Source: a virus
Taxonomy: Duplodnaviria; Caudoviricetes
DNA: 53,988 nt
Reading direction: 5' to 3' (one strand)
Virus record (IMG/VR): IMGVR_UViG_3300036781_000312
Coordinates: 1 to 53,988 of that record
The position numbers were made by a program, and so were the translations under genes. Positions 1 to 53,988 of the stretch are shown here, piece by piece. How positions within the stretch are numbered: the first letter of the stretch is position 1; each line of letters begins with the position of its first letter. The notes beneath the pieces were generated by a model, which made no database searches, was not told the origin of the DNA, and saw only the letters and a program-made list of their open reading frames with translations.

Positions 1-71
1 ATGCGCAAATATTGCTGCATCATCGGCGTGTGGTCCAAGTAACTGTTTTTGCTGTCTTTTTTGTCTAACAC
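1..71 (-). CDS. mutS: MutS mismatch repair protein, 5' part with phage-supplied N-terminus (continues beyond window)
   Basis: Minus strand from GTG at 71 reads (M)LDKKDSKNSYLDHTPMMQQYLRI; HTPMMQQYL is the conserved MutS N-terminal motif. Start codon uncertain. Confidence 0.85.
   Translation of the reverse strand, partial: MLDKKDSKNSYLDHTPMMQQYLR
13..34. repeat. att core, left junction (TGCTGCATCATCGGCGTGTGGT)
   Basis: Exact match to 53769..53790; lies next to the integrase 3' end. Confidence 0.95.
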
Positions 72-92
72 TCTAAGGCCTGTCTAATACGT
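62..92. promoter_or_regulatory. Putative integrase arm-type sites, left (TGTCTAACA; CCTGTCTAATACGT)
   Basis: 79..92 is the exact reverse complement of 53701..53714; the motif also occurs at 53637..53647. Confidence 0.65.
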
Positions 93-1053
93 CACCGTAT
101 TGCGGACCCTGAACAATAGGCGAATCTCGGTCGCGAATGTACCGATCGGTCATGCCCTCGTTCTTGTGGCCCAGCAACTCGGTCGGGTTCTTGCCCTGCT
201 TCTTTGCCGCGGTCGCCGCCACCGCGCGCAGGTCGCGCCGCTGGAAGTTTTTCACGCCGGCGGCGGCGCAGGCCTCCTGCCATTGCAGCGCAATTGAACC
301 ATAGTCCAGCTTCTTGCCGCCGCGCCCATGCAGGAGGTAGGCAGCGTCCGGCCTGGTGCGCATGGCCTTCGCCCGCTCGATGGCCGCGCGCAGCTCGTCG
401 TTCCAGGCGACGGTGAGCTTCGCGCCTGTCTTCTGCTGCGTGAAGGCGATGCCCTCGTCGGTTAGATCTGCCATGCGGATATGCATGGCGTCGCGCACGC
501 GCTGCCCGGAGAGGCGCCAAAGCGCCATGACAACCTGCAGGCGCGGCACCGCCTTGGCGTACACCAGCTCGAATTCATTTTTGCTCGGCAGGCGCGTGCG
601 TTTCGGCTCCGGCAGCCGCTTCACGCCGAGGGCGGGGTTGCTGTCGATCGCGCCCTTCTCTACCGCGTGGTTGAACACCAAGCGGGCCACGGACAACAGG
701 CGGTTCGTCATGAACGGCCGCACGCGGCCTTCGTTTTTGATGTGGGCGATCGTAGCCTGGGTGATCTGGTTCAGCCCGTTTTCGCCGATCATGCCCTTGA
801 GCATGCCGGCGGCGATGGTGTATTGGTCCTTGGTCGTCTTGGCCTTGCCCTGCACGATGAAGGGCAGAGCCTCGTCGATCAGCGCCGCGACCTCGCCGCT
901 GCCGGCATCAAACAGTTCCGCGTATTTTCTGAGCGCGGCGCCGAGGGTGTCGCCCAGCTTCGTCCACTTGTTTTTCTTGACCAGGTAGAACGCGCCATGC
1001 TTTTGGTATACGCACGGTGGCAGGTGCTGGTCCGTCTGACGGCGGCGCGGCAT
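73..1053 (-). CDS. int: Tyrosine recombinase / phage integrase
   Basis: Catalytic pattern SGQR...QQKTG...RDLR...LLGH...TDRY; ATG at 1053 (MPRRRQ) preferred as start. Confidence 0.95.
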   Translation of the reverse strand: MPRRRQTDQHLPPCVYQKHGAFYLVKKNKWTKLGDTLGAALRKYAELFDAGSGEVAALIDEALPFIVQGKAKTTKDQYTIAAGMLKGMIGENGLNQITQATIAHIKNEGRVRPFMTNRLLSVARLVFNHAVEKGAIDSNPALGVKRLPEPKRTRLPSKNEFELVYAKAVPRLQVVMALWRLSGQRVRDAMHIRMADLTDEGIAFTQQKTGAKLTVAWNDELRAAIERAKAMRTRPDAAYLLHGRGGKKLDYGSIALQWQEACAAAGVKNFQRRDLRAVAATAAKKQGKNPTELLGHKNEGMTDRYIRDRDSPIVQGPQYGDVLDRP

Positions 1054-1213
1054 GGGCGGCGGGGAGCTGGGAGCGAAAGACGACAATCGTATCATCGGAG
1101 TGAATTCGGAACGGGATGCCCAACTCTTCCAGCACGCGCTTCTGGGCGTCGAAGTGCTTGCGCTTTGTGATTTCCTGCAATTCCGCGTCGGTGAGGGTGA
1201 GGCGTTGGGTCAC
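908..1213 (-). CDS. DUF4224-like putative excisionase
   Basis: LTDAELQEIT...AQKRVLEELGIPF pattern; directly upstream of and overlapping int. Confidence 0.7.
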   Translation of the reverse strand: MTQRLTLTDAELQEITKRKHFDAQKRVLEELGIPFRIHSDDTIVVFRSQLPAAHAAPPSDGPAPATVRIPKAWRVLPGQEKQVDEAGRHPRRRAQKIRGTV

Positions 1214-1494
1214 GGCTGATATTTGTCCTCTTCATCTTGCTCGGCATGGCAAATGCATTCGCAGGGCTCCTCAGTGCCCTCGCCATACCGAAAAGTCGCG
1301 CAGGCCCTGCACATCAGTTGCCCCGGCAGCGCTTTGTTCGCGCAGTTCAAGTTGCGGCACTTCGGGCGTGCGCACTTCGGCATGCCATCCTCTACGCATC
1401 CATCCTGGGCGTAGATCACCGGAACTGGGCAGTCAGCGCAAGGGAGCGTGATGGGCGCCTGCGCTGGGCTGTCGAAAAGGGAAAGCTGGCTCAC
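1210..1494 (-). CDS. Cys-rich hypothetical protein
   Basis: Coupled ORF with several CxxC motifs. Confidence 0.6.
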   Translation of the reverse strand: MSQLSLFDSPAQAPITLPCADCPVPVIYAQDGCVEDGMPKCARPKCRNLNCANKALPGQLMCRACATFRYGEGTEEPCECICHAEQDEEDKYQP

Positions 1495-2063
1495 TTGAGC
1501 CGCCCTGTCGCGGTATCAAGGATGCCGATAGCCGCCGCGCGCCAGAGGATCACATCGACCGTGGCGACTTTGAGGCCGCAGCCGTGCGCCAATTCCTCGC
1601 ACAGCGCCTGCGGTGTTGTTTTGAACGTGTCGGCCAAGCGCTGCAGATGAACGTCAGGCTTCGCCACCTGCAAGCCGAAGTTCTTTGCGCAGTGGTATTT
1701 CGTGATGCCACCAATCCATGGCAGCGTTTCCAGCATTGCCAGTTTGTCGCTGGCGGCCTGGTATTCGGCGAGCAGCTGCGCGCGGTCGCGCCAGATGCTG
1801 TCGATCGCCCCGCACTTGCCCTTGTGGCCGAAAACCGTGGAGGACGATTGAGGTTCATCGGCTTCCAAAACAGCCATAACGCGATGAAATATCCCGGTGG
1901 CGACCCGATGGTGCATGCCGCTGTTGCAGATCACGAAGATGATTTCGCCACCGAAATGGTCCGGGTCGGTGGGTGGCTCGATCTGCTCCGACCACTCGAT
2001 GTCGTCGGCGTGGCCGGCGGCCGTTACCGCTTCGATGATGGCAGGCATATTGATGGTGATCAC
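1491..2063 (-). CDS. Helix-hairpin-helix DNA glycosylase-like protein
   Basis: LETLPWIGGITKYH (HhH-like), KPDVHLQR (resembles the Nth/OGG D-x-H motif), DVILW; GTG start inferred. Confidence 0.6.
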   Translation of the reverse strand: MITINMPAIIEAVTAAGHADDIEWSEQIEPPTDPDHFGGEIIFVICNSGMHHRVATGIFHRVMAVLEADEPQSSSTVFGHKGKCGAIDSIWRDRAQLLAEYQAASDKLAMLETLPWIGGITKYHCAKNFGLQVAKPDVHLQRLADTFKTTPQALCEELAHGCGLKVATVDVILWRAAAIGILDTATGRLK

Positions 2064-2151
2064 ACTTGCCCCGCTTCCTGCTTCGCCCGCTCGGCCGCAT
2101 ATTCCTCGACAAGCCGCTCCCGCGCAGCGCAATCAAAAAGGGGGAGTTGGG

Positions 2152-2409
2152 TCATGCTGTCGCCTTTTTTGCCGCCCGCTCGTACCAGCGCGCAAGCCGC
2201 TCAACGATGCGGCCGAAGCGCTCCAAATCGGCGTGGTAGATGCAGACGTGGGGCGAGTATTCCTCGTCGTAGGGGGAGCGGCCTTTGTCGCAGTCACAGC
2301 GTTCATTGATCCGCGCTCGCGCCTCTGCCCGACTGGCCGCATGCAAGGAAAGCCAACGGCGCCGTCCGCCGCGGTAGACAGTTGCGGTTTCAGCTGTGGG
2401 CACGTTCAT
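2152..2409 (-). CDS. Hypothetical protein
   Basis: Coupled ORF in leftward operon. Confidence 0.6.
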   Translation of the reverse strand: MNVPTAETATVYRGGRRRWLSLHAASRAEARARINERCDCDKGRSPYDEEYSPHVCIYHADLERFGRIVERLARWYERAAKKATA

Positions 2410-2678
2410 TTTTCGTCTTCACGCAAAACATGCCCGCGAACACCGCCTTGGTAGCAGAATCGGAGAATTTCATCTGCCGCCAGTTTGTTGGTGGTGCGAA
2501 GTCTCGCCACGTAGAGCCGTATATTTTCCAGCGCCCGCCATTGCTGATGATTGAGTTCCGTTAATTCATCGCTCTCTTTTCGTGCGAGCCTTAGCTCTTC
2601 TATCAGTGTCATGTTCATGAAGTCTTGGTTCTCGGATTTCATGTATCTGACAAACGCCGACAAAGGGGCGTGGCTCAT
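2406..2678 (-). CDS. Hypothetical protein
   Basis: ATGA-coupled ORF. Confidence 0.6.
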   Translation of the reverse strand: MSHAPLSAFVRYMKSENQDFMNMTLIEELRLARKESDELTELNHQQWRALENIRLYVARLRTTNKLAADEILRFCYQGGVRGHVLREDEK

Positions 2679-3667
2679 TCCCCTTGCTCCTGCATTGCCT
2701 GATCGATGGCGGCGTCCGCGAGTTTATTTGTCAGTGGAATATTGTGCCGCCCCATCGCATCGTTTACATGCTGCGTAATCCACGGCACAGTAGGGGTGGG
2801 TTCGGCCGGGATGTTCCTGTCTTGCCGCAACCACCTGTACCGCCCCGCATCACGCTGCGCTTCGGCTAGGGCGGCGCGCCATTCTGATGACGCCGTGCCG
2901 TGCGTAGTAGGAGGTGAGGCGGCGAGTAATTCGCGCAACGTCTCGATCTTTCCTTCGACCGTGTTGATGATTTCCTCTGGCGTGACCAAGCACATGTCCG
3001 GCCGGTCTTCCGGGCTATCGCGGTCCGGGGTTTCACAGATGCTTTGCGCGATACCCGGCGCCAGCCACTTCAACCAGTCATCGATGATCCGTTCGCGCCT
3101 GTCCCCGCCTTCTGCGGGGGATTGGGCCCGAGCGAGCCACGAAGCCCATTGCAGCCCGCATTCACGACTGCCGATGGGGTTTTTCTCGTAGTCGAAGGTA
3201 TGCGTGGTGTACCACTGCTCGAAGTCCTTCCGCTCAGTTCCCTCCTGCCCCGCCTCTTGCGGTTGCGCGGCCCCCTCGGTGTATTCTTCGCGCAGAACCG
3301 ATCCTTGTAGACCATGCGTTGTGAGAAATTCGATTGCTTGCCCTTTGCACTTCATACCGGCCGGCGCGTATTTCCCGACAAAGTATGCCAAGCGCCGAAC
3401 CAGCATCGCCAAGTCGAGAACCAGTTGCGGATGTGCTACTTCGGCAGGCTTGGTTTGGATGGCCTTAACTTGCTCCTCCAAAACTTCACGGCATTCGACA
3501 TAAGTTTGCCAGATGGCTTCGCAGCCGTCATCGGATATCACGGGCGCGTTGGTATCGCTCTCGACGTAGCCCCCGTTTGCATAGAAGTAGTCGGCTTCCA
3601 TCCTTTCGAGGACCGCAATTGCCTGCTTCAGCGCCTCCGCCTGCCATATTTGCTTGTTCATTTCCAT
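2675..3667 (-). CDS. Hypothetical mosaic phage protein
   Basis: 330-aa ORF; DAGRYRWLR motif typical of lambdoid accessory proteins. Confidence 0.7.
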   Translation of the reverse strand: MEMNKQIWQAEALKQAIAVLERMEADYFYANGGYVESDTNAPVISDDGCEAIWQTYVECREVLEEQVKAIQTKPAEVAHPQLVLDLAMLVRRLAYFVGKYAPAGMKCKGQAIEFLTTHGLQGSVLREEYTEGAAQPQEAGQEGTERKDFEQWYTTHTFDYEKNPIGSRECGLQWASWLARAQSPAEGGDRRERIIDDWLKWLAPGIAQSICETPDRDSPEDRPDMCLVTPEEIINTVEGKIETLRELLAASPPTTHGTASSEWRAALAEAQRDAGRYRWLRQDRNIPAEPTPTVPWITQHVNDAMGRHNIPLTNKLADAAIDQAMQEQGE

Positions 3668-3846
3668 CTCCTCGCTTTAATCGGCCCCGCAATCACGCGA
3701 TGCATGCTCTTGCACAGCCGGCAATACGTAGTGATTTCCTTGCCGGCACTGGAGGTGCGGCGGACCAGGGTGAAAGACTTCTTGGTGATCGGGCACTTCA
3801 CGCGGTCGCGGTAGGTGCGCTGGGTGGGGGTGGTGAGACGGGGCAT
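3658..3846 (-). CDS. Small basic Cys-containing protein
   Basis: ATG at 3846 just after the upstream stop. Confidence 0.55.
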   Translation of the reverse strand: MPRLTTPTQRTYRDRVKCPITKKSFTLVRRTSSAGKEITTYCRLCKSMHRVIAGPIKARRWK

Positions 3847-3847
3847 G

Positions 3848-4324
3848 CTAGGATTCCTTCCCGTTTTTTCCAAAATGTTCACCGGCATGCACCCGGTGCG
3901 TGTATTCGGCGACCGCCGCCCGCATCTGCCCGGCATTGAGCAGGTCCAGCAGCTGGTCGTAGATATCCAGGACAGAAGCGACAGCTGCCGCCTCGCCGCC
4001 GGCAAATCCCCACTTCCCCGCCCGCGCATGACGCTGGTGGACCTGCAGCAGCGCGTCGCGCCCGGCCAGCGCCACAGCTTCCGCACGCGGGCCGATGCGT
4101 TCCGCGCAGATCAGGGCGATATTCACGGTCATGGCCAGGTCATTGAAGTGTTCGACCGTTGCGAAGCCACCGCGCAGCGCTTCTAGGGCAGTCCGCGGCG
4201 GCAGGCCCATTGCCAGCTGATCGTTGGCAGTGAAGACGCTGCCAACGCCCATGGCGCGCGCCTGGGCGTTGACGATCACGCGGCGTTGGGCGTTTTTGCG
4301 CCGGGGTTTTGAGTTGGTGGGCAT
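3848..4324 (-). CDS. Hypothetical phage protein
   Basis: Coupled to the methyltransferase stop. Confidence 0.7.
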   Translation of the reverse strand: MPTNSKPRRKNAQRRVIVNAQARAMGVGSVFTANDQLAMGLPPRTALEALRGGFATVEHFNDLAMTVNIALICAERIGPRAEAVALAGRDALLQVHQRHARAGKWGFAGGEAAAVASVLDIYDQLLDLLNAGQMRAAVAEYTHRVHAGEHFGKNGKES

Positions 4325-6333
4325 CAGGCCACCATCTCCTGCCGCGCAAATCTCGGCCTGTAGTTCGCCTGGATAATCAGCCGCATCACCAACGGGCAGA
4401 CGCTGTTGCCGACCATCTTCACCTGCTCGGTCTTGGTCAGCACCTTGCCACCTACCGTCCGGTCGATGATGTAGTGCTTAGGGAAGTCCTGCGCGTTGTA
4501 GAGTTCGCGCGGCACCAGCATGCGCAGGCAGATATCCACCACCACGTAGGGCTCACCCTTGAGCCAGACCGTCACCAGCGCCAGGCGGTCCTTGGTGGTG
4601 ATCGTGGTTGCCGGGTCGCGCAGGTCGGCCCATTGGCCCCCGGTTTGGTGGTAGCGCATCAGGAACGCGGCGCAGCGCAATGCGCCCTCCTCATGTTCCT
4701 GGCTCAAGTGGTATTCGATCAGCGCGTGATGCTCGCCGCCGGCCGTAACCGTCGGTACCGGTTCGCGCACGTCGCTGCCTTTGCTATGCCTCCGTAGTGC
4801 CGTCAGGTGGGCGGCGATAAGCTGCTGCTGGCTGCCCGAGGTGGTGATCGTGCTGGCAGGATCCTCTGCGGCGCGCGCGTGGGTGGTATTGAAGCCGGCG
4901 TTGGCCTGCACCATAAAGGCGGTGGCGACCGCCTGGCCGCCGCCGCTGGCGGTTACTGTGCCAACTGGGCCACTGATGTCGTTCGTGCCGTGGCTGCGCC
5001 GTTTCGTGGCGCCGGCGCCCTCACCATGCCCAGCCTGGACGATGTAGGCGCCGGCGATCGCGTGCTTGCCGCCACCGGCCACCACGGTGCCTAGGGGAGC
5101 CTGAATGTCCAGCGAACGCGGCGCCTGCCCTTTCCGCTCGCCGTAGCCAGTCTGTACCAGCGTGGCGGCCATCAGGGCAGTTTCACCGCCCTTGGCGGTG
5201 GTGATGGTGCGCATGGGCGCCTGCGGATCGTAGGCAGTCTCCTGGGTGTGCGTCACCGGCACCAGCGCCGGCGCCACCAGCATGAGCTCGCCGCGGTTGG
5301 CGCCAGTTACCGTCGGCGCGGGGTCGCTGACCGTGCGCGCGCGGTTGCTGATATCGGTGTGGGTCGCCGGAACGATGAACGGCTCCGGGCAGCCGGTCAC
5401 GAATTTGACCATGCCGTGGGCGATGCGCCGCAAGGTCGGGTCGGCAAGTGGACGCTTGCGGCCGAAGATGCTGCGCCCAGGGATGCTCCAGTCGATGCAG
5501 TCGGCCACCGGAAGCCACTTTTGCAAACCGGCGCGCGCGTTTTTGGCGTGGGTTTGCTGCGGCCAGGCGATGGGCTGCCCGTCGCGGCGAGCGACCAGGT
5601 AAAGGCGCTCGCGCGTGCTATGGGCGCCCAGGTTGGCGTTGCAGATGACGCGCCATTGCACCACGTAACCCAGGGCACGCATGGCGCCGGTGAAGCGTTC
5701 CCAGTTGTGCCCCTTTCGCTTGGGGTCAGGCACCAGGAACTGGTTGCGCCGCGGCACCACCTCACCAGGTCCGGCGACCCGGTAGCACTTTTTCTTGGTG
5801 ACGGGGTCGGTGATGAGGTCCAGGGTGATAACGCGGCCGGTGGTCTTGTCCCTCTTGGCGATCAGCGGGGACCACACCAGCATCTGCTTGACGTTTTCCA
5901 GCGTGACGACGCGCGGGCGTTTCTTGCCCATCCAGCGCAGGATCACCCACGCCAGCGAGCGGATTTCCTGGGAGCGCGGCTGACCGCCTTTCGCCTGGCT
6001 GTGGTCGGTGCAGTCCGGCGAGGCGTGCAGATGGCCGATTGGCCAGTTGCCGGTCGCCTCGATCGGGTCTACCTCCCACACGTCCTTGCAGTAGTGAATC
6101 GTGCGTGGGTGGTTGAGCGCGTGCATGCCCACCGCAATTACGCTATGGTTGACCGCGATCTTCGGCGGCCGGCCAGTTGCCCATTCCATGCCTTCGCTGG
6201 CGCCCCCGCCGCCGGCGAATAGGTCAACTTCAACTTCGCCTTCCTCCTCAATGCGGAGCGGCAGTTGCAGGTCGCGGGCGGTACGGTGGCGTTGATGAGC
6301 GTGCGGGCGCCGGGTGCGAACGTCGAGGGTCAT
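4324..6333 (-). CDS. DNA cytosine-5 methyltransferase (orphan)
   Basis: DLFAGGGG (motif I), SPDC (IV), ENV (VI), RERLY (VIII), GNSV (X). Confidence 0.95.
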   Translation of the reverse strand: MTLDVRTRRPHAHQRHRTARDLQLPLRIEEEGEVEVDLFAGGGGASEGMEWATGRPPKIAVNHSVIAVGMHALNHPRTIHYCKDVWEVDPIEATGNWPIGHLHASPDCTDHSQAKGGQPRSQEIRSLAWVILRWMGKKRPRVVTLENVKQMLVWSPLIAKRDKTTGRVITLDLITDPVTKKKCYRVAGPGEVVPRRNQFLVPDPKRKGHNWERFTGAMRALGYVVQWRVICNANLGAHSTRERLYLVARRDGQPIAWPQQTHAKNARAGLQKWLPVADCIDWSIPGRSIFGRKRPLADPTLRRIAHGMVKFVTGCPEPFIVPATHTDISNRARTVSDPAPTVTGANRGELMLVAPALVPVTHTQETAYDPQAPMRTITTAKGGETALMAATLVQTGYGERKGQAPRSLDIQAPLGTVVAGGGKHAIAGAYIVQAGHGEGAGATKRRSHGTNDISGPVGTVTASGGGQAVATAFMVQANAGFNTTHARAAEDPASTITTSGSQQQLIAAHLTALRRHSKGSDVREPVPTVTAGGEHHALIEYHLSQEHEEGALRCAAFLMRYHQTGGQWADLRDPATTITTKDRLALVTVWLKGEPYVVVDICLRMLVPRELYNAQDFPKHYIIDRTVGGKVLTKTEQVKMVGNSVCPLVMRLIIQANYRPRFARQEMVA

Positions 6334-6581
6334 CAGGAACGCTCCCGTTCCTTGGCATTCCAGCCCGCCACGAACGCGGCCTCCAGCCGATTGCGCAGGT
6401 ACTGGCCGCTGGTGGCGCCGGATTGCAGGCGCACGCCCTCCTCGCTCGCTAGGAAGTTGTCGCGCGCGCGGGCGATCGGCGCGCGGTTATCCTGGCGCAC
6501 GCGGCAGGGGCCAAGGCCGCAATCGGCGCAGGTCTTCGGCGCCTGCTTGCCGTCGGCCCAGAGTTGTTGCGAGCAGTTCAT
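6333..6581 (-). CDS. Hypothetical protein
   Basis: ATG at 6581 overlaps the upstream stop. Confidence 0.6.
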   Translation of the reverse strand: MNCSQQLWADGKQAPKTCADCGLGPCRVRQDNRAPIARARDNFLASEEGVRLQSGATSGQYLRNRLEAAFVAGWNAKERERS

Positions 6582-7237
6582 GCGTTGCCTTTCGGAGCCG
6601 CAGGCGCCACGTCTGGCTGCAACCGCCCTTCGGCGCGCGACAGCACCATGTACTTGGCAATTTTTTCCTTTTTCGCCTTGATTGCAGGCAGCCCCACGCT
6701 CTGGCGCAGCAGGCCGTCGTCGACGTAGGTGGTCTGCTCCCGGAGCAATTCCAGCACCGCGCGGAAATCGATCAACTCCCCAGTGAAGCGTTCGGCGTTG
6801 CTGCTGAGCTGGTCGGGCTGCACCTCGCGCGCGCCGAAGCGAAGGGACTTGCACCCGCGCTGGATGATCTCGGAGGCCTCCTCGATGGCGCACACCATCA
6901 GGTAGTCGGAGCGCGTCAGGCCTGGCCGCGGCTGGCTCGCCAGCGCGTACAGTTCGCGGATGAGCTGACGGCATTCGACGTGCGATGCCGTGACGCTGGG
7001 ATGGTCGACCAGATACCGGGCGCGGTCCAGCACCCAGGCTTCGGTACTCTGGTCGGCTTCGACATCGCCTACGACGGGGATGGAAAGGCGGCGCGCCAGC
7101 GGCCGACAGGTCGGGCACGGTTTGCCATCGTCGGCGTCGCCAGTGTGGTCGCAGGTATAGCAATACGCGTGCTGGTGCTCGCGCATGTCGAACCAGCGAT
7201 CGAGAGCGTCGGCGGCGGGTGTGGCGGCAGTGTTCAT
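6578..7237 (-). CDS. Zn-finger plus MazG-like (all-alpha NTP pyrophosphohydrolase) protein
   Basis: N-terminal CxxC...CxxC; EEASEIIQ...GELIDF resembles MazG EExxE...ExxD; RBS GACAGGAG. Confidence 0.55.
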   Translation of the reverse strand: MNTAATPAADALDRWFDMREHQHAYCYTCDHTGDADDGKPCPTCRPLARRLSIPVVGDVEADQSTEAWVLDRARYLVDHPSVTASHVECRQLIRELYALASQPRPGLTRSDYLMVCAIEEASEIIQRGCKSLRFGAREVQPDQLSSNAERFTGELIDFRAVLELLREQTTYVDDGLLRQSVGLPAIKAKKEKIAKYMVLSRAEGRLQPDVAPAAPKGNA

Positions 7238-7385
7238 GAAGTCTCCTGTCTTTGCGAAGCCGTGTTCCAGCACGGCGGTTCAAACAACAGCGGCCTTTCA
7301 CCGCCTCGGCCGCAGGCTCCCTGCGGCTCGGCCCCGTCGCAGCGCGCTCTACGCGACTAGCGGCCTTTTCTGCAACGCGAAATTG

Positions 7386-8303
7386 TTAGAACGGTGCCGG
7401 TTCAGCGCTCTCCGGCACCGGGTCGTCATGCCCGCCCAGAACCTCGATCAGCCGGTAAATCACACGCAGCATTTCGGTGGTGGCGATCAGCGTGTCGCTG
7501 TCGAAGCGGTCAGCCTCTTCGATGTCCGCCGCCATCACGCCGTCCAGAAACCTGATTTTCTTGAGCTGCAGCGTGTCGGTGAGCGTGAAGGCGATGCGGC
7601 CCTCGAAGCCCATCGCCAGGCGGGTCGGCATCTTGCCGGCGGCGACGTGGGCGCGGACCTCGGCGACGTCCAGGTGGTGCTGCGTGTAGCGGACTGCCGC
7701 GCCGCTGTCATCCTTGGCCTTAAGCTCCAGGTCACGATCAACGTCGAGTTCCGAGGGAAGGCTGATGCCTGATAGCCAGGACGCCATGCCAGCCGCCGGC
7801 GACGACGCGGTGGCGATGGGCGCCGCGGTCAGGCCGGGGGCGGACTTGAATAGGCACGTCAGCACTTCCTCCGCCTTCGTGCGGCTGCCGGTGTCGATCG
7901 CCAGCAGGCGCGACGCCGGCGCCAGCCACACCAAGATGCTCTCCTGCCGGGTGAAAGCCTGCGGCAGCAACTGCATGTAGGTGTCCTCGCGGATTTCGCG
8001 CGCCTGCTTCTTTCCCGGCTTGCGGCCAGTGATCTGCTCGATGCTCGCCAGCCGCTCCTCGGCCTTGCGGCGCACCACCGCGCCCGGCAGCACGCGGACC
8101 TCGCTCTTAAAGCGCAGGATGACTTGGCCGGCGATGGCCTCCGCCAGTGCGCCGTGCTCCTCGCCGCGCGGGGGAATCCAGCCGCAGGACTTCTCCTGGG
8201 TGGGCAGGCATTCGGCGAACTGCGCGCCGGCGAGGCCCGCCACCAGGTCATCGAATTGCCATTGCGTGTCGCCCAAGCGGTACAGGATCAGGTTTTTGAA
8301 CAT
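7386..8303 (-). CDS. rdgC: Recombination-associated protein RdgC
   Basis: MFKNLILYRL start, GWIPPRG, LLPQAF, KIRFLD; 305 aa. Confidence 0.93.
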   Translation of the reverse strand: MFKNLILYRLGDTQWQFDDLVAGLAGAQFAECLPTQEKSCGWIPPRGEEHGALAEAIAGQVILRFKSEVRVLPGAVVRRKAEERLASIEQITGRKPGKKQAREIREDTYMQLLPQAFTRQESILVWLAPASRLLAIDTGSRTKAEEVLTCLFKSAPGLTAAPIATASSPAAGMASWLSGISLPSELDVDRDLELKAKDDSGAAVRYTQHHLDVAEVRAHVAAGKMPTRLAMGFEGRIAFTLTDTLQLKKIRFLDGVMAADIEEADRFDSDTLIATTEMLRVIYRLIEVLGGHDDPVPESAEPAPF

Positions 8304-8315
8304 GGCGTTTTCAGG

Positions 8316-8384
8316 AAAAAGGGTGGGACTCGGCGCTCCGGCACGCTAGATGACAGGAGGGTTTTGCCTCGGCGCTCCGTCCCA
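8316..8384 (-). ncRNA. Candidate antisense sRNA hairpin with loop CCCUCCUGUCAUCUAGCG
   Basis: UGGGAC/GUCCCA and GGCA/UGCC stems, a self-pairing direct repeat GGAGCGCCGA, trailing U5; loop complementary to five leaders. Confidence 0.55.
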
Positions 8385-8392
8385 TTGATCGG

Positions 8393-8941
8393 TCAGTGGT
8401 AGTCGGTGAACTTCAAAATCTTGTCTACGATTTCATCCAGCTCGGCGCGGCCCGCGTAGTTCGTCAGCACGCGATCGAGCAGCACCTGGGCCACGGCGTC
8501 GTAGAGGCGGTCGAACTCGTCGTCCTCCATGTTTGCGAAGGCGATGGATTTGGCGACAACCTGCATGCGCCCTTCCAGGTCCCAGTGCTGCTCGTAGTAA
8601 CCGGCCAGCTTGGTCACATCCTTGCGGAACGTGTCGAAATTCTTTTCCACCAGCATGCCCCGGTAGGTCTTGTGGACCCGCTTGGCACCCCAGTGCTCAA
8701 ACCCGAGATTGAGCAGCGCGAAAAACTTCCGATGTTTGATCGGGTCGCGCGGGAAAACGAGGGATAGGTTGAACATTTCCCCCTGTTCGGCTTTGAACAG
8801 GCGGGTGAGGAACTTGCGCCACTTCTTCGCATCGTCGTCGGTGAGCCCGCCGACGCAATCCAGCAAGGTGCGATGTAGCGCGGCGCGCTCGACCTCGGTG
8901 AGCGCGAAGGGCTCTTTGACGACAATGGAAAGATCGGCCAC
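8393..8941 (-). CDS. DUF1367-family protein
   Basis: HRKFFALL...FRKDVTKLAGYY...SIAFANMEDDEFDRLY. Confidence 0.8.
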   Translation of the reverse strand: MADLSIVVKEPFALTEVERAALHRTLLDCVGGLTDDDAKKWRKFLTRLFKAEQGEMFNLSLVFPRDPIKHRKFFALLNLGFEHWGAKRVHKTYRGMLVEKNFDTFRKDVTKLAGYYEQHWDLEGRMQVVAKSIAFANMEDDEFDRLYDAVAQVLLDRVLTNYAGRAELDEIVDKILKFTDYH

Positions 8942-8952
8942 GACGCGGGTTC

Positions 8953-9228
8953 CTAGTTGATGCGGAGATAGTCGAACTTGCCCTTGATGCGTTCCTTGAG
9001 AAACGCTCCCTTCGACTCGGCGGCCATGAACTCGGTGTGCACCTCCGGCGGCACGGCGCTGTAGTGGTAGAGGCTGGCGGGCGCATTGGGGCCGCGTTCA
9101 CCCTTGTAGCCGCCTTGATAGAACGCGACCGCGAGGGTGTTGGTGGGGGAGTCGTAGCCGATTTCCTTGATCTGGTGCGACTGGACCGCGACCATGGCGA
9201 TGTTGAGCCGGGCGATTTGGGTGTCCAT
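8953..9228 (-). CDS. KTSC-domain protein
   Basis: VQSHQIKEIGYD...YHYSAVP...AESKGAFL. Confidence 0.88.
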   Translation of the reverse strand: MDTQIARLNIAMVAVQSHQIKEIGYDSPTNTLAVAFYQGGYKGERGPNAPASLYHYSAVPPEVHTEFMAAESKGAFLKERIKGKFDYLRIN

Positions 9229-9256
9229 GCGGTTCTCCTGGGTGAACTGGTGGGGA

Positions 9257-10942
9257 TCAGGCGCTGGCGGACTGGAAGTGGCGGGAAACCGCCTCCAGAT
9301 CCATTTCCAGCAACCAGGTAATGACGCGGGCGTGGGGCACTTGGTAGGTGGTCGCCAGGGCGTGCACCATCGCCGCGTCGGTAGGCCGGGTGGCAGCGGA
9401 CGGCGCCGGGGTGGTGGCGCGCATCGGAATCACGTTGCGGGAGGCGTCGGAAGCCGCCGTGGTGGCGCTGGCGGCTGATGCCTGGGGTTCCGGGTTGGGC
9501 GCGACATGAGAGGCGGTGACGACAGCCTGCGGAGCAAGTTCGGCGCGCTGTTCGTTGGCGAGAGATGCCGCAGCCGCCGCTTGGCGCGCGCGCTCCTCTT
9601 CCTGGAGGCGCGCGGCTTCCTCGGCGCGAATGCGCTCCCGCTCCTCGTCCATGCGCTTTTGCTCCCCCGCCTCAAACTCGGAGACGCGCAGTTTGACCAG
9701 CGGCTGGAAATCATCGGCCGCTTTGAGGATGATCTGGCCGACGTCGTGGAACAGGTGGGTGTGGTGCCCGCCGTTGTCCGCCAGATAGCGGATGTTCGCC
9801 ATGATCCCGTCGCCGATGAGGGTGGCCGCTGCCTTGGCGCGCGCCAGTTCGGCGTCCGCGCCATCCTGCACGCCCTTGAGCGATTTTTTGCCCTTGATCG
9901 CCGCCTGAAAATCCGCCGCAACCGGGGGCATGTAATTGCGACCGATGCGCTGATTCAGCGCCGCGATGTGCGCCGCCAGCGCGTCCTTGCCCTTTTGTAC
10001 GGTGGCCGCGCGCAGGTTCTTTTTCTGCGCTTCGACCTGCGCATTGAGCGTAAGCCGCGTACTGCGCGCTACCTCAACAAGGTCCTCCACCGTGCGGCGC
10101 AGCGCTTCCACCGAGACGACCTGCGCCAGAGCGCGATCCAGCGCACCCTGCAGGGCTTCCTCGGAGGCTTCCATCACCTTGATGGCCTTCTCGGCGTCGG
10201 CGAAGGCCTGATCCGTGGCCGGCTTCATGTCGATGGTGGCGATGAAGGCGCGCATTTCGGTGCCGAACACGTCGATGTTCGAAACCACGGTGAGCATGCC
10301 GTTCACCTTCACATCGAGCACCGGCAGGGACTTCACCGGCGCCGCAACGGCGGGTGCCTTGGCTTCGACGTGCTGGTAATTTGCCAGGTCCCGGTCGAAC
10401 TGATCCCATGCGGCAACGAGCTGCGCGGCGCGGCCGGGGACGGCGCGGTATTCCATGTGCACGAAGCGTTCCGGCGTGCCGTTACTACAAACGAAAATCA
10501 CGCGCTCCAGCCCGCCGACCAGAATCTGGTGCTCAAGCTGCCAGTAATAGTGCGGCTCCAGTTCGCCGGCGCGCACCTGTTCGGCCAGGCGCTCGTTCCA
10601 GAGCTTGTGCTCGTAGCCGGTCCGATGCGTCATGGTCAGGCCGTCGTAGGACGCCAGCAGGCGCTCCGCATCATCGGTGGCCGTGATCGGATATAGCTCC
10701 TCCCCGATCAAGTCCTCCACCAGCGGGCGCGCGCTGGCCTCTGTGGCATGGCCGCGGTCGAACAGTGCCCGCTTGGCGGGATCGATTTCCTCGGTTTCGC
10801 CGGTGGCGCGTTCGCGCAGCAGATCGGAGCGCGATTTGTACTTACTCTCGCCCATCACCGCCGGCGCATCGGAGGCGCAGTGGTGCAGCGCACGCGCCGC
10901 CAGCCATTCAGGGGTGCCCTGGTCAACGGGTAGGATTTTCAC
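9257..10942 (-). CDS. YqaJ/lambda-exonuclease family protein
   Basis: QGTPEWLAAR, ASD, GHATE, ASYDG, EHK, YYWQ. Confidence 0.9.
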   Translation of the reverse strand: MKILPVDQGTPEWLAARALHHCASDAPAVMGESKYKSRSDLLRERATGETEEIDPAKRALFDRGHATEASARPLVEDLIGEELYPITATDDAERLLASYDGLTMTHRTGYEHKLWNERLAEQVRAGELEPHYYWQLEHQILVGGLERVIFVCSNGTPERFVHMEYRAVPGRAAQLVAAWDQFDRDLANYQHVEAKAPAVAAPVKSLPVLDVKVNGMLTVVSNIDVFGTEMRAFIATIDMKPATDQAFADAEKAIKVMEASEEALQGALDRALAQVVSVEALRRTVEDLVEVARSTRLTLNAQVEAQKKNLRAATVQKGKDALAAHIAALNQRIGRNYMPPVAADFQAAIKGKKSLKGVQDGADAELARAKAAATLIGDGIMANIRYLADNGGHHTHLFHDVGQIILKAADDFQPLVKLRVSEFEAGEQKRMDEERERIRAEEAARLQEEERARQAAAAASLANEQRAELAPQAVVTASHVAPNPEPQASAASATTAASDASRNVIPMRATTPAPSAATRPTDAAMVHALATTYQVPHARVITWLLEMDLEAVSRHFQSASA

Positions 10943-12135
10943 TTGCCACCTCCGACGGGATCATTGATAAAGGCGATCGCCTGCTCGACCTGCTCGGCAG
11001 TGATCGTGTCCAGGGACTTCACGCCCAGGTGCTTGCAGATTTCAGCCTCGGTGATCGCCGCGCGTTTGGCTTTCGCGCGCAGGCCTTCGAGAATGGAGGC
11101 GCCGACCTTGGTGCCGTCACCACCCTGCCCTTGCTGGTCGCCGCCAAGCGCCGGCGGCTCGGCGGGTGCGTTCAGCGCCGCCAGTTGCTCGGCAGAGAGC
11201 GTGCCTTTGCTGGCGACCATCGCGGCGATGTCGTCCGCCGTCTTCTGGCCGCTGTGGATCATGGCGCGCCAGTTTTCGACGTTCTTCTTGAACATCGCCT
11301 CCGGGTACGCGGGCTTTTCCTTCGCCGTCGGCGCGCCGCTGCCCTGCCCGCCGGTGTTGGTCGGCTCGAATTCGAACCACTCCGTCGGCGTGCTCATGTC
11401 ATCGCGGAGGCTGGCGTAAATCTTCCGCAGGTTGACGACCTGTGCCGGCTGGATCGCATCAATGCGACGTTGGATGCGCTTCTCGATCATTTCTTTCGTG
11501 ACCTCGAACTCCGCGAAGGCATCCACCAACTTTTTCATCGCCTCTGGCGAGGTGTCGGCCTTGGCGCGCAGTGTCAGTTCGCATTGCGCCCGCGCCGCCT
11601 CAACGACATCACCGGGCAGTACAGTCAGCAGCACGGCGCGTTTGCGGCGCTGCCCCATGTTGGCGGTGAGTTCGTAGATGTCGCGCTCGTCAGTGAGGGC
11701 GTAGCCGCCCTTCTTCGTGTCGCGCCAGTGCCGAATTTGGAATTGGCGTTCGTCATAAAAACCTGTCTCCAGGTCCCAGGCGTAAGCGACGCATTCGCTA
11801 TAGCCGTTGGCGCGGCTTACTTCCTTAATGCCGGAGGCGATGTTTCCCCAGTCGCGAGCGATGGACTCGGCCAATTTGATCGAGGGACCGGATACATCAC
11901 TGCCGCCGCGCGCATATTGGTAGATGGCGACCTCTGCCAGCGTCGGGCGCATGCAGGCCTGCATGATTTTGTCCATCGCACGCTTCTCGTCGCGGGGATT
12001 GGCACGCGCGATCATCATGCGAGCTTGAATCTCCGCGATGGCGCGCTGCTGCTCGATAGCGACCAGGGCGCCGACAGGCTGCAATACGCTGGCTTGCTGG
12101 CCCGCAAACGGCGATTCGATAACCTCGGTGGTCAT
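10939..12135 (-). CDS. Putative single-strand annealing/recombination protein
   Basis: Coupled to YqaJ in the usual annealase position; family not recognised. Confidence 0.55.
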   Translation of the reverse strand: MTTEVIESPFAGQQASVLQPVGALVAIEQQRAIAEIQARMMIARANPRDEKRAMDKIMQACMRPTLAEVAIYQYARGGSDVSGPSIKLAESIARDWGNIASGIKEVSRANGYSECVAYAWDLETGFYDERQFQIRHWRDTKKGGYALTDERDIYELTANMGQRRKRAVLLTVLPGDVVEAARAQCELTLRAKADTSPEAMKKLVDAFAEFEVTKEMIEKRIQRRIDAIQPAQVVNLRKIYASLRDDMSTPTEWFEFEPTNTGGQGSGAPTAKEKPAYPEAMFKKNVENWRAMIHSGQKTADDIAAMVASKGTLSAEQLAALNAPAEPPALGGDQQGQGGDGTKVGASILEGLRAKAKRAAITEAEICKHLGVKSLDTITAEQVEQAIAFINDPVGGGK

Positions 12136-12644
12136 GCTGCTTTCCTTCCAAGTTGGTGCATGGCGATCACCGCGTCGGTGTGCATGCTGATTTTTTCCGG
12201 CAGGCTCAAGTTGCCGGCCTGCAAATTGCAGGCGCTATGCGCCAGGGCCAGATTGGTAATATGTGAGGGGCCGCCGTGAGTGGCCGACAGCAAGTGCTCC
12301 ACGGTCATGTCGTCACCGAGCGGGAAGAGGCAGTAAAAACAGTCGCAGCCATCGCGCTCGAGAAGCGTGCGAACGGTCACGTCCTTGACATGCTTCCGCG
12401 TCGCTGCCTTCGTGACGCGATAGGGATTGCCCCGCGAGTAACAATTCCACGCTGGTGCGGCGTCGCCGGTGAAAGTCAGGTTTCCGCCCTTGTCGCGGTA
12501 GACAATGCTGGTGCCGCGGTCGCCGCGAAAACGGAGCATTTCCCATTCGTTCGTCGGCGCCAGCATTTCGCCGCCAGCTTCCGACAGCCATGCCGAAAAC
12601 TTCGGCAACTTCTTCTTGAAGGTTGCAAGGGTCGGCGTGCTCAT
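12132..12644 (-). CDS. HNH endonuclease
   Basis: RDGCDCFYC...TVEHL...HGG...NLALAHSACN. Confidence 0.88.
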   Translation of the reverse strand: MSTPTLATFKKKLPKFSAWLSEAGGEMLAPTNEWEMLRFRGDRGTSIVYRDKGGNLTFTGDAAPAWNCYSRGNPYRVTKAATRKHVKDVTVRTLLERDGCDCFYCLFPLGDDMTVEHLLSATHGGPSHITNLALAHSACNLQAGNLSLPEKISMHTDAVIAMHQLGRKAA

Positions 12645-12898
12645 CGCTTGCCCCCTTCGATCGCACGCAGCGCCGGCCGGGCGCGGCCGTAGTTGTGATA
12701 AATGACTTTCCCGGCAGCCTTACGCGCCAGCACCGGCTCACTCAGCAGCAGGCGAGCACGCTGCAAGTCCGCCGCCCGGCGGGTGGCGCGCACCAAGCGC
12801 TGCTCGCTCGTCTGGTGCACGGACATGAGGAACAGAACATCCTCGTCGGCGATGCAGCAGCGGGCGCGCAGGATCAGGTCTTTCAGGGCGCGGATCAT
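12641..12898 (-). CDS. Hypothetical protein
   Basis: Coupled ORF. Confidence 0.6.
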   Translation of the reverse strand: MIRALKDLILRARCCIADEDVLFLMSVHQTSEQRLVRATRRAADLQRARLLLSEPVLARKAAGKVIYHNYGRARPALRAIEGGKR

Positions 12899-13182
12899 GC
12901 TGCTGCCCTCCCCGCCACCGCACGCATGCGCTGATTCGGGCGGATGTACTTGAGGTAGTAGCCGAGGACGGCGCGCGCCGCGATGGCGTTCTGTTCACGC
13001 AGCAGCGCGGCGTGGACAATGCCGTTGTCGGCCAGCCGGTCCTTGCGCTCTTGGACGCGCGGGCGGGCTTCGGCGGCGATGGCCTGGGCGCGCGCCAGCT
13101 TGGCGTCGCGGTCGTTATGCGGGCAGCCGTCGAGGTAGAAACAGGGCTCGTCCGGGGCGCGGTTGCATGCGTCGCAAGTCAT
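12895..13182 (-). CDS. Hypothetical protein
   Basis: Coupled ORF. Confidence 0.6.
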   Translation of the reverse strand: MTCDACNRAPDEPCFYLDGCPHNDRDAKLARAQAIAAEARPRVQERKDRLADNGIVHAALLREQNAIAARAVLGYYLKYIRPNQRMRAVAGRAAA

Positions 13183-13295
13183 ACGCAGCCCCCGCAGGTA
13201 ACAAAGGCGATGGCGATCACCGCGCCACAGCAGGCGCCGATGAGCAGCGTCAGCACCATTTGCGTGGTGGTGTAGGAGATTTCGCGGGATTCCAC
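13179..13295 (-). CDS. Small membrane peptide
   Basis: GTG start, one hydrophobic helix. Confidence 0.45.
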   Translation of the reverse strand: MESREISYTTTQMVLTLLIGACCGAVIAIAFVTCGGCV

Positions 13296-13297
13296 GA

Positions 13298-13438
13298 TCA
13301 ATCCCCCACGCGACGGTAGAAGTAACGGCAGGCGCCGTACTCCGTGTCCAGGCGATCGCGCTTGCGAATCGCCGAATTGAGCGAGGCGGAGGCCTTGCCC
13401 ACCGGCGCGCCGGTGCGGGTGTCGAAGACCTGAAACAT
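13298..13438 (-). CDS. Small hypothetical protein (MFQVFDTRTG...)
   Basis: 46-aa ORF read by hand; fills the gap in the operon. Confidence 0.5.
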   Translation of the reverse strand: MFQVFDTRTGAPVGKASASLNSAIRKRDRLDTEYGACRYFYRRVGD

Positions 13439-13440
13439 GC

Positions 13441-13743
13441 TCAGTCCCCCGTCCAGTTGCGCCCGCTGCGCGCGCCGTCGATCGGCTTGGCGATCTGCGC
13501 CATGTCGATGCGGATTTCGGGGATACCGGCGTAGGCCAGCGCGCAGTGAGCGGCATTCGCGCGCATCAATTCGTCATAGCAACGGGTGATGGCTTCGCGC
13601 CAGGCTTGCAGGGAACCGAACGCAACCTCGCCCTGCTTCGGGGTGAGGCTGCGCATGGTGATGTAGGCGCTGCTGGCGTCGAGGGCCGCGATATGGGCCT
13701 CGTCGATCGCTTCCTGCCGGGTGTCGGTGGTGGCGGTGTTCAC
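13441..13743 (-). CDS. First gene of PL operon, hypothetical
   Basis: GTG with RBS GACAGGAGG. Confidence 0.7.
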   Translation of the reverse strand: MNTATTDTRQEAIDEAHIAALDASSAYITMRSLTPKQGEVAFGSLQAWREAITRCYDELMRANAAHCALAYAGIPEIRIDMAQIAKPIDGARSGRNWTGD

Positions 13744-13837
13744 GGTACTACCTCCTGTCTCTGCCTTTGGTGTTCCAGCACCGCAGGCTTCGGTTTGGTT
13801 TTCATCTATCGGCGGCTAGCGACCACCGATGAATTGA

Positions 13838-13878
13838 ATTATACGCTTTCGTATTTTTGTGTCAATACGTTTTCGCAT
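13838..13878 (-). promoter_or_regulatory. PL promoter (TTGACA-16-TATAAT) with operators at 13841..13854 and 13865..13878
   Basis: Consensus hexamers overlapped by ATACG-N4-CG(T/C)AT palindromes. Confidence 0.88.
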
Positions 13879-13920
13879 TTATTTTTGCCAAATGGAGTTC
13901 CATACAGTAAATTCCACTGT

Positions 13921-14148
13921 ATGGATATGAGAAATTCGCTTGATTGGGTGGGGTGTGCGGCGGGAATCGCCGGCGCCGGCCTATTGGCGGCGAATCAGCC
14001 CTTTTCGGGCTGGGGGTTCGTGCTTTTTCTGATCAGCAATGCATGCTGGTATGTGCACGGCCGCCGCCAAGGGGTGGCGGCGATGAGCGTGATGCAGGCC
14101 GGTTTTACCGTGACCAGCCTGTGCGGGATATGGCGCTGGCTGGCGTAG
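13921..14148 (+). CDS. Small multi-pass membrane protein (moron)
   Basis: Three hydrophobic segments; oriented opposite to neighbours. Confidence 0.65.
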   Translation: MDMRNSLDWVGCAAGIAGAGLLAANQPFSGWGFVLFLISNACWYVHGRRQGVAAMSVMQAGFTVTSLCGIWRWLA

Positions 14149-14153
14149 GCCAG

Positions 14154-14591
14154 CTATTTTTTGTGCAGTAGGTTCGTGATCAGCGGGAACAGGAATGTCG
14201 TCTGGAGGTTAAAGACGTCGCCCTGCTCACCCGGATTGACCTGATAGACGAACGACGATTCCGAATGCAGCGGCGCGCTCTTCCCCGGCTGCGCGTCGAG
14301 ATACACGCGCGCGCCGCATGTCAGCGATTTTGTGCCGTAATCCGAACTCTCTGCATGCCAGAACTTGATGTCGATTTTCAGTAGCTGGTCGATGCGCGCC
14401 CTGCGCTGGTCCGCTGTTTCGTTCTCTTTCCAGGCGCCTTCAGTGTTCAGCAACTGCTCGTAGATCGCGTCCTTGAGCAACTTGGTAACGCCGGTTTTCA
14501 CCTCTGGCTCCCAGCAGCGCTCCGCCTTCGGCGCGCAGCCTTGGAGCAATGCCAGGCCAAGCACGCACGCTGATATTTTTATTGCTTTCAC
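14154..14591 (-). CDS. Lipoprotein co-transcribed with cI
   Basis: Signal peptide with lipobox LQGC; directly downstream of the repressor. Confidence 0.8.
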   Translation of the reverse strand: MKAIKISACVLGLALLQGCAPKAERCWEPEVKTGVTKLLKDAIYEQLLNTEGAWKENETADQRRARIDQLLKIDIKFWHAESSDYGTKSLTCGARVYLDAQPGKSAPLHSESSFVYQVNPGEQGDVFNLQTTFLFPLITNLLHKK

Positions 14592-14603
14592 GTCGCCACC
14601 TTT

Positions 14604-15317
14604 TTAGAAGAAGCGCATCACCATTTCGCGCACCACGCCGCAGATCACCGCGTCGTCGCGCAGCTCCATCGTCGGGAAGGCTGGGTTTAGCGGCTGGAGG
14701 AACTGCCGGCCACCGTCGCGCACCAGGCGCTTGAACGTGACTTCCTCGTCAAACCCCTGCCGCGCCACTACAAAGTGGTTCGGCAGCGCCTCGATGTCGG
14801 GCTCCACGATGATGATGCAGCCGTGCGGGAAGCTGGGCGAACCGTTCGGGTTTTCCATGCTCGGCCCGTTCACGCGCAGCGCGAAGGTGTGCTTGCGGAT
14901 CGGCACTGTGGTATCGACCCACTCCTCCGCATCACCAGGTGAAAAGTTGTCGACTACGTTGGCCCAGTCGCCGGCCTGTACCCAGGAGATCAAGGGAACG
15001 CTTCCCTGTTTATTCGGGCCGACGGACAGGTTGCTCTTGCCTTCCGCGTCGGCCACGTTTGTTAGTTTCGCCTCGATCATCGACACGGTGTTGGAGTCGT
15101 TCTTCACCAGGATGTCGGGCGCGCCGTAACGCAGCTCCTTTACCGAAATCCGGAAATAGGCGGCCAGCGGTTCGATGGTTTTGTCCCGCGGGCTTTCGTG
15201 CTCGCCGGACAGGATGCGATGGATGGTTGGCTGAGGAACCTTCGTCACGAGGGCGAGCTGAGTGGCGTTCATGCGCCTGTTGTCGAGCAGCTTCTGGAGG
15301 TTTTCAGCAATCGGCAT
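14604..15317 (-). CDS. cI: CI-like repressor (HTH + S24 peptidase)
   Basis: N-terminal HTH, VQAG cleavage site, VNGPSM serine, TFKRL lysine; start 15317 or 15320. Confidence 0.95.
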   Translation of the reverse strand: MPIAENLQKLLDNRRMNATQLALVTKVPQPTIHRILSGEHESPRDKTIEPLAAYFRISVKELRYGAPDILVKNDSNTVSMIEAKLTNVADAEGKSNLSVGPNKQGSVPLISWVQAGDWANVVDNFSPGDAEEWVDTTVPIRKHTFALRVNGPSMENPNGSPSFPHGCIIIVEPDIEALPNHFVVARQGFDEEVTFKRLVRDGGRQFLQPLNPAFPTMELRDDAVICGVVREMVMRFF

Positions 15318-15323
15318 CATCGA

Positions 15324-15399
15324 AAAATACGCCAGCGTATAGCCGCGAGCAAGAAATAATCCGTTTTCGTATTGACATAGCAATACGCTTTCGTATAAT
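15324..15399. promoter_or_regulatory. PR (TTGACA-16-TATAAT), putative PRM (TTGCTC-17-TATTTT, minus) and three operators (15327..15340, 15359..15372, 15383..15396)
   Basis: Same ATACG-N4-CGTAT palindrome as at PL; divergent cI/cro layout. Confidence 0.88.
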
Positions 15400-15406
15400 C
15401 GGCCTG

Positions 15407-15631
15407 ATGAAACCTGATCAGACCTCGTTGGAAGCCCCGAAAACCGTCCAGGTGATGTTGGAGGAGTTGAAGGCCAAAGACCTCACCGACATCGAAATTC
15501 ACCGGCGGACCGGTATCCCGCAGGCGACCGTGACCCGTTTGCGCAACGGCACCCACGAGGACACCAACTACCAATACGGCAAGAGGATCGAGGCCCTGCA
15601 CGGCGAGGTTTGCGAAAAGGAAGGTGCGTGA
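15407..15631 (+). CDS. cro: Cro-like HTH protein
   Basis: IHRRTGIPQATVTRLRNG HTH; divergent from cI. Confidence 0.85.
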   Translation: MKPDQTSLEAPKTVQVMLEELKAKDLTDIEIHRRTGIPQATVTRLRNGTHEDTNYQYGKRIEALHGEVCEKEGA

Positions 15632-15676
15632 CATGACCAGCATCGTCCTTTTTATTTGTCCGGAGGGGATAGTCAA

Positions 15677-16093
15677 GTGAAGTCAAAAGATTTGCACACG
15701 CTTGAGCTACCCCTGTCGCCGCGAGCGAACCACGTCGAGTTGCCGCTGGCGACGGTCATCGCCCAGCCAACGATGTCGCGGGCGATCGCCCTGTGCGTTC
15801 AGGTGTCGGGACTGGACGACAAAGAGGTAGGCCGAAGCCTGGAAATCGATCCGGGGCACTGGACGCGGATCATGAATGGCAGCGGCCATTTCCCGACTGA
15901 CAAGTTGGACTCCCTCTGCGACCTTTGCGGCAACGAGGCGCCCTTGCAATGGTGGGCACACAAGCGCGGCAAGGGCTTGGTGCTGTTGAAGTCCGAAGCG
16001 GAGCGCCGCGCCGAAGCGGCCGAGGAGCGCGCCAGGATCGCCGAGGAGGCCTTGCGCACCCTTGCGCGGGCGATGCAGGGACATGCAGAATGA
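15677..16093 (+). CDS. CII-like transcriptional regulator
   Basis: HTH-like segment; position after cro. Confidence 0.65.
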   Translation: MKSKDLHTLELPLSPRANHVELPLATVIAQPTMSRAIALCVQVSGLDDKEVGRSLEIDPGHWTRIMNGSGHFPTDKLDSLCDLCGNEAPLQWWAHKRGKGLVLLKSEAERRAEAAEERARIAEEALRTLARAMQGHAE

Positions 16094-16461
16094 CCCAGCT
16101 CGCCCTCAACATCCCGCCGCGCCCGAACCCGGACGCCGCCACCGCGCGCGCCGAGCGTGACGCGGGCATCGCCAATGCCGCCGCCGGCGCCGAGCACGAC
16201 GCGCCGGGCTGGGGCGACCTCGCCCTGGAGTGGATTCGGTCCTACGCGCTCACGCACGCCAGCTTCATCAGCGAGGAATGCACCGCGGCCTCGGTCGAAT
16301 GGGGGCTGGTGCAGCCGGCCAACCCGAAGTCGTGGGGCCTGCCCTTCCGAATGGCCGCGCGCGACGGAATCATTAAGCGTGACGGCTTCGGCGTGAGCAA
16401 CCGGCGGCATTGCTCCCCTACCCCGCTCTGGCGTAGCCAGTTGTTCAAAGCGGCAGCATGA
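16090..16461 (+). CDS. Hypothetical protein
   Basis: ATGA-coupled. Confidence 0.7.
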   Translation: MTQLALNIPPRPNPDAATARAERDAGIANAAAGAEHDAPGWGDLALEWIRSYALTHASFISEECTAASVEWGLVQPANPKSWGLPFRMAARDGIIKRDGFGVSNRRHCSPTPLWRSQLFKAAA

Positions 16462-16718
16462 GCCAGCGCGCCCGCTCCACGCTCGCCGCGCATCTTCCGC
16501 GCCAGAACTGGGCGCTGATCCTGCACGACCTCAAACACAAGGATGTGAGCCAGGCCGAACTGGCGCAGCGCACCGGCATCAGCAGGGCGACCATCTGCCG
16601 CATGGGCCAGGGCACGGAGCCGGCGCACGCAGTGGGCTTGGCGATCCTTGCCATCCATCAGGCCGAGGGTTGCGATCATCGCCCGCTGATTTATCCGGCG
16701 AAGAAATGGAATCCATGA
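16458..16718 (+). CDS. HTH protein
   Basis: SQAELAQRTGISRATICRM. Confidence 0.75.
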   Translation: MSQRARSTLAAHLPRQNWALILHDLKHKDVSQAELAQRTGISRATICRMGQGTEPAHAVGLAILAIHQAEGCDHRPLIYPAKKWNP

Positions 16719-17467
16719 AGCCCGCCGCCGCGCCGAAACAGGCGCTCATCAAGATGATCCAGGGGCTGGCGCGCCGCGTCGACACCTGGACGGTATTCAG
16801 TGATTTCGTCGAGCTGGCCGCGCTGGCCATCAGCAATGCCGTGGACCCGCGCCAGTTCGATGCGCGCGAGGCGCGCTATTTCGAGGTGATCAAGGGCTAC
16901 GAAAAGGACGAGCTCGCCCAATTCCAGCAGATGCTGGGCGAGTTGACGCTGGCGCTGGAAAACGAGCGCACCGACGTGCTGGGCCAGGTTTTCATGCAAC
17001 TCGAGCTGGGCAACAAGTGGGCGGGCCAGTTTTTCACGCCGCAATGCGTGTGCGACCTGATGGCAGGCATAACGCTGCACGACGTCGAGGAGACGCTGGC
17101 GCGCCAGGAGTTCATCACCATCAGCGAGCCCGCTTGCGGAGGCGGCGCGATGCTCATTGGGATTGCCAATCACCTTCATGGCCTGGGCATCAACTACCAG
17201 CGGCGCATGCACATCACCGCCGTGGACGTCGATATCAAGGCGGTGCACATGACCTATGTGCAGTTGTCGCTCCTGGGCGTGCCGGCGGTGGTGGTGCACG
17301 GCAATACGCTGATGCTGGAGGAGCGCAGCCACTGGTTTACGCCCATGCACATGCTCGGGCTTTGGGGTGCGAAGTTGCGCCGGCGTGCGCCGGCGGAAGC
17401 GCCGCCGGCCGTGCGCGCGCCAACCATGCCTCTCGGCGAGCAGCTCGACCTAGGCCTAGCCGCATGA
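16706..17467 (+). CDS. N6-DNA-methylase-like protein lacking an NPPY/F motif
   Basis: GQFFTP and EPACGGG present; protein ends shortly after HGNTL. Confidence 0.8.
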   Translation: MESMKPAAAPKQALIKMIQGLARRVDTWTVFSDFVELAALAISNAVDPRQFDAREARYFEVIKGYEKDELAQFQQMLGELTLALENERTDVLGQVFMQLELGNKWAGQFFTPQCVCDLMAGITLHDVEETLARQEFITISEPACGGGAMLIGIANHLHGLGINYQRRMHITAVDVDIKAVHMTYVQLSLLGVPAVVVHGNTLMLEERSHWFTPMHMLGLWGAKLRRRAPAEAPPAVRAPTMPLGEQLDLGLAA

Positions 17468-18328
17468 CCGTGACCCGTCCTGCACTTCGATACCACGGCG
17501 GCAAGTGGAAGCTTGCGCCCTGGATTCACCTATTTTTCCCTGATCATCGGATCTATGTCGAACCGTTCGGGGGGGGGGGCTTCCGTGCTCCTGCGTAAGC
17601 CCCGCGCCTACGGCGAAATCTACAACGACCTGGACGGCGAGGTGGTCAACGTCTTCCGCATGTTGCGGGACCGCGGCGCCGAACTGCAGCGCGCACTTGA
17701 GCTGACGCCGTTCTCTCGCGAGGAATTCGAGCTTTCGTACACGTTGGCCAGCGATCCGCTGGAAGCAGCCAGGCGCACGGTTGCGCGGTCGTTCATGGGG
17801 TTCGGCTCGGCCGCAGCCACCGGCGAGCGCAGCGGGTTCCGCGCCAATTCCAACCGCTCCGGCACCACGCCGGCGCACGACTGGGCGAACTTCGCGCCGG
17901 CGGTGGAGGCGCTTACCGACCGCATGCGTGGGGTGGTGATCGAAAACCGTGATGCCCTGGCGGTGATGGTGCACCACGACAGTCCGCAAACCTTGCACTA
18001 CTGCGATCCGCCCTATGTGCATAGCACTCGCAGCGGTAAGGTCCGCGGCATCGTGTCGCAGGGCCGCGCCAGCGGCAAGGCCTATCGCCACGAAATGGAC
18101 GATGAGCACCACCGGCAGTTCTCGCTGGTGGCGCGCAGCCTAGAGGGCATGGTGGTCGTGTCCGGCTACCCCTGCCCGCTTTACAACGAGCTTTTCGAAG
18201 GCTGGGAGCGTTTCGAGCGTCCCGCCTATGCAGATGGTGCCCGCGAGCGCACCGAAGTCGTGTGGCTCAACGCTGCCTGCTCGATCGCCCTGAAGCGCTC
18301 GCGCGCGCAGATGGAGTTGGTGGCGTGA
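17464..18328 (+). pseudogene. Dam/D12-class DNA adenine methyltransferase, frameshifted at a G11 tract
   Basis: LRYHGGKW...YVEPFGGG in one frame; ASVLL...YNDLD...DPPY in another; G11 at 17569..17579, and G10 restores the frame. Confidence 0.9.
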
Positions 18329-19059
18329 AGTTCTTCACCGGCCTGCACCAGCCTAGCGATGCGAAACACTTTGGCGCGGCTTTCGTGAGCGTCAACCGCC
18401 TGCGCGGGCGAAAGGGCCCGTTCGCTGTAGGCGACTGGATCATGGATTCGGGCGCCTTCACCGAAATTAGCACGCATGGCCGATATCGGCATGACGTCTC
18501 CGAATACGCTGCCGAGATTCGGCGCTGGGCGAACAACGGCAACCTGCTGGCGGCCGTGGCGCAGGATTGGATGTGCGAGCCCTTCATCGTCGCCAAGACC
18601 GGCTTGAGCGTGTGGGAACACCAGGTGCTGACTGTATTGCGCTACGACGAACTGCTGAAGGAGAACACCGGCGTCTACATCATGCCGGTCTTGCAAGGCT
18701 ACGCGCCGGCGGAATACGTTGAGCACTTGACCGTGTATGGCGACCGCCTGGCGCACGGCCAATGGGTTGGCGTCGGCAGCGTGTGCAAGCGCAACAGCGA
18801 TCCGCGTGCCGTCGCTGCGGTGTTGCACGCCATCAAGACCGCGCGCTCGGACCTACGCTTGCACGGCTTCGGGCTGAAAACCACGGCCCTCGCTGATCCG
18901 CTGGTGAGCGGGCTGCTGGAAACCGCCGACAGCATGGCTTGGTCGTTTGCAGCTCGCCGCCAGGGTCGCAATGCCAACGACTGGCGCGAGGCGGTGACGT
19001 GGGCGGAAAACATCACGAATCGGCCGGTTCAGCACTTACTCGAGCTTGGGGCTGCGTGA
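18325..19059 (+). CDS. TGT/DpdA-like base-exchange (transglycosylase) family protein
   Basis: MDSGAF, PVLQG, VGVGS, LHGFG, ADSMAW motifs in TGT-barrel order. Confidence 0.75.
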   Translation: MKFFTGLHQPSDAKHFGAAFVSVNRLRGRKGPFAVGDWIMDSGAFTEISTHGRYRHDVSEYAAEIRRWANNGNLLAAVAQDWMCEPFIVAKTGLSVWEHQVLTVLRYDELLKENTGVYIMPVLQGYAPAEYVEHLTVYGDRLAHGQWVGVGSVCKRNSDPRAVAAVLHAIKTARSDLRLHGFGLKTTALADPLVSGLLETADSMAWSFAARRQGRNANDWREAVTWAENITNRPVQHLLELGAA

Positions 19060-19087
19060 AATGCAATTTGCAACTGGAAATGGCTAG

Positions 19088-20029
19088 ATGACAGAAAACG
19101 GGAGGCCGGCGCCCCTGGTGCCGGCGGAGGTTGACTTGCGCGGGCTGCCGTTCATGCCGCTGGACGTGGTCCGGCTACTGGACTCGGACCTATTCGCGCT
19201 GTCGAACGGCGATGAATTCAAGGCCGCGGTCGCGCTGTGGTGCAAGTCCTGGTCACAGCATCCCGGCGGCAGCCTGCCGGACGATGACCGCGTGCTGGCG
19301 CACCTCACCAGCACCGGCCCGCGCTGGCGCAAGGTGAAGGCGATGGCGATGCGGGGTTGGGTCCTGTGTTCGGACGGCCGCTGGTATCACCCTGTGGTGG
19401 CGGAAAAGGCCGTTGAAGCGTGGGAGCACCGCCAGGATTATCTGGAGGAGGCCAACAACAACGCCGAGCGCCAGCGCCGTTGGCGGGAGCGTCAGAAAGC
19501 GCTGTCGACCGAAATCCGCGAACTCGGCGGTGTGCCGCCGCGCAAGGCGTCTCTCGAAGCGATGGAAGCGTTACTCACTGAGTTACGGAGTAACCGTTAC
19601 GGCAGTGTTACGTCACCGTCTCAGAGTAACGATGCCGCGATGCCTAAGACAGAGACAGGGACAGAGACAGGGACAGGGACATATTTAAAACCACCCCCTA
19701 CCCCCGCCTTCCCGGTTCGGCCCACCGCGCCCCCGCCACCGCCCGATGAAACCCAGGCCACCCTCGCCGGCGAGGCGGCGAAGGCAATGCGCGAGGCCGG
19801 GGTGCAAGCCGTCAACCCCTCGCACCCGGACCTCCTCGACCTGCTGGCTCGAGGCGTTACGGCACAGCAGCTTGGCGACCTTGCCGCCGAGGTGAAAGCC
19901 GCCCATGGGCCGAAGCCCATGGCCTACGTGTTGAAAGCCATGCAGGGCCGGCTCGAAGCCAGCACCCACCGCACCCCAACCCCGGAGGAAAAGCCCCATG
20001 TCCCACGCGCGACCGTCGAAAAAGCCTGA
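19088..20029 (+). CDS. Replication initiator (DUF1376/YdaU-like)
   Basis: PFMPLDVVRLLDSD, LPDDDRVLA; internal iteron-like repeats; precedes a DnaC-like gene. Confidence 0.8.
   Translation: MTENGRPAPLVPAEVDLRGLPFMPLDVVRLLDSDLFALSNGDEFKAAVALWCKSWSQHPGGSLPDDDRVLAHLTSTGPRWRKVKAMAMRGWVLCSDGRWYHPVVAEKAVEAWEHRQDYLEEANNNAERQRRWRERQKALSTEIRELGGVPPRKASLEAMEALLTELRSNRYGSVTSPSQSNDAAMPKTETGTETGTGTYLKPPPTPAFPVRPTAPPPPPDETQATLAGEAAKAMREAGVQAVNPSHPDLLDLLARGVTAQQLGDLAAEVKAAHGPKPMAYVLKAMQGRLEASTHRTPTPEEKPHVPRATVEKA
19570..19690. repeat. Putative replication origin: GTTAC/GTAAC repeats, (GACAG(A/G))n run, AT-rich patch
   Basis: Visible repeats inside the initiator gene, as in lambdoid origins. Confidence 0.55.
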
Positions 20030-20816
20030 GCTGGACGTGCATGCCGAGGCCGCAGCGCTGATGCACCGCATCGCGGACCCGGCGCCGCGGTCCTCACCAC
20101 TTCGCGTGGTGCCGACCTTCGTCGCCGAGCAAGGCAAGTGCGAAATGCACGGAGCCTACGCCACCAATTTTCGGGACGCTGAGGGCACGGTGCGCTGGCA
20201 CACCCCAGGCTGTCCGACCTGCACGAAGCAGGCCGCGGTCGAACGGCTGATGACCCGCGCCGCAATCTCGCCACGGTTCCAGGACTGCACGTTCGCCAGC
20301 TACCGCACCGAGTCCGAAGGGCAAAAGCTTGCGCTGGACATCTGCGAGCGGTACGCCGCTGACTTCGCGCTGATGCGCCGTACCGGGCAATGCCTGATTC
20401 TGCGGGGCAAACCAGGCACCGGAAAAAATCACTTGGCCACGTCCATCGCGCGCACCGTGCTGGCCGACGGCTTCACCGTGCTCAATGCCACCGCGTTCGA
20501 AATCATCCGCCGCATCCGCGACACCTGGCGCGATGGCGCAACCGAGACCGAGCAGCAGGTAATCCAGGCCTTCGCCGACATCGACCTGCTGATCATCGAC
20601 GAGCTGGGCCGGCACCACAACGCAAAGGACGGGAAAGAGAGCGTGGAGCTTTTCCAGGTGATCGACCAGCGCTACCGCCAGATCCGCCCGACGGTGGCGA
20701 TCAGCAATCTGGACCGCGACGGGATCACGAAGGCGATCGGCGCGGCCGCGTTCGACAGGCTGCGCGAAGGCGGCGCATCGCTGGTGAATTTTGAATGGGC
20801 TTCGGCCCGCGAATAG
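19998..20816 (+). CDS. DnaC/IstB-like helicase loader ATPase
   Basis: GKPGTGKNHLA Walker A, LLIIDELG Walker B, ISNL, DRL. Confidence 0.92.
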   Translation: MSHARPSKKPELDVHAEAAALMHRIADPAPRSSPLRVVPTFVAEQGKCEMHGAYATNFRDAEGTVRWHTPGCPTCTKQAAVERLMTRAAISPRFQDCTFASYRTESEGQKLALDICERYAADFALMRRTGQCLILRGKPGTGKNHLATSIARTVLADGFTVLNATAFEIIRRIRDTWRDGATETEQQVIQAFADIDLLIIDELGRHHNAKDGKESVELFQVIDQRYRQIRPTVAISNLDRDGITKAIGAAAFDRLREGGASLVNFEWASARE

Positions 20817-20824
20817 GAGAAACC

Positions 20825-21052
20825 ATGTCCAAAAACACCGGGCTCAACGCGCTCATCGTCGTCGCCATCTTGCTGACCATCGCCGTCGTGATGATCGTCC
20901 TGCTCACGCTGCGCCTGTCCGGCGTGGCGCCCGTCACAAGCTGGACCGCCGGCCAACTGTTCGCGCCGATCTGGGTTCCGTGCGTCATTTTCACGGCGCT
21001 CAACACCGTCCGCTTGCTCGCGCTCGCCATGCGCAACGCCTGGAAGCGCTGA
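20825..21052 (+). CDS. Small membrane protein
   Basis: RBS AGGAG, two hydrophobic helices. Confidence 0.65.
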   Translation: MSKNTGLNALIVVAILLTIAVVMIVLLTLRLSGVAPVTSWTAGQLFAPIWVPCVIFTALNTVRLLALAMRNAWKR

Positions 21053-21076
21053 GCGTTTCTCCCGTCTATAAAAAGG

Positions 21077-21334
21077 ATGTCGATATGCAATCCCCCGAAG
21101 ACCGACTGCTGCGTGTTCCGGCATCCGATAGAGACGCCGCTGGGCAAGGTGACGGTGCAGTACGAGCTGCCGGCGCCGGAGACCACAGAGCAATTCCTGG
21201 CGATGTGGGAAACGATGATCAAGCACTTCCCGCCAGCGCCGGAGCAACTGGCGGAGATAGCGCGGCGGGAGAGCGCGCAATGGTTGGCGGCCATCAATGC
21301 GGCAAAACAGCCCGGCAAGAAGAAGGCTACATGA
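21077..21334 (+). CDS. Hypothetical protein
   Basis: RBS and coupling. Confidence 0.55.
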   Translation: MSICNPPKTDCCVFRHPIETPLGKVTVQYELPAPETTEQFLAMWETMIKHFPPAPEQLAEIARRESAQWLAAINAAKQPGKKKAT

Positions 21335-21474
21335 ACTTCGAGGACGAACCGCCGAGCGACGATGACCGCGACGTGTGCCACCACGGCGTCGCATTCGATG
21401 TCGATTGCAGGCGCTGCGCAGAGGAGTTGCGCTACCTCGACCTGCGCATGCGGTGTAGCGAGGCCGGCGGCTGA
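21331..21474 (+). CDS. Small hypothetical protein
   Basis: ATGA-coupled, CxxC. Confidence 0.45.
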   Translation: MNFEDEPPSDDDRDVCHHGVAFDVDCRRCAEELRYLDLRMRCSEAGG

Positions 21475-21911
21475 TGGGCTGGACCGCCGAACAGCTTCGC
21501 ACGGTCAAGGTGCGCCGCGCCACCGTCCAGGCAGGCGCCGGTGTCGAGCGCCGCACCTCGCTCGGGCGGGCCGCGGTCACCGCCGATGTGAAACTGCCGC
21601 GCCCGGTGGAATCATCTATCGAAGCGATGTTCGCCCTGCAACTGCGCGCCGCGCGCCTGCCGGAGCCAAAGCGCGAATTCGCGTTTTGCGAGGGGCGCAA
21701 GTTCCGCCTGGACTTCGCCTGGCCCGAGAGGCTCATCGCCGTCGAGGTGCAGGGGATGGTGCACCGGATCAAAGAGCGATTCGAGGCGGACATAGAAAAG
21801 CGCGCGCTGGCGCTGCTGGGCGGCTGGCGCGTCCTGGAGGTGTCGGGGCAGGCGGTGCGCGATGGGCGCGCGCTGGGGTGGATTGAACAACTGCTGCAAC
21901 CAGGAGACTAA
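21474..21911 (+). CDS. PD-(D/E)xK endonuclease (DUF559/Vsr-like)
   Basis: RKFRLDFAWP...IAVEVQG...GWRVL. Confidence 0.8.
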   Translation: MGWTAEQLRTVKVRRATVQAGAGVERRTSLGRAAVTADVKLPRPVESSIEAMFALQLRAARLPEPKREFAFCEGRKFRLDFAWPERLIAVEVQGMVHRIKERFEADIEKRALALLGGWRVLEVSGQAVRDGRALGWIEQLLQPGD

Positions 21912-21913
21912 AA

Positions 21914-22279
21914 ATGCAACTCATCAGCTTTCCCGAACAAACGAAGGTCATCGCCGAGAACCAGCCGGAATACTCCCCGCTGCCGGCACATCGGTTTCGC
22001 CATGAGGCCGAAGGGCGCATTGCGTGCTGCTGGCGCCTGACGTGGCGCGAGCGCTTCACCCTGCTGTTCACCGGCAAGGTGTGGCACCAGGTGCTCACGT
22101 TCGGCCACTCGCTGCAGCCGCAGAAACTGACCATCGAGAAGCCGGAATTCCGCGTGCTGGTCAATCCGTACAGCGGCAAGCCGCGCCACCCGTCGGACAT
22201 CAACAGTGATCCGTACGGCGTGCTGATGGTCGATCCCGACAAGGCGCTGCGCGCGGCCACGCGCATTCCGTCGGACTGA
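21914..22279 (+). CDS. Hypothetical protein
   Basis: Strong RBS AGGAG. Confidence 0.7.
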   Translation: MQLISFPEQTKVIAENQPEYSPLPAHRFRHEAEGRIACCWRLTWRERFTLLFTGKVWHQVLTFGHSLQPQKLTIEKPEFRVLVNPYSGKPRHPSDINSDPYGVLMVDPDKALRAATRIPSD

Positions 22280-22286
22280 AAAGGAA

Positions 22287-22823
22287 ATGATCATGACTGA
22301 ACAATCAGCAGCTGCGCCGGAAGAGCGCGTGCGCCGGCGCCACAAGCCGCGCGAGCCGGTCAAGGTGGTCCCGGCCGACCTGAACGCGCGCCTGGAAAAC
22401 TGGGGCCGCTGGGCGCGCACCACGTTCCGCAAGCAGCATTGCGCGAGCATCGAGTGGAAATTCTCCATCCCGAAGTTCCGCGCGATGGATGCGCAGCTCA
22501 ACGGCCTGCGCAACGCCGAGCTGGAGGCGATCTTGCGCAAGCCGGAGACGGAGCCGGTAGACGAGCCCGACGCCTGGGTGATCGAGCAGGCCGTGACGTC
22601 GGCGCGCATTGGCTACAAGGACATGGGCGTGCTCAAGGCGCGCTATGTGCTGCTGTCCTTCCCGCGCGATACCTGCCACGCGCTGAGCATCCGCCTGGGG
22701 CAGTACGACCGCAAGCTGTACGAGGCCGCGCTGCGCGTCGAGGAGGTGGCGAAGATTATCGCGCGCATGGGTGAGTCGCCCTTTGCGAAGGCAATGCGGC
22801 ATTTGAATGGAAAGGAGGCCTGA
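22287..22823 (+). CDS. Q-like late antiterminator (putative)
   Basis: RLENWGRWAR motif, C-terminal HTH-like region, position at end of early-right operon. Confidence 0.6.
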   Translation: MIMTEQSAAAPEERVRRRHKPREPVKVVPADLNARLENWGRWARTTFRKQHCASIEWKFSIPKFRAMDAQLNGLRNAELEAILRKPETEPVDEPDAWVIEQAVTSARIGYKDMGVLKARYVLLSFPRDTCHALSIRLGQYDRKLYEAALRVEEVAKIIARMGESPFAKAMRHLNGKEA

Positions 22824-22824
22824 C

Positions 22825-23022
22825 ATGGCCGACGAAATAGACCTGGCCAACGAGCGCGCCGAGATCGCGCTGGCCGACGCGCTGCGCATGCGCAAGCCAG
22901 TACTGCCGCGCATCGGACATTGCTACAACTGTGGCGAGCGCGCCGACGCGCTGTATTGCGACGTGGCGTGCCGAGATGATCACCAGCGCCGGCAGTTCAT
23001 GCAGTCGATGGCGCCGCGATGA
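22825..23022 (+). CDS. TraR/DksA-like C4 zinc-finger protein
   Basis: MADEIDLANE...CYNC...YCDVACRDD. Confidence 0.75.
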   Translation: MADEIDLANERAEIALADALRMRKPVLPRIGHCYNCGERADALYCDVACRDDHQRRQFMQSMAPR

Positions 23023-23225
23023 TCGTCGACTTAAATGGTCGCCCGCTGTACGTTGAAATAGCTGTTGGGTCCATTGTCAGGCTGCGCTCAGGTGGCCCCG
23101 AGATGTGGGTCACGGATCGAGACTTCCATGCATGTGTCCTTTGCTCATGGGATGAATGCCAAAACGAAGACGGGGAGGAATGGTTCCCGACAGGTGATCT
23201 TGAAGTCATCAGGAGAGCCCCGTAG
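23019..23225 (+). CDS. YodC/DUF2158-like protein
   Basis: GSIVRLRSGGPEMWV. Confidence 0.75.
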   Translation: MIVDLNGRPLYVEIAVGSIVRLRSGGPEMWVTDRDFHACVLCSWDECQNEDGEEWFPTGDLEVIRRAP

Positions 23226-23287
23226 GCGCCCTGGCGCGCGCCGCTTCGATGGTGAGGGTGGACCGGCCCGCCGGCGGCGTGTAGCGG

Positions 23288-23485
23288 CTATTTGGCAGCC
23301 AGCCTGTCCAGCGCCGCGCGGATGCCGGCCGACAGGTTGCCCTTGCCCAGCCGCTCCGCGGTCGCATATTGCGTGTCGTTCAGGCGCAGCGCAACCAGGT
23401 TGGAGCGCTTGCCGGCGGGATCAGGCTTCGGGCCAGCGCCCTTTCGAGCGCCGCCGCGCTTGGCCGGAGGTGCAGCTTTCGGCAT
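23288..23485 (-). CDS. Small basic putative DNA-binding protein
   Basis: RGGARKGAGPKP followed by an RHH-like segment. Confidence 0.65.
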   Translation of the reverse strand: MPKAAPPAKRGGARKGAGPKPDPAGKRSNLVALRLNDTQYATAERLGKGNLSAGIRAALDRLAAK

Positions 23486-23486
23486 T

Positions 23487-23798
23487 TCAGTTTCCGTGCG
23501 GTGTGGCGATCAGGATGTATTCCCGGCCGTCAATGATCGTGGTTTGAAACGCGGTGTCTTGCAGGTTTTGGTAGGCCTCGACCTCGCGGGCGAAGTCGGC
23601 ATTGTCCGCGATTTGCCCCTCGTCGTCGTGGTTGCGCACCGCGATCGCCTCCAGGTGCATGGGCAGGCCGTTGATCGTGATTTCAGTCAGCAAACGCGCG
23701 CGCGGATCGTATCCATCCTCATCGTCCGGCCCGTCGGGGCCAGTCTCCTGCCATGCGTAGGGGTTGATGGTGATCGCGGTAAAATTCGTTTCAGCCAT
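23487..23798 (-). CDS. Acidic hypothetical protein
   Basis: RBS GACAGGAG; D/E-rich. Confidence 0.7.
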   Translation of the reverse strand: MAETNFTAITINPYAWQETGPDGPDDEDGYDPRARLLTEITINGLPMHLEAIAVRNHDDEGQIADNADFAREVEAYQNLQDTAFQTTIIDGREYILIATPHGN

Positions 23799-23871
23799 AG
23801 CTGGGATACTCCTGTCTCTCGGTTCGGTTAGGGGGGAGCAACGTGGTTCCAGCCGCGCCCCCCGTTCAGGA

Positions 23872-24111
23872 TTATTTGATTTCGTCGATGGGCAAGCTTT
23901 CGATCAGCGATTCGCCGGTCTCCTCGCTCACCAGGTCGGCGATGCGCAGATCGTCGCAGAGGTCGTGATGAGGCGCGAATACTAGATAGCCAACCTCCCA
24001 ATTTTTCGCTATGGCCTTCGCTTTGGCTTCCGCCTCCGCGTCGCTTTCGGCTTCAATTTCTACTTCGGCGTAGCACGGAGCGTTATAGGCCAGCACCAGG
24101 TTGTATTTCAT
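23872..24111 (-). CDS. Acidic hypothetical protein
   Basis: VEIEAESDAEAEAKA motif; RBS GGAG. Confidence 0.7.
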   Translation of the reverse strand: MKYNLVLAYNAPCYAEVEIEAESDAEAEAKAKAIAKNWEVGYLVFAPHHDLCDDLRIADLVSEETGESLIESLPIDEIK

Positions 24112-24159
24112 GATCGGCTCCGGTGAGGGAGCGCGCCCCTTTCGAGGCGCGCCCGCTGG

Positions 24160-25143
24160 TTAGGCTGCGGTGACGAGCTGACCGGCCAGCGCGAAGGCTT
24201 CATCTTTCAGCTTCGCGCCCTCGCCGAACCATGCCGCGTCAAGCCCGGTGCTGCGCGACAGGCCGCGCTCATGGTCCACGTACTCGGTCACGGCGTTGAC
24301 CAAGCCCCACATCGTGCCCTTGACCATGTCGGCGCCGATTGCCTCGCCGTTGAACAGCGCGCTGATGCGCTTGTAGCCCTTGCTGGCGCGCACCTTGTCT
24401 TGCGCCTCCTGGCCTTGCGCGGCCTTGAACAAGTGGAGCAGGAAGGCGTCGGACAGCTTCTCGTCGACCTTCGCCGCCGCCATCTTGCGGGTGCGCATCA
24501 GGAATTCATCCCAACCGCTGATGGCAATGCCGAGCTGCTCGCGCACCGCCGCCGCGTTGAAATGGGCGAAATGCGGGATCTTCACTTTTGGCTCAGCGGC
24601 GCCAGCGCGCGCACCATCACCGGCCGCAGCGCTCAGCGTGTTGTTGCACACCACGCGGATGCTGGTGAACTGCGCGGTGGTCGCCATGCTGGCATCGTAG
24701 GACGTGGCGAACAGAAGATAGGGGCGAATGTTGTCGCCGTCGATGATGCGCGCTTCTTCGCCGACGCGGGCCAGGGCCCAGATGCGATTGCCGCCGCGCA
24801 GGCAGCCGGCGGTTTCGAGCTCGAAGCCCGCGCCCTTCACCAGCTCGTCGAAGAAGCCCAGCACCTGGGACGGTTGCACGGTCTTGTAAAGGTCGCTCAC
24901 GGTCGAGAGCGCAGCGCCGGTGTCGTCACGCACCAGCACGCGGCGGCCGTCGAACACCCTGCGCTCGCCCTTGTATTCGAATTCAACCGGCACTTCGGCC
25001 ACGTTCCAATTCAGGCCGGCGGCGGTGCGCCAGGTTTCCAGATCGGCGCCGGCGGGAAGCTTGGAGCCGAGGCCATGCCAGGGGGTTTTGCCAATAAAGG
25101 CGACGTTTGCGCGGTTGTTCGAGAAGTCGATTTCGTGAGCCAT
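24160..25143 (-). CDS. DUF932/DUF945-family protein
   Basis: MAHEI...PWHGLG...AGLNW...ETAGCLRGG...TSIRVVCNNTL...NAVTEYVDH. Confidence 0.9.
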   Translation of the reverse strand: MAHEIDFSNNRANVAFIGKTPWHGLGSKLPAGADLETWRTAAGLNWNVAEVPVEFEYKGERRVFDGRRVLVRDDTGAALSTVSDLYKTVQPSQVLGFFDELVKGAGFELETAGCLRGGNRIWALARVGEEARIIDGDNIRPYLLFATSYDASMATTAQFTSIRVVCNNTLSAAAGDGARAGAAEPKVKIPHFAHFNAAAVREQLGIAISGWDEFLMRTRKMAAAKVDEKLSDAFLLHLFKAAQGQEAQDKVRASKGYKRISALFNGEAIGADMVKGTMWGLVNAVTEYVDHERGLSRSTGLDAAWFGEGAKLKDEAFALAGQLVTAA

Positions 25144-25198
25144 GTGATTCTCCTGTCAGTTTGTGGGGTGATCCGGTGTTCCAGCACCGTTATTGATA

Positions 25199-25227
25199 AT
25201 GTTATACACAATCAAATGGGAACGCAA
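25199..25227 (-). promoter_or_regulatory. Putative promoter of DUF932 cassette (TTGCGT-17-TAACAT)
   Basis: Sigma70-like hexamers just upstream of the leader hairpin. Confidence 0.55.
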
Positions 25228-25295
25228 GGCTTTTATCTTGTGCGGTGCAACCCAGAGGGAGAAATCCTCGTTTTGGCAACGGGCGCGGCCATTGC

Positions 25296-25323
25296 TTGAC
25301 ACGCGAAAAATCCGTGGTATCTT
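25296..25323 (+). promoter_or_regulatory. Putative late promoter PR' (TTGACA-16-TATCTT, TG-extended)
   Basis: Near-consensus hexamers upstream of late genes, followed by a terminator. Confidence 0.7.
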
Positions 25324-25334
25324 CCCCACTTACA

Positions 25335-25445
25335 ACTCGTTGGGTGCATAGGCCTTCGGCTTAGGAGCATCCCCACAGCGCCTAAATGCCTGTGTGACGC
25401 CTGCCGGAATGGCAGGCACCCGCGCCAGCAAAAGGCGCCACGAGT
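25335..25445 (+). ncRNA. Candidate multibranch structured RNA
   Basis: Five to six mutually compatible stems between the promoter and terminator. Confidence 0.5.
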
Positions 25446-25460
25446 GAGCCCCGACCGATG

Positions 25461-25485
25461 AAGCCCGCCGATGCGCGGGCTTTTT
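25461..25485 (+). terminator. Intrinsic terminator (tR'-like)
   Basis: AAGCCCGC-loop-GCGGGCTT followed by T run. Confidence 0.8.
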
Positions 25486-25538
25486 GCTTTTCCAGCGTCC
25501 ACCCCGTTGCGTTTACCCGTCAACTACCTGGAGCTGAA

Positions 25539-25862
25539 ATGTCACTCACCTTGAAACGATCCCTCTGCACCGCCCTCGTCGCCATGGCCGTCACCGTCGT
25601 CGCCTACGTCTTGTTGTCGGACCACGGTACCGTCTCGGCGCTGGTCAACATCGGCGCGTCGATCGCTATCGGCGCCAGCTTCGGTTACGGGCTCAGCCTC
25701 CTCGACCTGCGACCGGCTGCCGGCGACAAGCCGGCCTTCCAGGGCTACTGCGTCGACCACACCCGCGCCAGCCTCGCGCGCGCCGCCGGCCGCACCAGCA
25801 CCGGCTCGTTCCTGCGCGGCAAGGGCATCGCCTGCGGCTTCTGGTCCCTGGCGCACGCCTAA
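25539..25862 (+). CDS. Membrane protein
   Basis: RBS GGAG, two hydrophobic helices. Confidence 0.65.
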   Translation: MSLTLKRSLCTALVAMAVTVVAYVLLSDHGTVSALVNIGASIAIGASFGYGLSLLDLRPAAGDKPAFQGYCVDHTRASLARAAGRTSTGSFLRGKGIACGFWSLAHA

Positions 25863-25866
25863 AGCG

Positions 25867-26040
25867 GTGAAGTACCTCCCCATCGCCACTGCGGTCGCCT
25901 GGCTGCTCACGTACTGGGCGTTCGCGGCGGCGAGCAAGGGCGGTGACGACTTCGGCGCCGGCCTGCTGTATTGGCTGGTGCTGGTGGTCGCCGCCCTCCT
26001 CTCGCTCATTACGTTCGTCAGGGCGTTTTTTCTGCACTGA
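25867..26040 (+). CDS. Small membrane protein
   Basis: GTG start, two hydrophobic helices; read by hand. Confidence 0.45.
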   Translation: MKYLPIATAVAWLLTYWAFAAASKGGDDFGAGLLYWLVLVVAALLSLITFVRAFFLH

Positions 26041-26194
26041 CGCAACCATCAATGGTCGACGGCGCACGCGCGAGCGACCCGCCCTTGCCGTGTGTTCCCG
26101 GCCGGCCGTCCTGTGTTTCATTGCTGTACTCCTCGGTGATTCATCCCACCACCTGGTGCGCCGGTTCCCCTGCTGGCGCACCCATTTATTCCTT

Positions 26195-26797
26195 ATGACT
26201 CGCGCAAAGCTCAACACCGTCCCGATCGACAGCGTCCGCCTCGACCCGGAGAACGTGCGCGAGCACAACGAGCGCAACCTGGTTGCGATCACAAAGAGCC
26301 TGGAGAAGTTCGGCCAGCAAAAGCCCATCGTCATCGACAACGATGGCGTCATCGTCGCCGGCAACGGCACATGGATGGGCGCGAAGCGCCTGCACTGGAC
26401 GGAAATCTGGGTCACGGTCACGGAGCTGGAGGGCGAAGCCAAAACCGCCTTCGCCCTGGCCGACAACCACATCAACGAGCTGTCCTACTTCAATGAGGAC
26501 GCGCTGGCGGCCACGATAGGCGCGATCAGCGACACCGATTTGCTGGAGGCTGCCGGCTTCGACACCGGCGAGCTGAACGATATTTTTCGCGGATCTTCCG
26601 AGCCCATCGAACTCGAGGCCGCGGGCGAAAGCGCCGGCGCGGGTGGCGGCAACAAGAAGCCAGTCACCGTGCGCGTGGCCATCGCCGTGCGCAGCGTTGA
26701 GGCCTTCGAGCAGGCGCTGAGCGCGACCGGCCTCATGAACCGCGAAGAGGCGCTGCTGGAAGTGTGCCGCACCTATGTCGAAGCAAAAGGACAATAG
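26195..26797 (+). CDS. ParB N-terminal (ParB/Srx) domain protein
   Basis: NVREHN...SLEKFGQQKPIVID...IVAGNG...ALADN. Confidence 0.88.
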   Translation: MTRAKLNTVPIDSVRLDPENVREHNERNLVAITKSLEKFGQQKPIVIDNDGVIVAGNGTWMGAKRLHWTEIWVTVTELEGEAKTAFALADNHINELSYFNEDALAATIGAISDTDLLEAAGFDTGELNDIFRGSSEPIELEAAGESAGAGGGNKKPVTVRVAIAVRSVEAFEQALSATGLMNREEALLEVCRTYVEAKGQ

Positions 26798-27449
26798 CAC
26801 CCTCGACGCCAAGCTACGGCTGCGGCGCGCAGTGCTGAAAAATGCGCCGCCGGCGCCGATGGTGCTCGAAACGCATGGCGGCAATGGCCGCGTCTACGAA
26901 CGCGCGTGGTACACCGCGAGCGGCGGCTGCGTCATCGAAAAGGACAGCGGGAAAATCGAGCAGCTAGCGCAGCAGCGCCCGCATTGGTCGGTCTTCGAGG
27001 GCGATTGCATCGCCGCGCTGGGAGCCGGGCTGATGAGCAGCACGGCCTTTGACGTTGTGGACGTTGATCCCTACGGCTCGCCACTACCGATCTTCGATGC
27101 GTTGTTCCATGTGGAACGCACCTTCCCCGAGCGCTGGCACCTGGTGGTGAACGATGGCATGCGGCAGAAGCTGCAACGCGGCGGCGCTTGGCATGTGGCC
27201 GAGTTGGCGCGCATCGTGGCGCGCCGGGGCAACAATCTTGCCCCGGTGTACCTGGAAGTGGCGCGCGAGCTGGTAGAAGCCTTCGCGCTGCGGATCGGCT
27301 ACCAAGTCGCCGGCTGGCACGGCTACTACACCGGCGACAAAGGCCTGATGACCCATTATTGGGCCGTGCTGGAGCGGATCAGTGGTGCTGCTGCACCCGC
27401 ATCGGGTTGTGATAACCCTCCGGCAGATACGGCTGCAGGTCCTTCTTGA
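26775..27449 (+). CDS. SAM-dependent methyltransferase-like protein (Trm1/TcmP-like DPYG motif)
   Basis: VLETHGGNG (motif I), IEKD, GDC, FDVVDVDPYGSP. Confidence 0.7.
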   Translation: MSKQKDNSTLDAKLRLRRAVLKNAPPAPMVLETHGGNGRVYERAWYTASGGCVIEKDSGKIEQLAQQRPHWSVFEGDCIAALGAGLMSSTAFDVVDVDPYGSPLPIFDALFHVERTFPERWHLVVNDGMRQKLQRGGAWHVAELARIVARRGNNLAPVYLEVARELVEAFALRIGYQVAGWHGYYTGDKGLMTHYWAVLERISGAAAPASGCDNPPADTAAGPS

Positions 27450-28221
27450 TGTAGTGGGCGGCGCCGAGCTGCTTGCACAGCTCGATCATGCGCAGCGTGT
27501 AGTCGCGCCAGTCGGTGGTCTTGGTGATGTCCACGTAGTTCACGCGGCCGATCTTGTAGAGGTCGACAAAGCCGTGCGTCTCGCGCACGATTTCCAGGCT
27601 GGCCTCGACGTCCAGGGTGGGCTCCAGGCTCACCCAGGTGTAGATGCCGCGCTCGTGGAAGGCTTTCAGCGCTGCAAGGCGATCGGCCGGCAGCGCCGCC
27701 CCGCTCTCCCATTTGCGCGAGAACGCATCATCCAGGCTGGTGATGGTCGAGGCGAACGAATCGCGGTCAGCGCGGAAAATGCTGATGTCGCGCAGGCTGC
27801 GCGTGCCTCCCTTAGTCAGCGTGCAGATGGCCAGGCCGTGCTCCTGCAGCACATCGAGCGTTTGGCGCGTCAGCGTGTTGTCGCCTGGGTGGTAGGGGTC
27901 GCTGGTGAAGCTGAGCATGACCTGCTCGCCGATGCCGGCAGCCTGATATTTCTTGGCGTCGCGCTTGAGGTTGTCGAGATAGCCGGCGCGCCACACCGCG
28001 CCTTCATTGAATTCGACGCGCGGCTGCTTGGTGATCAGCGGCACGTAGCAGTAGGCGCACTTGTGCCCGCAGCCGCGGTACGGATTCGCTGCCAGCGGCG
28101 CGTATTCCCCGGCCTGGCCGGCGGGCGCGTAGATGAACGAACAGCCTTTGATCGACACGCCATCGGGCTTAAGCGTGGAAACGGGAATGCGGGTCTCTTT
28201 CGAGACGGCGAGGCTCGTCAT
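27379..28221 (-). CDS. Radical SAM protein (SPL/Rv2578c-like)
   Basis: NPYRGCGHKCAYCY (CX3CX2C), SDPY, TLTK, SLEP. Confidence 0.88.
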   Translation of the reverse strand: MTSLAVSKETRIPVSTLKPDGVSIKGCSFIYAPAGQAGEYAPLAANPYRGCGHKCAYCYVPLITKQPRVEFNEGAVWRAGYLDNLKRDAKKYQAAGIGEQVMLSFTSDPYHPGDNTLTRQTLDVLQEHGLAICTLTKGGTRSLRDISIFRADRDSFASTITSLDDAFSRKWESGAALPADRLAALKAFHERGIYTWVSLEPTLDVEASLEIVRETHGFVDLYKIGRVNYVDITKTTDWRDYTLRMIELCKQLGAAHYIKKDLQPYLPEGYHNPMRVQQHH

Positions 28222-28389
28222 TGTGAATCTCCTGTCAAGTTAGAACCGTGTTCCAGCACGGTAGGAGTATTAGAGCAAAAAATACCATTTTTGTCTACTA
28301 AATCAATAACTTACGTATTTTCCTTTTAGAACGAAAGGGTTACGGGAGTTTTGTTCGTCGCGGCGGCGCCGTGGCGGGAAGGTGGGAAT

Positions 28390-28794
28390 ATGGCCGGCGG
28401 CCGAAAACCCTATGAGCCGACTAAAGAGGACCGGATCAAGGTGTCCACGATGGCGGCGTGCGGCATGCCGCAGTGGATCATCTGCGCGCGCCTGCGCAAC
28501 CCCGAGACCGGGAAACCCCTGGACCAGAAGACGCTGCGCAAGGTCTTCCGAAAAGAATTGAACGAGGGCAAGCCGATGGCTGACGCCCTGGTGAAGCAGG
28601 CTCTGTTTCAAAAGGCGATCGGCAGCGGGCCGCAGTCGGTTACGGCGGCAATTTTCTATCTCAAGACGCAGTGCGGTTGGAACGAGCGCGGCGAAGGCGA
28701 TGACGAGGAGACCGATCCCAAGTCGGTGAAGGTGCAGACTGTGGACGCGCGGCGGCGAAATGACGACGATCAACGATCCCCAGCCGACGCTTAA
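28390..28794 (+). CDS. terS: Terminase small subunit
   Basis: AAIFYLKTQCGW motif; precedes the large subunit. Confidence 0.75.
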   Translation: MAGGRKPYEPTKEDRIKVSTMAACGMPQWIICARLRNPETGKPLDQKTLRKVFRKELNEGKPMADALVKQALFQKAIGSGPQSVTAAIFYLKTQCGWNERGEGDDEETDPKSVKVQTVDARRRNDDDQRSPADA

Positions 28795-30055
28795 CGTACC
28801 GCAGGCCCAATTCCTCGCCCTCCCCCACAAGTACCGTGCCTATGTCGCCGGCTTCGGCTCGGGCAAGACATGGGCAGGTTGCGCGGGACTGTGCCAGCAC
28901 GCCTGGGAGTGGCCCAAGGTCAATGCCGGCTACTTTGCGCCCACCTACCCGCTGATTCGGGACATCTTCTTTCCCACCATCGACGAGGTGGCGTTCGACT
29001 GGGGCCTGCGGGTCAAGACGAACGAATCGAACAAAGAGGTGCACCTGTACCGCGGCCGGCGGTACCGCTGCACGGTGATCTGCCGTTCGATGGAGAAGCC
29101 GAACGACATCGTCGGCTTCAAAATCGGCAAGGCGCTCGTCGATGAGCTGGACCTGCTCAAGACCGACAAGGCAGCGCTGGCCTGGCGCAAGATCATTGCG
29201 CGGATGCGCTTCAAGAAGGAAGGGCTGATCAACGGCGTCGATGTGACGACGACGCCCGAGGGCTTCAAGTTCGTCTATCAGCAGTTCGTCAAGCAGCTCC
29301 GCGAGCGGCCTGACCTGCAGACCCTGTACGGCCTGGTGCACGCCAGCACCTACGACAACGAGGCCAATCTTCCCGATGACTACATCGACAGCTTGCGCGC
29401 CAGCTACCCGCCGCAACTCATCGAGGCGTACCTGCGCGGGCAGTTCGTCAACTTGGTCAGCGGCGCGGTGTATCCGAACTTCGACCGGAGGCTGAACCAC
29501 ACCGACGTCGCCATGGTGGAAAACGAGCTTCTGCACATCGGCATGGACTTCAACGTGCTGAACATGACGGCCGTGCTCAACGTCATCCGCGACGGGCTAC
29601 CCTTCACGGTGGGCGAGCTGACGGAGGTGCGCGACACGCCCACGATGGCGCGCATGCTCAAGGAACGGTTTTCCGAAAAAGGGCACGCGGCGGTGATCTA
29701 TCCGGACGCCAGCGGCCAGAACACCAGCAGCAAAAACGCCAGCGAATCCGACCTGAGCATTCTCAAGCAGGCCGGCTTCACGATCCAGGTGAACCACCGC
29801 AACCCCGCGGTCAAGGATCGGGTCAACGCCTACAACGCGATGATGTTCAACGAGGTGGGCGAGCGGCGCTGGAAGATCAACACCGATCTGGCGCCGGTGA
29901 CGACGGAGGCGGTCGAGCAGCAGGCATATGACAAAAACGGTGAGCCCGATAAGACCACCGGGCATGACCACCCGAACGACGCGAACGGCTATTTCATCGT
30001 TCACCGCTATCCGATTGTCCGCCCCACCATCAGCGCAACACCCCTACGAATCTAG
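28760..30055 (+). CDS. terL: Terminase large subunit
   Basis: GFGSGKT Walker A, LVDE, TTTPEG, GMDFN, DHPNDA. Confidence 0.95.
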   Translation: MTTINDPQPTLNVPQAQFLALPHKYRAYVAGFGSGKTWAGCAGLCQHAWEWPKVNAGYFAPTYPLIRDIFFPTIDEVAFDWGLRVKTNESNKEVHLYRGRRYRCTVICRSMEKPNDIVGFKIGKALVDELDLLKTDKAALAWRKIIARMRFKKEGLINGVDVTTTPEGFKFVYQQFVKQLRERPDLQTLYGLVHASTYDNEANLPDDYIDSLRASYPPQLIEAYLRGQFVNLVSGAVYPNFDRRLNHTDVAMVENELLHIGMDFNVLNMTAVLNVIRDGLPFTVGELTEVRDTPTMARMLKERFSEKGHAAVIYPDASGQNTSSKNASESDLSILKQAGFTIQVNHRNPAVKDRVNAYNAMMFNEVGERRWKINTDLAPVTTEAVEQQAYDKNGEPDKTTGHDHPNDANGYFIVHRYPIVRPTISATPLRI

Positions 30056-30058
30056 GCC

Positions 30059-31468
30059 ATGAGCGACAAACCCCCATCCCCGGCAGACATCAGCGACGAA
30101 GTCGCTGCGATGTCGCTGGAATGGCCGATGATCACCGGGCTCCTGGGCGGGACCGGCGCGATGCGCGCCGCCGGCGAGAAATACTTGCCGAAGCACCCGG
30201 CGGAAGACAGCGACGGCTACAAGTACCGGAAGGCGGTTTCGGTTCTGTTCAATGGCTTCCGCCGCACGGTCGAAACAATGGCGTCGAAGCCGTTTACCGA
30301 GCCGCTCAAGCTTAAAGACGATGTACCGCCGAAGATCGAGGGGTTCTGCGAGGACATCGACCTGGAAGGCCGCAACCTCCAGGCATTCGCAAACGACGTC
30401 TTCGACACCGCGATGGCCTTCGGCCTGTCGCACATCCTGGTGGACTATCCGCCTGTGGCAGGAGGGCAGACGCTGGCCGAGCAGCGCACCTCCGGCGCCC
30501 GCCCCTACTTCGTGCACATCAAGCCGACGGCGGTGCTGGGCTGGCGCAGTGAGCGCATCGCCGGTGTAGAAACGCTCCTGATGCTGCGCCTCGACGAAAT
30601 GGTGAGCGAGCCCGACGGCGAGTTCGGCGCGAAGGCGATACGTCAGATCCGCGTGCTGGAGCAGACCCGCTGGCGCACGTTCCGCAAGAACGAGCGCGAG
30701 GAGTGGGTGCTGTATCAGGAGGGCGTTGTCAGCCTGGGCTGCATCCCGCTGGTCACGGTCTACACCGGCCGCACCGGCTTCATGCAGGGCCGCCCACCGC
30801 TGCTGGACCTGGCCTACCTGAACGTCGCGCACTGGCAGTCGGACTCCGACCAGACGAACATCCTGCACGTTGCGCGGGTGCCGATCCTGTTCGCCGCCGG
30901 CTTCGACAAAGAGAATTCCATCGCCATCGGCGCCGGCGTGGCCGTCAAAAACGACCGCGCCGAGGCGAAACTTACGTATGTGGAGCACACCGGCGCGGCG
31001 ATCGAGGCCGGGCGCGAAAGCCTCAAGGACATGGAAGATCGCATGTCCATGATGGGCGCGCAACTGCTGGTGCGCCGGCAGGTTGCCGCCACCGCCACAG
31101 AGAAGGCCATCGACAGCAACGAGGCCGACAGCCTGCTCACCGGCATGGCCTTGGGCCTGCAGGACTCGCTCGAGCAGGCGCTGGCGCTCGTCGCCAAGTG
31201 GGAAGGTCTGGATGCCGGCGGCAGCGTCGAGGTTTGCACCGATTATTGCGAAAGCCTGGACGGCATGTCCGTCGAGGAACTGATGCGCGCGCGCGAACTT
31301 GGCGTGCTCAGTGCGGAAACCGTGTTCGGCGAACTCCAGCGCCGCGGCATCATCAACGAAGACCTGGACTGGGAGAAGGAGCTGGCACAGCTCAAGAAGG
31401 AAGGCCCGCCGCAAGGCATTAAGGGCAGTTTCGAGACCGGCGCCGGCGGTGGTGGTGGCGGCGAGTAA
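30059..31468 (+). CDS. Portal protein (DUF4055-like)
   Basis: YLPK, PPLLDLAYLNVAHWQ; position after terL. Confidence 0.88.
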   Translation: MSDKPPSPADISDEVAAMSLEWPMITGLLGGTGAMRAAGEKYLPKHPAEDSDGYKYRKAVSVLFNGFRRTVETMASKPFTEPLKLKDDVPPKIEGFCEDIDLEGRNLQAFANDVFDTAMAFGLSHILVDYPPVAGGQTLAEQRTSGARPYFVHIKPTAVLGWRSERIAGVETLLMLRLDEMVSEPDGEFGAKAIRQIRVLEQTRWRTFRKNEREEWVLYQEGVVSLGCIPLVTVYTGRTGFMQGRPPLLDLAYLNVAHWQSDSDQTNILHVARVPILFAAGFDKENSIAIGAGVAVKNDRAEAKLTYVEHTGAAIEAGRESLKDMEDRMSMMGAQLLVRRQVAATATEKAIDSNEADSLLTGMALGLQDSLEQALALVAKWEGLDAGGSVEVCTDYCESLDGMSVEELMRARELGVLSAETVFGELQRRGIINEDLDWEKELAQLKKEGPPQGIKGSFETGAGGGGGGE

Positions 31469-31509
31469 CACAGCACAGATTTCTAGCGTCGCCAGGTGGC
31501 GGCGCATCA

Positions 31510-31534
31510 GGCCCGGCGACGCCGGGCTTTTTTT
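31510..31534 (+). terminator. Intrinsic terminator
   Basis: GCCCGGC-GAC-GCCGGGC + T7. Confidence 0.75.
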
Positions 31535-31561
31535 ATGGGCGGCGCCCAAGGGGTACAGAAA

Positions 31562-32308
31562 ATGGCACTAAAGCTTTCGATCGACAAACTCGAAGACGTC
31601 GCGGAACAACTGCGCGAGCACTACGAAAAGCGCGACGACGGCAAGTTCTGGCTCATCGGCGTCGAGGACGTCGGCGGCCTGAAAAGCGCGCTGGAGAAGG
31701 AAAAGGAAGAGCGGCGCCTAGCGAAACAGGCACTGGAGAAGTTGAAGAACGTCGACCCCGAGGAATACACGCGCCTCAAGGCGGATTTCGAGGACCGCGA
31801 GCGCAAGGCCGCCGAGCGCAAGGGCGAGTACGACAAGCTGCTTGTGCAGGTCAATGAGAAGCATGCGACCGCGCTGGCCGAGCGCGACAACCAGAACAAG
31901 GCGCTGCGCACCGCGCTGGAGTCGAGCCTGATCGACTCCGAAGCGACGCGCGCCATCGCGGGCGCCAAGGGCGTCCCCGAATTGCTGCTGCCGCATGTGC
32001 GGCAGAGCGTCAAGGTAGTCGAAGAAGACGGAAAGTTTGTCGCAAAGGTCGTGGACAGGGCGGGCACCCCGCGCATCGGCGATGCAAAGGGCGCCCCCAT
32101 GACCATTGATCAGCTCGTCGGCGAAATGCGCGAAAGCGAGGTATTCGGGCGCGCATTCGAAGGGACGGGCGCAAGCGGAAGCGGGGCTTCCAACAAACAG
32201 GCAGGCGGGGCCGGCCAAAAGCAGATGTCGCGTGCGGATTTCAACAAGCTTGACCCAACCGGGCAGGCGGCGGCCGCGCGCGATGTGAATTTGACCATCG
32301 TGGACTAA
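31562..32308 (+). CDS. Capsid scaffolding protein
   Basis: Coiled coil GLKSALEKEK, Gly/Ser-rich C-terminus; precedes capsid. Confidence 0.8.
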   Translation: MALKLSIDKLEDVAEQLREHYEKRDDGKFWLIGVEDVGGLKSALEKEKEERRLAKQALEKLKNVDPEEYTRLKADFEDRERKAAERKGEYDKLLVQVNEKHATALAERDNQNKALRTALESSLIDSEATRAIAGAKGVPELLLPHVRQSVKVVEEDGKFVAKVVDRAGTPRIGDAKGAPMTIDQLVGEMRESEVFGRAFEGTGASGSGASNKQAGGAGQKQMSRADFNKLDPTGQAAAARDVNLTIVD

Positions 32309-32349
32309 ACGCCTCGGCGTTCCCCCTCCCTATTTGAAAGGAAGTAATC

Positions 32350-33501
32350 GTGTCGAACACCCTTACCGGTCTCATCCCGACCATCTACAACGCGCTCGAC
32401 GTGGTTTCGCGTGAGCTGGTCGGCATCATCCCCGCTGTCTCCAGCGACATGCAGTTCACCCGCGCCGCGGTCGGCCAGGTGGTTAGCTCGCCTGTCACCC
32501 CGTCGGCGACCGCCAGCGACATCACGCCGGCCGTGACTCCGCCCAACGATGGCGACCAGACCATCGGCAACATCCAGATGACGATCACCAAGGCGCGCCG
32601 CGTGCCGATCCGCTGGAACGGTGAAGAGAAGAAGGGCCTGGACAACAACGGCGCCAGCTTCAACGTCATCTTTCGCGACCAAGTGGCGCAGGCAATGCGC
32701 ACCTTGGTGAACGAAGTGGAATCGGACCTGTGCGCCAACCACATCTTCGGGTCTCGCGCCTATGGCACCGCCGGCACCGCGCCGTTCGCCACCGACCTGA
32801 GCGCCACCGCGCAGACGTTGAAGATCCTCAAGGACAACGGCGCGCCCGCCGGCGACCTGCACCTGATCATCGACACCACCGCCGGCGCCAAGATGCGCAC
32901 GCTGACCCAGCTCACGAAAGCGAACGAGGCCGGCGACGCGTCGCTGCTCCGACGCGGCGTTCTGCTCGACGTGCATGGCTTCGCCATCCGTGAAAGCGCG
33001 CAGATCAAGACCAGCGTTGCCGGCACGGCGGCGAGCGCCACCACCAACACCGCCGGCTATGCCAAAGGGGCTACCTCCATCACGCTGGCGGCGGCCGGCA
33101 CCGGCACCCTGGTTGCGGGCGACCTGATCACCTTCGCTGGTGACACCAACATCTACGAGGTGGCCACCGGCACCGGCGCCGTCAGCGGCGCGACCATCAC
33201 CCTGGCGCTGCCTGGCCTCCGCCAGGCGCTGCCGGCGAGCGCTCAGGCCATCACCGTTGTCGCCGCGGCCACGCGCAACATGGCGTTCACCCGCAACGCG
33301 ATCGCCCTTGCCACCCGCGCCCCCGCGCTGCCGTCGCAGGGCGACGCCGCGATCGACCGCCAGATCGTGACCGACCCGGTTTCGGGCCTGTCGTTCGAAA
33401 TTGCGATGTACGCCCAGTACCGTCAGATGCAGTACGAGGTGTCGCTGGCCTGGGGCACCAAAACGACCAAGTCGGAGCACCTGGTCATCCTGCTGGGCTA
33501 A
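32350..33501 (+). CDS. Major capsid protein (P22 coat-like)
   Basis: NTLTGLIPTIY...VSRELVG; DPVSGLSF; position. Confidence 0.85.
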   Translation: MSNTLTGLIPTIYNALDVVSRELVGIIPAVSSDMQFTRAAVGQVVSSPVTPSATASDITPAVTPPNDGDQTIGNIQMTITKARRVPIRWNGEEKKGLDNNGASFNVIFRDQVAQAMRTLVNEVESDLCANHIFGSRAYGTAGTAPFATDLSATAQTLKILKDNGAPAGDLHLIIDTTAGAKMRTLTQLTKANEAGDASLLRRGVLLDVHGFAIRESAQIKTSVAGTAASATTNTAGYAKGATSITLAAAGTGTLVAGDLITFAGDTNIYEVATGTGAVSGATITLALPGLRQALPASAQAITVVAAATRNMAFTRNAIALATRAPALPSQGDAAIDRQIVTDPVSGLSFEIAMYAQYRQMQYEVSLAWGTKTTKSEHLVILLG

Positions 33502-33571
33502 TCGCCCGGCGAACAGGGTCCGCCCGGAGCTTCGGCCCCGGGCGGCTTACTGACTTTTTCAGGACTTCATC

Positions 33572-33838
33572 ATGGGCACGATCAAAATCAAATCGACGCA
33601 TCCGGAATCGCAGGGCGATTTCGTGGTGATCGAGGAAGCGGACTTCGTCGAGGGGCAGCACGAGCATTACCTGACCCCGGCGGAAGCGGCTGCCAAGGCC
33701 AAGAAGGACGAAGCCGACCGCAAGGCTGCCGAGAAGAAGGAAGCCGACGAGAAGGCCGCTATCGAAAAAGCTGCCGCCGAAAAGGCTGAGGCGGAGCGCA
33801 AAGCCGCCGAGGAAGCGGCTGCCAAGGCCAAGAAGTAA
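33572..33838 (+). CDS. Lys/Ala/Glu-rich small virion-associated protein
   Basis: ORF after capsid gene. Confidence 0.65.
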   Translation: MGTIKIKSTHPESQGDFVVIEEADFVEGQHEHYLTPAEAAAKAKKDEADRKAAEKKEADEKAAIEKAAAEKAEAERKAAEEAAAKAKK

Positions 33839-33844
33839 TCCGCC

Positions 33845-34246
33845 ATGCTGACGGACGCCCAGCTGTGTGATACCCGGCGCTGGCTGGGGTACCAACTCGC
33901 CGGTACCACCCAGACCATCAGCGAGCAGTGGGACATCACCTATCTGTCGTTCGGCATGGTCACGATGTCGCTGTTTCAGCGGCTGAACTCCCTCTCGGCG
34001 GCGGAAGAGGCGGTGCTGATCAACACCTACCTGACGCCACTGGCGTCGCTGGAAACCGACATCGTCGGCACCGCCGCGAACCTCGACACCGATCAGGCCG
34101 CGGTCTGGTACCACAACAAGTACGAGCGGCAGGACCGCGAAGCACTTTTCGATAGCTGGCGCCGCCGGCTGTGCGGTTTCATCGGCTGCCCGCCGGGGCC
34201 CGACCTCGGCGCCGGCGGCAACAACATCGCGCTCGTGCGCGCTTAG
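33845..34246 (+). CDS. Putative head-tail adaptor
   Basis: Position and size. Confidence 0.6.
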   Translation: MLTDAQLCDTRRWLGYQLAGTTQTISEQWDITYLSFGMVTMSLFQRLNSLSAAEEAVLINTYLTPLASLETDIVGTAANLDTDQAAVWYHNKYERQDREALFDSWRRRLCGFIGCPPGPDLGAGGNNIALVRA

Positions 34247-34251
34247 AACTC

Positions 34252-34899
34252 ATGGACGCGGCAACCCTTTCCGACCGCATCTATGCGGGGTACGCGAAGG
34301 CTGCCATCCGCATCGGCTACCTGGTCGACCAATATCGGCCGGCCGACGCCGGCGCGGCGATTGCGCCCGGCAACAAGCTTGCCTCGTTTCATGCCAGCTT
34401 CAACCCGATGGACATGAAATATGGCCGCGCCGACAAGTACGGCACGGCCACTTGGTTCGGCCTGTTCGACGGCCGCCTCACGGCGGTGGGCGACTATCTG
34501 ATCAACCAGCAGGACGGCACCTATTTCATTGCGGCGCAATCGACGATCCTGCCGATCCTATGCATCGAGTGCAATCGCATCGGCACGTTCCTCCGCCCGC
34601 AGCAGCAGGCCGGCGTCGGCGCCCTGCCCTATGGCGGCAACACCGACGACACCGAGATCGCCCTGATGGCGGCGTGGCCGTGCAGCATCCTCCAGGGCAC
34701 GAAGGGCGAGCGCGGCGGGATCAACCTGCCGGGCGACGTGCGCGACCCCTGGTGGGTGATTCTGGTGCCGTTCCTCGCCGGCGCGGTGCTGCGCAGCGGG
34801 GACATCGTGAAGGACGACCTCGAACGGCGCTACATCATCAGCAGCGCCGAACTTACGGACAAAGGCTGGCGACTGACCGCCACGCAGGCCCAGACATGA
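34252..34899 (+). CDS. Putative head closure protein
   Basis: Position. Confidence 0.55.
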   Translation: MDAATLSDRIYAGYAKAAIRIGYLVDQYRPADAGAAIAPGNKLASFHASFNPMDMKYGRADKYGTATWFGLFDGRLTAVGDYLINQQDGTYFIAAQSTILPILCIECNRIGTFLRPQQQAGVGALPYGGNTDDTEIALMAAWPCSILQGTKGERGGINLPGDVRDPWWVILVPFLAGAVLRSGDIVKDDLERRYIISSAELTDKGWRLTATQAQT

Positions 34900-35756
34900 G
34901 CGACATCAACGACGTGCAGAGCACGCTGGTCACGCTGCTGGCCCAACTCTGCTACCCGAATGGCACCGGCCAGCCGTCGGCGCCCGGCATGCCGGTGAAG
35001 GTGTACGCCGGCTGGCCGAGCGAGTCCCAGTTGGACGACGACCTGCGCGTCGGCACGGTGCACGTCACCGTGTACCCGCGCCCGGGCGAAGAGAAAAACA
35101 CCACCCGCTACCCGAAGGATTGGGTGGAGCTGGAGCGCGCCAGCACCACGCTGGCCGCGGTGATCGACGGGCAGCAGGTCACGCTTTCCGGCTCCCTGCC
35201 CTCGCCCTTCTCGCCGGTCAATGTCAGCCTCCTGGTGAGCAAGCAGCACTACGTGTATCCGGTACAGGTCAGCGACACCCTGACCTCGATTGCGACCGCG
35301 CTGGCGACGCTGCTTGCCGTGGATTTTCCCGGCACCACCAGCGCCGGCCCCGTCATCACACTGGCGCCGGCCGCGCGCGCCGACGCCGCGCGCATCGGCG
35401 TCACCGGCACGCTGATCCGCGAGCTGCGCCGCCAGGAAAAGGGCTTCCAGATGATCGTCTGGGCCAATACCCCGGACGCGCGCAAGGCCGTTGTCGACGC
35501 GATCGACCCGACGCTGGCCGACACCGAGCGCCTGGTGATGCCCGACACGTATTCGGCGCGCCTTTGCTACCACAGCACCAACTACAGCGACAACTTCCAG
35601 AAGGCAAAGCTCTACCGCTGCGACCTGTTTTACAGCGTCGAGTTCGCCACTACGCAAGTCACCACCGGCTACGAGGTGACGCAGGAGACGCTGGCCGTCA
35701 GCAGCCAGCCGTCGGGTGCCACCGCGCCGGTCGGCTCGATCACCGTCAACTTCTAG
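34896..35756 (+). CDS. Putative tail terminator/neck protein
   Basis: Position before the sheath gene. Confidence 0.55.
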   Translation: MSDINDVQSTLVTLLAQLCYPNGTGQPSAPGMPVKVYAGWPSESQLDDDLRVGTVHVTVYPRPGEEKNTTRYPKDWVELERASTTLAAVIDGQQVTLSGSLPSPFSPVNVSLLVSKQHYVYPVQVSDTLTSIATALATLLAVDFPGTTSAGPVITLAPAARADAARIGVTGTLIRELRRQEKGFQMIVWANTPDARKAVVDAIDPTLADTERLVMPDTYSARLCYHSTNYSDNFQKAKLYRCDLFYSVEFATTQVTTGYEVTQETLAVSSQPSGATAPVGSITVNF

Positions 35757-35777
35757 CAACACCCCACTTTCAGCTTT

Positions 35778-35799
35778 GGCCGCCTTCGGGCGGCTTTTT
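35778..35799 (+). terminator. Intrinsic terminator
   Basis: GCCGCC-TTCG-GGCGGC + T5. Confidence 0.75.
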
Positions 35800-35814
35800 C
35801 ATTTGGAGATCGCC

Positions 35815-37797
35815 ATGACGGTCGTGCAAGCAGGTTCTATCAACACCGCGGCCCTGAACGTTCCCGGCCTCTACGTCCAGATCCAACCGCCGCCGCCGGC
35901 GATCAACGGCCTGCGCACCGACATCCTCGGCATTGTGGGCACCGGCTCTTGGGGGCCGGTCAACGCGCCTTTCACCGCCAACGGCCTGCGCAGTGCCGCC
36001 GCCATGTTCGGCTCGCCCAACGCGCGGAAGTACGACCTGGTGACTGCCGCCTGGATTGCCGAGCAGCAGGGTGCCAACAACATGCGCCTGGTGCGCGTGA
36101 CCGACGGCAGCGACACCGCCGCGTCCGCCGCCATCACCGCCACCGGCACCGCCATCACCCTCTCGAGCAAGTACACCGGCACGCTGGGGAATCAGCTCAA
36201 GGCGATCATGAGCGCCGGCAGCCAGGCCAACACCTTTAAGGTGAGCCTGTCCATGCCGGGTGTGGTGCCGGAGGTGTTCGACAACATTTCGCAGGGCGTC
36301 TCCGGCATCACCGTGACGCCTGGCACCGGCTACACCAGCGTGCCGTCTCTGGCGCTGTCGGCCCCGCAGGGGGCCGGCGGCGTGCAGGCGACCGCATCGC
36401 CGTCGCTCCAGCTCGTCGCCACCGCGCCCACGGTCGCCGCTGGCGGCACCGGCTACGTCGCCAACGACACGATCACCCTTCCGAACGGCGTGGTGCTCAA
36501 GGTCGCCACTATCAACTCTGGCGCGGTGGCCACCGTCACCGTGCTCAATTCCGGCAGCATCACCGGCGGAGCGGTGCCGGCGAATCCGGTGGCACAGGCG
36601 GCCACCTCCGGCGGCGGCACCGGCGCGACCTTCACCCTGGTTTGGGGGCTGGGGCCGGTCACGATCACCAATCCCGGCAGCGGCTACACTTCGGCCACCG
36701 CGACGCTCAACGGCGGCGCGGGCACCGGCGGCAGCATGGTGGTGCTCTGCACCTACTGGCTCAACATGGCCAACGCCATCAACCTCGGCCAGTCCGGCGT
36801 GCGCGGCCCCTCCCAACTCATGACCGCTGTGGCGGGCGCCGGCACCGGCGCGCCGACGGCGGGCACGACCTCGCTGACCGGCGGCACCGACGGCGCTGGC
36901 AGCATCAACGGCAGCACGCTGGTGGGCAGCGATGCTGCGACCCCGCGCAGCGGCATGTATGCGCTGCGCGCCACCGGCGTGTCGGTCGCCATGCTGGCCG
37001 ACGTTGACGACGTTACCACCTGGGCGGCGCAGAGCGCTTTCGGCCTGTCCGAAGGCGTCTACATGCACGTCGTCGGCCCGGTGAGCGACACCATCGCCAA
37101 CGCGCCGATCGTGAAAGCCAACGCCGGCGTCGACAACTACGACGTGAAGGTGGCCTTCGGCGATTACATCTACTTCAACGACACGATCAACAACCAGATC
37201 CGCCTCGTCAGCCCGCAAGCCTTCTTCGCCGGACGCATCGCCAACCTGTCGCCGCAGTTCTCCTCGCTGAACCAGCCGATGCAGGGCATCGTCGGCACCC
37301 AGCGCTCCTTTGCGAACCAGCTCTACAGCGATGCCGAAATTGGCGTGCTGGCGCAGGCCGGCATCGACGTGATCACCAACCCGATCCCCGCCGGCGCGAT
37401 GTTCGGCGCGCGCATCGGGCACAACAGCTCCAGCAACGTCGCCATCCACGGCGACAACTACACGCGCATGACCAACTTCATCGCGTACACGCTGAATTCG
37501 GCGCTGGGCATCTTCGTCGGCCGCCTGCAGTCCAAGCGCCCGGACGACGCCTACCGCCGCGAGTTGAAAAGCACTGTCGACACCTGGTTCGACACCCTGA
37601 TTCAACAGGTGATGATCGACGACTTCCAGAGCCAGTGCGACCTCAACAACAACCTGGCGGCGCGCATCGCACTGGGCTATTCGCAGATCGACATCAAGGT
37701 GGTCTACCTGTCGGTCGTCGAATACCTGATCGCCAACCTCCAGGGTGGGCAGACCGTGTCCATCCAGCGCGTCTCCGTGACGCCGCAGCCGCAGTAA
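35815..37797 (+). CDS. Tail sheath protein
   Basis: VPGLYVQI, GSWGPVN, LTGGTDG sheath motifs. Confidence 0.9.
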   Translation: MTVVQAGSINTAALNVPGLYVQIQPPPPAINGLRTDILGIVGTGSWGPVNAPFTANGLRSAAAMFGSPNARKYDLVTAAWIAEQQGANNMRLVRVTDGSDTAASAAITATGTAITLSSKYTGTLGNQLKAIMSAGSQANTFKVSLSMPGVVPEVFDNISQGVSGITVTPGTGYTSVPSLALSAPQGAGGVQATASPSLQLVATAPTVAAGGTGYVANDTITLPNGVVLKVATINSGAVATVTVLNSGSITGGAVPANPVAQAATSGGGTGATFTLVWGLGPVTITNPGSGYTSATATLNGGAGTGGSMVVLCTYWLNMANAINLGQSGVRGPSQLMTAVAGAGTGAPTAGTTSLTGGTDGAGSINGSTLVGSDAATPRSGMYALRATGVSVAMLADVDDVTTWAAQSAFGLSEGVYMHVVGPVSDTIANAPIVKANAGVDNYDVKVAFGDYIYFNDTINNQIRLVSPQAFFAGRIANLSPQFSSLNQPMQGIVGTQRSFANQLYSDAEIGVLAQAGIDVITNPIPAGAMFGARIGHNSSSNVAIHGDNYTRMTNFIAYTLNSALGIFVGRLQSKRPDDAYRRELKSTVDTWFDTLIQQVMIDDFQSQCDLNNNLAARIALGYSQIDIKVVYLSVVEYLIANLQGGQTVSIQRVSVTPQPQ

Positions 37798-37815
37798 CCG
37801 TTCAACCACCCAACC

Positions 37816-37847
37816 AGAGGGCCGCCTAGCGCGGCCCTTTTCTTTTT
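37816..37847 (+). terminator. Intrinsic terminator
   Basis: AGGGCCGC-loop-GCGGCCCT + T runs. Confidence 0.7.
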
Positions 37848-37859
37848 GGAGAGCCCATC

Positions 37860-38291
37860 ATGCCGTTGAATGGCTACACCGTCGGCCGGGATCTGTCCCT
37901 CGACATCGTCGGCCCCACCGGGCCGATCCGGTTCAACCAGATCACCGAGTTCAAGGCCAAGCCGGACATCACCGATCAGAAGATCAAGGGGCTGGACGGC
38001 ATCACCCGGCACCTTCGTTTCCCCGACGGCTGGTCGGGCTCGTTCTCGATCGAGCGGCAGGACAGCGCCCTGGACGACTACTGGGCGCAGCTCGAGGCGA
38101 ACTACTACGCCGGCATCAACGAGCAAAGCCTGACCATCACCGAGACCATCACCGAGGTGAACGGCAGCGTGTCCCAGTATCGCTTCCAGGAAGTGTTGCT
38201 GAAACTGGACGATGCCGGCGACTACAAAGGCGACGCCAGCGTGAAGCAGATGCTCAGCTTCGTGGCTGCCCGCCGCATCAAGGTGTCCTAA
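37860..38291 (+). CDS. Tail tube protein
   Basis: 143 aa directly after the sheath gene. Confidence 0.8.
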   Translation: MPLNGYTVGRDLSLDIVGPTGPIRFNQITEFKAKPDITDQKIKGLDGITRHLRFPDGWSGSFSIERQDSALDDYWAQLEANYYAGINEQSLTITETITEVNGSVSQYRFQEVLLKLDDAGDYKGDASVKQMLSFVAARRIKVS

Positions 38292-38293
38292 GC

Positions 38294-38701
38294 ATGTCGA
38301 AAATCGAACTCGTCACCGCGCCGCCCGCCGGCGCCAACAGCCCCACCCAGCAGGCGGTCGCGCGCGCCGCCGCGGCCCACGACATCATCGACAACCTGGG
38401 CCGCATCATCACGCTCAAGAAGCCGGGCGTGCTGGCGCAGTTCCGCATCGTCGAAATCATGGAGTCCTCGGCAAAGAACGAGGTGTACATGGCGATGGTG
38501 ATGCCCATCATCTTCGTGGCCGCGATCGACGGCGATCCGGTGCTGATGCCGAACTCCAAGCGCGAGGTGGAAGCGCTGATTTCGCGGCTGGACGATGAAG
38601 GCGTGGATGCCGTCCACAAGGGCGTGGTCGAGCACTTCGGCGGCGGCGCAGTGACGCCGGAGGAAGCTGACCGGCAGAAGACCGTAATAAAAAACTCGTA
38701 A
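38294..38701 (+). CDS. Tail assembly chaperone (G-like)
   Basis: Position; slippery A-AAA-AAC just before the stop. Confidence 0.8.
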   Translation: MSKIELVTAPPAGANSPTQQAVARAAAAHDIIDNLGRIITLKKPGVLAQFRIVEIMESSAKNEVYMAMVMPIIFVAAIDGDPVLMPNSKREVEALISRLDDEGVDAVHKGVVEHFGGGAVTPEEADRQKTVIKNS

Positions 38702-38868
38702 GGGCCTCGCCACTGCAGGAATGCCTCTGGCTGATCAAGAACGGCATTCCCTTTGACGTGGCCTTTCAACTCGACGACCTGACGCGCACCGCCTGGTCGA
38801 TCATGTTCAGTGAAATGGAGGGCCATGTGTTCGATTTCAGCACGATGGCCTTCAAGGAACAAACCTGA
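38689..38868 (+). CDS. -1 frameshift extension of tail chaperone (GT-like)
   Basis: Open -1 frame LVRASPLQECLWLIKNGIPFDVAF... to TGA at 38868, overlapping the next ATG. Confidence 0.8.
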   Translation, partial: KKLVRASPLQECLWLIKNGIPFDVAFQLDDLTRTAWSIMFSEMEGHVFDFSTMAFKEQT

Positions 38869-39350
38869 TGTCCGGCGTCAAGGAATTCCACGACATCGCC
38901 CACTTCCTCGCCCACCTCGCGCATGTCGAGGTGGCGGTGAAGGTGACGGAGCACCACGCGCTGGAGCACGCCTGCCGGATCATCGAGAAGGATGCCAAGG
39001 GGCAATTCGGTCGGTATCAGGGTGATGTGCCGCCCTTCGGCGCCTGGCCGCCACTGGCGGAAACCACCCTCAAGCAGCACAACGACCTCGGCGTCGGCGA
39101 TACGCCGCTGCTGGTGAGCGGCTATCTGCGCGAGAGCATCAGCCACGAGGTGGAAGGCAAAAACGCCGTCGTGGGCTCGGACGACGACGTGATGGTTTAT
39201 CAGGAACTGGGCACCGACAAGATTCCGCCGCGGCCGGTGCTCGGGCCGGCGGGCATCAAATCCGGCCCGGCGGTGGCGAAGCTGCTGGGTGAAGCCGTCG
39301 TAGAGGCGATGGAGTACGGCGCGGTGGCCGACTGGGTCAAGCTGAAATAG
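38868..39350 (+). CDS. HK97 gp10-like tail component
   Basis: SGYLRESI...YQELGTDKIPPRPVLGPA. Confidence 0.75.
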   Translation: MSGVKEFHDIAHFLAHLAHVEVAVKVTEHHALEHACRIIEKDAKGQFGRYQGDVPPFGAWPPLAETTLKQHNDLGVGDTPLLVSGYLRESISHEVEGKNAVVGSDDDVMVYQELGTDKIPPRPVLGPAGIKSGPAVAKLLGEAVVEAMEYGAVADWVKLK

Positions 39351-39564
39351 CGGCCCAAAACAGCAGCGCCAGCAGGGACAGCAGCGCGGCGCACACGACC
39401 AAGCCGGTGACGCCCATCACCACCAGAAATATGCGCGTGCTCAAGGGCATGGTGTTGCGCCAGAACGGTGGCCGCGGCCCCGACAGATTTGGGTATTGGA
39501 CCCACGAAACATGATCCGCGAGCCATTCATGGGCGCGGAATCGAAGCGAAATCGGACGATTCAT
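39337..39564 (-). CDS. Antisense-oriented small membrane protein (moron)
   Basis: Fills the gap between tail genes; long C-terminal hydrophobic stretch. Confidence 0.6.
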   Translation of the reverse strand: MNRPISLRFRAHEWLADHVSWVQYPNLSGPRPPFWRNTMPLSTRIFLVVMGVTGLVVCAALLSLLALLFWAAISA

Positions 39565-41437
39565 GTTCTCTGCCTACAAAATCGGCGTGCAGTTGTCGCT
39601 CGCGAGCAACCTGGGGACCGGGCTGGCGCTGCTCGCCACCCAGTTCTCGGCGCTCAACAAGCACGTCGGGGGCACACAGAATAGCGTAAATCAGCTGGAA
39701 AAGCAGTTGCTGTCGATCAAGCGCCTGGGCCTGATCGGCGGGGCGCTGACGGCCGTGGGCACCTTCGGCCTGGCCGCCCTCAAGGGGCCGCTGGACGAGG
39801 CGCGCAAGTTCCAGACCGAGGTGGCGCGCTTCACCGCGCTGGGCCTGGGCGACCGCGCCAATGCGGACGCGGTCAAGTTCGCCAACGGCATGAACATCAT
39901 GGGCAGCAGCGCCCGCGAAAACCTCAAGCTGCTCAAGGAAGCGACCGCGATCACCGGCGACCTGCACCACGCCATGGAAATCACGCCGCTCCTGGCGAAA
40001 ATGAAGTTCGGCATCGAGTCGGTGATGGGCGAAGGCTCAGGCGCCGGCTTCGAGCGCATGTTCCAGGACGCCATCAAGGTGACGGAGCTGCGCGGCGCGC
40101 TGGTGGACCGTCAAACCGGCCACATCGACACCGCGAAGTTCACCCGCGTGCTCGACATGATGACGAAGGCCTACGTTGCCAGCGGCGGCACGGTCAAGCC
40201 CAGCGACTACCTGGCCGCGATCAAGACCGGCGGCCTGTCGGCGAAGCTGATGAACGACGAAATGTTCTTCTACGGCCTCGGGCACTTCATGCAGGAATCC
40301 GGCGGCAGCCGCACCGGCACCGCCGCCATGTCGATGTTCCAGAACTGGGCGATGGGCCGCATGCCGCAGCGCGTCGCGGAACGCATGTCCGGGCTCGGCT
40401 TGCTCGACCCGAAGGCGATCCACTACGGCACGACCGGACACATCACCGGCGTGGACCCGATGGGCATCGTGCGCGCGCAGGAATTCACGCAAAACCCGTT
40501 CAAGTACGTGAATGAGGTAGTAGTGCCGCTGCTCCAGAAAAAGGGCTACAGCGGCGACAACCTCAATCTGCAGCTCGGGACACTGTTCGGCATCCGCACG
40601 GCGCAGAACCTGGCCGACCAGATGGTGCGAGAGCAGAAGGTGGCCGACCTGTACATCACGCGCGCCGGCAAGGCCAGCGGCATCGAAGGGCTATACAAGG
40701 GCGGCACCAACACCGTTGATGGGCAATTTATCAACCTGCACGCCCAATGGGCCAATGTGATGAAGGAACTGGGGATCACCATCCTGCCGGTTGCCATTCG
40801 TGCCTTGCGAATCGTCAATGAAGTATTGAGCGATGGAGTAAGGCTGATGCGTGAGTACCCGAAGTTCACCCAGTACATGACCGTGGCGTTTGGCGTGCTG
40901 TCCGCCATCGTCGCCACCGGCGGCGTCGTCATGATGGCCACCGCCGCGTTCAAGGCGCTGGGCCTGGCTCTCGCAATGCAGGGCATCGGTGGCGCCGCCG
41001 GCATCACCAAGATGGGCCTGGCGATGGGCGGCCTCAAGGGCGGGCTCGTCGCGCTGTCGGCCGGGATCGGCTACCTCGCCGGCACCCTGCTCAACGACAA
41101 GGTGATCACCCCACTGATCCAGAAATTCAGCGGCAACAAAAACGGCACCCTCGGGACCGAGATTTACAACTGGTTCCACGACGACGAAAACAACCCCGGC
41201 GCGCGCCGCAGCGGCCAGTGGGGGCCGGCGTATACCGGCCCCGGTTCGCGCGTGGTGCCCACCGGCAAGCCAACCCAGACCATCCAGGTGCAAACCCAGA
41301 TCAACATGGACGGGCGCAAGCTCGCCGACGCCGTGACCGCGCACCAGGCGCGCGAAGCCGCGCGGCCGGTCGGCGGCACGATGGGCTTTGATCCTTCCAT
41401 GGCGCCGCGGCCTCTAGGCGCCAGCGGCGGATTCTGA
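39563..41437 (+). CDS. Tape measure protein
   Basis: Long Ala/Gly-rich helical ORF with hydrophobic segments, after the chaperones. Confidence 0.85.
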   Translation: MFSAYKIGVQLSLASNLGTGLALLATQFSALNKHVGGTQNSVNQLEKQLLSIKRLGLIGGALTAVGTFGLAALKGPLDEARKFQTEVARFTALGLGDRANADAVKFANGMNIMGSSARENLKLLKEATAITGDLHHAMEITPLLAKMKFGIESVMGEGSGAGFERMFQDAIKVTELRGALVDRQTGHIDTAKFTRVLDMMTKAYVASGGTVKPSDYLAAIKTGGLSAKLMNDEMFFYGLGHFMQESGGSRTGTAAMSMFQNWAMGRMPQRVAERMSGLGLLDPKAIHYGTTGHITGVDPMGIVRAQEFTQNPFKYVNEVVVPLLQKKGYSGDNLNLQLGTLFGIRTAQNLADQMVREQKVADLYITRAGKASGIEGLYKGGTNTVDGQFINLHAQWANVMKELGITILPVAIRALRIVNEVLSDGVRLMREYPKFTQYMTVAFGVLSAIVATGGVVMMATAAFKALGLALAMQGIGGAAGITKMGLAMGGLKGGLVALSAGIGYLAGTLLNDKVITPLIQKFSGNKNGTLGTEIYNWFHDDENNPGARRSGQWGPAYTGPGSRVVPTGKPTQTIQVQTQINMDGRKLADAVTAHQAREAARPVGGTMGFDPSMAPRPLGASGGF

Positions 41438-42396
41438 TGAAACCCGACACCGTACTCACCATCGGCGAATTTGAGTTCAGCGGCACCGAAATCCCCGAGC
41501 GCATCCCTTTCGGCGGCCGGCAGACCCTGAAAGTGCACCAACTGGTGGGCGGCGCGCGCGTGGTCGACGCCATGGGCAAAGAGGACGACCCGTTGGCGTG
41601 GTCCGGCATCATGAACGGGCAGAACGCCCTGCTGCGTGCGCGGTACCTGAAAAGCCTGTGCAACTCCGGGCAGGCGGTGCCGCTGTTCTGGTCGCAGCTC
41701 GCCTACAACGTGATCATCGACCGCTTCGACCCGGTGTACGAGCTGTTCCACCGCATCCCGTACAGCATTTCCTGCACGGTGGTGTCAGACTACAACTACC
41801 CGGTGACGCAGATCGCGCCGGCGGGCGTGGATGATGCCATCCGCGCCGATATGACGTCGGCGATGGGCCTGGGCGACCTGATTGGCGACGGGCCGCTGTC
41901 GGCCGCGCTGGGCACGCTCAACAGCGCGATCAGCGCGGTGTCGAACTTCGCCACCGCCACCCAGAGCATGATCAACGGCGTGCTGGCGCCGCTGGCCGCC
42001 GTGCAGGCGCGGGTGGGCATCCTGACCTCTAGCCTCGGCAACACCATCGCCAGCGTCACCACGCTGGGCGGCGTGCTCCCCAACAACCCGATCTCGCAGA
42101 TCGCCAGCCGCCTGACGAACCAGGTGGTCGCCATGAACCAGTTGCCGCAGCTCTACAGCCTCGGCAGCGTGCTCGGGCGCATGGGCGGCAACCTCGGCAC
42201 CATCGGCGGCGGCGCGAACATCGTGGCGACCGCCGGCGGCAACCTGTTCAGCATGGCGGAGAAGGCCTACGGCGACATTACGGCCTGGACCGGCATAGCC
42301 AAAGCGAATTCGCTGGTGGACCCGCAAATCGCCGGCCTGGCCAACATCGTCATTCCGGCGGTGAAGGACCTGACGGGCGGCATCCTGTCGGCGTAA
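41437..42396 (+). CDS. Baseplate tube-initiator protein with LysM-like C-terminus
   Basis: LFSMAEKAYGDITAWTGIAKAN; position. Confidence 0.7.
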   Translation: MKPDTVLTIGEFEFSGTEIPERIPFGGRQTLKVHQLVGGARVVDAMGKEDDPLAWSGIMNGQNALLRARYLKSLCNSGQAVPLFWSQLAYNVIIDRFDPVYELFHRIPYSISCTVVSDYNYPVTQIAPAGVDDAIRADMTSAMGLGDLIGDGPLSAALGTLNSAISAVSNFATATQSMINGVLAPLAAVQARVGILTSSLGNTIASVTTLGGVLPNNPISQIASRLTNQVVAMNQLPQLYSLGSVLGRMGGNLGTIGGGANIVATAGGNLFSMAEKAYGDITAWTGIAKANSLVDPQIAGLANIVIPAVKDLTGGILSA

Positions 42397-42398
42397 CC

Positions 42399-43520
42399 AT
42401 GTGGCTCAACACCGTACCGGCGCCGTCGGAAGGCCGTCGCCCGCGCGGGCTCGTGCGCGTCAACGACGTGGTCTTGCCCGGCTGGGTGGAATGGGAGGCG
42501 GAGGGAAACAGCTTCTACCAGGCCGACACCTTCCGGGTCCAGTTCGCCGTCTCCGCCCTGCCGGCGGACCACGGCGCCGATTGGTGGTCGCGCCAGCAGG
42601 AGATTTTCGTCGAGCTATTCGGGGGCTTCCCTGACGATCCCGACCACTTCGCGCCCACCGACCTCAAGAGCGAGCTTTACGGCCGCGTCGACCAGCTCGA
42701 CTTCGACATTGTGGCCGGCACCATCGTCCTCACCGGGCGCGACCTTACCAGCGTGCTGATCGACACGAAGACCACGCAGAAATGGCCGAACCTGACGGCC
42801 TCGGGTATCGCCACCGCCATCGCCGTCGAGCATGGCCTGACGCCGGTTGTCACGTCGACCACCACCAAAGCCGGCACGTACTACGAAATCGACCACGTCG
42901 CCCTGACCGATGAGCGAAGCGAGTGGGACCTGCTGACCTGGCTGGCGCGGCAGGAACAGTTCAACGTCTACGTACGCGGGAAAGAACTGCACTTCGAGCC
43001 CGCGGCGTCGCCCTCGGACACCGCCTACTTGCTGAAATGGGTGCCGCCCAGCGCCGACGCCCCGCCGCAGTTCAACGGCGTCAGCCTGAGCTTTTCGCGC
43101 AATCTCACGCTGGCGAAGGGCATCACCGTCACGGTGCGGTCGTGGCATACGAAGAGCAAAAAGAGTTTTTCGGAGTCCTTCCCGCGCACCGGCCGCAGCA
43201 TCCAGGCGGGCAAGGCGAAGCCTTTCGGCGCGACGCAGGCTTACACCTACACGATCCCGAACCTGACGCCGGAGCAGGCGCTGCAAAAGGCGCAGGCGCT
43301 GCACAAGGAAATCACCGACCACGAAATGCGGATGAGCGCGACGCTTCCCGGCGACGCCATCCTGACCACGCGCAACGTCATCCAGGTGGCAGGCACCGGC
43401 ACCGCGTTCGACCAGATCTACTACCCGGACAGCATCAAGCGGGTGTTGAGCGCGTCCGGTGGCTACGACATGTCGGTGACGTCGAAAAACCACTCCCCCG
43501 AGAGCCTGGCGGCCGTATGA
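42399..43520 (+). CDS. Baseplate hub (late control gpD-like)
   Basis: ADTF, LTGRD, SEWDLL motifs; position. Confidence 0.8.
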   Translation: MWLNTVPAPSEGRRPRGLVRVNDVVLPGWVEWEAEGNSFYQADTFRVQFAVSALPADHGADWWSRQQEIFVELFGGFPDDPDHFAPTDLKSELYGRVDQLDFDIVAGTIVLTGRDLTSVLIDTKTTQKWPNLTASGIATAIAVEHGLTPVVTSTTTKAGTYYEIDHVALTDERSEWDLLTWLARQEQFNVYVRGKELHFEPAASPSDTAYLLKWVPPSADAPPQFNGVSLSFSRNLTLAKGITVTVRSWHTKSKKSFSESFPRTGRSIQAGKAKPFGATQAYTYTIPNLTPEQALQKAQALHKEITDHEMRMSATLPGDAILTTRNVIQVAGTGTAFDQIYYPDSIKRVLSASGGYDMSVTSKNHSPESLAAV

Positions 43521-44176
43521 GCATGAAGCACCTCCTCAACCAGATTCGCCTCCAGGCGCAACTGGCGGAGTCGAACCGCGCCGCGCCGCGCATGTGCCTG
43601 GTGAGCAGCTACGACCCGAGCAGCTACTGCGCCAAAGTGATGGTGCAGCCGGAAAACACTGAATCGGGCTGGCTGTCGGTGGCATCGATGTGGGTAGGCA
43701 ACGGCTGGGGCATGTTTTCGCCGCCGGTGCCGGGCACGATGGTTAACGTCCACTTCCAGGAGGACGATTTCCAGTCCGGTTACATCTGCGCCGCCTTCTA
43801 CAACGACGAGGAGCGCCCGCTGGCGGTGCCGGCCGGCGAACTCTGGATGCAGCACAAGAATGGCGCCTTCCTCAAGCTGCAAAACGACGGCAGCGCGACC
43901 TTTTCCGACGGCGCCGGCGCCACGGTGCGCCTGAACGGCGACGGCACGATCACCAGCGCCGCCACCAAATGGGACCACACCGGCCCGGTCAACATCACCG
44001 GCGACGTGACCATCACCGGCAACGAGAAGGTCAACGGCAACATCGTCGCCAGCCAAGACATCAGCGACCACAACACCAAGTCGATGGCGGGCATGCGCAC
44101 GACGTTCAACAGCCACACCCATCCGGAGAACGGTACGGGCGGCGGCACCACCAGCGCGCCCAACCAGAACATGTAA
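43517..44176 (+). CDS. Baseplate spike (gpV-like)
   Basis: ESGWL, beta-helix repeats, C-terminal HTH (His-x-His). Confidence 0.88.
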   Translation: MSMKHLLNQIRLQAQLAESNRAAPRMCLVSSYDPSSYCAKVMVQPENTESGWLSVASMWVGNGWGMFSPPVPGTMVNVHFQEDDFQSGYICAAFYNDEERPLAVPAGELWMQHKNGAFLKLQNDGSATFSDGAGATVRLNGDGTITSAATKWDHTGPVNITGDVTITGNEKVNGNIVASQDISDHNTKSMAGMRTTFNSHTHPENGTGGGTTSAPNQNM

Positions 44177-44586
44177 TGGCCCAGCAGCTAAACGACCTCT
44201 TCCACTACTTCGGCAGCGACATCGCGGCATCGTCGACCGGGGATTTGCAGCCGGTGGACAGCGCCACGCGCGGGAAGCAGCGCATTCTGCGCCGCCTGCT
44301 CAACAACCCGACAGTGCGAAACGCAGACGGCAGCGTGGATCAGGGCGACTACATTTTTGAGCCCGGCTACGGCGCGGGTCTGGGCAAGTGGGTCGGGAAA
44401 CTCCGCGACGACGCGAAGATCAAGGCGTTGATTTTGGGCCAGATGCAGCTCGAAGACTCGGTGGCGCAGATACCAGAGCCGCAAATCATCTTGCAGGACA
44501 TTCCCGACGGCCTCTTCGTCTCGATCAGCTACGTCGATGCGCCGACCAACACCCCGCAAGTGCTTTCGTTCAACGTGACGGCATAG
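44176..44586 (+). CDS. Baseplate wedge gp25/gpW-like protein
   Basis: QRILRRLL...PGYGAGL. Confidence 0.75.
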   Translation: MAQQLNDLFHYFGSDIAASSTGDLQPVDSATRGKQRILRRLLNNPTVRNADGSVDQGDYIFEPGYGAGLGKWVGKLRDDAKIKALILGQMQLEDSVAQIPEPQIILQDIPDGLFVSISYVDAPTNTPQVLSFNVTA

Positions 44587-44590
44587 GCCA

Positions 44591-45733
44591 ATGGCAACCC
44601 CGAACACCAAGACCTTCGCGCAGCTCGTCTCCGACCAGGTAGCCGCTATCCAAGGCGCGGCGCGATCGCTCGTCGATTTGACGGTAGGCAGCATCTTGCT
44701 TGCTGTGGTGCAGGCGAACGCCGCGGTGCAGCTATGGCTGCAAGGCCTGATCCTGCTGCTGCTCGCCACCACGCGCGCCTCGACCTCGACCGGCAGCGAC
44801 CTCGATACCTTCGTCGGCGATTTCGGCCTGACGCGCGAGCCCGCGGTGGCGGCGATCGGCACCGTGACGTTCACCCGCTTCACGGCCAGCCAGCAGGCGA
44901 GCCTGCCGGTCGGCGCGACCGTGCAGACCGCCGACGGGACGCAGAAGTTTGTTGTGGTGGCCGACCCGGAGAACGGTGCGTATAACAGCGGCGACAACAC
45001 TTACGTGCTGCCGGTGAACACGGCCTCGTTGGATGTGCCAGTGCAAGCGGCGACGGCCGGCATCGGCGGCAACGCCCAGGCCGGGCAGATCAACACCATC
45101 ACCCAGGCGCTGCCGGGTATCGACACGGTCAACAACGCCCAGTCGTTCACTTCCGGCAAGGACGCCGAGGGCGACGCCGCGCTGCGCCTGCGCTTCATCG
45201 CCTTCATCGCCAGCCTGTCGAAAGGCACCAAGGGCGCGATCGACTACGCCATCACCTCGCTGCAGGTAGGCGTCACCGATACGCTGGTGGAAAATGAGAC
45301 CTACGAAGGCGTCGGAAAAGACGGCTATTTCTACGCGGTGGTCGACGACGGCACCGGCATGCCTTCCGACGAGTTCATTTCCACGGCAAACAACGCGATC
45401 GACGCGGTACGCCCGTTCACCTCCACCTTTGGCGTTTTCAAGCCGGTGCTCGTGAACGCCGATGTCACGATGGTGATCACCACTGGTCCGGGCTACACGC
45501 ATGCCGATGAGGTTGCGATGGTGGTGGCAGCGCTGAGCACCTTCATTGGCACTCTGCCGCGAGACAAGGAAACGCAGGTCCAGACCATGCCATATTCGCG
45601 CCTGTCGCAGATTGCTTACGACACGAGCCCAGGGGTTACCAACGTCACCGGTATCTTGCTCAACGGCGGAACCGACGATCTAACGGCAGACGCGAAGCAC
45701 AAGATTCAACCGCATACCCTGGACGTGACGTAA
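44591..45733 (+). CDS. Baseplate J-like protein
   Basis: GSDLD...GLTR..A, GKDAEGDAALRLR. Confidence 0.9.
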   Translation: MATPNTKTFAQLVSDQVAAIQGAARSLVDLTVGSILLAVVQANAAVQLWLQGLILLLLATTRASTSTGSDLDTFVGDFGLTREPAVAAIGTVTFTRFTASQQASLPVGATVQTADGTQKFVVVADPENGAYNSGDNTYVLPVNTASLDVPVQAATAGIGGNAQAGQINTITQALPGIDTVNNAQSFTSGKDAEGDAALRLRFIAFIASLSKGTKGAIDYAITSLQVGVTDTLVENETYEGVGKDGYFYAVVDDGTGMPSDEFISTANNAIDAVRPFTSTFGVFKPVLVNADVTMVITTGPGYTHADEVAMVVAALSTFIGTLPRDKETQVQTMPYSRLSQIAYDTSPGVTNVTGILLNGGTDDLTADAKHKIQPHTLDVT

Positions 45734-46398
45734 TGGCGATCGGCGACCAACAGGACATCTTCAACCGGCTCAAGGGCACGATACCTCGCTGGTTCGGCGA
45801 TGACACGCCAATCCTCGATGCGCTGATCACCGGGATCGCCAGCGCCAGCGCAGCGATTTACGAGTTGTACCAGTACGCGAAGCTGCAAACGCGCATCAAG
45901 ACCGCTACCGACGGCTGGCTGGACATGATCGCCGCGGATTTCTTCGGCACGCGGGTACTGCGGAAGGCCGGACAGTCGGATACATCCTTCCGCGCCACCA
46001 TCATCACGCAAATACTGCGCGAGCGCGGCACCCGCGCCGGGATCATTAAGGTCATCGAGGACTTGACCGGCCGCACGCCACTGGTTTTCGAGCCAATGCG
46101 CCCGGCCGACACCGGCGGGTACCGCGTTGGCGGCGTCGGCTATGGCGTAGCGGGCGGATATGGCTCGCTGGCCGTTGGGCCGTATCAGGGCTTCGTGACC
46201 GTGTTCCGACCCATCGGGACCGGGGTGCCTTTTGTCGCTGGGTACGGCATCAGCACCGGCGGCTATGCAACGGCGTCGCGTGCGGCCTATGCATCGATCG
46301 ACCAGGTGACGCAGGCAGTGACCGATCAGGACATTTACGACGCGATCAGCGACGTCAAGCCCGAGGGCACGACGGTCTGGACGCGCATCACGAACTAG
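45733..46398 (+). CDS. Baseplate wedge gpI-like protein
   Basis: TATDGWLD, RGTRAGI, VKPEG. Confidence 0.75.
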   Translation: MAIGDQQDIFNRLKGTIPRWFGDDTPILDALITGIASASAAIYELYQYAKLQTRIKTATDGWLDMIAADFFGTRVLRKAGQSDTSFRATIITQILRERGTRAGIIKVIEDLTGRTPLVFEPMRPADTGGYRVGGVGYGVAGGYGSLAVGPYQGFVTVFRPIGTGVPFVAGYGISTGGYATASRAAYASIDQVTQAVTDQDIYDAISDVKPEGTTVWTRITN

Positions 46399-46417
46399 CC
46401 GTTCTCGCCGCACAACC

Positions 46418-46441
46418 GGGGCCGCAGTAGCGGCCCTTTTT
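46418..46441 (+). terminator. Intrinsic terminator
   Basis: GGGCCGC-loop-GCGGCCC + T5. Confidence 0.7.
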
Positions 46442-46458
46442 CATTTATCGGAGCAAAA

Positions 46459-48228
46459 ATGAATCGTGTCATCGTCTATCCGGGGCAAATCCCGCTCGAA
46501 ACCGATGTGCTCCAGGGCGAGAAAAACGCCCTGATCGGCATGTCGAAGATCGCGGCGGCGATCCTGGGCACCGGGACGCTGCTGAATGGCCTGGCATGCG
46601 CGGCCACCAGCCCCGCGTCGATGTCGGTGGACGTCGGTGCCGGCGAAATCTTCGCGCTGAAAAACATCGACGACACCGCCTATTCCACCTTGGCGGCAGA
46701 CACGACGCACCAGATCCTCAAAACCGGCATTGCCCTGGACAAGACGACCCTGGCCTGCCCGGCGCCAGCGACCGTCGGCAACAGCATCAATTACTTGGTG
46801 CAGATCGCCTATTCCGACGTCGATGACAACCCGATTGCGCTGCCCTACTACAACTCCACCAACCCGGCGCAAGCCTATGTAGGCCCGAACGGCAGCGGTG
46901 TGGCGCAGAACACCACCCGCAACGGCGTTTGCGTCGTCAGCATAAAAACCGGTGTATCGGCGCCCACCGGCTCGCAGGTTACGCCCTCCCCTGACCCGAG
47001 CAACGTCGGCGCGTGGGTGATCAGCGTGGCACAGGGGGCGACCACAATCACCGCCGGAAATATCGCGCAGTACCCCGGCGCACCCTTCATCACCACCACG
47101 CTCACCAACCTTGCTCCGCTCGCCTCGCCGGCCCTCACCGGCGCGCCGACGGCGCCGACGCAGGCGAACAACGACCGCACCACCAAACTCGCCACCACCG
47201 CGTTTGTATGGACCGCCCTGGCGGGCGTGCTATCCAAGAGCGTCGCCGGCAACACCGACGTGACCCTCACCGCGGTCGAGGCGGGCAACGGCATCCTGAA
47301 CCTGACGGGCGCGCTGACCGGCAACATCAACGTCATCGTGCCGACGCAGAGCGGCGAATGGATCGTGCGTAACAACACGACCGGCAATTTCTCGCTCACC
47401 GTGAAGACTGCCGCCGGCGCGGGCATTGTGGTGTCGCACACCTCGCCGGGCAACAGCGTCATCCTCTATTGCGATGGCACCGACGTGGCTTCTGCGACCA
47501 GCAGCAGCTCCGGGGGCCAGCAGGCGGGTGAAGTCTGCTTTTTCGCGCGCAACACCGCGCCGACCGGCTTCCTGAAAGCCAACGGCGCGGCGGTGAGCCG
47601 CTCGACCTACTCTGACCTGTTCGCGGCGCTGGTGAGCAGCGCCACGGCGACGATATCTATCGCGTCGCCAGGCGTCGTCACCTGGACGGCGCATGCGAAA
47701 TCCGCGAACGACCCCGTCAAGTTTTCCACCACTGGCGCGCTTCCGAGCGGGCTCGTCGCCGGCACCGTCTACTACGTGGTCGGATCGTCGATCACCACCA
47801 ACACGTTTACCGTGTCCTCCACGCCCGGCGGGTCGGCCATCAACACCACCGGCACCCAGTCGGGCACCCACACAGCCATCAACGCTCCCTTCGGCGATGG
47901 CGACGGCTCGACCACCTTCAACGTACCCGATTTGCGCGGCGAGTTCCCGCGCGGCTGGGACGATAGCCGCAGCGTGGACACCTCGCGCTCGTTTGGCTCA
48001 TTGCAGCTCGACGCCATGCAGGGCCACTTCCACAACGTGAGCGGCAACACCAGCAAGCCGGCAGCGGGTGGCAGCAACGTGAACGACTATATATCGACCG
48101 TTTCGGCAGATGGCGGAGTGAACTCCGGAGTGGCCGCGCCCAAGACCGACGGCACCAACGGCACACCGCGCACGGCCGCTGAAAACCGCCCGCGCAACGT
48201 CGCGCTGCTTGCCTGCATCAAATACTGA
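46459..48228 (+). CDS. Tail fibre with collar domain
   Basis: SPALTGAPTAPT, GFLKANGAAVSR.TY..LF, FNVPDLRGEFPRGWD, ENRPRNVALLACIKY. Confidence 0.92.
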   Translation: MNRVIVYPGQIPLETDVLQGEKNALIGMSKIAAAILGTGTLLNGLACAATSPASMSVDVGAGEIFALKNIDDTAYSTLAADTTHQILKTGIALDKTTLACPAPATVGNSINYLVQIAYSDVDDNPIALPYYNSTNPAQAYVGPNGSGVAQNTTRNGVCVVSIKTGVSAPTGSQVTPSPDPSNVGAWVISVAQGATTITAGNIAQYPGAPFITTTLTNLAPLASPALTGAPTAPTQANNDRTTKLATTAFVWTALAGVLSKSVAGNTDVTLTAVEAGNGILNLTGALTGNINVIVPTQSGEWIVRNNTTGNFSLTVKTAAGAGIVVSHTSPGNSVILYCDGTDVASATSSSSGGQQAGEVCFFARNTAPTGFLKANGAAVSRSTYSDLFAALVSSATATISIASPGVVTWTAHAKSANDPVKFSTTGALPSGLVAGTVYYVVGSSITTNTFTVSSTPGGSAINTTGTQSGTHTAINAPFGDGDGSTTFNVPDLRGEFPRGWDDSRSVDTSRSFGSLQLDAMQGHFHNVSGNTSKPAAGGSNVNDYISTVSADGGVNSGVAAPKTDGTNGTPRTAAENRPRNVALLACIKY

Positions 48229-48239
48229 TCGAGGACCCC

Positions 48240-48815
48240 ATGAGCAAAGTCGTTTCTCAGCTGGACCCGCAAGGTTATTTTCTCTGCACCGTGATCGCCG
48301 ACGAATCGCCGCTCGAGGAAGGCGTTCTCCTGATCCCCGGCGGCGCCGTCGACGTAGCTCCTCCGGACATCGCGGAAGGGAAGCGTTATCGCCTGGACGA
48401 AACGGGCAACGCCTGGGTGGCGGAGGACATTCCGCAGCCCGAGGCCGCGCCGGCGCCGACGCTCGATGACCTGAAAGCCGCCAAGGCGGTCGAGATTAAC
48501 GCCGGGCGCCTGCAGGCCAACTTCGCCGGGTTCATGTTCGGCGGCCACCTGATCGCCACCGATACCCTCTCGCGGTCGGATATCGACGGGGTGGCCGGGT
48601 ACGTGGGCCTCTACGGCACCATGCCGCCCGATTGGCCGGGGTTCTGGAAGGCCGACGACAACGCCGAGGTGCCGATGCCCGACACCGCGACTTTCAAGGA
48701 CATGTACGCGGCGATGGTGGGGGAAGGCAATGCCAACTTTGCCAAATCCCAAGTGCTCAAGGCGCAACTGGCAGCCGCCACTACCGCCGAGCAAGTCGCC
48801 GCGATCACCTGGTAA
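48240..48815 (+). CDS. Tail fibre assembly protein (DUF4376-like)
   Basis: WKADDN...LKAQL..A...AITW; follows the fibre gene. Confidence 0.75.
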   Translation: MSKVVSQLDPQGYFLCTVIADESPLEEGVLLIPGGAVDVAPPDIAEGKRYRLDETGNAWVAEDIPQPEAAPAPTLDDLKAAKAVEINAGRLQANFAGFMFGGHLIATDTLSRSDIDGVAGYVGLYGTMPPDWPGFWKADDNAEVPMPDTATFKDMYAAMVGEGNANFAKSQVLKAQLAAATTAEQVAAITW

Positions 48816-48834
48816 CCCGCCTCTTGGAGCGAAC

Positions 48835-49308
48835 ATGAAAAAGACCGCGCACTCCCGCTATCTCCTGCCGATGGAAGCCTTGCTCGGTGCCCTGTCCGTT
48901 GGCATGGGCGTGGCGGGCATCTTCGGCCGAACGATCCTGCACGCCGCGCTGACGATGCGGGGCGAGGACATCACCTGGTTCGCCTTCTTCTTCGGCATCG
49001 GCGCGGCGCGCGTGATGGTGTCGCTGTGGGAGTGGCGTTACCTGCGCGGAGCCGCGGAGCCCACCGTCTACCAGTTCACGAGCGTGCGCGCCAGCCTGGC
49101 CTTCGCGTGCCTCTTTACCTGGACCGGGGCGCTCAAGATCATCGTGCTGGGCAGCCTATCCGGGCAGATGCCTTTCATTGTCGCGGTGGCGGTGCTGGCC
49201 GTCTCCTTCAATCTCTGGTCGTTCTGGGAAAACTACAAGGTCCGCTGTGCGCTCAATCCTCGCCTACACACTACGAATCTTGTTTTCTCGCCGAACCGCC
49301 GCGTTTAG
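48835..49308 (+). CDS. Four-TM membrane protein (holin/antiholin candidate)
   Basis: Hydrophobic helices; start of lysis region. Confidence 0.6.
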   Translation: MKKTAHSRYLLPMEALLGALSVGMGVAGIFGRTILHAALTMRGEDITWFAFFFGIGAARVMVSLWEWRYLRGAAEPTVYQFTSVRASLAFACLFTWTGALKIIVLGSLSGQMPFIVAVAVLAVSFNLWSFWENYKVRCALNPRLHTTNLVFSPNRRV

Positions 49309-49669
49309 CGGCATCGTCTGGCCGCTGGCGGCGATCGCCACCGAACAGGCGGCCGTGCACGCGCTCGATTTCGGGAGCTGGCGCTTTTGGGTCAATGGCG
49401 CCTTCGTGCTGGTGGTGGCGCTCGGCGGCTGGGCGGCCTCCAGCCTGGCCCAGCTCGCGCAATGGACCGAAGGCTGGCCGGCGCGGCTGAAAGTGCTCCA
49501 AGGGCTCGTGACGTCGGTGATGGCCGGCGTCATCGCCTATGCGCTGGCGGTCTACGCCGGCACGCCCGACATCCCCAGCATGGTCGGCGCCGCGCTCGCT
49601 GGCTGGGGCGGGGAGAAGTTCCTGAACCCGCTGCTTGAGCGGTTTTTCAGCAAGAGCGAAAAGCAATAG
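49247..49669 (+). CDS. Putative holin
   Basis: Multiple TM helices, AGWGGEKFL, basic tail; start uncertain. Confidence 0.65.
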   Translation: MRSILAYTLRILFSRRTAAFSGIVWPLAAIATEQAAVHALDFGSWRFWVNGAFVLVVALGGWAASSLAQLAQWTEGWPARLKVLQGLVTSVMAGVIAYALAVYAGTPDIPSMVGAALAGWGGEKFLNPLLERFFSKSEKQ

Positions 49670-49689
49670 CCCGACAGCGACACAGCACC

Positions 49690-49713
49690 AGGCCCGCAGA
49701 TGCGGGCCTTTTT
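49690..49713 (+). terminator. Intrinsic terminator
   Basis: AGGCCCGC-loop-GCGGGCCT + T run. Confidence 0.7.
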
Positions 49714-49730
49714 CATTTCTGGAGGACTCA

Positions 49731-50372
49731 ATGCAACTCACCGCCCCGCAGCTCGCGGCGTGCACCGGCGCTGACGCCGCGCATGCTGCGCGCTGGCTGC
49801 CGCAGATCCAAGCGGCGTTCGATCGCTTCGAAATCAACACGCCGAAGGCCGCCGCCGCGGCCCTGGCCAACATCGGTCACGAGAGCACGAACCTGCGCGT
49901 GGTCGAGGAAAACCTGAATTACAGCGCCGACGGGCTGCTGCGCACCTTCCCGACGCACTTCATGGTCGCCGAGGCCGCGCAATACGCGCATCAGCCGGAG
50001 CGCATCGCCAACCGCGTCTACGCCAACCGCTACGGCAACGGCGACGAAGCCAGCGGCGACGGCTGGGCGCACCGCGGCGCCGGGCTGATCCAGATCACGT
50101 TCGCCGAGAACCAGCGCGAGTGCGGCACCGACCTTGGCATCGCGCCAGCCGACATCGGCACATGGCTGCGCACCGACGAAGGCGCCGCGCTGTCCGCCGC
50201 GTGGTTCTTCGTGCGTCACGGCTGCATGACGCCGGCGGCCGCCGGCGACTTCGACGAGGTGTGCGACCTCGTCAACATCGGCCACAAGACCCAGAAGGTG
50301 GGCGACTCCAACGGCTATTCCGCGCGCTTTGCGCTGTGGAAGAACGGCCGCACCGCGCTGGGTGCCGCATGA
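49731..50372 (+). CDS. Endolysin, glycoside hydrolase family 19
   Basis: GHES...EENLNYSA...RGAGLIQIT...SAAWFF. Confidence 0.92.
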   Translation: MQLTAPQLAACTGADAAHAARWLPQIQAAFDRFEINTPKAAAAALANIGHESTNLRVVEENLNYSADGLLRTFPTHFMVAEAAQYAHQPERIANRVYANRYGNGDEASGDGWAHRGAGLIQITFAENQRECGTDLGIAPADIGTWLRTDEGAALSAAWFFVRHGCMTPAAAGDFDEVCDLVNIGHKTQKVGDSNGYSARFALWKNGRTALGAA

Positions 50373-50824
50373 GCTGGCTCACCGACATTTTCGGGGGCGA
50401 ATACAAGCTGCTCGCCATCGGCATCGCCATTGCCGTCATCTTCGCGGCCGGCGGCGCCGGTGGCTACAAGCTCGCGGCCTGGCACTACGACGGTCAGGTA
50501 GCGGCGGCCAAGGCCGATACCATCGCCGCGAAAAAGGACACCGACGCCGCGCGCGTAAACGCCGCTCAATGGCAGGCCAGCTACACCGCGCTACAGGCCG
50601 CCGGGAAGCGCCAGAACGACGCGGTAGCGGCTTTTGCGGCTGCGTCCGATGCCAGGGCCAAGGCGGCGGAAGTGGCGGAAGCGGCGGCCAAGAAGCGCGC
50701 CGATGCCGCCGACGCCCGGGCGAAGCAGATTTTGCAGAGCCAGCCGCCGCCGGGCCTGGACCTGTGTACCGCCGCCCGCCAAGCCTTCGACGCCGAACTC
50801 AAAGAGGAGCGCGCCCAACCATGA
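50369..50824 (+). CDS. Inner-membrane spanin (Rz-like)
   Basis: N-terminal TM plus Ala-rich coiled coil, after endolysin. Confidence 0.75.
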   Translation: MSWLTDIFGGEYKLLAIGIAIAVIFAAGGAGGYKLAAWHYDGQVAAAKADTIAAKKDTDAARVNAAQWQASYTALQAAGKRQNDAVAAFAAASDARAKAAEVAEAAAKKRADAADARAKQILQSQPPPGLDLCTAARQAFDAELKEERAQP

Positions 50825-51129
50825 CTGTCGCCCGCCTGATCCTTGCTGTCGCCCTGCTGCTGATCGCCGGCTGCACCACCACCGCGCCTCTGCCGCCGGC
50901 GCCGGTCGTGCAGGAGGTGAACATCCCCGTCGTCGTGCCCTGCAAAATCGACGTGCCATCGCCCCTTCGCTACAGCGTCGATTCCCTGCCGATCGGTGCC
51001 GACATCTGGACGCAGATGAAAGCGCTGCGTGCCGAGCGCCAGGAGCGCATCACCTACGAAATTCAACTCGAAGCCGCCGCGAAGGCGTGCGCCGACACTG
51101 CTGTTCAACCATCGAAAGGAACACCATGA
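50821..51129 (+). CDS. Outer-membrane spanin lipoprotein (Rz1-like)
   Basis: Lipobox IAGC, Pro-rich. Confidence 0.8.
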   Translation: MTVARLILAVALLLIAGCTTTAPLPPAPVVQEVNIPVVVPCKIDVPSPLRYSVDSLPIGADIWTQMKALRAERQERITYEIQLEAAAKACADTAVQPSKGTP

Positions 51130-51428
51130 GCACCGTACGCGAAATCATGCAGGCGAATCTCGCCGCCGCCAAAACCGACCTCGTCACCGCGCAGGCCGCG
51201 CTGGAGAAACTGGCCGAATCCAAGGCCGTCTCCGAGGCGATGGCGAAGGTGTCGAAGATCGAGGCCGACATCAAGGCCGGCGAAACCAGCTTCGGCGCCT
51301 GGCTGGAAAAGGAAGAGAACGAGGCCGTCGCCTTCTTCCACACGATGGCGCAGCACCTGGGCCTGGAGGCCGTGCCCGCGCCGGCCGTGGTCGAGCCCGC
51401 AGCAGCCGCTGCATCGACGCCGACCTAA
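51126..51428 (+). CDS. Hypothetical protein
   Basis: RBS AAGGA, coupled. Confidence 0.65.
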   Translation: MSTVREIMQANLAAAKTDLVTAQAALEKLAESKAVSEAMAKVSKIEADIKAGETSFGAWLEKEENEAVAFFHTMAQHLGLEAVPAPAVVEPAAAAASTPT

Positions 51429-51506
51429 TTTTCAAGTTTCTCAGGCCGCAAGACCGTAAGACAAAAGCCTTTAACCGCCCGCAAGGGCTCTTATAGGAGC
51501 ATCACC

Positions 51507-51845
51507 ATGAAAAAGTTCGATTGCACCCCCGCCTGGCTGGACCGGCGACTGGCCATCGCCGACGACTCGCAGGTAGCAGCGGGTGGCGGGGAGTTGCCAG
51601 CGCCCACGCAAGTTCGCGCACTGTTCGTCTGCAACGCCGTCGAAACCCTCGATTTCGGAAGCTGCAAGCAGACCAAGGTGCGGATGGGTGCTATCTATGG
51701 CACCGGTGAAGAGGCCAAGACCTTCAATGATGCCACGCCATCCGGTGAATTCTGGATGACGATTTCTGAGGGGCGTCCGGCGGCCAAGCTGTTCAAGCCG
51801 GGCGAGCGGTATTACCTGGACTTTACCAAAGCACCAGGCGCCTAA
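51507..51845 (+). CDS. Hypothetical protein
   Basis: RBS AGGAG; FNDATPSG...YYLDFT. Confidence 0.7.
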   Translation: MKKFDCTPAWLDRRLAIADDSQVAAGGGELPAPTQVRALFVCNAVETLDFGSCKQTKVRMGAIYGTGEEAKTFNDATPSGEFWMTISEGRPAAKLFKPGERYYLDFTKAPGA

Positions 51846-51861
51846 AAGCGCTGATTTCACC

Positions 51862-51903
51862 GGCCCCGGCCGCACCTCTCACAGGTGCGGCCGGGGCCTT
51901 TTT
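51862..51903 (+). terminator. Strong terminator ending the late operon
   Basis: Long perfect stem GGCCCCGGCCGCACCT/AGGTGCGGCCGGGGCC + T5. Confidence 0.85.
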
Positions 51904-52040
51904 GCGTTTCAGCTTGCAGAGCGGTGTCGCCCGCGATGTGACGCGACTGGTTGGCGGCGCCACGTCGCTCTGTTACGATTGGCGCATTAGTTGAAATAGA
52001 AAATTGACGGATCTCAAACAGCTTGTCGCCTATAAAAACA

Positions 52041-52910
52041 ATGTACAAACTAGTCCAAAAATTGCCGAAGCCGGTCCGCAAGGCACTCAAGCCATTCGCC
52101 GCACCGTTCCTCGACATTGCCCGCGTTCGGCGGCGCAGGGCTTTCGCGCTCCAGTACTACACGAGATATTTTCAGGCAATCGAGACTTGGGCGAAGCGCC
52201 ATGCTGAATCATCGAATTTCTACTATTCGCTGACCGATGCCAACCGACAGCAGTTGGCGCATCTGCTCGCCGTGGTGTTGCGCACGAGCCCGACAAAAAT
52301 CCGTGGTTACTTCGATGAAATCGAAGGCGATCAGGACCTAGAGAAGCATTTTGCGTCCGCCGTTCGCTTGCTACCGAACGAGGCGGAGACCGTCATCCGC
52401 TACGGCCGGCGGATTGGCTGGTATGCCTTTGTGCGCGCGATGAAGCCCGCCCTTGTCATAGAAACCGGCGTCGACCACGGCGTAGGCGCCTGCATTCTCG
52501 CCAGCGCGATCCTGCGCAATCGCGCGGAAGGATACGCCGGCAAATACTACGGACTCGAAATCAGGCCCGAGGCAGCACAGTTTTTCAAGGGGCGATATGC
52601 CGAAGCCGGGGAGATTCTTGTCGGCGATTCGCTGGCGAGCCTGCGCGGCCTGAACGAGCCCATCGGCCTTTTCATCAACGACAGCGACCACAGCGCCGAC
52701 TACGAATATAAAGAGTACCTGGAGATTCGCAGGCTGCTCGCCCCTTCTGGGGTGATTCTCGGCGACAACAGCCATGTGACCGACCGCCTGGCCCAATTTT
52801 CGGAAGAGGAAAACCGCTCGTTCATCTTTTTCGCCGAAAAGCCCGCGAACCACTGGTATCCAGGAGCGGGCATCGGCATTTCGTTCCCGCGCGAAGGCGC
52901 GCCAGCGTAG
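52041..52910 (+). CDS. Class I SAM methyltransferase (Methyltransf_24-like) moron
   Basis: IETGVDHG, GDS, FINDSDHS, ILGDN; AT-richer sequence after the late terminator. Confidence 0.85.
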   Translation: MYKLVQKLPKPVRKALKPFAAPFLDIARVRRRRAFALQYYTRYFQAIETWAKRHAESSNFYYSLTDANRQQLAHLLAVVLRTSPTKIRGYFDEIEGDQDLEKHFASAVRLLPNEAETVIRYGRRIGWYAFVRAMKPALVIETGVDHGVGACILASAILRNRAEGYAGKYYGLEIRPEAAQFFKGRYAEAGEILVGDSLASLRGLNEPIGLFINDSDHSADYEYKEYLEIRRLLAPSGVILGDNSHVTDRLAQFSEEENRSFIFFAEKPANHWYPGAGIGISFPREGAPA

Positions 52911-52920
52911 CGGGACGTCT

Positions 52921-53379
52921 ATGTTGCGCCGGGTCGCTGCCGCCCTCCTCCTCGCCATCGCGGCGCCGGCGGCCGCCTACCAGGCGCTCGTGGTGCGCAT
53001 CATCGACGGCGACACGCTGGTGGTGCTGGCCGACCGGCAGCAGGTCAAGGTGCGCCTGGCCGAAATCGACGCGCCGGAGCGCCGGCAGGCCTTCGGGGAG
53101 CGCTCCAGGCAGGCGCTGGCAGCCTTGTGCGCCCGCCAGCAGGCCGAAGTGACGCCAGTGGCCACCGACCGCTATGGCCGCACCGTGGCGCGCGTGAGTT
53201 GCGCAGGCGAGGACGCAGGAGCCCATCAGGTGCGCGCCGGGATGGCATGGGTGTACCGGGCTTATGCGCCCAAGGGAACGGCCCTAATCAGGCTGGAGAG
53301 CGGCGCGCGGGCAGCCGGCGTGGGGTTATGGTCGGACGCTGCGCCGACGCCACCGTGGGAATTCCGGCACCGGCGCTAA
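52921..53379 (+). CDS. Secreted thermonuclease (SNase family)
   Basis: Signal peptide, IDGDT, RLAEIDAPE, DRYGR, GLW, PWEFR. Confidence 0.93.
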   Translation: MLRRVAAALLLAIAAPAAAYQALVVRIIDGDTLVVLADRQQVKVRLAEIDAPERRQAFGERSRQALAALCARQQAEVTPVATDRYGRTVARVSCAGEDAGAHQVRAGMAWVYRAYAPKGTALIRLESGARAAGVGLWSDAAPTPPWEFRHRR

Positions 53380-53627
53380 ACGCGATACCGCCCCTTTTCG
53401 CACCAGTATTTCACTTTGACACCCGGCTGCGCCTGGAAGAGGTCGCGCGCGATCTCGCAATTGCCGCGGTTGTAAGCCTCACCCTGGTCTGTGTCGAACG
53501 ATGCAACGTGCAGCCGCATGGCTGCATTTACGGGGCTGCTTCGGTACAGCACATAGGAGTCGTCGGCGCCGCCGCGCGCTTCGCAGGCGGCGAGCAGACA
53601 GGCAAGAATCACCACGGTGCGTTTCAC
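53376..53627 (-). CDS. Small lipoprotein
   Basis: Lipobox LAAC; YWCEKGRY. Confidence 0.7.
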   Translation of the reverse strand: MKRTVVILACLLAACEARGGADDSYVLYRSSPVNAAMRLHVASFDTDQGEAYNRGNCEIARDLFQAQPGVKVKYWCEKGRYRV

Positions 53628-53636
53628 TCGGCCCCT

Positions 53637-53714
53637 CTGTCTAATACAAGATACTGCAAGGTTGAAAAATAAGGAAAAAAACTGATCTAAGGGGATTCAA
53701 ACGTATTAGACAGG
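53637..53714. promoter_or_regulatory. Putative integrase arm-type sites, right (CTGTCTAATAC direct, ACGTATTAGACAGG inverted)
   Basis: Same motif as at the left end, in an AT-rich noncoding stretch next to the att core. Confidence 0.65.
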
Positions 53715-53758
53715 ATTGGCAACTTTTTCCTTATGAATCAGCATGCAGCGCCGTATTT

Positions 53759-53818
53759 TTATAGGTACTGCTGCATCATCGGCGTGTGGTTGCTGTAGCT
53801 CTCGTTCTGCCCGGGCAT
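53759..53818 (-). pseudogene. mutS: Stranded native mutS 5' end (MPGQNESYSNHTPMMQQYL-stop)
   Basis: ATG at 53818, same HTPMMQQYL motif, TAA just inside phage sequence. Confidence 0.85.
53769..53790. repeat. att core, right junction
   Basis: Exact match to 13..34. Confidence 0.95.
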
Positions 53819-53988
53819 GCCTGTTGTTCTCGATTGATCGACGGCGGCGCCCAATCCCGTGGGGCACGGCCAGGGCGCATTTTAATCCGCCCGCGGCCGG
53901 GCGGCCCGCGGGCGGCGGATGGCGAAGCTACTTGCCGGAGACCGGCTTGGCGGCGTGATAGGGATCATCCAGCGCGACGGCGCCGGTC

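Follow-up and report, generated by a model that had tools for sequence, protein, structure and literature searches.

Cluster K mycobacteriophages carry a phage-specific repeat, SAS, in which AGGAG lies a few bases before the starts of non-structural genes (PMC3203893). The SAS consensus is 5'-GGGATAGGAGCCC, with 11–19 copies in which AGGAG stands 3–7 bp before the start codons; the copies share one orientation, and the repeat is absent from the host genome (PMC3203893). An inverted repeat lies just upstream in about half of the copies, and a role in translation initiation was proposed (PMC3203893). The ESAS arms are 17 bp long and conserved in sequence, and because by the authors' account they show no compensatory changes, DNA binding was favoured; the L5 gp71 stoperators of Cluster A mycobacteriophages are also named there (PMC3203893). 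Here we describe an AGGAG-containing leader element in the window, the whole 53,988-nucleotide stretch of DNA that was analysed, which is a complete lambdoid temperate phage.

The original prediction had placed a bipartite element, a hairpin plus a ribosome-binding block, at five sites in this DNA, and both the observation and the hairpin coordinates were confirmed: CTCCTGTC-N5-30-TTCCAG has 5 matches against 0.02 expected, and five or more were reached in 0 of 100 shuffles. CTCCTGTC by itself has 6 matches (shuffle mean 1.18; six or more in 0 of 100 shuffles), at 7243, 13752, 23809, 25150 and 28229 on the plus strand and at 8352 alone on the minus strand. Read on the minus strand, each of the five GACAGGAG blocks comes after a hairpin whose hexaloop is CUGGAA and stands 5–10 nt before a start codon (Table 1). 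The hairpin-to-block spacers, 8, 9, 25, 16 and 8 nt in the order of the sites above, are unrelated in sequence, which indicates that the two parts are conserved separately and were not copied as one block. The loop and the block are themselves alike, as CUGGAA and CAGGAG both read C-W-G-G-A-R. No further leader-type copy was found on either strand when the window was scanned for CTGGAA-like hexaloop hairpins. That five separately translated genes have a cis element in common in their leaders is well supported.

Table 1. Coordinates of the leader elements, their genes and nearby promoter features in the window
Feature	Position	Strand	Remark
SD block GACAGGAG	7243..7250	-	5 nt to ATG, MazG-like gene
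SD block GACAGGAG	13752..13759	-	8 nt to GTG, first PL gene
SD block GACAGGAG	23809..23816	-	10 nt to ATG, 103-aa acidic ORF
SD block GACAGGAG	25150..25157	-	6 nt to ATG, DUF932 gene
SD block GACAGGAG	28229..28236	-	7 nt to ATG, radical SAM gene
Hairpin GCCGUG-CUGGAA-CACGGC	7259..7276	-	RdgC-MazG intercistronic region
Hairpin GGUG-CUGGAA-CACC within outer GCCU/AGGC helix	13769..13782	-	About 45 nt into PL leader
Variant hairpin CGCGG-CUGGAA-CCACG	23842..23857	-	Tip of long G6/C6 stem, about 23833-23864
Hairpin CGGUG-CUGGAA-CACCG	25174..25189	-	Equals 16-mer family consensus; just 3' of AT-rich promoter-like region
Hairpin ACCGUG-CUGGAA-CACGGU	28245..28262	-	5' flank CUCCU, able to pair with SD
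MazG-like NTP pyrophosphohydrolase gene	6578..7237	-	PHROG 4856 alone, 2.1e-09
First PL gene	13441..13743	-	100 aa, pI 5.3; no family; no Arg-rich motif
Acidic ORF	23487..23798	-	103 aa, pI 4.1; no family
DUF932 gene	24160..25143	-	Pfam 3.7e-57
Radical SAM gene	27379..28221	-	Pfam Radical_SAM 1.3e-10
PL promoter TTGACA-16-TATAAT	13838..13865	-	12/12
TAAAAT, candidate -10 box for plus-strand antisense RNA	23780..23785	+	Ends 56 nt before apex; -35 poor, 2/6

The stems had been said to covary around an invariant loop, and the alignment of the five sequences bears this out: 26 of 30 cells hold standard pairs, three of the six pairs have changes on both sides, and the observed pairing was reached in 3 of 500 shuffles (slid controls, 17–48%). 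Stems are just 4–6 bp long in four copies. At 23809 the loop is unchanged and so is its closing G-C pair, but the stem is a different one (CGCGG/CCACG), in which a C.A mismatch in the minus-strand RNA equals a G.U pair on the plus strand. The claim that G-U pairs favour the plus-strand fold held at 23809 and strongly in the wider family described below, but failed at the other four copies. Folding z-scores of the whole leaders were not significant (-1.9 to +0.7), RNAfold favoured alternative pairing at 23809 and 25150, and the predicted SD accessibility was 0.01 at 28229 and 0.2–0.6 at the other sites, with no common switch. CUGG of the hexaloop fits the YUNR U-turn pattern. Rfam 15 gave no hit in the window at gathering scores, and relaxed E-values returned nothing relevant at site 23809, at L468 or at seven family loci. 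As intrinsic (Rho-independent) terminators, with a G+C-rich stem of at least 5 bp and a direct U-run, the hairpins do not qualify; a terminator scan flagged a single one of them when the plus strand was read (25174-25189) and not one when the minus strand was.

The five genes are unrelated to each other and are accessory or early. Their start codons, all on the minus strand, are ATG in four cases and GTG in the first PL gene. DUF932 and radical SAM, the names given in the original prediction, were upheld by Pfam, and the MazG-like label through PHROG 4856 only. Three further features of the region were seen. The cI operators of the phage, at PL and PR, read by eye as ATACG-N4-CGTAT; a different hairpin, at 13808-13830, takes the 5' end of the PL transcript; and a terminator-like site at 7289-7305 is followed, not preceded, by the hairpin copy at 7243.

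Equal frequency of the motif in host DNA had been named as the observation that would speak against a shared regulon. Across 401 Burkholderiales genomes, GCTGGAAC-N10-40-GACAGGAG has 18 matches against 18 for the reversed control (the latter total being our own count from the table), with a maximum of one per genome, so that the motif stands at control level and passes this test. In 1.2 Mb of host-like DNA, 173 AGGAG sites stand ahead of ORFs, and 0 of these have GAC in front of AGGAG. The bipartite motif is non-host in origin and is not a host habit.

The hairpin apex is common to many unrelated phages, which is new here: with the consensus CGGTGCTGGAACACCG, it caps hairpins of about 12 bp in at least 55 unrelated phage lineages. 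The opposite (UUCCAG) strand folds better in 42 of the 55 clusters carrying the 16-mer apex, and next to the apex C.A mismatches number 53 and A.C mismatches 4, versus 9 for T.G and 0 for G.T. The A-run 5' of the family hairpin is a U-run on the other strand. Promoter-like sites aimed at the hairpin occur in 18 of 51 lineages, versus 9, 10 and 9 in three control regions, and in 14 of these 18 the -10 ends 43–58 nt from the apex. Owing to its better folding, its U-run and the promoter often present at a fixed distance, the opposite strand of the family hairpin looks like a small RNA gene. An SD and a gene start lie downstream on the CUGGAA strand in 28 of 43 lineages (9 of 43 on the other strand), as they do in all five window copies. 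The predicted RNA body complements the start region of the neighbouring gene in only 2 of 11 family lineages. Family hairpins are located before antirepressor, integrase and post-cII genes. The same duplex is present in both orientations across the family (42:13), and between L650 and L645, which are homologous loci, the loop is flipped. Set against this family, the window has the exact 12-mer GTGCTGGAACAC in four of five copies, every one on the minus strand, and the full 16-mer in one (25174-25189); the long stem with a plus-strand G.U pair is found at 23809 alone, and A-rich 5' flanks, judged by eye, in three. A family-type promoter, which lies on the UUCCAG strand and whose -10 ends 43–58 nt from the apex, reaches 8/12 at none of the five window sites.

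An RNA-level, post-transcriptional role fits the leader element best. Of the shared post-transcriptional regulon in the original prediction, the cis element common to five leaders stands; that it works through RNA, which partner it has and whether it lowers or raises expression are matters of inference. As a tentative explanation, possible rather than probable, we propose that the five sites form a shared RNA-level translational control module with an antisense RNA partner. The mini-hairpin would display the hexaloop CUGGAA 8–25 nt upstream of the extended SD block GACAGGAG, and the two would serve as a bipartite docking site for one trans-acting partner; by covering or freeing the ribosome-binding site, this partner would control the five genes together at translation initiation. 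An antisense RNA is the favoured candidate. Opposite each of the five sites, the plus-strand sequence is CUCCUGUC ... hairpin(UUCCAG), complementary to both parts, and likeness to the wider family (55 clusters with the 16-mer apex) lends support to an RNA partner.

Among the five copies, the one at 23809 looks most like the small RNA gene of the wider family because of its long stem, its plus-strand G.U pair, the TAAAAT box 56 nt upstream and its U-rich tail. A TANNNT box is found at 23809 only, and 56 nt is within the family distance. The U-rich tail there does not adjoin the stem. A putative RNA from 23809 would act in cis as an antisense RNA to the acidic ORF; in trans, it could form a kissing contact with the loops of the other four leaders and base-pair with their SD blocks. 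A search of about 200 nt around each of the five sites gave no plus-strand sigma-70-like promoter (at least 8/12). The copy at 23809 lacks the family-consensus apex, whereas the four short copies match it, which fits awkwardly with 23809 as a family-type RNA gene. If the proposal is true, one partner controls the translation of five unrelated accessory genes together.

The partner could instead be a phage or host RNA-binding protein, perhaps a dimer, that recognises the CUGGAA loop together with CAGGAG and so hinders or helps the ribosome to bind. The architecture, in which the apex is fixed, the stem varies and the SD is close by, fits such a translational operator, the resemblance between loop and SD block agrees with it, and the four short hairpins that keep only the apex suggest that the tip is the recognised part. 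The logic is that of CsrA, T4 RegA/gp43, the MS2 coat protein and Mu Com, although the system is none of these. We consider a protein operator a live rival, somewhat less likely than the antisense RNA. About 40 window ORFs were scanned against Pfam or PHROGs, and none falls in a recognised RNA-binding family, the nearest being a KTSC domain (8953-9228); CsrA is likewise missing, as detailed below. Contigs that carry both parts of the motif (L136, L137, L314, L391, L348 and L353) share no proteins with the window beyond two marginal hits (tblastn, E<=1e-3). Moreover, the family loop occurs in both orientations, and the structured strand is the other one.

The early region's strongest SDs are those of the five genes, most remaining genes of the phage having weak or coupled starts. 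This agrees with the shared control module, and it would also suit a factor-independent expression cassette, in which the hairpin insulates or stabilises the mRNA 5' end and keeps a strong SD unpaired as a preferred high-expression leader. Bacterial mRNAs such as ompA are stabilised by 5' stem-loops, and at 25150 and 28229 the AT-rich upstream sequence, read by eye, would put the hairpin at or near the transcript 5' end. However, a stabiliser or insulator does not require an invariant 6-nt loop with its closing pairs, nor the invariant GAC before AGGAG that none of the 173 host-like sites has, and the 5' end of the PL transcript is held by the other hairpin (13808-13830). We regard this reading as unlikely, though still a live rival.

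It is improbable that the plus strand is the primary functional strand, with the hairpin as a terminator or 3' stem-loop of antisense read-through or of five cis-antisense RNAs, shielding or silencing the minus-strand gene start, and the SD block secondary. The strand asymmetry, U-runs and positioned promoters of the family point that way, as do the U-rich plus-strand tails at 13752 and 25150, the terminator-like flag at 25174-25189 and the G.U pair of 23809. Yet four of the stems have only 4–6 bp, the hairpins at 7243 and 28229 lack a following U-run, no plus-strand promoters were found at the five sites, and the identity of GACAGGAG in all five would be left unexplained.

A stoperator-like operator, in which a protein recognises 12–16 bp of duplex GTG-CTGGAA-CAC just after promoters and between genes, appears less probable still. 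The GGTG-N6-CACC geometry resembles HTH operators, that of phage 434 being ACAA-N6-TTGT; in three copies the site follows closely on a promoter-like region, and both the 42:13 orientations of the family duplex and the flipped loop between L650 and L645 would be at home in DNA. Nevertheless, the bases flanking the invariant core vary in such a way that complementarity is kept, a constraint that recognition of the duplex by a protein would not impose, the wobble asymmetry of the family is of the RNA type, and the phage's own cI operators have another sequence by eye.

The CsrA/RsmA double-GGA site offered as an alternative in the original prediction did not hold up and is very improbable. GGA does occupy hexaloop positions 3–5, with a second GGA inside the SD at all five sites, and the loop-to-SD GGA offsets of 21–38 nt are inside the range of a CsrA dimer. 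The CsrA profile PF02599, which detected the E. coli, B. subtilis and T. maritima controls, has no match in the phage (E<=1), none in five genomes whose RdgC resembles that of the phage, and, across 41 genomes sampled from the order to which the host probably belongs, a match in 1. The contexts GCUGGAAC and GACAGGAG are also, by inspection, one base out of register with the CsrA consensus A(N)GGA/CANGGANG. A boxB-like nut site for an N-type antiterminator, already a weak reading, is just as remote: a hairpin does separate PL from its first gene, stem and loop both have the small size of boxB, and the hexaloop with its U-turn resembles phage 21 boxB, but the first PL gene product is acidic and lacks an Arg-rich motif, window scans gave no plus-strand copy downstream of PR as nut sites in both early operons would call for, the close coupling to the SD block is no nut feature, and the copy at 7243 comes after a terminator-like site.

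Several known systems share features with the proposed RNA-level control module. CsrA/RsmA sites likewise place one GGA in a hairpin hexaloop and one in the SD, but here the phage encodes no such regulator, hardly any of the genomes sampled from the likely host order has one, and the flanking consensus is absent. Stoperators, too, occur in many oriented copies, close to gene starts in short intergenic spaces, and the window copies are similarly oriented near gene starts; but stoperators are asymmetric sites of 13 bp in duplex DNA and are not known to have a hairpin or covariation.

Small cis-antisense RNAs are made by temperate phages, such as P22 sar (ant) and lambda oop (cII); these short RNAs end in a hairpin beside a gene of the lysogeny-control region that is under tight control. 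By description, the family found here is similar in lying before antirepressor, integrase and post-cII genes with an opposite-strand promoter at a fixed distance, but in the window a weak antisense promoter signal is seen at just one of five sites. To our knowledge, neither sar nor oop has been described as having a conserved apex that different phyla share. Kissing regulation of the OxyS-fhlA type uses two short, separate complementary patches, one of them over the SD, and YUNR U-turn loops occur in antisense systems. The window element has two such patches, one covering the SD, and a YUNR loop (CUGG), the partner RNA being putative; unlike in OxyS-fhlA, five targets would share both patches.

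The window block (GACAGGAG, 5 copies) differs from SAS (GGGATAGGAGCCC, 11–19 copies), the window arms are short and covarying around an invariant loop whereas the ESAS arms are 17 bp and conserved, and the Cluster K phages have hosts of another phylum than the window phage. Like SAS, the window element is an AGGAG repeat 5–10 nt before gene starts, with all five copies on one strand and host genomes at control level.

Each of the five leader copies, named here by the plus-strand start of its Shine-Dalgarno (SD) block (7243, 13752, 23809, 25150 and 28229), shows the same order of parts when read on the minus strand, as the downstream genes are: a hairpin with a CUGGAA hexaloop, a spacer (8, 9, 25, 16 and 8 nt in the order of the sites), the extended SD block GACAGGAG, a second spacer (5, 8, 10, 6 and 7 nt) and a start codon, ATG in four copies and GTG in one. 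The plus-strand word CTCCTGTC has five plus-strand matches and one minus-strand match in the window (six against a shuffle mean of 1.18). Linked to TTCCAG within 5–30 nt, it was found five times against 0.02 expected, which bears out the original prediction of five copies of hairpin plus SD block ahead of leftward genes. No further copy in leader position was found by a degenerate scan of both strands of the window. An exact 12-mer, GTGCTGGAACAC, is common to four of the five copies. At 23809, the loop and its closing G-C pair are kept and cap a long G6/C6 stem, in which a C·A mismatch on the minus strand corresponds to a G·U pair on the plus strand. Alignment of the five copies showed 26 of 30 cells paired and three of six pairs changed on both sides, confirming that the stems covary around an invariant loop; pairing this good arose in 3 of 500 shuffles, and slid controls gave 17–48%. 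Whole-leader folding energies were not unusual (z-scores −1.9 to +0.7), and RNAfold favored an alternative pairing at two of the five sites. The spacers between hairpin and SD block bear no sequence relation to one another, which argues that the two parts have been kept separately rather than spread by one recent duplication.

The genes served encode a MazG-like protein (recognized by PHROG only), a DUF932 protein, a radical SAM enzyme and two acidic proteins, one of 100 aa (the first PL gene) and one of 103 aa. The starts of most other early genes are weak or overlapping. M-N-T-A opens both the MazG-like protein and the first PL gene product (7226–7237 and 13732–13743), the near-identical first 12 bases following the shared leader; this may be coincidence. 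The sole inverse copy of the 8-mer, CUCCUGUC, lies on the minus strand at 8320–8385, in the PL-operon RNA upstream of rdgC, flanked by two direct repeats GGAGCGCCGAG and followed by a U-run. It could serve as an anti-SD, but one such 8-mer is about the chance expectation.

Positions of the leader copies, of landmark phage features and of the loci with the same hairpin tip
Feature	Position	Strand	Setting
Integrase	73–1095
7243 copy	SD block from 7243	minus	intercistronic, between rdgC and the MazG-like gene; 12 nt past a terminator-like site (7289–7305)
13752 copy	SD block from 13752	minus	about 45 nt into the PL leader; preceded by a different 5' hairpin (13808–13830)
PL promoter	13865–13838	minus	perfect consensus, 12 of 12
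S24/HTH repressor	14604–15383
PR promoter	15372–15399	plus	perfect consensus, 12 of 12; divergent from PL
23809 copy	SD block from 23809	minus	after the stop of a 79-aa ORF
25150 copy	SD block from 25150	minus	divergent intergenic region; directly after an AT-rich promoter-like stretch
28229 copy	SD block from 28229	minus	divergent intergenic region; directly after an AT-rich promoter-like stretch
Apex hairpin family	loci L643–L739 and L413–L523 of viral_contigs		consensus CGGTGCTGGAACACCG

The 53,988-bp window, a complete virus record, belongs to a lambdoid temperate phage that also encodes RdgC, a YqaJ-type recombinase domain, DpdA, several DNA methyltransferases and a late structural arm. 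Palindromes of the form ATACG-N4-CGTAT, read by eye, overlap both promoters (13838–13880 and 15368–15400) and are probably the repressor operators. A dense DNA-modification set (16670–19059, 4324–6333, 25943–27449 and 27379–28221) comprises DpdA (7-deazapurine in DNA), two N6 methyltransferases, a 669-aa C5 methyltransferase, the radical SAM enzyme, a ParB-N-like protein and a weak TRM-like match, and points to heavy modification of the genome or to an anti-restriction arsenal. Judged by its RdgC relatives, the phage has its likely host in the Burkholderiales; the closest relatives, 64% identical, are in betaproteobacterial MAGs.

The bipartite motif is not a host feature. The pattern GCTGGAAC-N10-40-GACAGGAG had 18 matches in 401 Burkholderiales genomes, with at most one per genome, and the reversed control pattern also had 18 in the same genomes (counted from the table of matches), so that the proposed check of motif frequency in host DNA returned only the control level. 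Moreover, GAC preceded AGGAG at none of 173 AGGAG sites ahead of ORFs in 1.2 Mb of host-like DNA.

Relatives of the served genes were searched for the same arrangement. The motif was present in none of 15 DUF932 loci, no bipartite motif was found in 80 radical SAM and 80 RdgC loci, and the MazG-like protein had no relatives in the viral_contigs collection. A joint scan of related loci (L121–L297, 1.78 Mb) found the motif only in two that had originally been retrieved by pattern (L136 and L137). The loose pattern CTGGAAC-N10-40-GACAGGAG matched viral_contigs at chance level and was set aside; 6 of 133 scored matches, which include the 18 from host genomes, had a stem of at least 4 bp. The strict pattern had 95 matches in metagenome_contigs, most of them one conserved coding region on the opposite strand with a 31-nt gap, and the real-looking leaders left were L314/L391, L348 (the same as L389) and L353. 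Double matches in metagenomes were discarded as support, their number being near chance given hairpin frequency by rough arithmetic. A second 10-mer match was present in 9 of 30 other carrier records, none of them in a long hairpin before an SD and none a real second copy, which makes five copies in one phage unusual. Among the data searched, the five-copy arrangement thus appears peculiar to this phage. When all window ORFs were compared by tblastn with six other carriers, nothing credible emerged as a shared factor.

Other leaders were met in these searches. Six loci (L130–L135) carry a different conserved leader, GCGGCCCGGCCACGTTGGCCGTACCGCTGGACTGATTGTTTAGG and variants, about 60–110 nt upstream of distant DUF932 homologues, and closer DUF932 relatives (L121–L123) have yet another covarying hairpin ahead of the SD. 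On the minus strand of L376 (~5633), a tRNA-like gene with the anticodon loop CUCAUAA has a D-arm, AGUG-CUGGAA-CACU, that is a chance match to the strict pattern.

When the GAC requirement was dropped, the pattern GTGCTGGAACACS-N5-35-AGGAG retrieved at least 112 loci, and among the matches listed the 12-mer caps a long hairpin in many unrelated phage contigs. The backwards 12-mer pattern, scanned completely, gave 67 loci and was the sole collection-wide control; at least eight nested pairs were present in 55 of 90 real-pattern sequences among the matches listed versus 16 of 53 control sequences. The consensus reaches past the search word: the 16-mer CGGTGCTGGAACACCG was found at no fewer than 112 loci of viral_contigs, where we estimate about 30 chance matches by our own arithmetic with an assumed collection size. 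A flank-length filter on the listed loci yielded 107 loci, 91 unique 64-mers and 55 clusters. Almost every listed locus forms a hairpin of about 12 bp, with lower stems that vary between loci and covary.

In 42 of the 55 clusters listed, the better fold is that of the UUCCAG-loop strand, and mismatches next to the apex, the hairpin tip, are C·A (53) and A·C (4) versus T·G (9) and G·T (0) among the matches listed. The claim that G-U pairs favor the plus-strand fold thus holds for this family and, within the window, for the 23809 copy only. Read in the CUGGAA sense, the matches listed have an A-run at −14 to −8, so that on the opposite strand a U-run follows the hairpin. In 28 of 43 listed lineages, the CUGGAA strand has an SD-bearing gene start 26–123 nt downstream, compared with 9 of 43 for the other strand. 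Neighbors named by Pfam are lysogeny control or mobility genes: serine or tyrosine integrases, a GIY-YIG endonuclease, a P22-type antirepressor behind a small HTH gene and a MuB-like ATPase behind a Mu transposase. In enterobacterial lambdoids, the hairpin occupies the gap between cII and a DUF2740 ORF lying ahead of the replication gene.

On the UUCCAG strand, 18 of 51 listed lineages had promoter-like sites aimed at the hairpin (9, 10 and 9 in three control regions); some of these lineages are interrelated, so that the independent count is lower. In 14 of these 18 the −10 end lies 43–58 nt from the apex, and in two TTGACA/TATAAT was matched 12 of 12. Combined, the features of the family would describe small transcription units about 70–95 nt long that run counter to the flanking genes. 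Only 2 of 11 lineages showed significant complementarity between the predicted RNA and the start region of the neighboring gene. No Rfam family matches the apex hairpin, and literature searches by sequence strings returned only unrelated eukaryotic primers and siRNAs. The apex is common to dozens of unrelated lineages across the GC range, including enterobacterial and Faecalibacterium-phage relatives, and the cross-phylum family is possibly a new conserved RNA class, separate from the leader repeats.

Several single loci of the family are recorded here. L650 (~10002) and L645 (~6442–6457, reverse) are homologous, with the same integrase N-terminus and matching flanks, and their hairpin loops are inverted relative to each other (CTGGAA versus TTCCAG). 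An attP core was rejected, since in L650 the integrase lies between the hairpin and the tRNA. L468 (2628–2675) and Enterobacter phage CobraSix (L524, ~1555–1600) keep the outer arms GAAAGCC/GGCTTTC in the cII–DUF2740 gap and differ in the inner ~19 nt including the apex, as if cassette-swapped; on the opposite strand, what reads by eye as an extended −10 (TGC-CATTAT) points to an oop-like RNA. Of the homologous antirepressor loci of annotated phages, that of Anatole bears a hairpin whose apex differs, and no hairpin was found at those of a Pasteurella phage and Maddy2. The gut phage contig L502 contains a RAGATH-31 RNA (7562–7614; 75 bits, above the gathering score) and also the apex hairpin, between its repressor and serine integrase genes.

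Because an invariant loop is tightly coupled, in one orientation, to an invariant SD extension before five unrelated genes, the copies most likely form a shared control point at translation initiation. As to what acts on the leaders, we lean, with more doubt than confidence, toward an RNA partner: at every site the opposite, plus strand is complementary to both patches, the evidence from the wider family ties this apex as a rule to a putative small RNA encoded there, and 23809 alone joins a long stem, the plus-strand G·U, a U-rich tail and a TAAAAT box, 56 nt from the apex, which is the family distance. Against such a partner, no plus-strand promoter above a modest threshold was found at any of the five sites, the four short copies are poor terminators, and it is these four, not 23809, that bear the family-consensus apex. 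Of the predicted post-transcriptional regulon, the common oriented element before five genes is well supported, an RNA-level role is the best fit, and the RNA partner is tentative. An unlikely joint reading goes further: the apex CGGUG-UUCCAG-CACCG and its complement would constitute a so far undescribed, cross-phylum class of small antisense RNA units guarding integrase, antirepressor and post-cII genes in temperate phages, and one plus-strand RNA (~23790–23885) would rule all five leaders, each displaying a complementary U-turn loop and a matching extended SD. The result would be a phage-encoded two-patch kissing regulon for accessory or anti-defense genes.

A protein operator would suit the design of an apex on a variable stem and the likeness of CUGGAA to CAGGAG; no candidate protein was found in the window, and we consider this unlikely. 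Leaders that work without any factor would account for the strong SDs but leave the invariance of loop and SD unexplained, which makes them rather improbable. That the hairpins are plus-strand terminators or insulators is a thin prospect, and that they are duplex (DNA) operators, an alternative raised originally, is thinner still. The other original alternative, a CsrA/RsmA-like double-GGA site, is hardly credible: the CsrA family had no match in the phage at E ≤ 1, was absent from five genomes reached via RdgC and was present in 1 of 41 sampled genomes of the likely host order; the positive controls were detected. An N/boxB antitermination hairpin deserves equally little credence because the first PL gene product is acidic without an Arg-rich motif and the PR operon has no copy. 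A sigma-54/ECF promoter was rejected on inspection (no conserved −12 element, and transcription would start on the SD), as was tRNA/T-arm mimicry by eye (the loop is one base short).

We presume that the MazG-like, DUF932 and radical SAM proteins, with the two small acidic ones, resemble an anti-defense or early accessory set, and on that view the motif may flag a counter-defense program under joint control, in a phage that also has DpdA and several DNA methyltransferases. The proposed antisense control has, we assume, functional analogies in P22 sar, lambda oop and OxyS-fhlA. The five leaders would rank as phage start-associated leader repeats. The nearest described system is the SAS/ESAS motifs, repeated and start-associated in Cluster K mycobacteriophages, which were described in 2011 with a function then unknown (PMC3203893). 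Their logic and position are as in the five leaders, but their sequences differ and ESAS is without compensatory changes, in contrast to the clear covariation here (PMC3203893). The five-copy system should be cleaner to test than SAS/ESAS, with only five copies, a short covarying hairpin, a candidate partner and an SD extension absent from host-like genes.

Follow-up and report, generated by a model that had tools for sequence, protein, structure and literature searches.

Trans-acting antisense RNAs that govern a phage's own early genes are, as far as the available accounts extend, a handful of enterobacterial elements, among them P1/P7 c4 and P4 CI (PMC12197685, PMC4825925). The c4 RNA of the P1/P7 immI operon is described as a trans-acting antisense RNA made from the operon of its own target, in which short loop-displayed stretches pair around the ribosome-binding site (RBS) and block synthesis of the downstream product (PMC12197685, PMC8546580). 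P4 CI RNA is described as processed from a primary transcript and as pairing with two sites on that same transcript, one upstream and one downstream, to shut the operon down (PMC4825925). Among more distant cases, the DicF sRNA of the Qin prophage, which has a terminator-hairpin-like structure, is reported to lie within an early-type operon and to pair in trans at translation starts, and P22 sar and lambda OOP are listed as antisense RNAs repressing early or regulatory genes at or near translation starts (PMC12197685). The c4/P4 CI type denotes a functional kind, not a homology family. Within it, c4, reportedly a processed RNA of 77 bases, is encoded upstream of icd-ant and undergoes maturation by RNase P, and the CA RNA of N15-type phages is comparable to P4 CI.

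The window analysed here, a complete IMG/VR virus record of 53,988 bp with a G+C content of 64%, contains a hairpin element at 8316–8392 on the minus strand that is probably a trans-acting antisense RNA of the P1 c4/P4 CI kind, encoded within the leftward (PL) operon of the phage. As in c4, the RNA would be operon-encoded and would display short complementary stretches in a loop, with an RBS of the same operon as target; two antiparallel segments of the element are complementary to a transcript of its own operon, one of them at the RBS. Unlike c4, to which Rfam gives no homology in sequence or structure (a search that covers the C4 family only if it is present in release 15), the element consists of one hairpin only, with a large bipartite loop, is located about 5.4 kb downstream of its predicted target, and faces not an antirepressor but the first gene behind PL of a phage with a CI/LexA-like repressor. 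P4 CI brings about premature transcription termination in the lysogen and serves as immunity factor, whereas a protein repressor is present here, and the sRNA would therefore be made only when PL is open; the targets, a 5′ hairpin loop and a Shine-Dalgarno sequence (SD), also differ from those of P4 CI, to which no homology was found in Rfam. DicF addresses host mRNAs such as ftsZ, whereas the conserved predicted target of the element is the phage's own PL leader, and Rfam gives no match. The sar and OOP RNAs are cis-encoded on the strand opposite the targets they overlap, in contrast to an element on the same strand as its target, ~5.4 kb away, with 15–17 nt of bipartite complementarity. The element is outside every described RNA family and would work like c4 and CI in a new layout; no description of it was found in open-access text.

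The phage and its leftward operon

The layout of the phage (W) is that of a temperate lambdoid-type phage, with an integrase gene at 73–1095, a CI-like repressor gene (HTH and peptidase S24 domains) at 14604–15383, replication genes at 19088–20816, and terminase genes from 28351. A PL-type early promoter on the minus strand (13838–13865; TTGACA-16-TATAAT, matching at 12 of 12 positions) lies downstream of the CI-like repressor gene, and the plus-facing rightward promoter, PR (15372–15399), is likewise a perfect TTGACA-16-TATAAT. PL (13838–13900) and PR (15360–15400) both sit within CGTATT...AATACG-type repeats, which are probably the operators of the CI-like repressor. In two virus records related to W, G001 (G1) and G002 (G2), the equivalent consensus-like early promoters are flanked by other palindromes, ATTACCAAANGGTAAT and TATTAGT...ACTAATA; because the promoter palindromes differ, the protein repressors of the three phages appear to be heteroimmune.

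On the minus strand, the leftward operon extends from 13743 to 7386 or beyond. Its genes, which mostly abut or overlap, code for an HNH nuclease, a phrog_3657 protein, a RecE-like exonuclease, a KTSC protein, NinB/DUF1367 (8393–8941, minus; Pfam PF07105, phrog_319), and RdgC (7386–8303, minus; PF04381, E = 1e-90). Since the genes between 13743 and 7386 are all on the minus strand, four of their junctions overlap by 4 nt, and no strong terminator intervenes, a PL transcript would include the element. The first PL gene (13441–13743, minus; GTG start at 13741–13743) encodes a 100-aa orphan protein without a Pfam or PHROG family. In a set of 5.8 billion proteins it has just two clusters, those of W and G002, and a profile found only G002. 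The G002 relative is 34–35% identical, and G001 has a 31-codon ORF at the same position instead.

The hosts of these phages are probably uncultured soil bacteria of the Burkholderiales. The closest relatives of rdgC in genomes are in Burkholderiales MAGs, and the stretch is contained in one DNA sequencing run, a soil metagenome that may be its source, and in no RNA run. The only match in the phage collection is in rdgC, at 67% identity, in Acidovorax phage ACP17. At E ≤ 1e-10, NinB has no match in 401 genomes sampled from the order to which a Paucibacter genome belongs, and it has none in genome contigs.

A conserved hairpin between ninB and rdgC

The hairpin that the sequence-only reading had placed in the DUF1367–rdgC gap, on the minus strand, is found exactly at 8316–8384. 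Together with a 5′ flank, CCGAUCAA (8385–8392), and the tail CCCUUUUU, it makes up the candidate sRNA element. Read from 8384 to 8316 on the minus strand, its sequence is TGGGAC-GGAGCGCC-GA-GGCA-[AAACCCTCCTGTCATCTAGCG]-TGCC-GGAGCGCC-GA-GTCCCA-CCC-TTTTT. The stop codon of ninB and the ATG of rdgC are 89 nt apart, and the hairpin takes up most of this interval, beginning 8 nt past the TGA of ninB and ending, in W, 12 nt short of the ATG. The two GGAGCGCC blocks are direct, not inverted, repeats, of which the GCGC cores alone pair, and both centroid and consensus folds consist of 6 bp, a 3×3 internal loop, 4 bp, a second 3×3 internal loop, 4 bp, and a 21-nt loop, AAACCCUCCUGUCAUCUAGCG. The rdgC gene is without a GGAG-type SD in all three phages, with only A-rich GAAAAC or GAGAAAC between hairpin and ATG (8301–8315 in the window; just before position 2501 in loci L057 and L058).

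The fold of the W hairpin has a minimum free energy (MFE) of −22.6 kcal/mol, against −24.2 ± 3.2 kcal/mol for shuffled sequences (z = +0.50; 134 of 200 shuffles fold as well or better), and the corresponding z values for G001 and G002 are −0.35 and −1.18. Because the W hairpin is no more stable than its shuffles, stability alone is no evidence. Scans of both strands around 8200–8500 gave no promoter-like (sigma-70-like) site. The sequence-only reading had not recognised the hairpin as a described family, and Rfam bears this out for both window and element: release 15 gives no match at gathering score across the whole window, DicF, sar, and similar families included, and at E ≤ 10 over 8200–8500 no family falls on the element, the sole match being v-snoRNA-1 at 8410–8474, outside it, which scores 12.5 bits where the threshold is 75 (E = 4.3).

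The element also lies directly 5′ of rdgC in G001 (36 kb, 58% complete) and G002 (34 kb, 54% complete), whose NinB and RdgC proteins are, respectively, 73–76% and 65–66% identical to those of W. In both relatives a small nuclease gene separates ninB from the element, which thus travels with the 5′ side of rdgC. Across the three elements, compensatory changes occur at 2 of 13 consensus pairs (A-U/G-C and C-G/G-C). The 5′ flank CGAUCAA, the basal stem, the 3×3 GGA/CGA internal loop, and the CUAGCG at the 3′ end of the loop are invariant; the 5′ half of the loop varies, being CCCUCCUGUC in W, AUCUCCUGUC in G001, and UUCUCUCUCCUCAAC in G002. The flank and basal stem (8365–8392 and 8316–8343, minus) are thus unchanged next to proteins that are only 65–76% identical, and the invariant flank, basal stem, and internal loop may be a recognition signal for a nuclease or another protein.

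A covariance model of the element, R1, matches W, G001, and G002 alone among 93 sources, at 94–110 bits; on the 88 other loci, namely the rdgC loci of 7 viral and 80 genomic sources and the NinB locus L007, its scores do not exceed 18 bits, and it matches in none of 151 genomes. The loop word CTCCTGTCWTCTAGCG occurs in 4 viral stretches, the G001 copy being the one genuine case among them, and in 45 genome stretches, none sharing the flanks. The flank/stem word GATCAATGGGRCGGAGCGC occurs in two viral stretches, G001 and G002, and in 15 genome stretches, none with the rest of the element. A stem-to-stem pattern returned the same two viral stretches and 10 metagenome stretches, none with the loop or flank, and the first metagenome pattern returned 0 stretches. 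No further member thus appeared in viral, genome, metagenome, or covariance-model scans, leaving aside five stem-to-stem genome stretches, which lie in non-Burkholderiales records.

Loop–leader complementarity and its co-variation

The three phages share the same arrangement at the start of the leftward operon: TTGACA, 16–17 nt, a −10 box, 7–9 nt, a hairpin with a UCGCUAG loop, an SD, and a start codon. The PL mRNA of W would begin ~7 nt past TATAAT, which puts the hairpin AUCGGUGG-UCGCUAG-CCGCCGAU (13808–13830, minus) at its predicted 5′ end. The corresponding hairpins are GGUGA-UCGCUAG-UCACC in G001 and GGUGC-UCGCUAG-GCACC in G002, where the SD follows 3–7 nt on and then the start codon. One stem pair is G-C, A-U, and C-G across the three phages, and the UCGCUAG loop is constant. 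A search with the leader-hairpin word found 11 viral stretches, with the promoter/SD context in G001 and G002 only. In W a second hairpin, GUG-CUGGAA-CAC (13770–13781, minus), stands between the first and the SD of the first PL gene, GACAGGAGG (13751–13759, minus).

Both the 5′ hairpin loop and the SD have a complement in the loop of the element. The 3′ half of that loop, CUAGCG (8344–8349, minus), is the exact complement of CGCUAG in the PL 5′ hairpin, and the 5′ half, CCUCCUGUC (8352–8360, minus), can pair over 9 nt with the SD that precedes the first PL gene; the complement of this half, GACAGGAG(G), serves as SD in five W leaders. In W, leader CGCUAG and GACAGGAGG face CUAGCG and CCUCCUGUC. 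In G001, leader CGCUAG and GACAGGAGA face CUAGCG and UCUCCUGUC, a G→A change in the leader being matched by C→U in the sRNA. In G002, leader CGCUAGG and GGAGAGAGAA face a rewritten loop, UUCUCUCUCC...CCUAGCG, in which the kissing segment is one pair longer, and the 10-mer of this SD/anti-SD match is unique in the G002 contig. The order of the segments is antiparallel in all three phages. The covariation by which the sequence-only reading had proposed to judge its antisense interpretation is thus present in both relatives, in the leader that opens the operon after the early promoter.

The collinear exact segments amount to 6+9, 6+9, and 7+10 nt, or 15, 15, and 17 nt, for W, G001, and G002, respectively. 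When the loop is shuffled with its composition preserved, totals this high arise in 1, 2, and 0 of 5000 trials. Cognate duplexes have energies of −22.9 (W), −21.7 (G001), and −27.3 kcal/mol (G002), whereas the G002 leader gives −12.9 kcal/mol with the W loop and −14.1 with the G001 loop, and the W leader gives −14.8 with the G002 loop. Cognate and non-cognate duplexes are thus 8–14 kcal/mol apart between the W/G001 group and G002, with one exception: the G002 loop scores −21.3 kcal/mol on the G001 leader, and specificity between the groups is therefore incomplete. In G002 the PL leader is the best non-self site among 4520 windows. Three non-self places outscore it in W (−25.9, −25.4, and −25.3 against −22.9 kcal/mol), and three do so in G001 on duplex energy; these places are probably fortuitous, and genome-wide duplex energy was set aside as a target criterion for W and G001, where it does not discriminate. 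Any strong SD would find a complement in an anti-SD loop, which makes part of the match cheap; and since the anti-SD is shared between W and G001, all of the co-variation is carried by G002 and the single G/A–C/U change.

A possible processing or termination hairpin acting in cis

The hairpin could instead act in cis only, as an intercistronic processing or termination structure: an RNase III/E site, comparable to the hairpins between the genes of T7 early mRNA, or else a leaky terminator, which stabilises the ninB message or sets rdgC expression, with the leader match reduced to incidental SD/anti-SD complementarity. Its position fits such a role, for it always stands directly before rdgC (17–25 nt), and this constancy in front of an SD-less gene makes a cis function plausible as well; the stem, ~20 bp-equivalents long with conserved internal loops, would suit a processing site, CCCUUUUU follows directly after the stem in W, and basal stem and flank are better conserved than the 5′ half of the loop. 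As a terminator, however, the element is unconvincing, having a loop of 21–25 nt where terminators have short ones of ~3–8 nt, and a terminator scan covering loops of 3–8 nt does not report it. A U-run after the stem is present in W only, the tails being CCCUUUUU in W, CCCUUUACC in G001, and AACCCCUUACG in G002. Nor does a purely cis-acting hairpin account for an unchanging CUAGCG that has an equally unchanging CGCUAG as its counterpart in the hairpin loop at the PL 5′ end, or for a rewritten anti-SD that matches a rewritten SD in G002. As a complete explanation it is therefore unlikely. Processing in cis is nonetheless compatible with an antisense RNA, as the way in which that RNA is made.

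Dispersed leaders in W

The sequence-only reading had further claimed that the loop is complementary to the RBS of five leaders, and this holds in W: GACAGGAG occurs six times on the two strands of the window (shuffle mean 1.19, maximum 5; none of 100 shuffles reaches 6), five of these being minus-strand copies, at 7243, 13752, 23809, 25150, and 28229, each serving as an SD 5–10 nt before a start codon, and the sixth being the complement of the hairpin loop. A GACA prefix is found in just these 5 of 61 GGAG-plus-start contexts. Apart from the first PL gene, the leaders precede a gene for an NTP pyrophosphohydrolase-like protein (phrog_4856, 6578–7237; leader 1 at 7243–7273, with the hairpin GUGCUGGAACAC), a gene with no assigned function (23487–23798; leader 3 at 23809–23853, with GCUGGAAC in the loop of its hairpin), a DUF932 gene (24160–25143; leader 4 at 25150–25187, hairpin and SD), and a radical-SAM gene (27379–28221; leader 5 at 28229–28259, hairpin and SD), all on the minus strand. 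The 12-nt hairpin GUGCUGGAACAC is identical in four leaders (7262–7273, 13770–13781, 25176–25187, and 28248–28259, minus), and the spacers of 10–22 nt that connect it to the SD are unrelated between leaders. GTGCTGGAACAC is exact in four of the five leaders, and the fifth has GCTGGAAC in a different hairpin.

The pairing of UCUAGCG with the GCUGGA loops that had been proposed for these leaders stands in part. The sRNA stretch UCUAGCGUG and leader CGUGCUGGA form 9 antiparallel pairs, 3 of them G-U, and RNAduplex recovers the pairing for leaders 1, 4, and 5; only in this orientation of the strands do the three differences of CGUGCUGGA from the perfect complement of the loop become G-U pairs. What CUAGCG faces in all three phages is, however, the UCGCUAG hairpin (13808–13830 in W), which the sequence-only reading had not mentioned. 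The GCUGGAA hairpins and four of the five leaders are seen in W only, and no GCUGGAA motif with up to 2 mismatches was found beside a leader in the partial contigs of G001 and G002. The proposed dispersed regulon, for all its five SD leaders in W, is therefore without comparative support. What survives of the antisense interpretation is its core, through the comparison of loop and leader; its kissing partner was another, and its five-leader regulon is confined to W.

The GUGCUGGAACAC stem, GGUG/CACC, resembles the stems of the UCGCUAG hairpins in G001 and G002, and on account of this resemblance the hairpin may be a derived copy. A protein partner for its conserved stem bases is possible. In leader 5 (28216–28268, minus), the SD GACAGGAGU has a potential pairing partner in an ACUCCU upstream, with the GCUGGAA hairpin enclosed between them; the fold has an MFE of −12.9 kcal/mol, 10 of 200 shuffles fold as well, and the SD of this leader may possibly be self-sequestered. 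Between the replication and packaging modules, 23288–28221 is a mixed-strand island with DUF932, ParB-like nuclease, radical-SAM, and small unknown genes, the three minus-strand units of which carry the shared leader.

A possible further target, in W only, is GCUAGAUGACAG (GCTAGATGACAG) at 19083–19094 on the plus strand, a 12-nt perfect complement of the loop over the ATG of a replication protein gene (19088–20029). In the genome-wide duplex scan it ranks second among non-self places (−25.4 kcal/mol). The ATG at 19088 is overlapped by a three-codon mini-ORF, ATG GCT AGA TGA.

Several other readings were weighed on the sequence alone and rejected. A sigma-54 promoter reading of TGGAAC founders on an unsuitable GG-GC spacing. 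A lambda-N/boxB reading does so on a first PL protein without an arginine-rich N-terminus and on a leader 1 that follows a terminator-like hairpin, and an HK022 put-like reading on the single hairpin of G001 and G002. A small plus-strand ORF at the element is not conserved.

Protein-binding and DNA-level alternatives

The leader motifs, a GGA-loop hairpin followed by an ACAGGAG SD, might equally be sites of an RNA-binding regulator, host CsrA/RsmA or a phage protein, to which the hairpin at 8316–8384 would be unrelated. In each of the five W leaders a GGA within a hairpin loop is joined, 10–22 nt away, by a second within the SD, an arrangement that presumably resembles CsrA-type sites, and the stem bases GUG/CAC are as well conserved as the loop, which kissing would not require. 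The W leaders thus fit the pattern of a CsrA/RsmA leader, but conservation and the availability of CsrA do not: the conserved PL hairpin loops of W, G001, and G002 are UCGCUAG and contain no GGA, the phage has no match to the CsrA family, and, of 61 genomes sampled from the order that contains the closest rdgC hosts, 1 has CsrA, the host assignment being itself indirect. Binding of such a protein would moreover leave the co-variation of loop and leader without explanation, and this account is quite improbable.

Least credible, indeed very improbable, is that the shared words act at the level of DNA, with one protein binding CGCTAG...GACAGGAG in the leaders and its inverted form at 8344–8360, or as a plus-strand mimic of the leader: the plus strand of the element does read CGCTAG-AT-GACAGGAGG, in which the words of the leader recur in unchanged order and closer together, and the stems, being all Watson-Crick, give no indication of strand, but a word spacing of 2–5 nt in the element against 8, 11, and 38 nt in the leaders is unfavourable for a single DNA-binding protein, the leader words lie in RNA hairpin loops on co-varying stems that include a U-G pair possible on the mRNA strand only, and a plus-strand RNA has against it the lack of a promoter-like site near 8200–8500 on either strand, the lack of a conserved plus-strand ORF on reading the sequences, and differences that are G-U-compatible in minus-strand RNA only.

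Proposed mechanism and implications

In the antisense mechanism that we favour, the sRNA locus, ~5.4–5.45 kb downstream of PL in the same operon as its target, would be transcribed as part of the polycistronic PL message, from which the sRNA would be cut out by processing. Release by processing is suggested by the lack of a nearby promoter, the conserved single-stranded 5′ flank CGAUCAA, and the conserved basal stem with its GGA/CGA internal loop; flank and basal stem would then be the processing signals. The 21–25-nt loop would pair in two segments with the 5′ leader of its own operon, its 3′ half, CUAGCG, kissing the UCGCUAG loop of the predicted 5′ hairpin of the PL mRNA and its 5′ half, a 9–10-nt anti-SD stretch, covering the SD of the first PL gene. 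Ribosome binding would thereby be blocked, perhaps followed by polarity or decay of the operon, and the outcome would be delayed negative feedback on early-left expression. The W loop could pair as well with the four other leaders that share GACAGGAG and the GCUGGAA hairpin, and its match to 12 contiguous bases over the replication gene start codon might offer another site.

A bolder and distinctly more doubtful proposal is that the element acts as a timer: after polymerase has covered the 5.4 kb of the PL operon that precede it, the sRNA, once released, would shut off the immediate-early messages that share a leader cassette of kissing hairpin and extended SD. In W this set would include the first PL gene, the NTP-pyrophosphohydrolase-like gene, DUF932, radical-SAM, and, through the 12-nt match over its AUG, the replication initiator, with DUF932 and radical-SAM as moron-type genes that have promoters of their own. 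Were this tentative proposal correct, the specificity of the RNA would be re-programmable by co-evolution of loop and leader, as between W/G001 and G002, giving RNA specificity groups of a heteroimmune-like kind alongside the protein repressor of the phage.

If the element is an antisense RNA as proposed, it would represent an unrelated antisense family in phages of uncultured, probably Burkholderiales, soil bacteria. Its layout would differ from that of the enterobacterial elements, with the regulator deep inside the operon it targets and recognition of a predicted 5′-end hairpin together with the SD, and in W several dispersed leaders would be addressed through a shared cassette. The three natural variants would then constitute a small specificity-swap set, W and G001 against G002.
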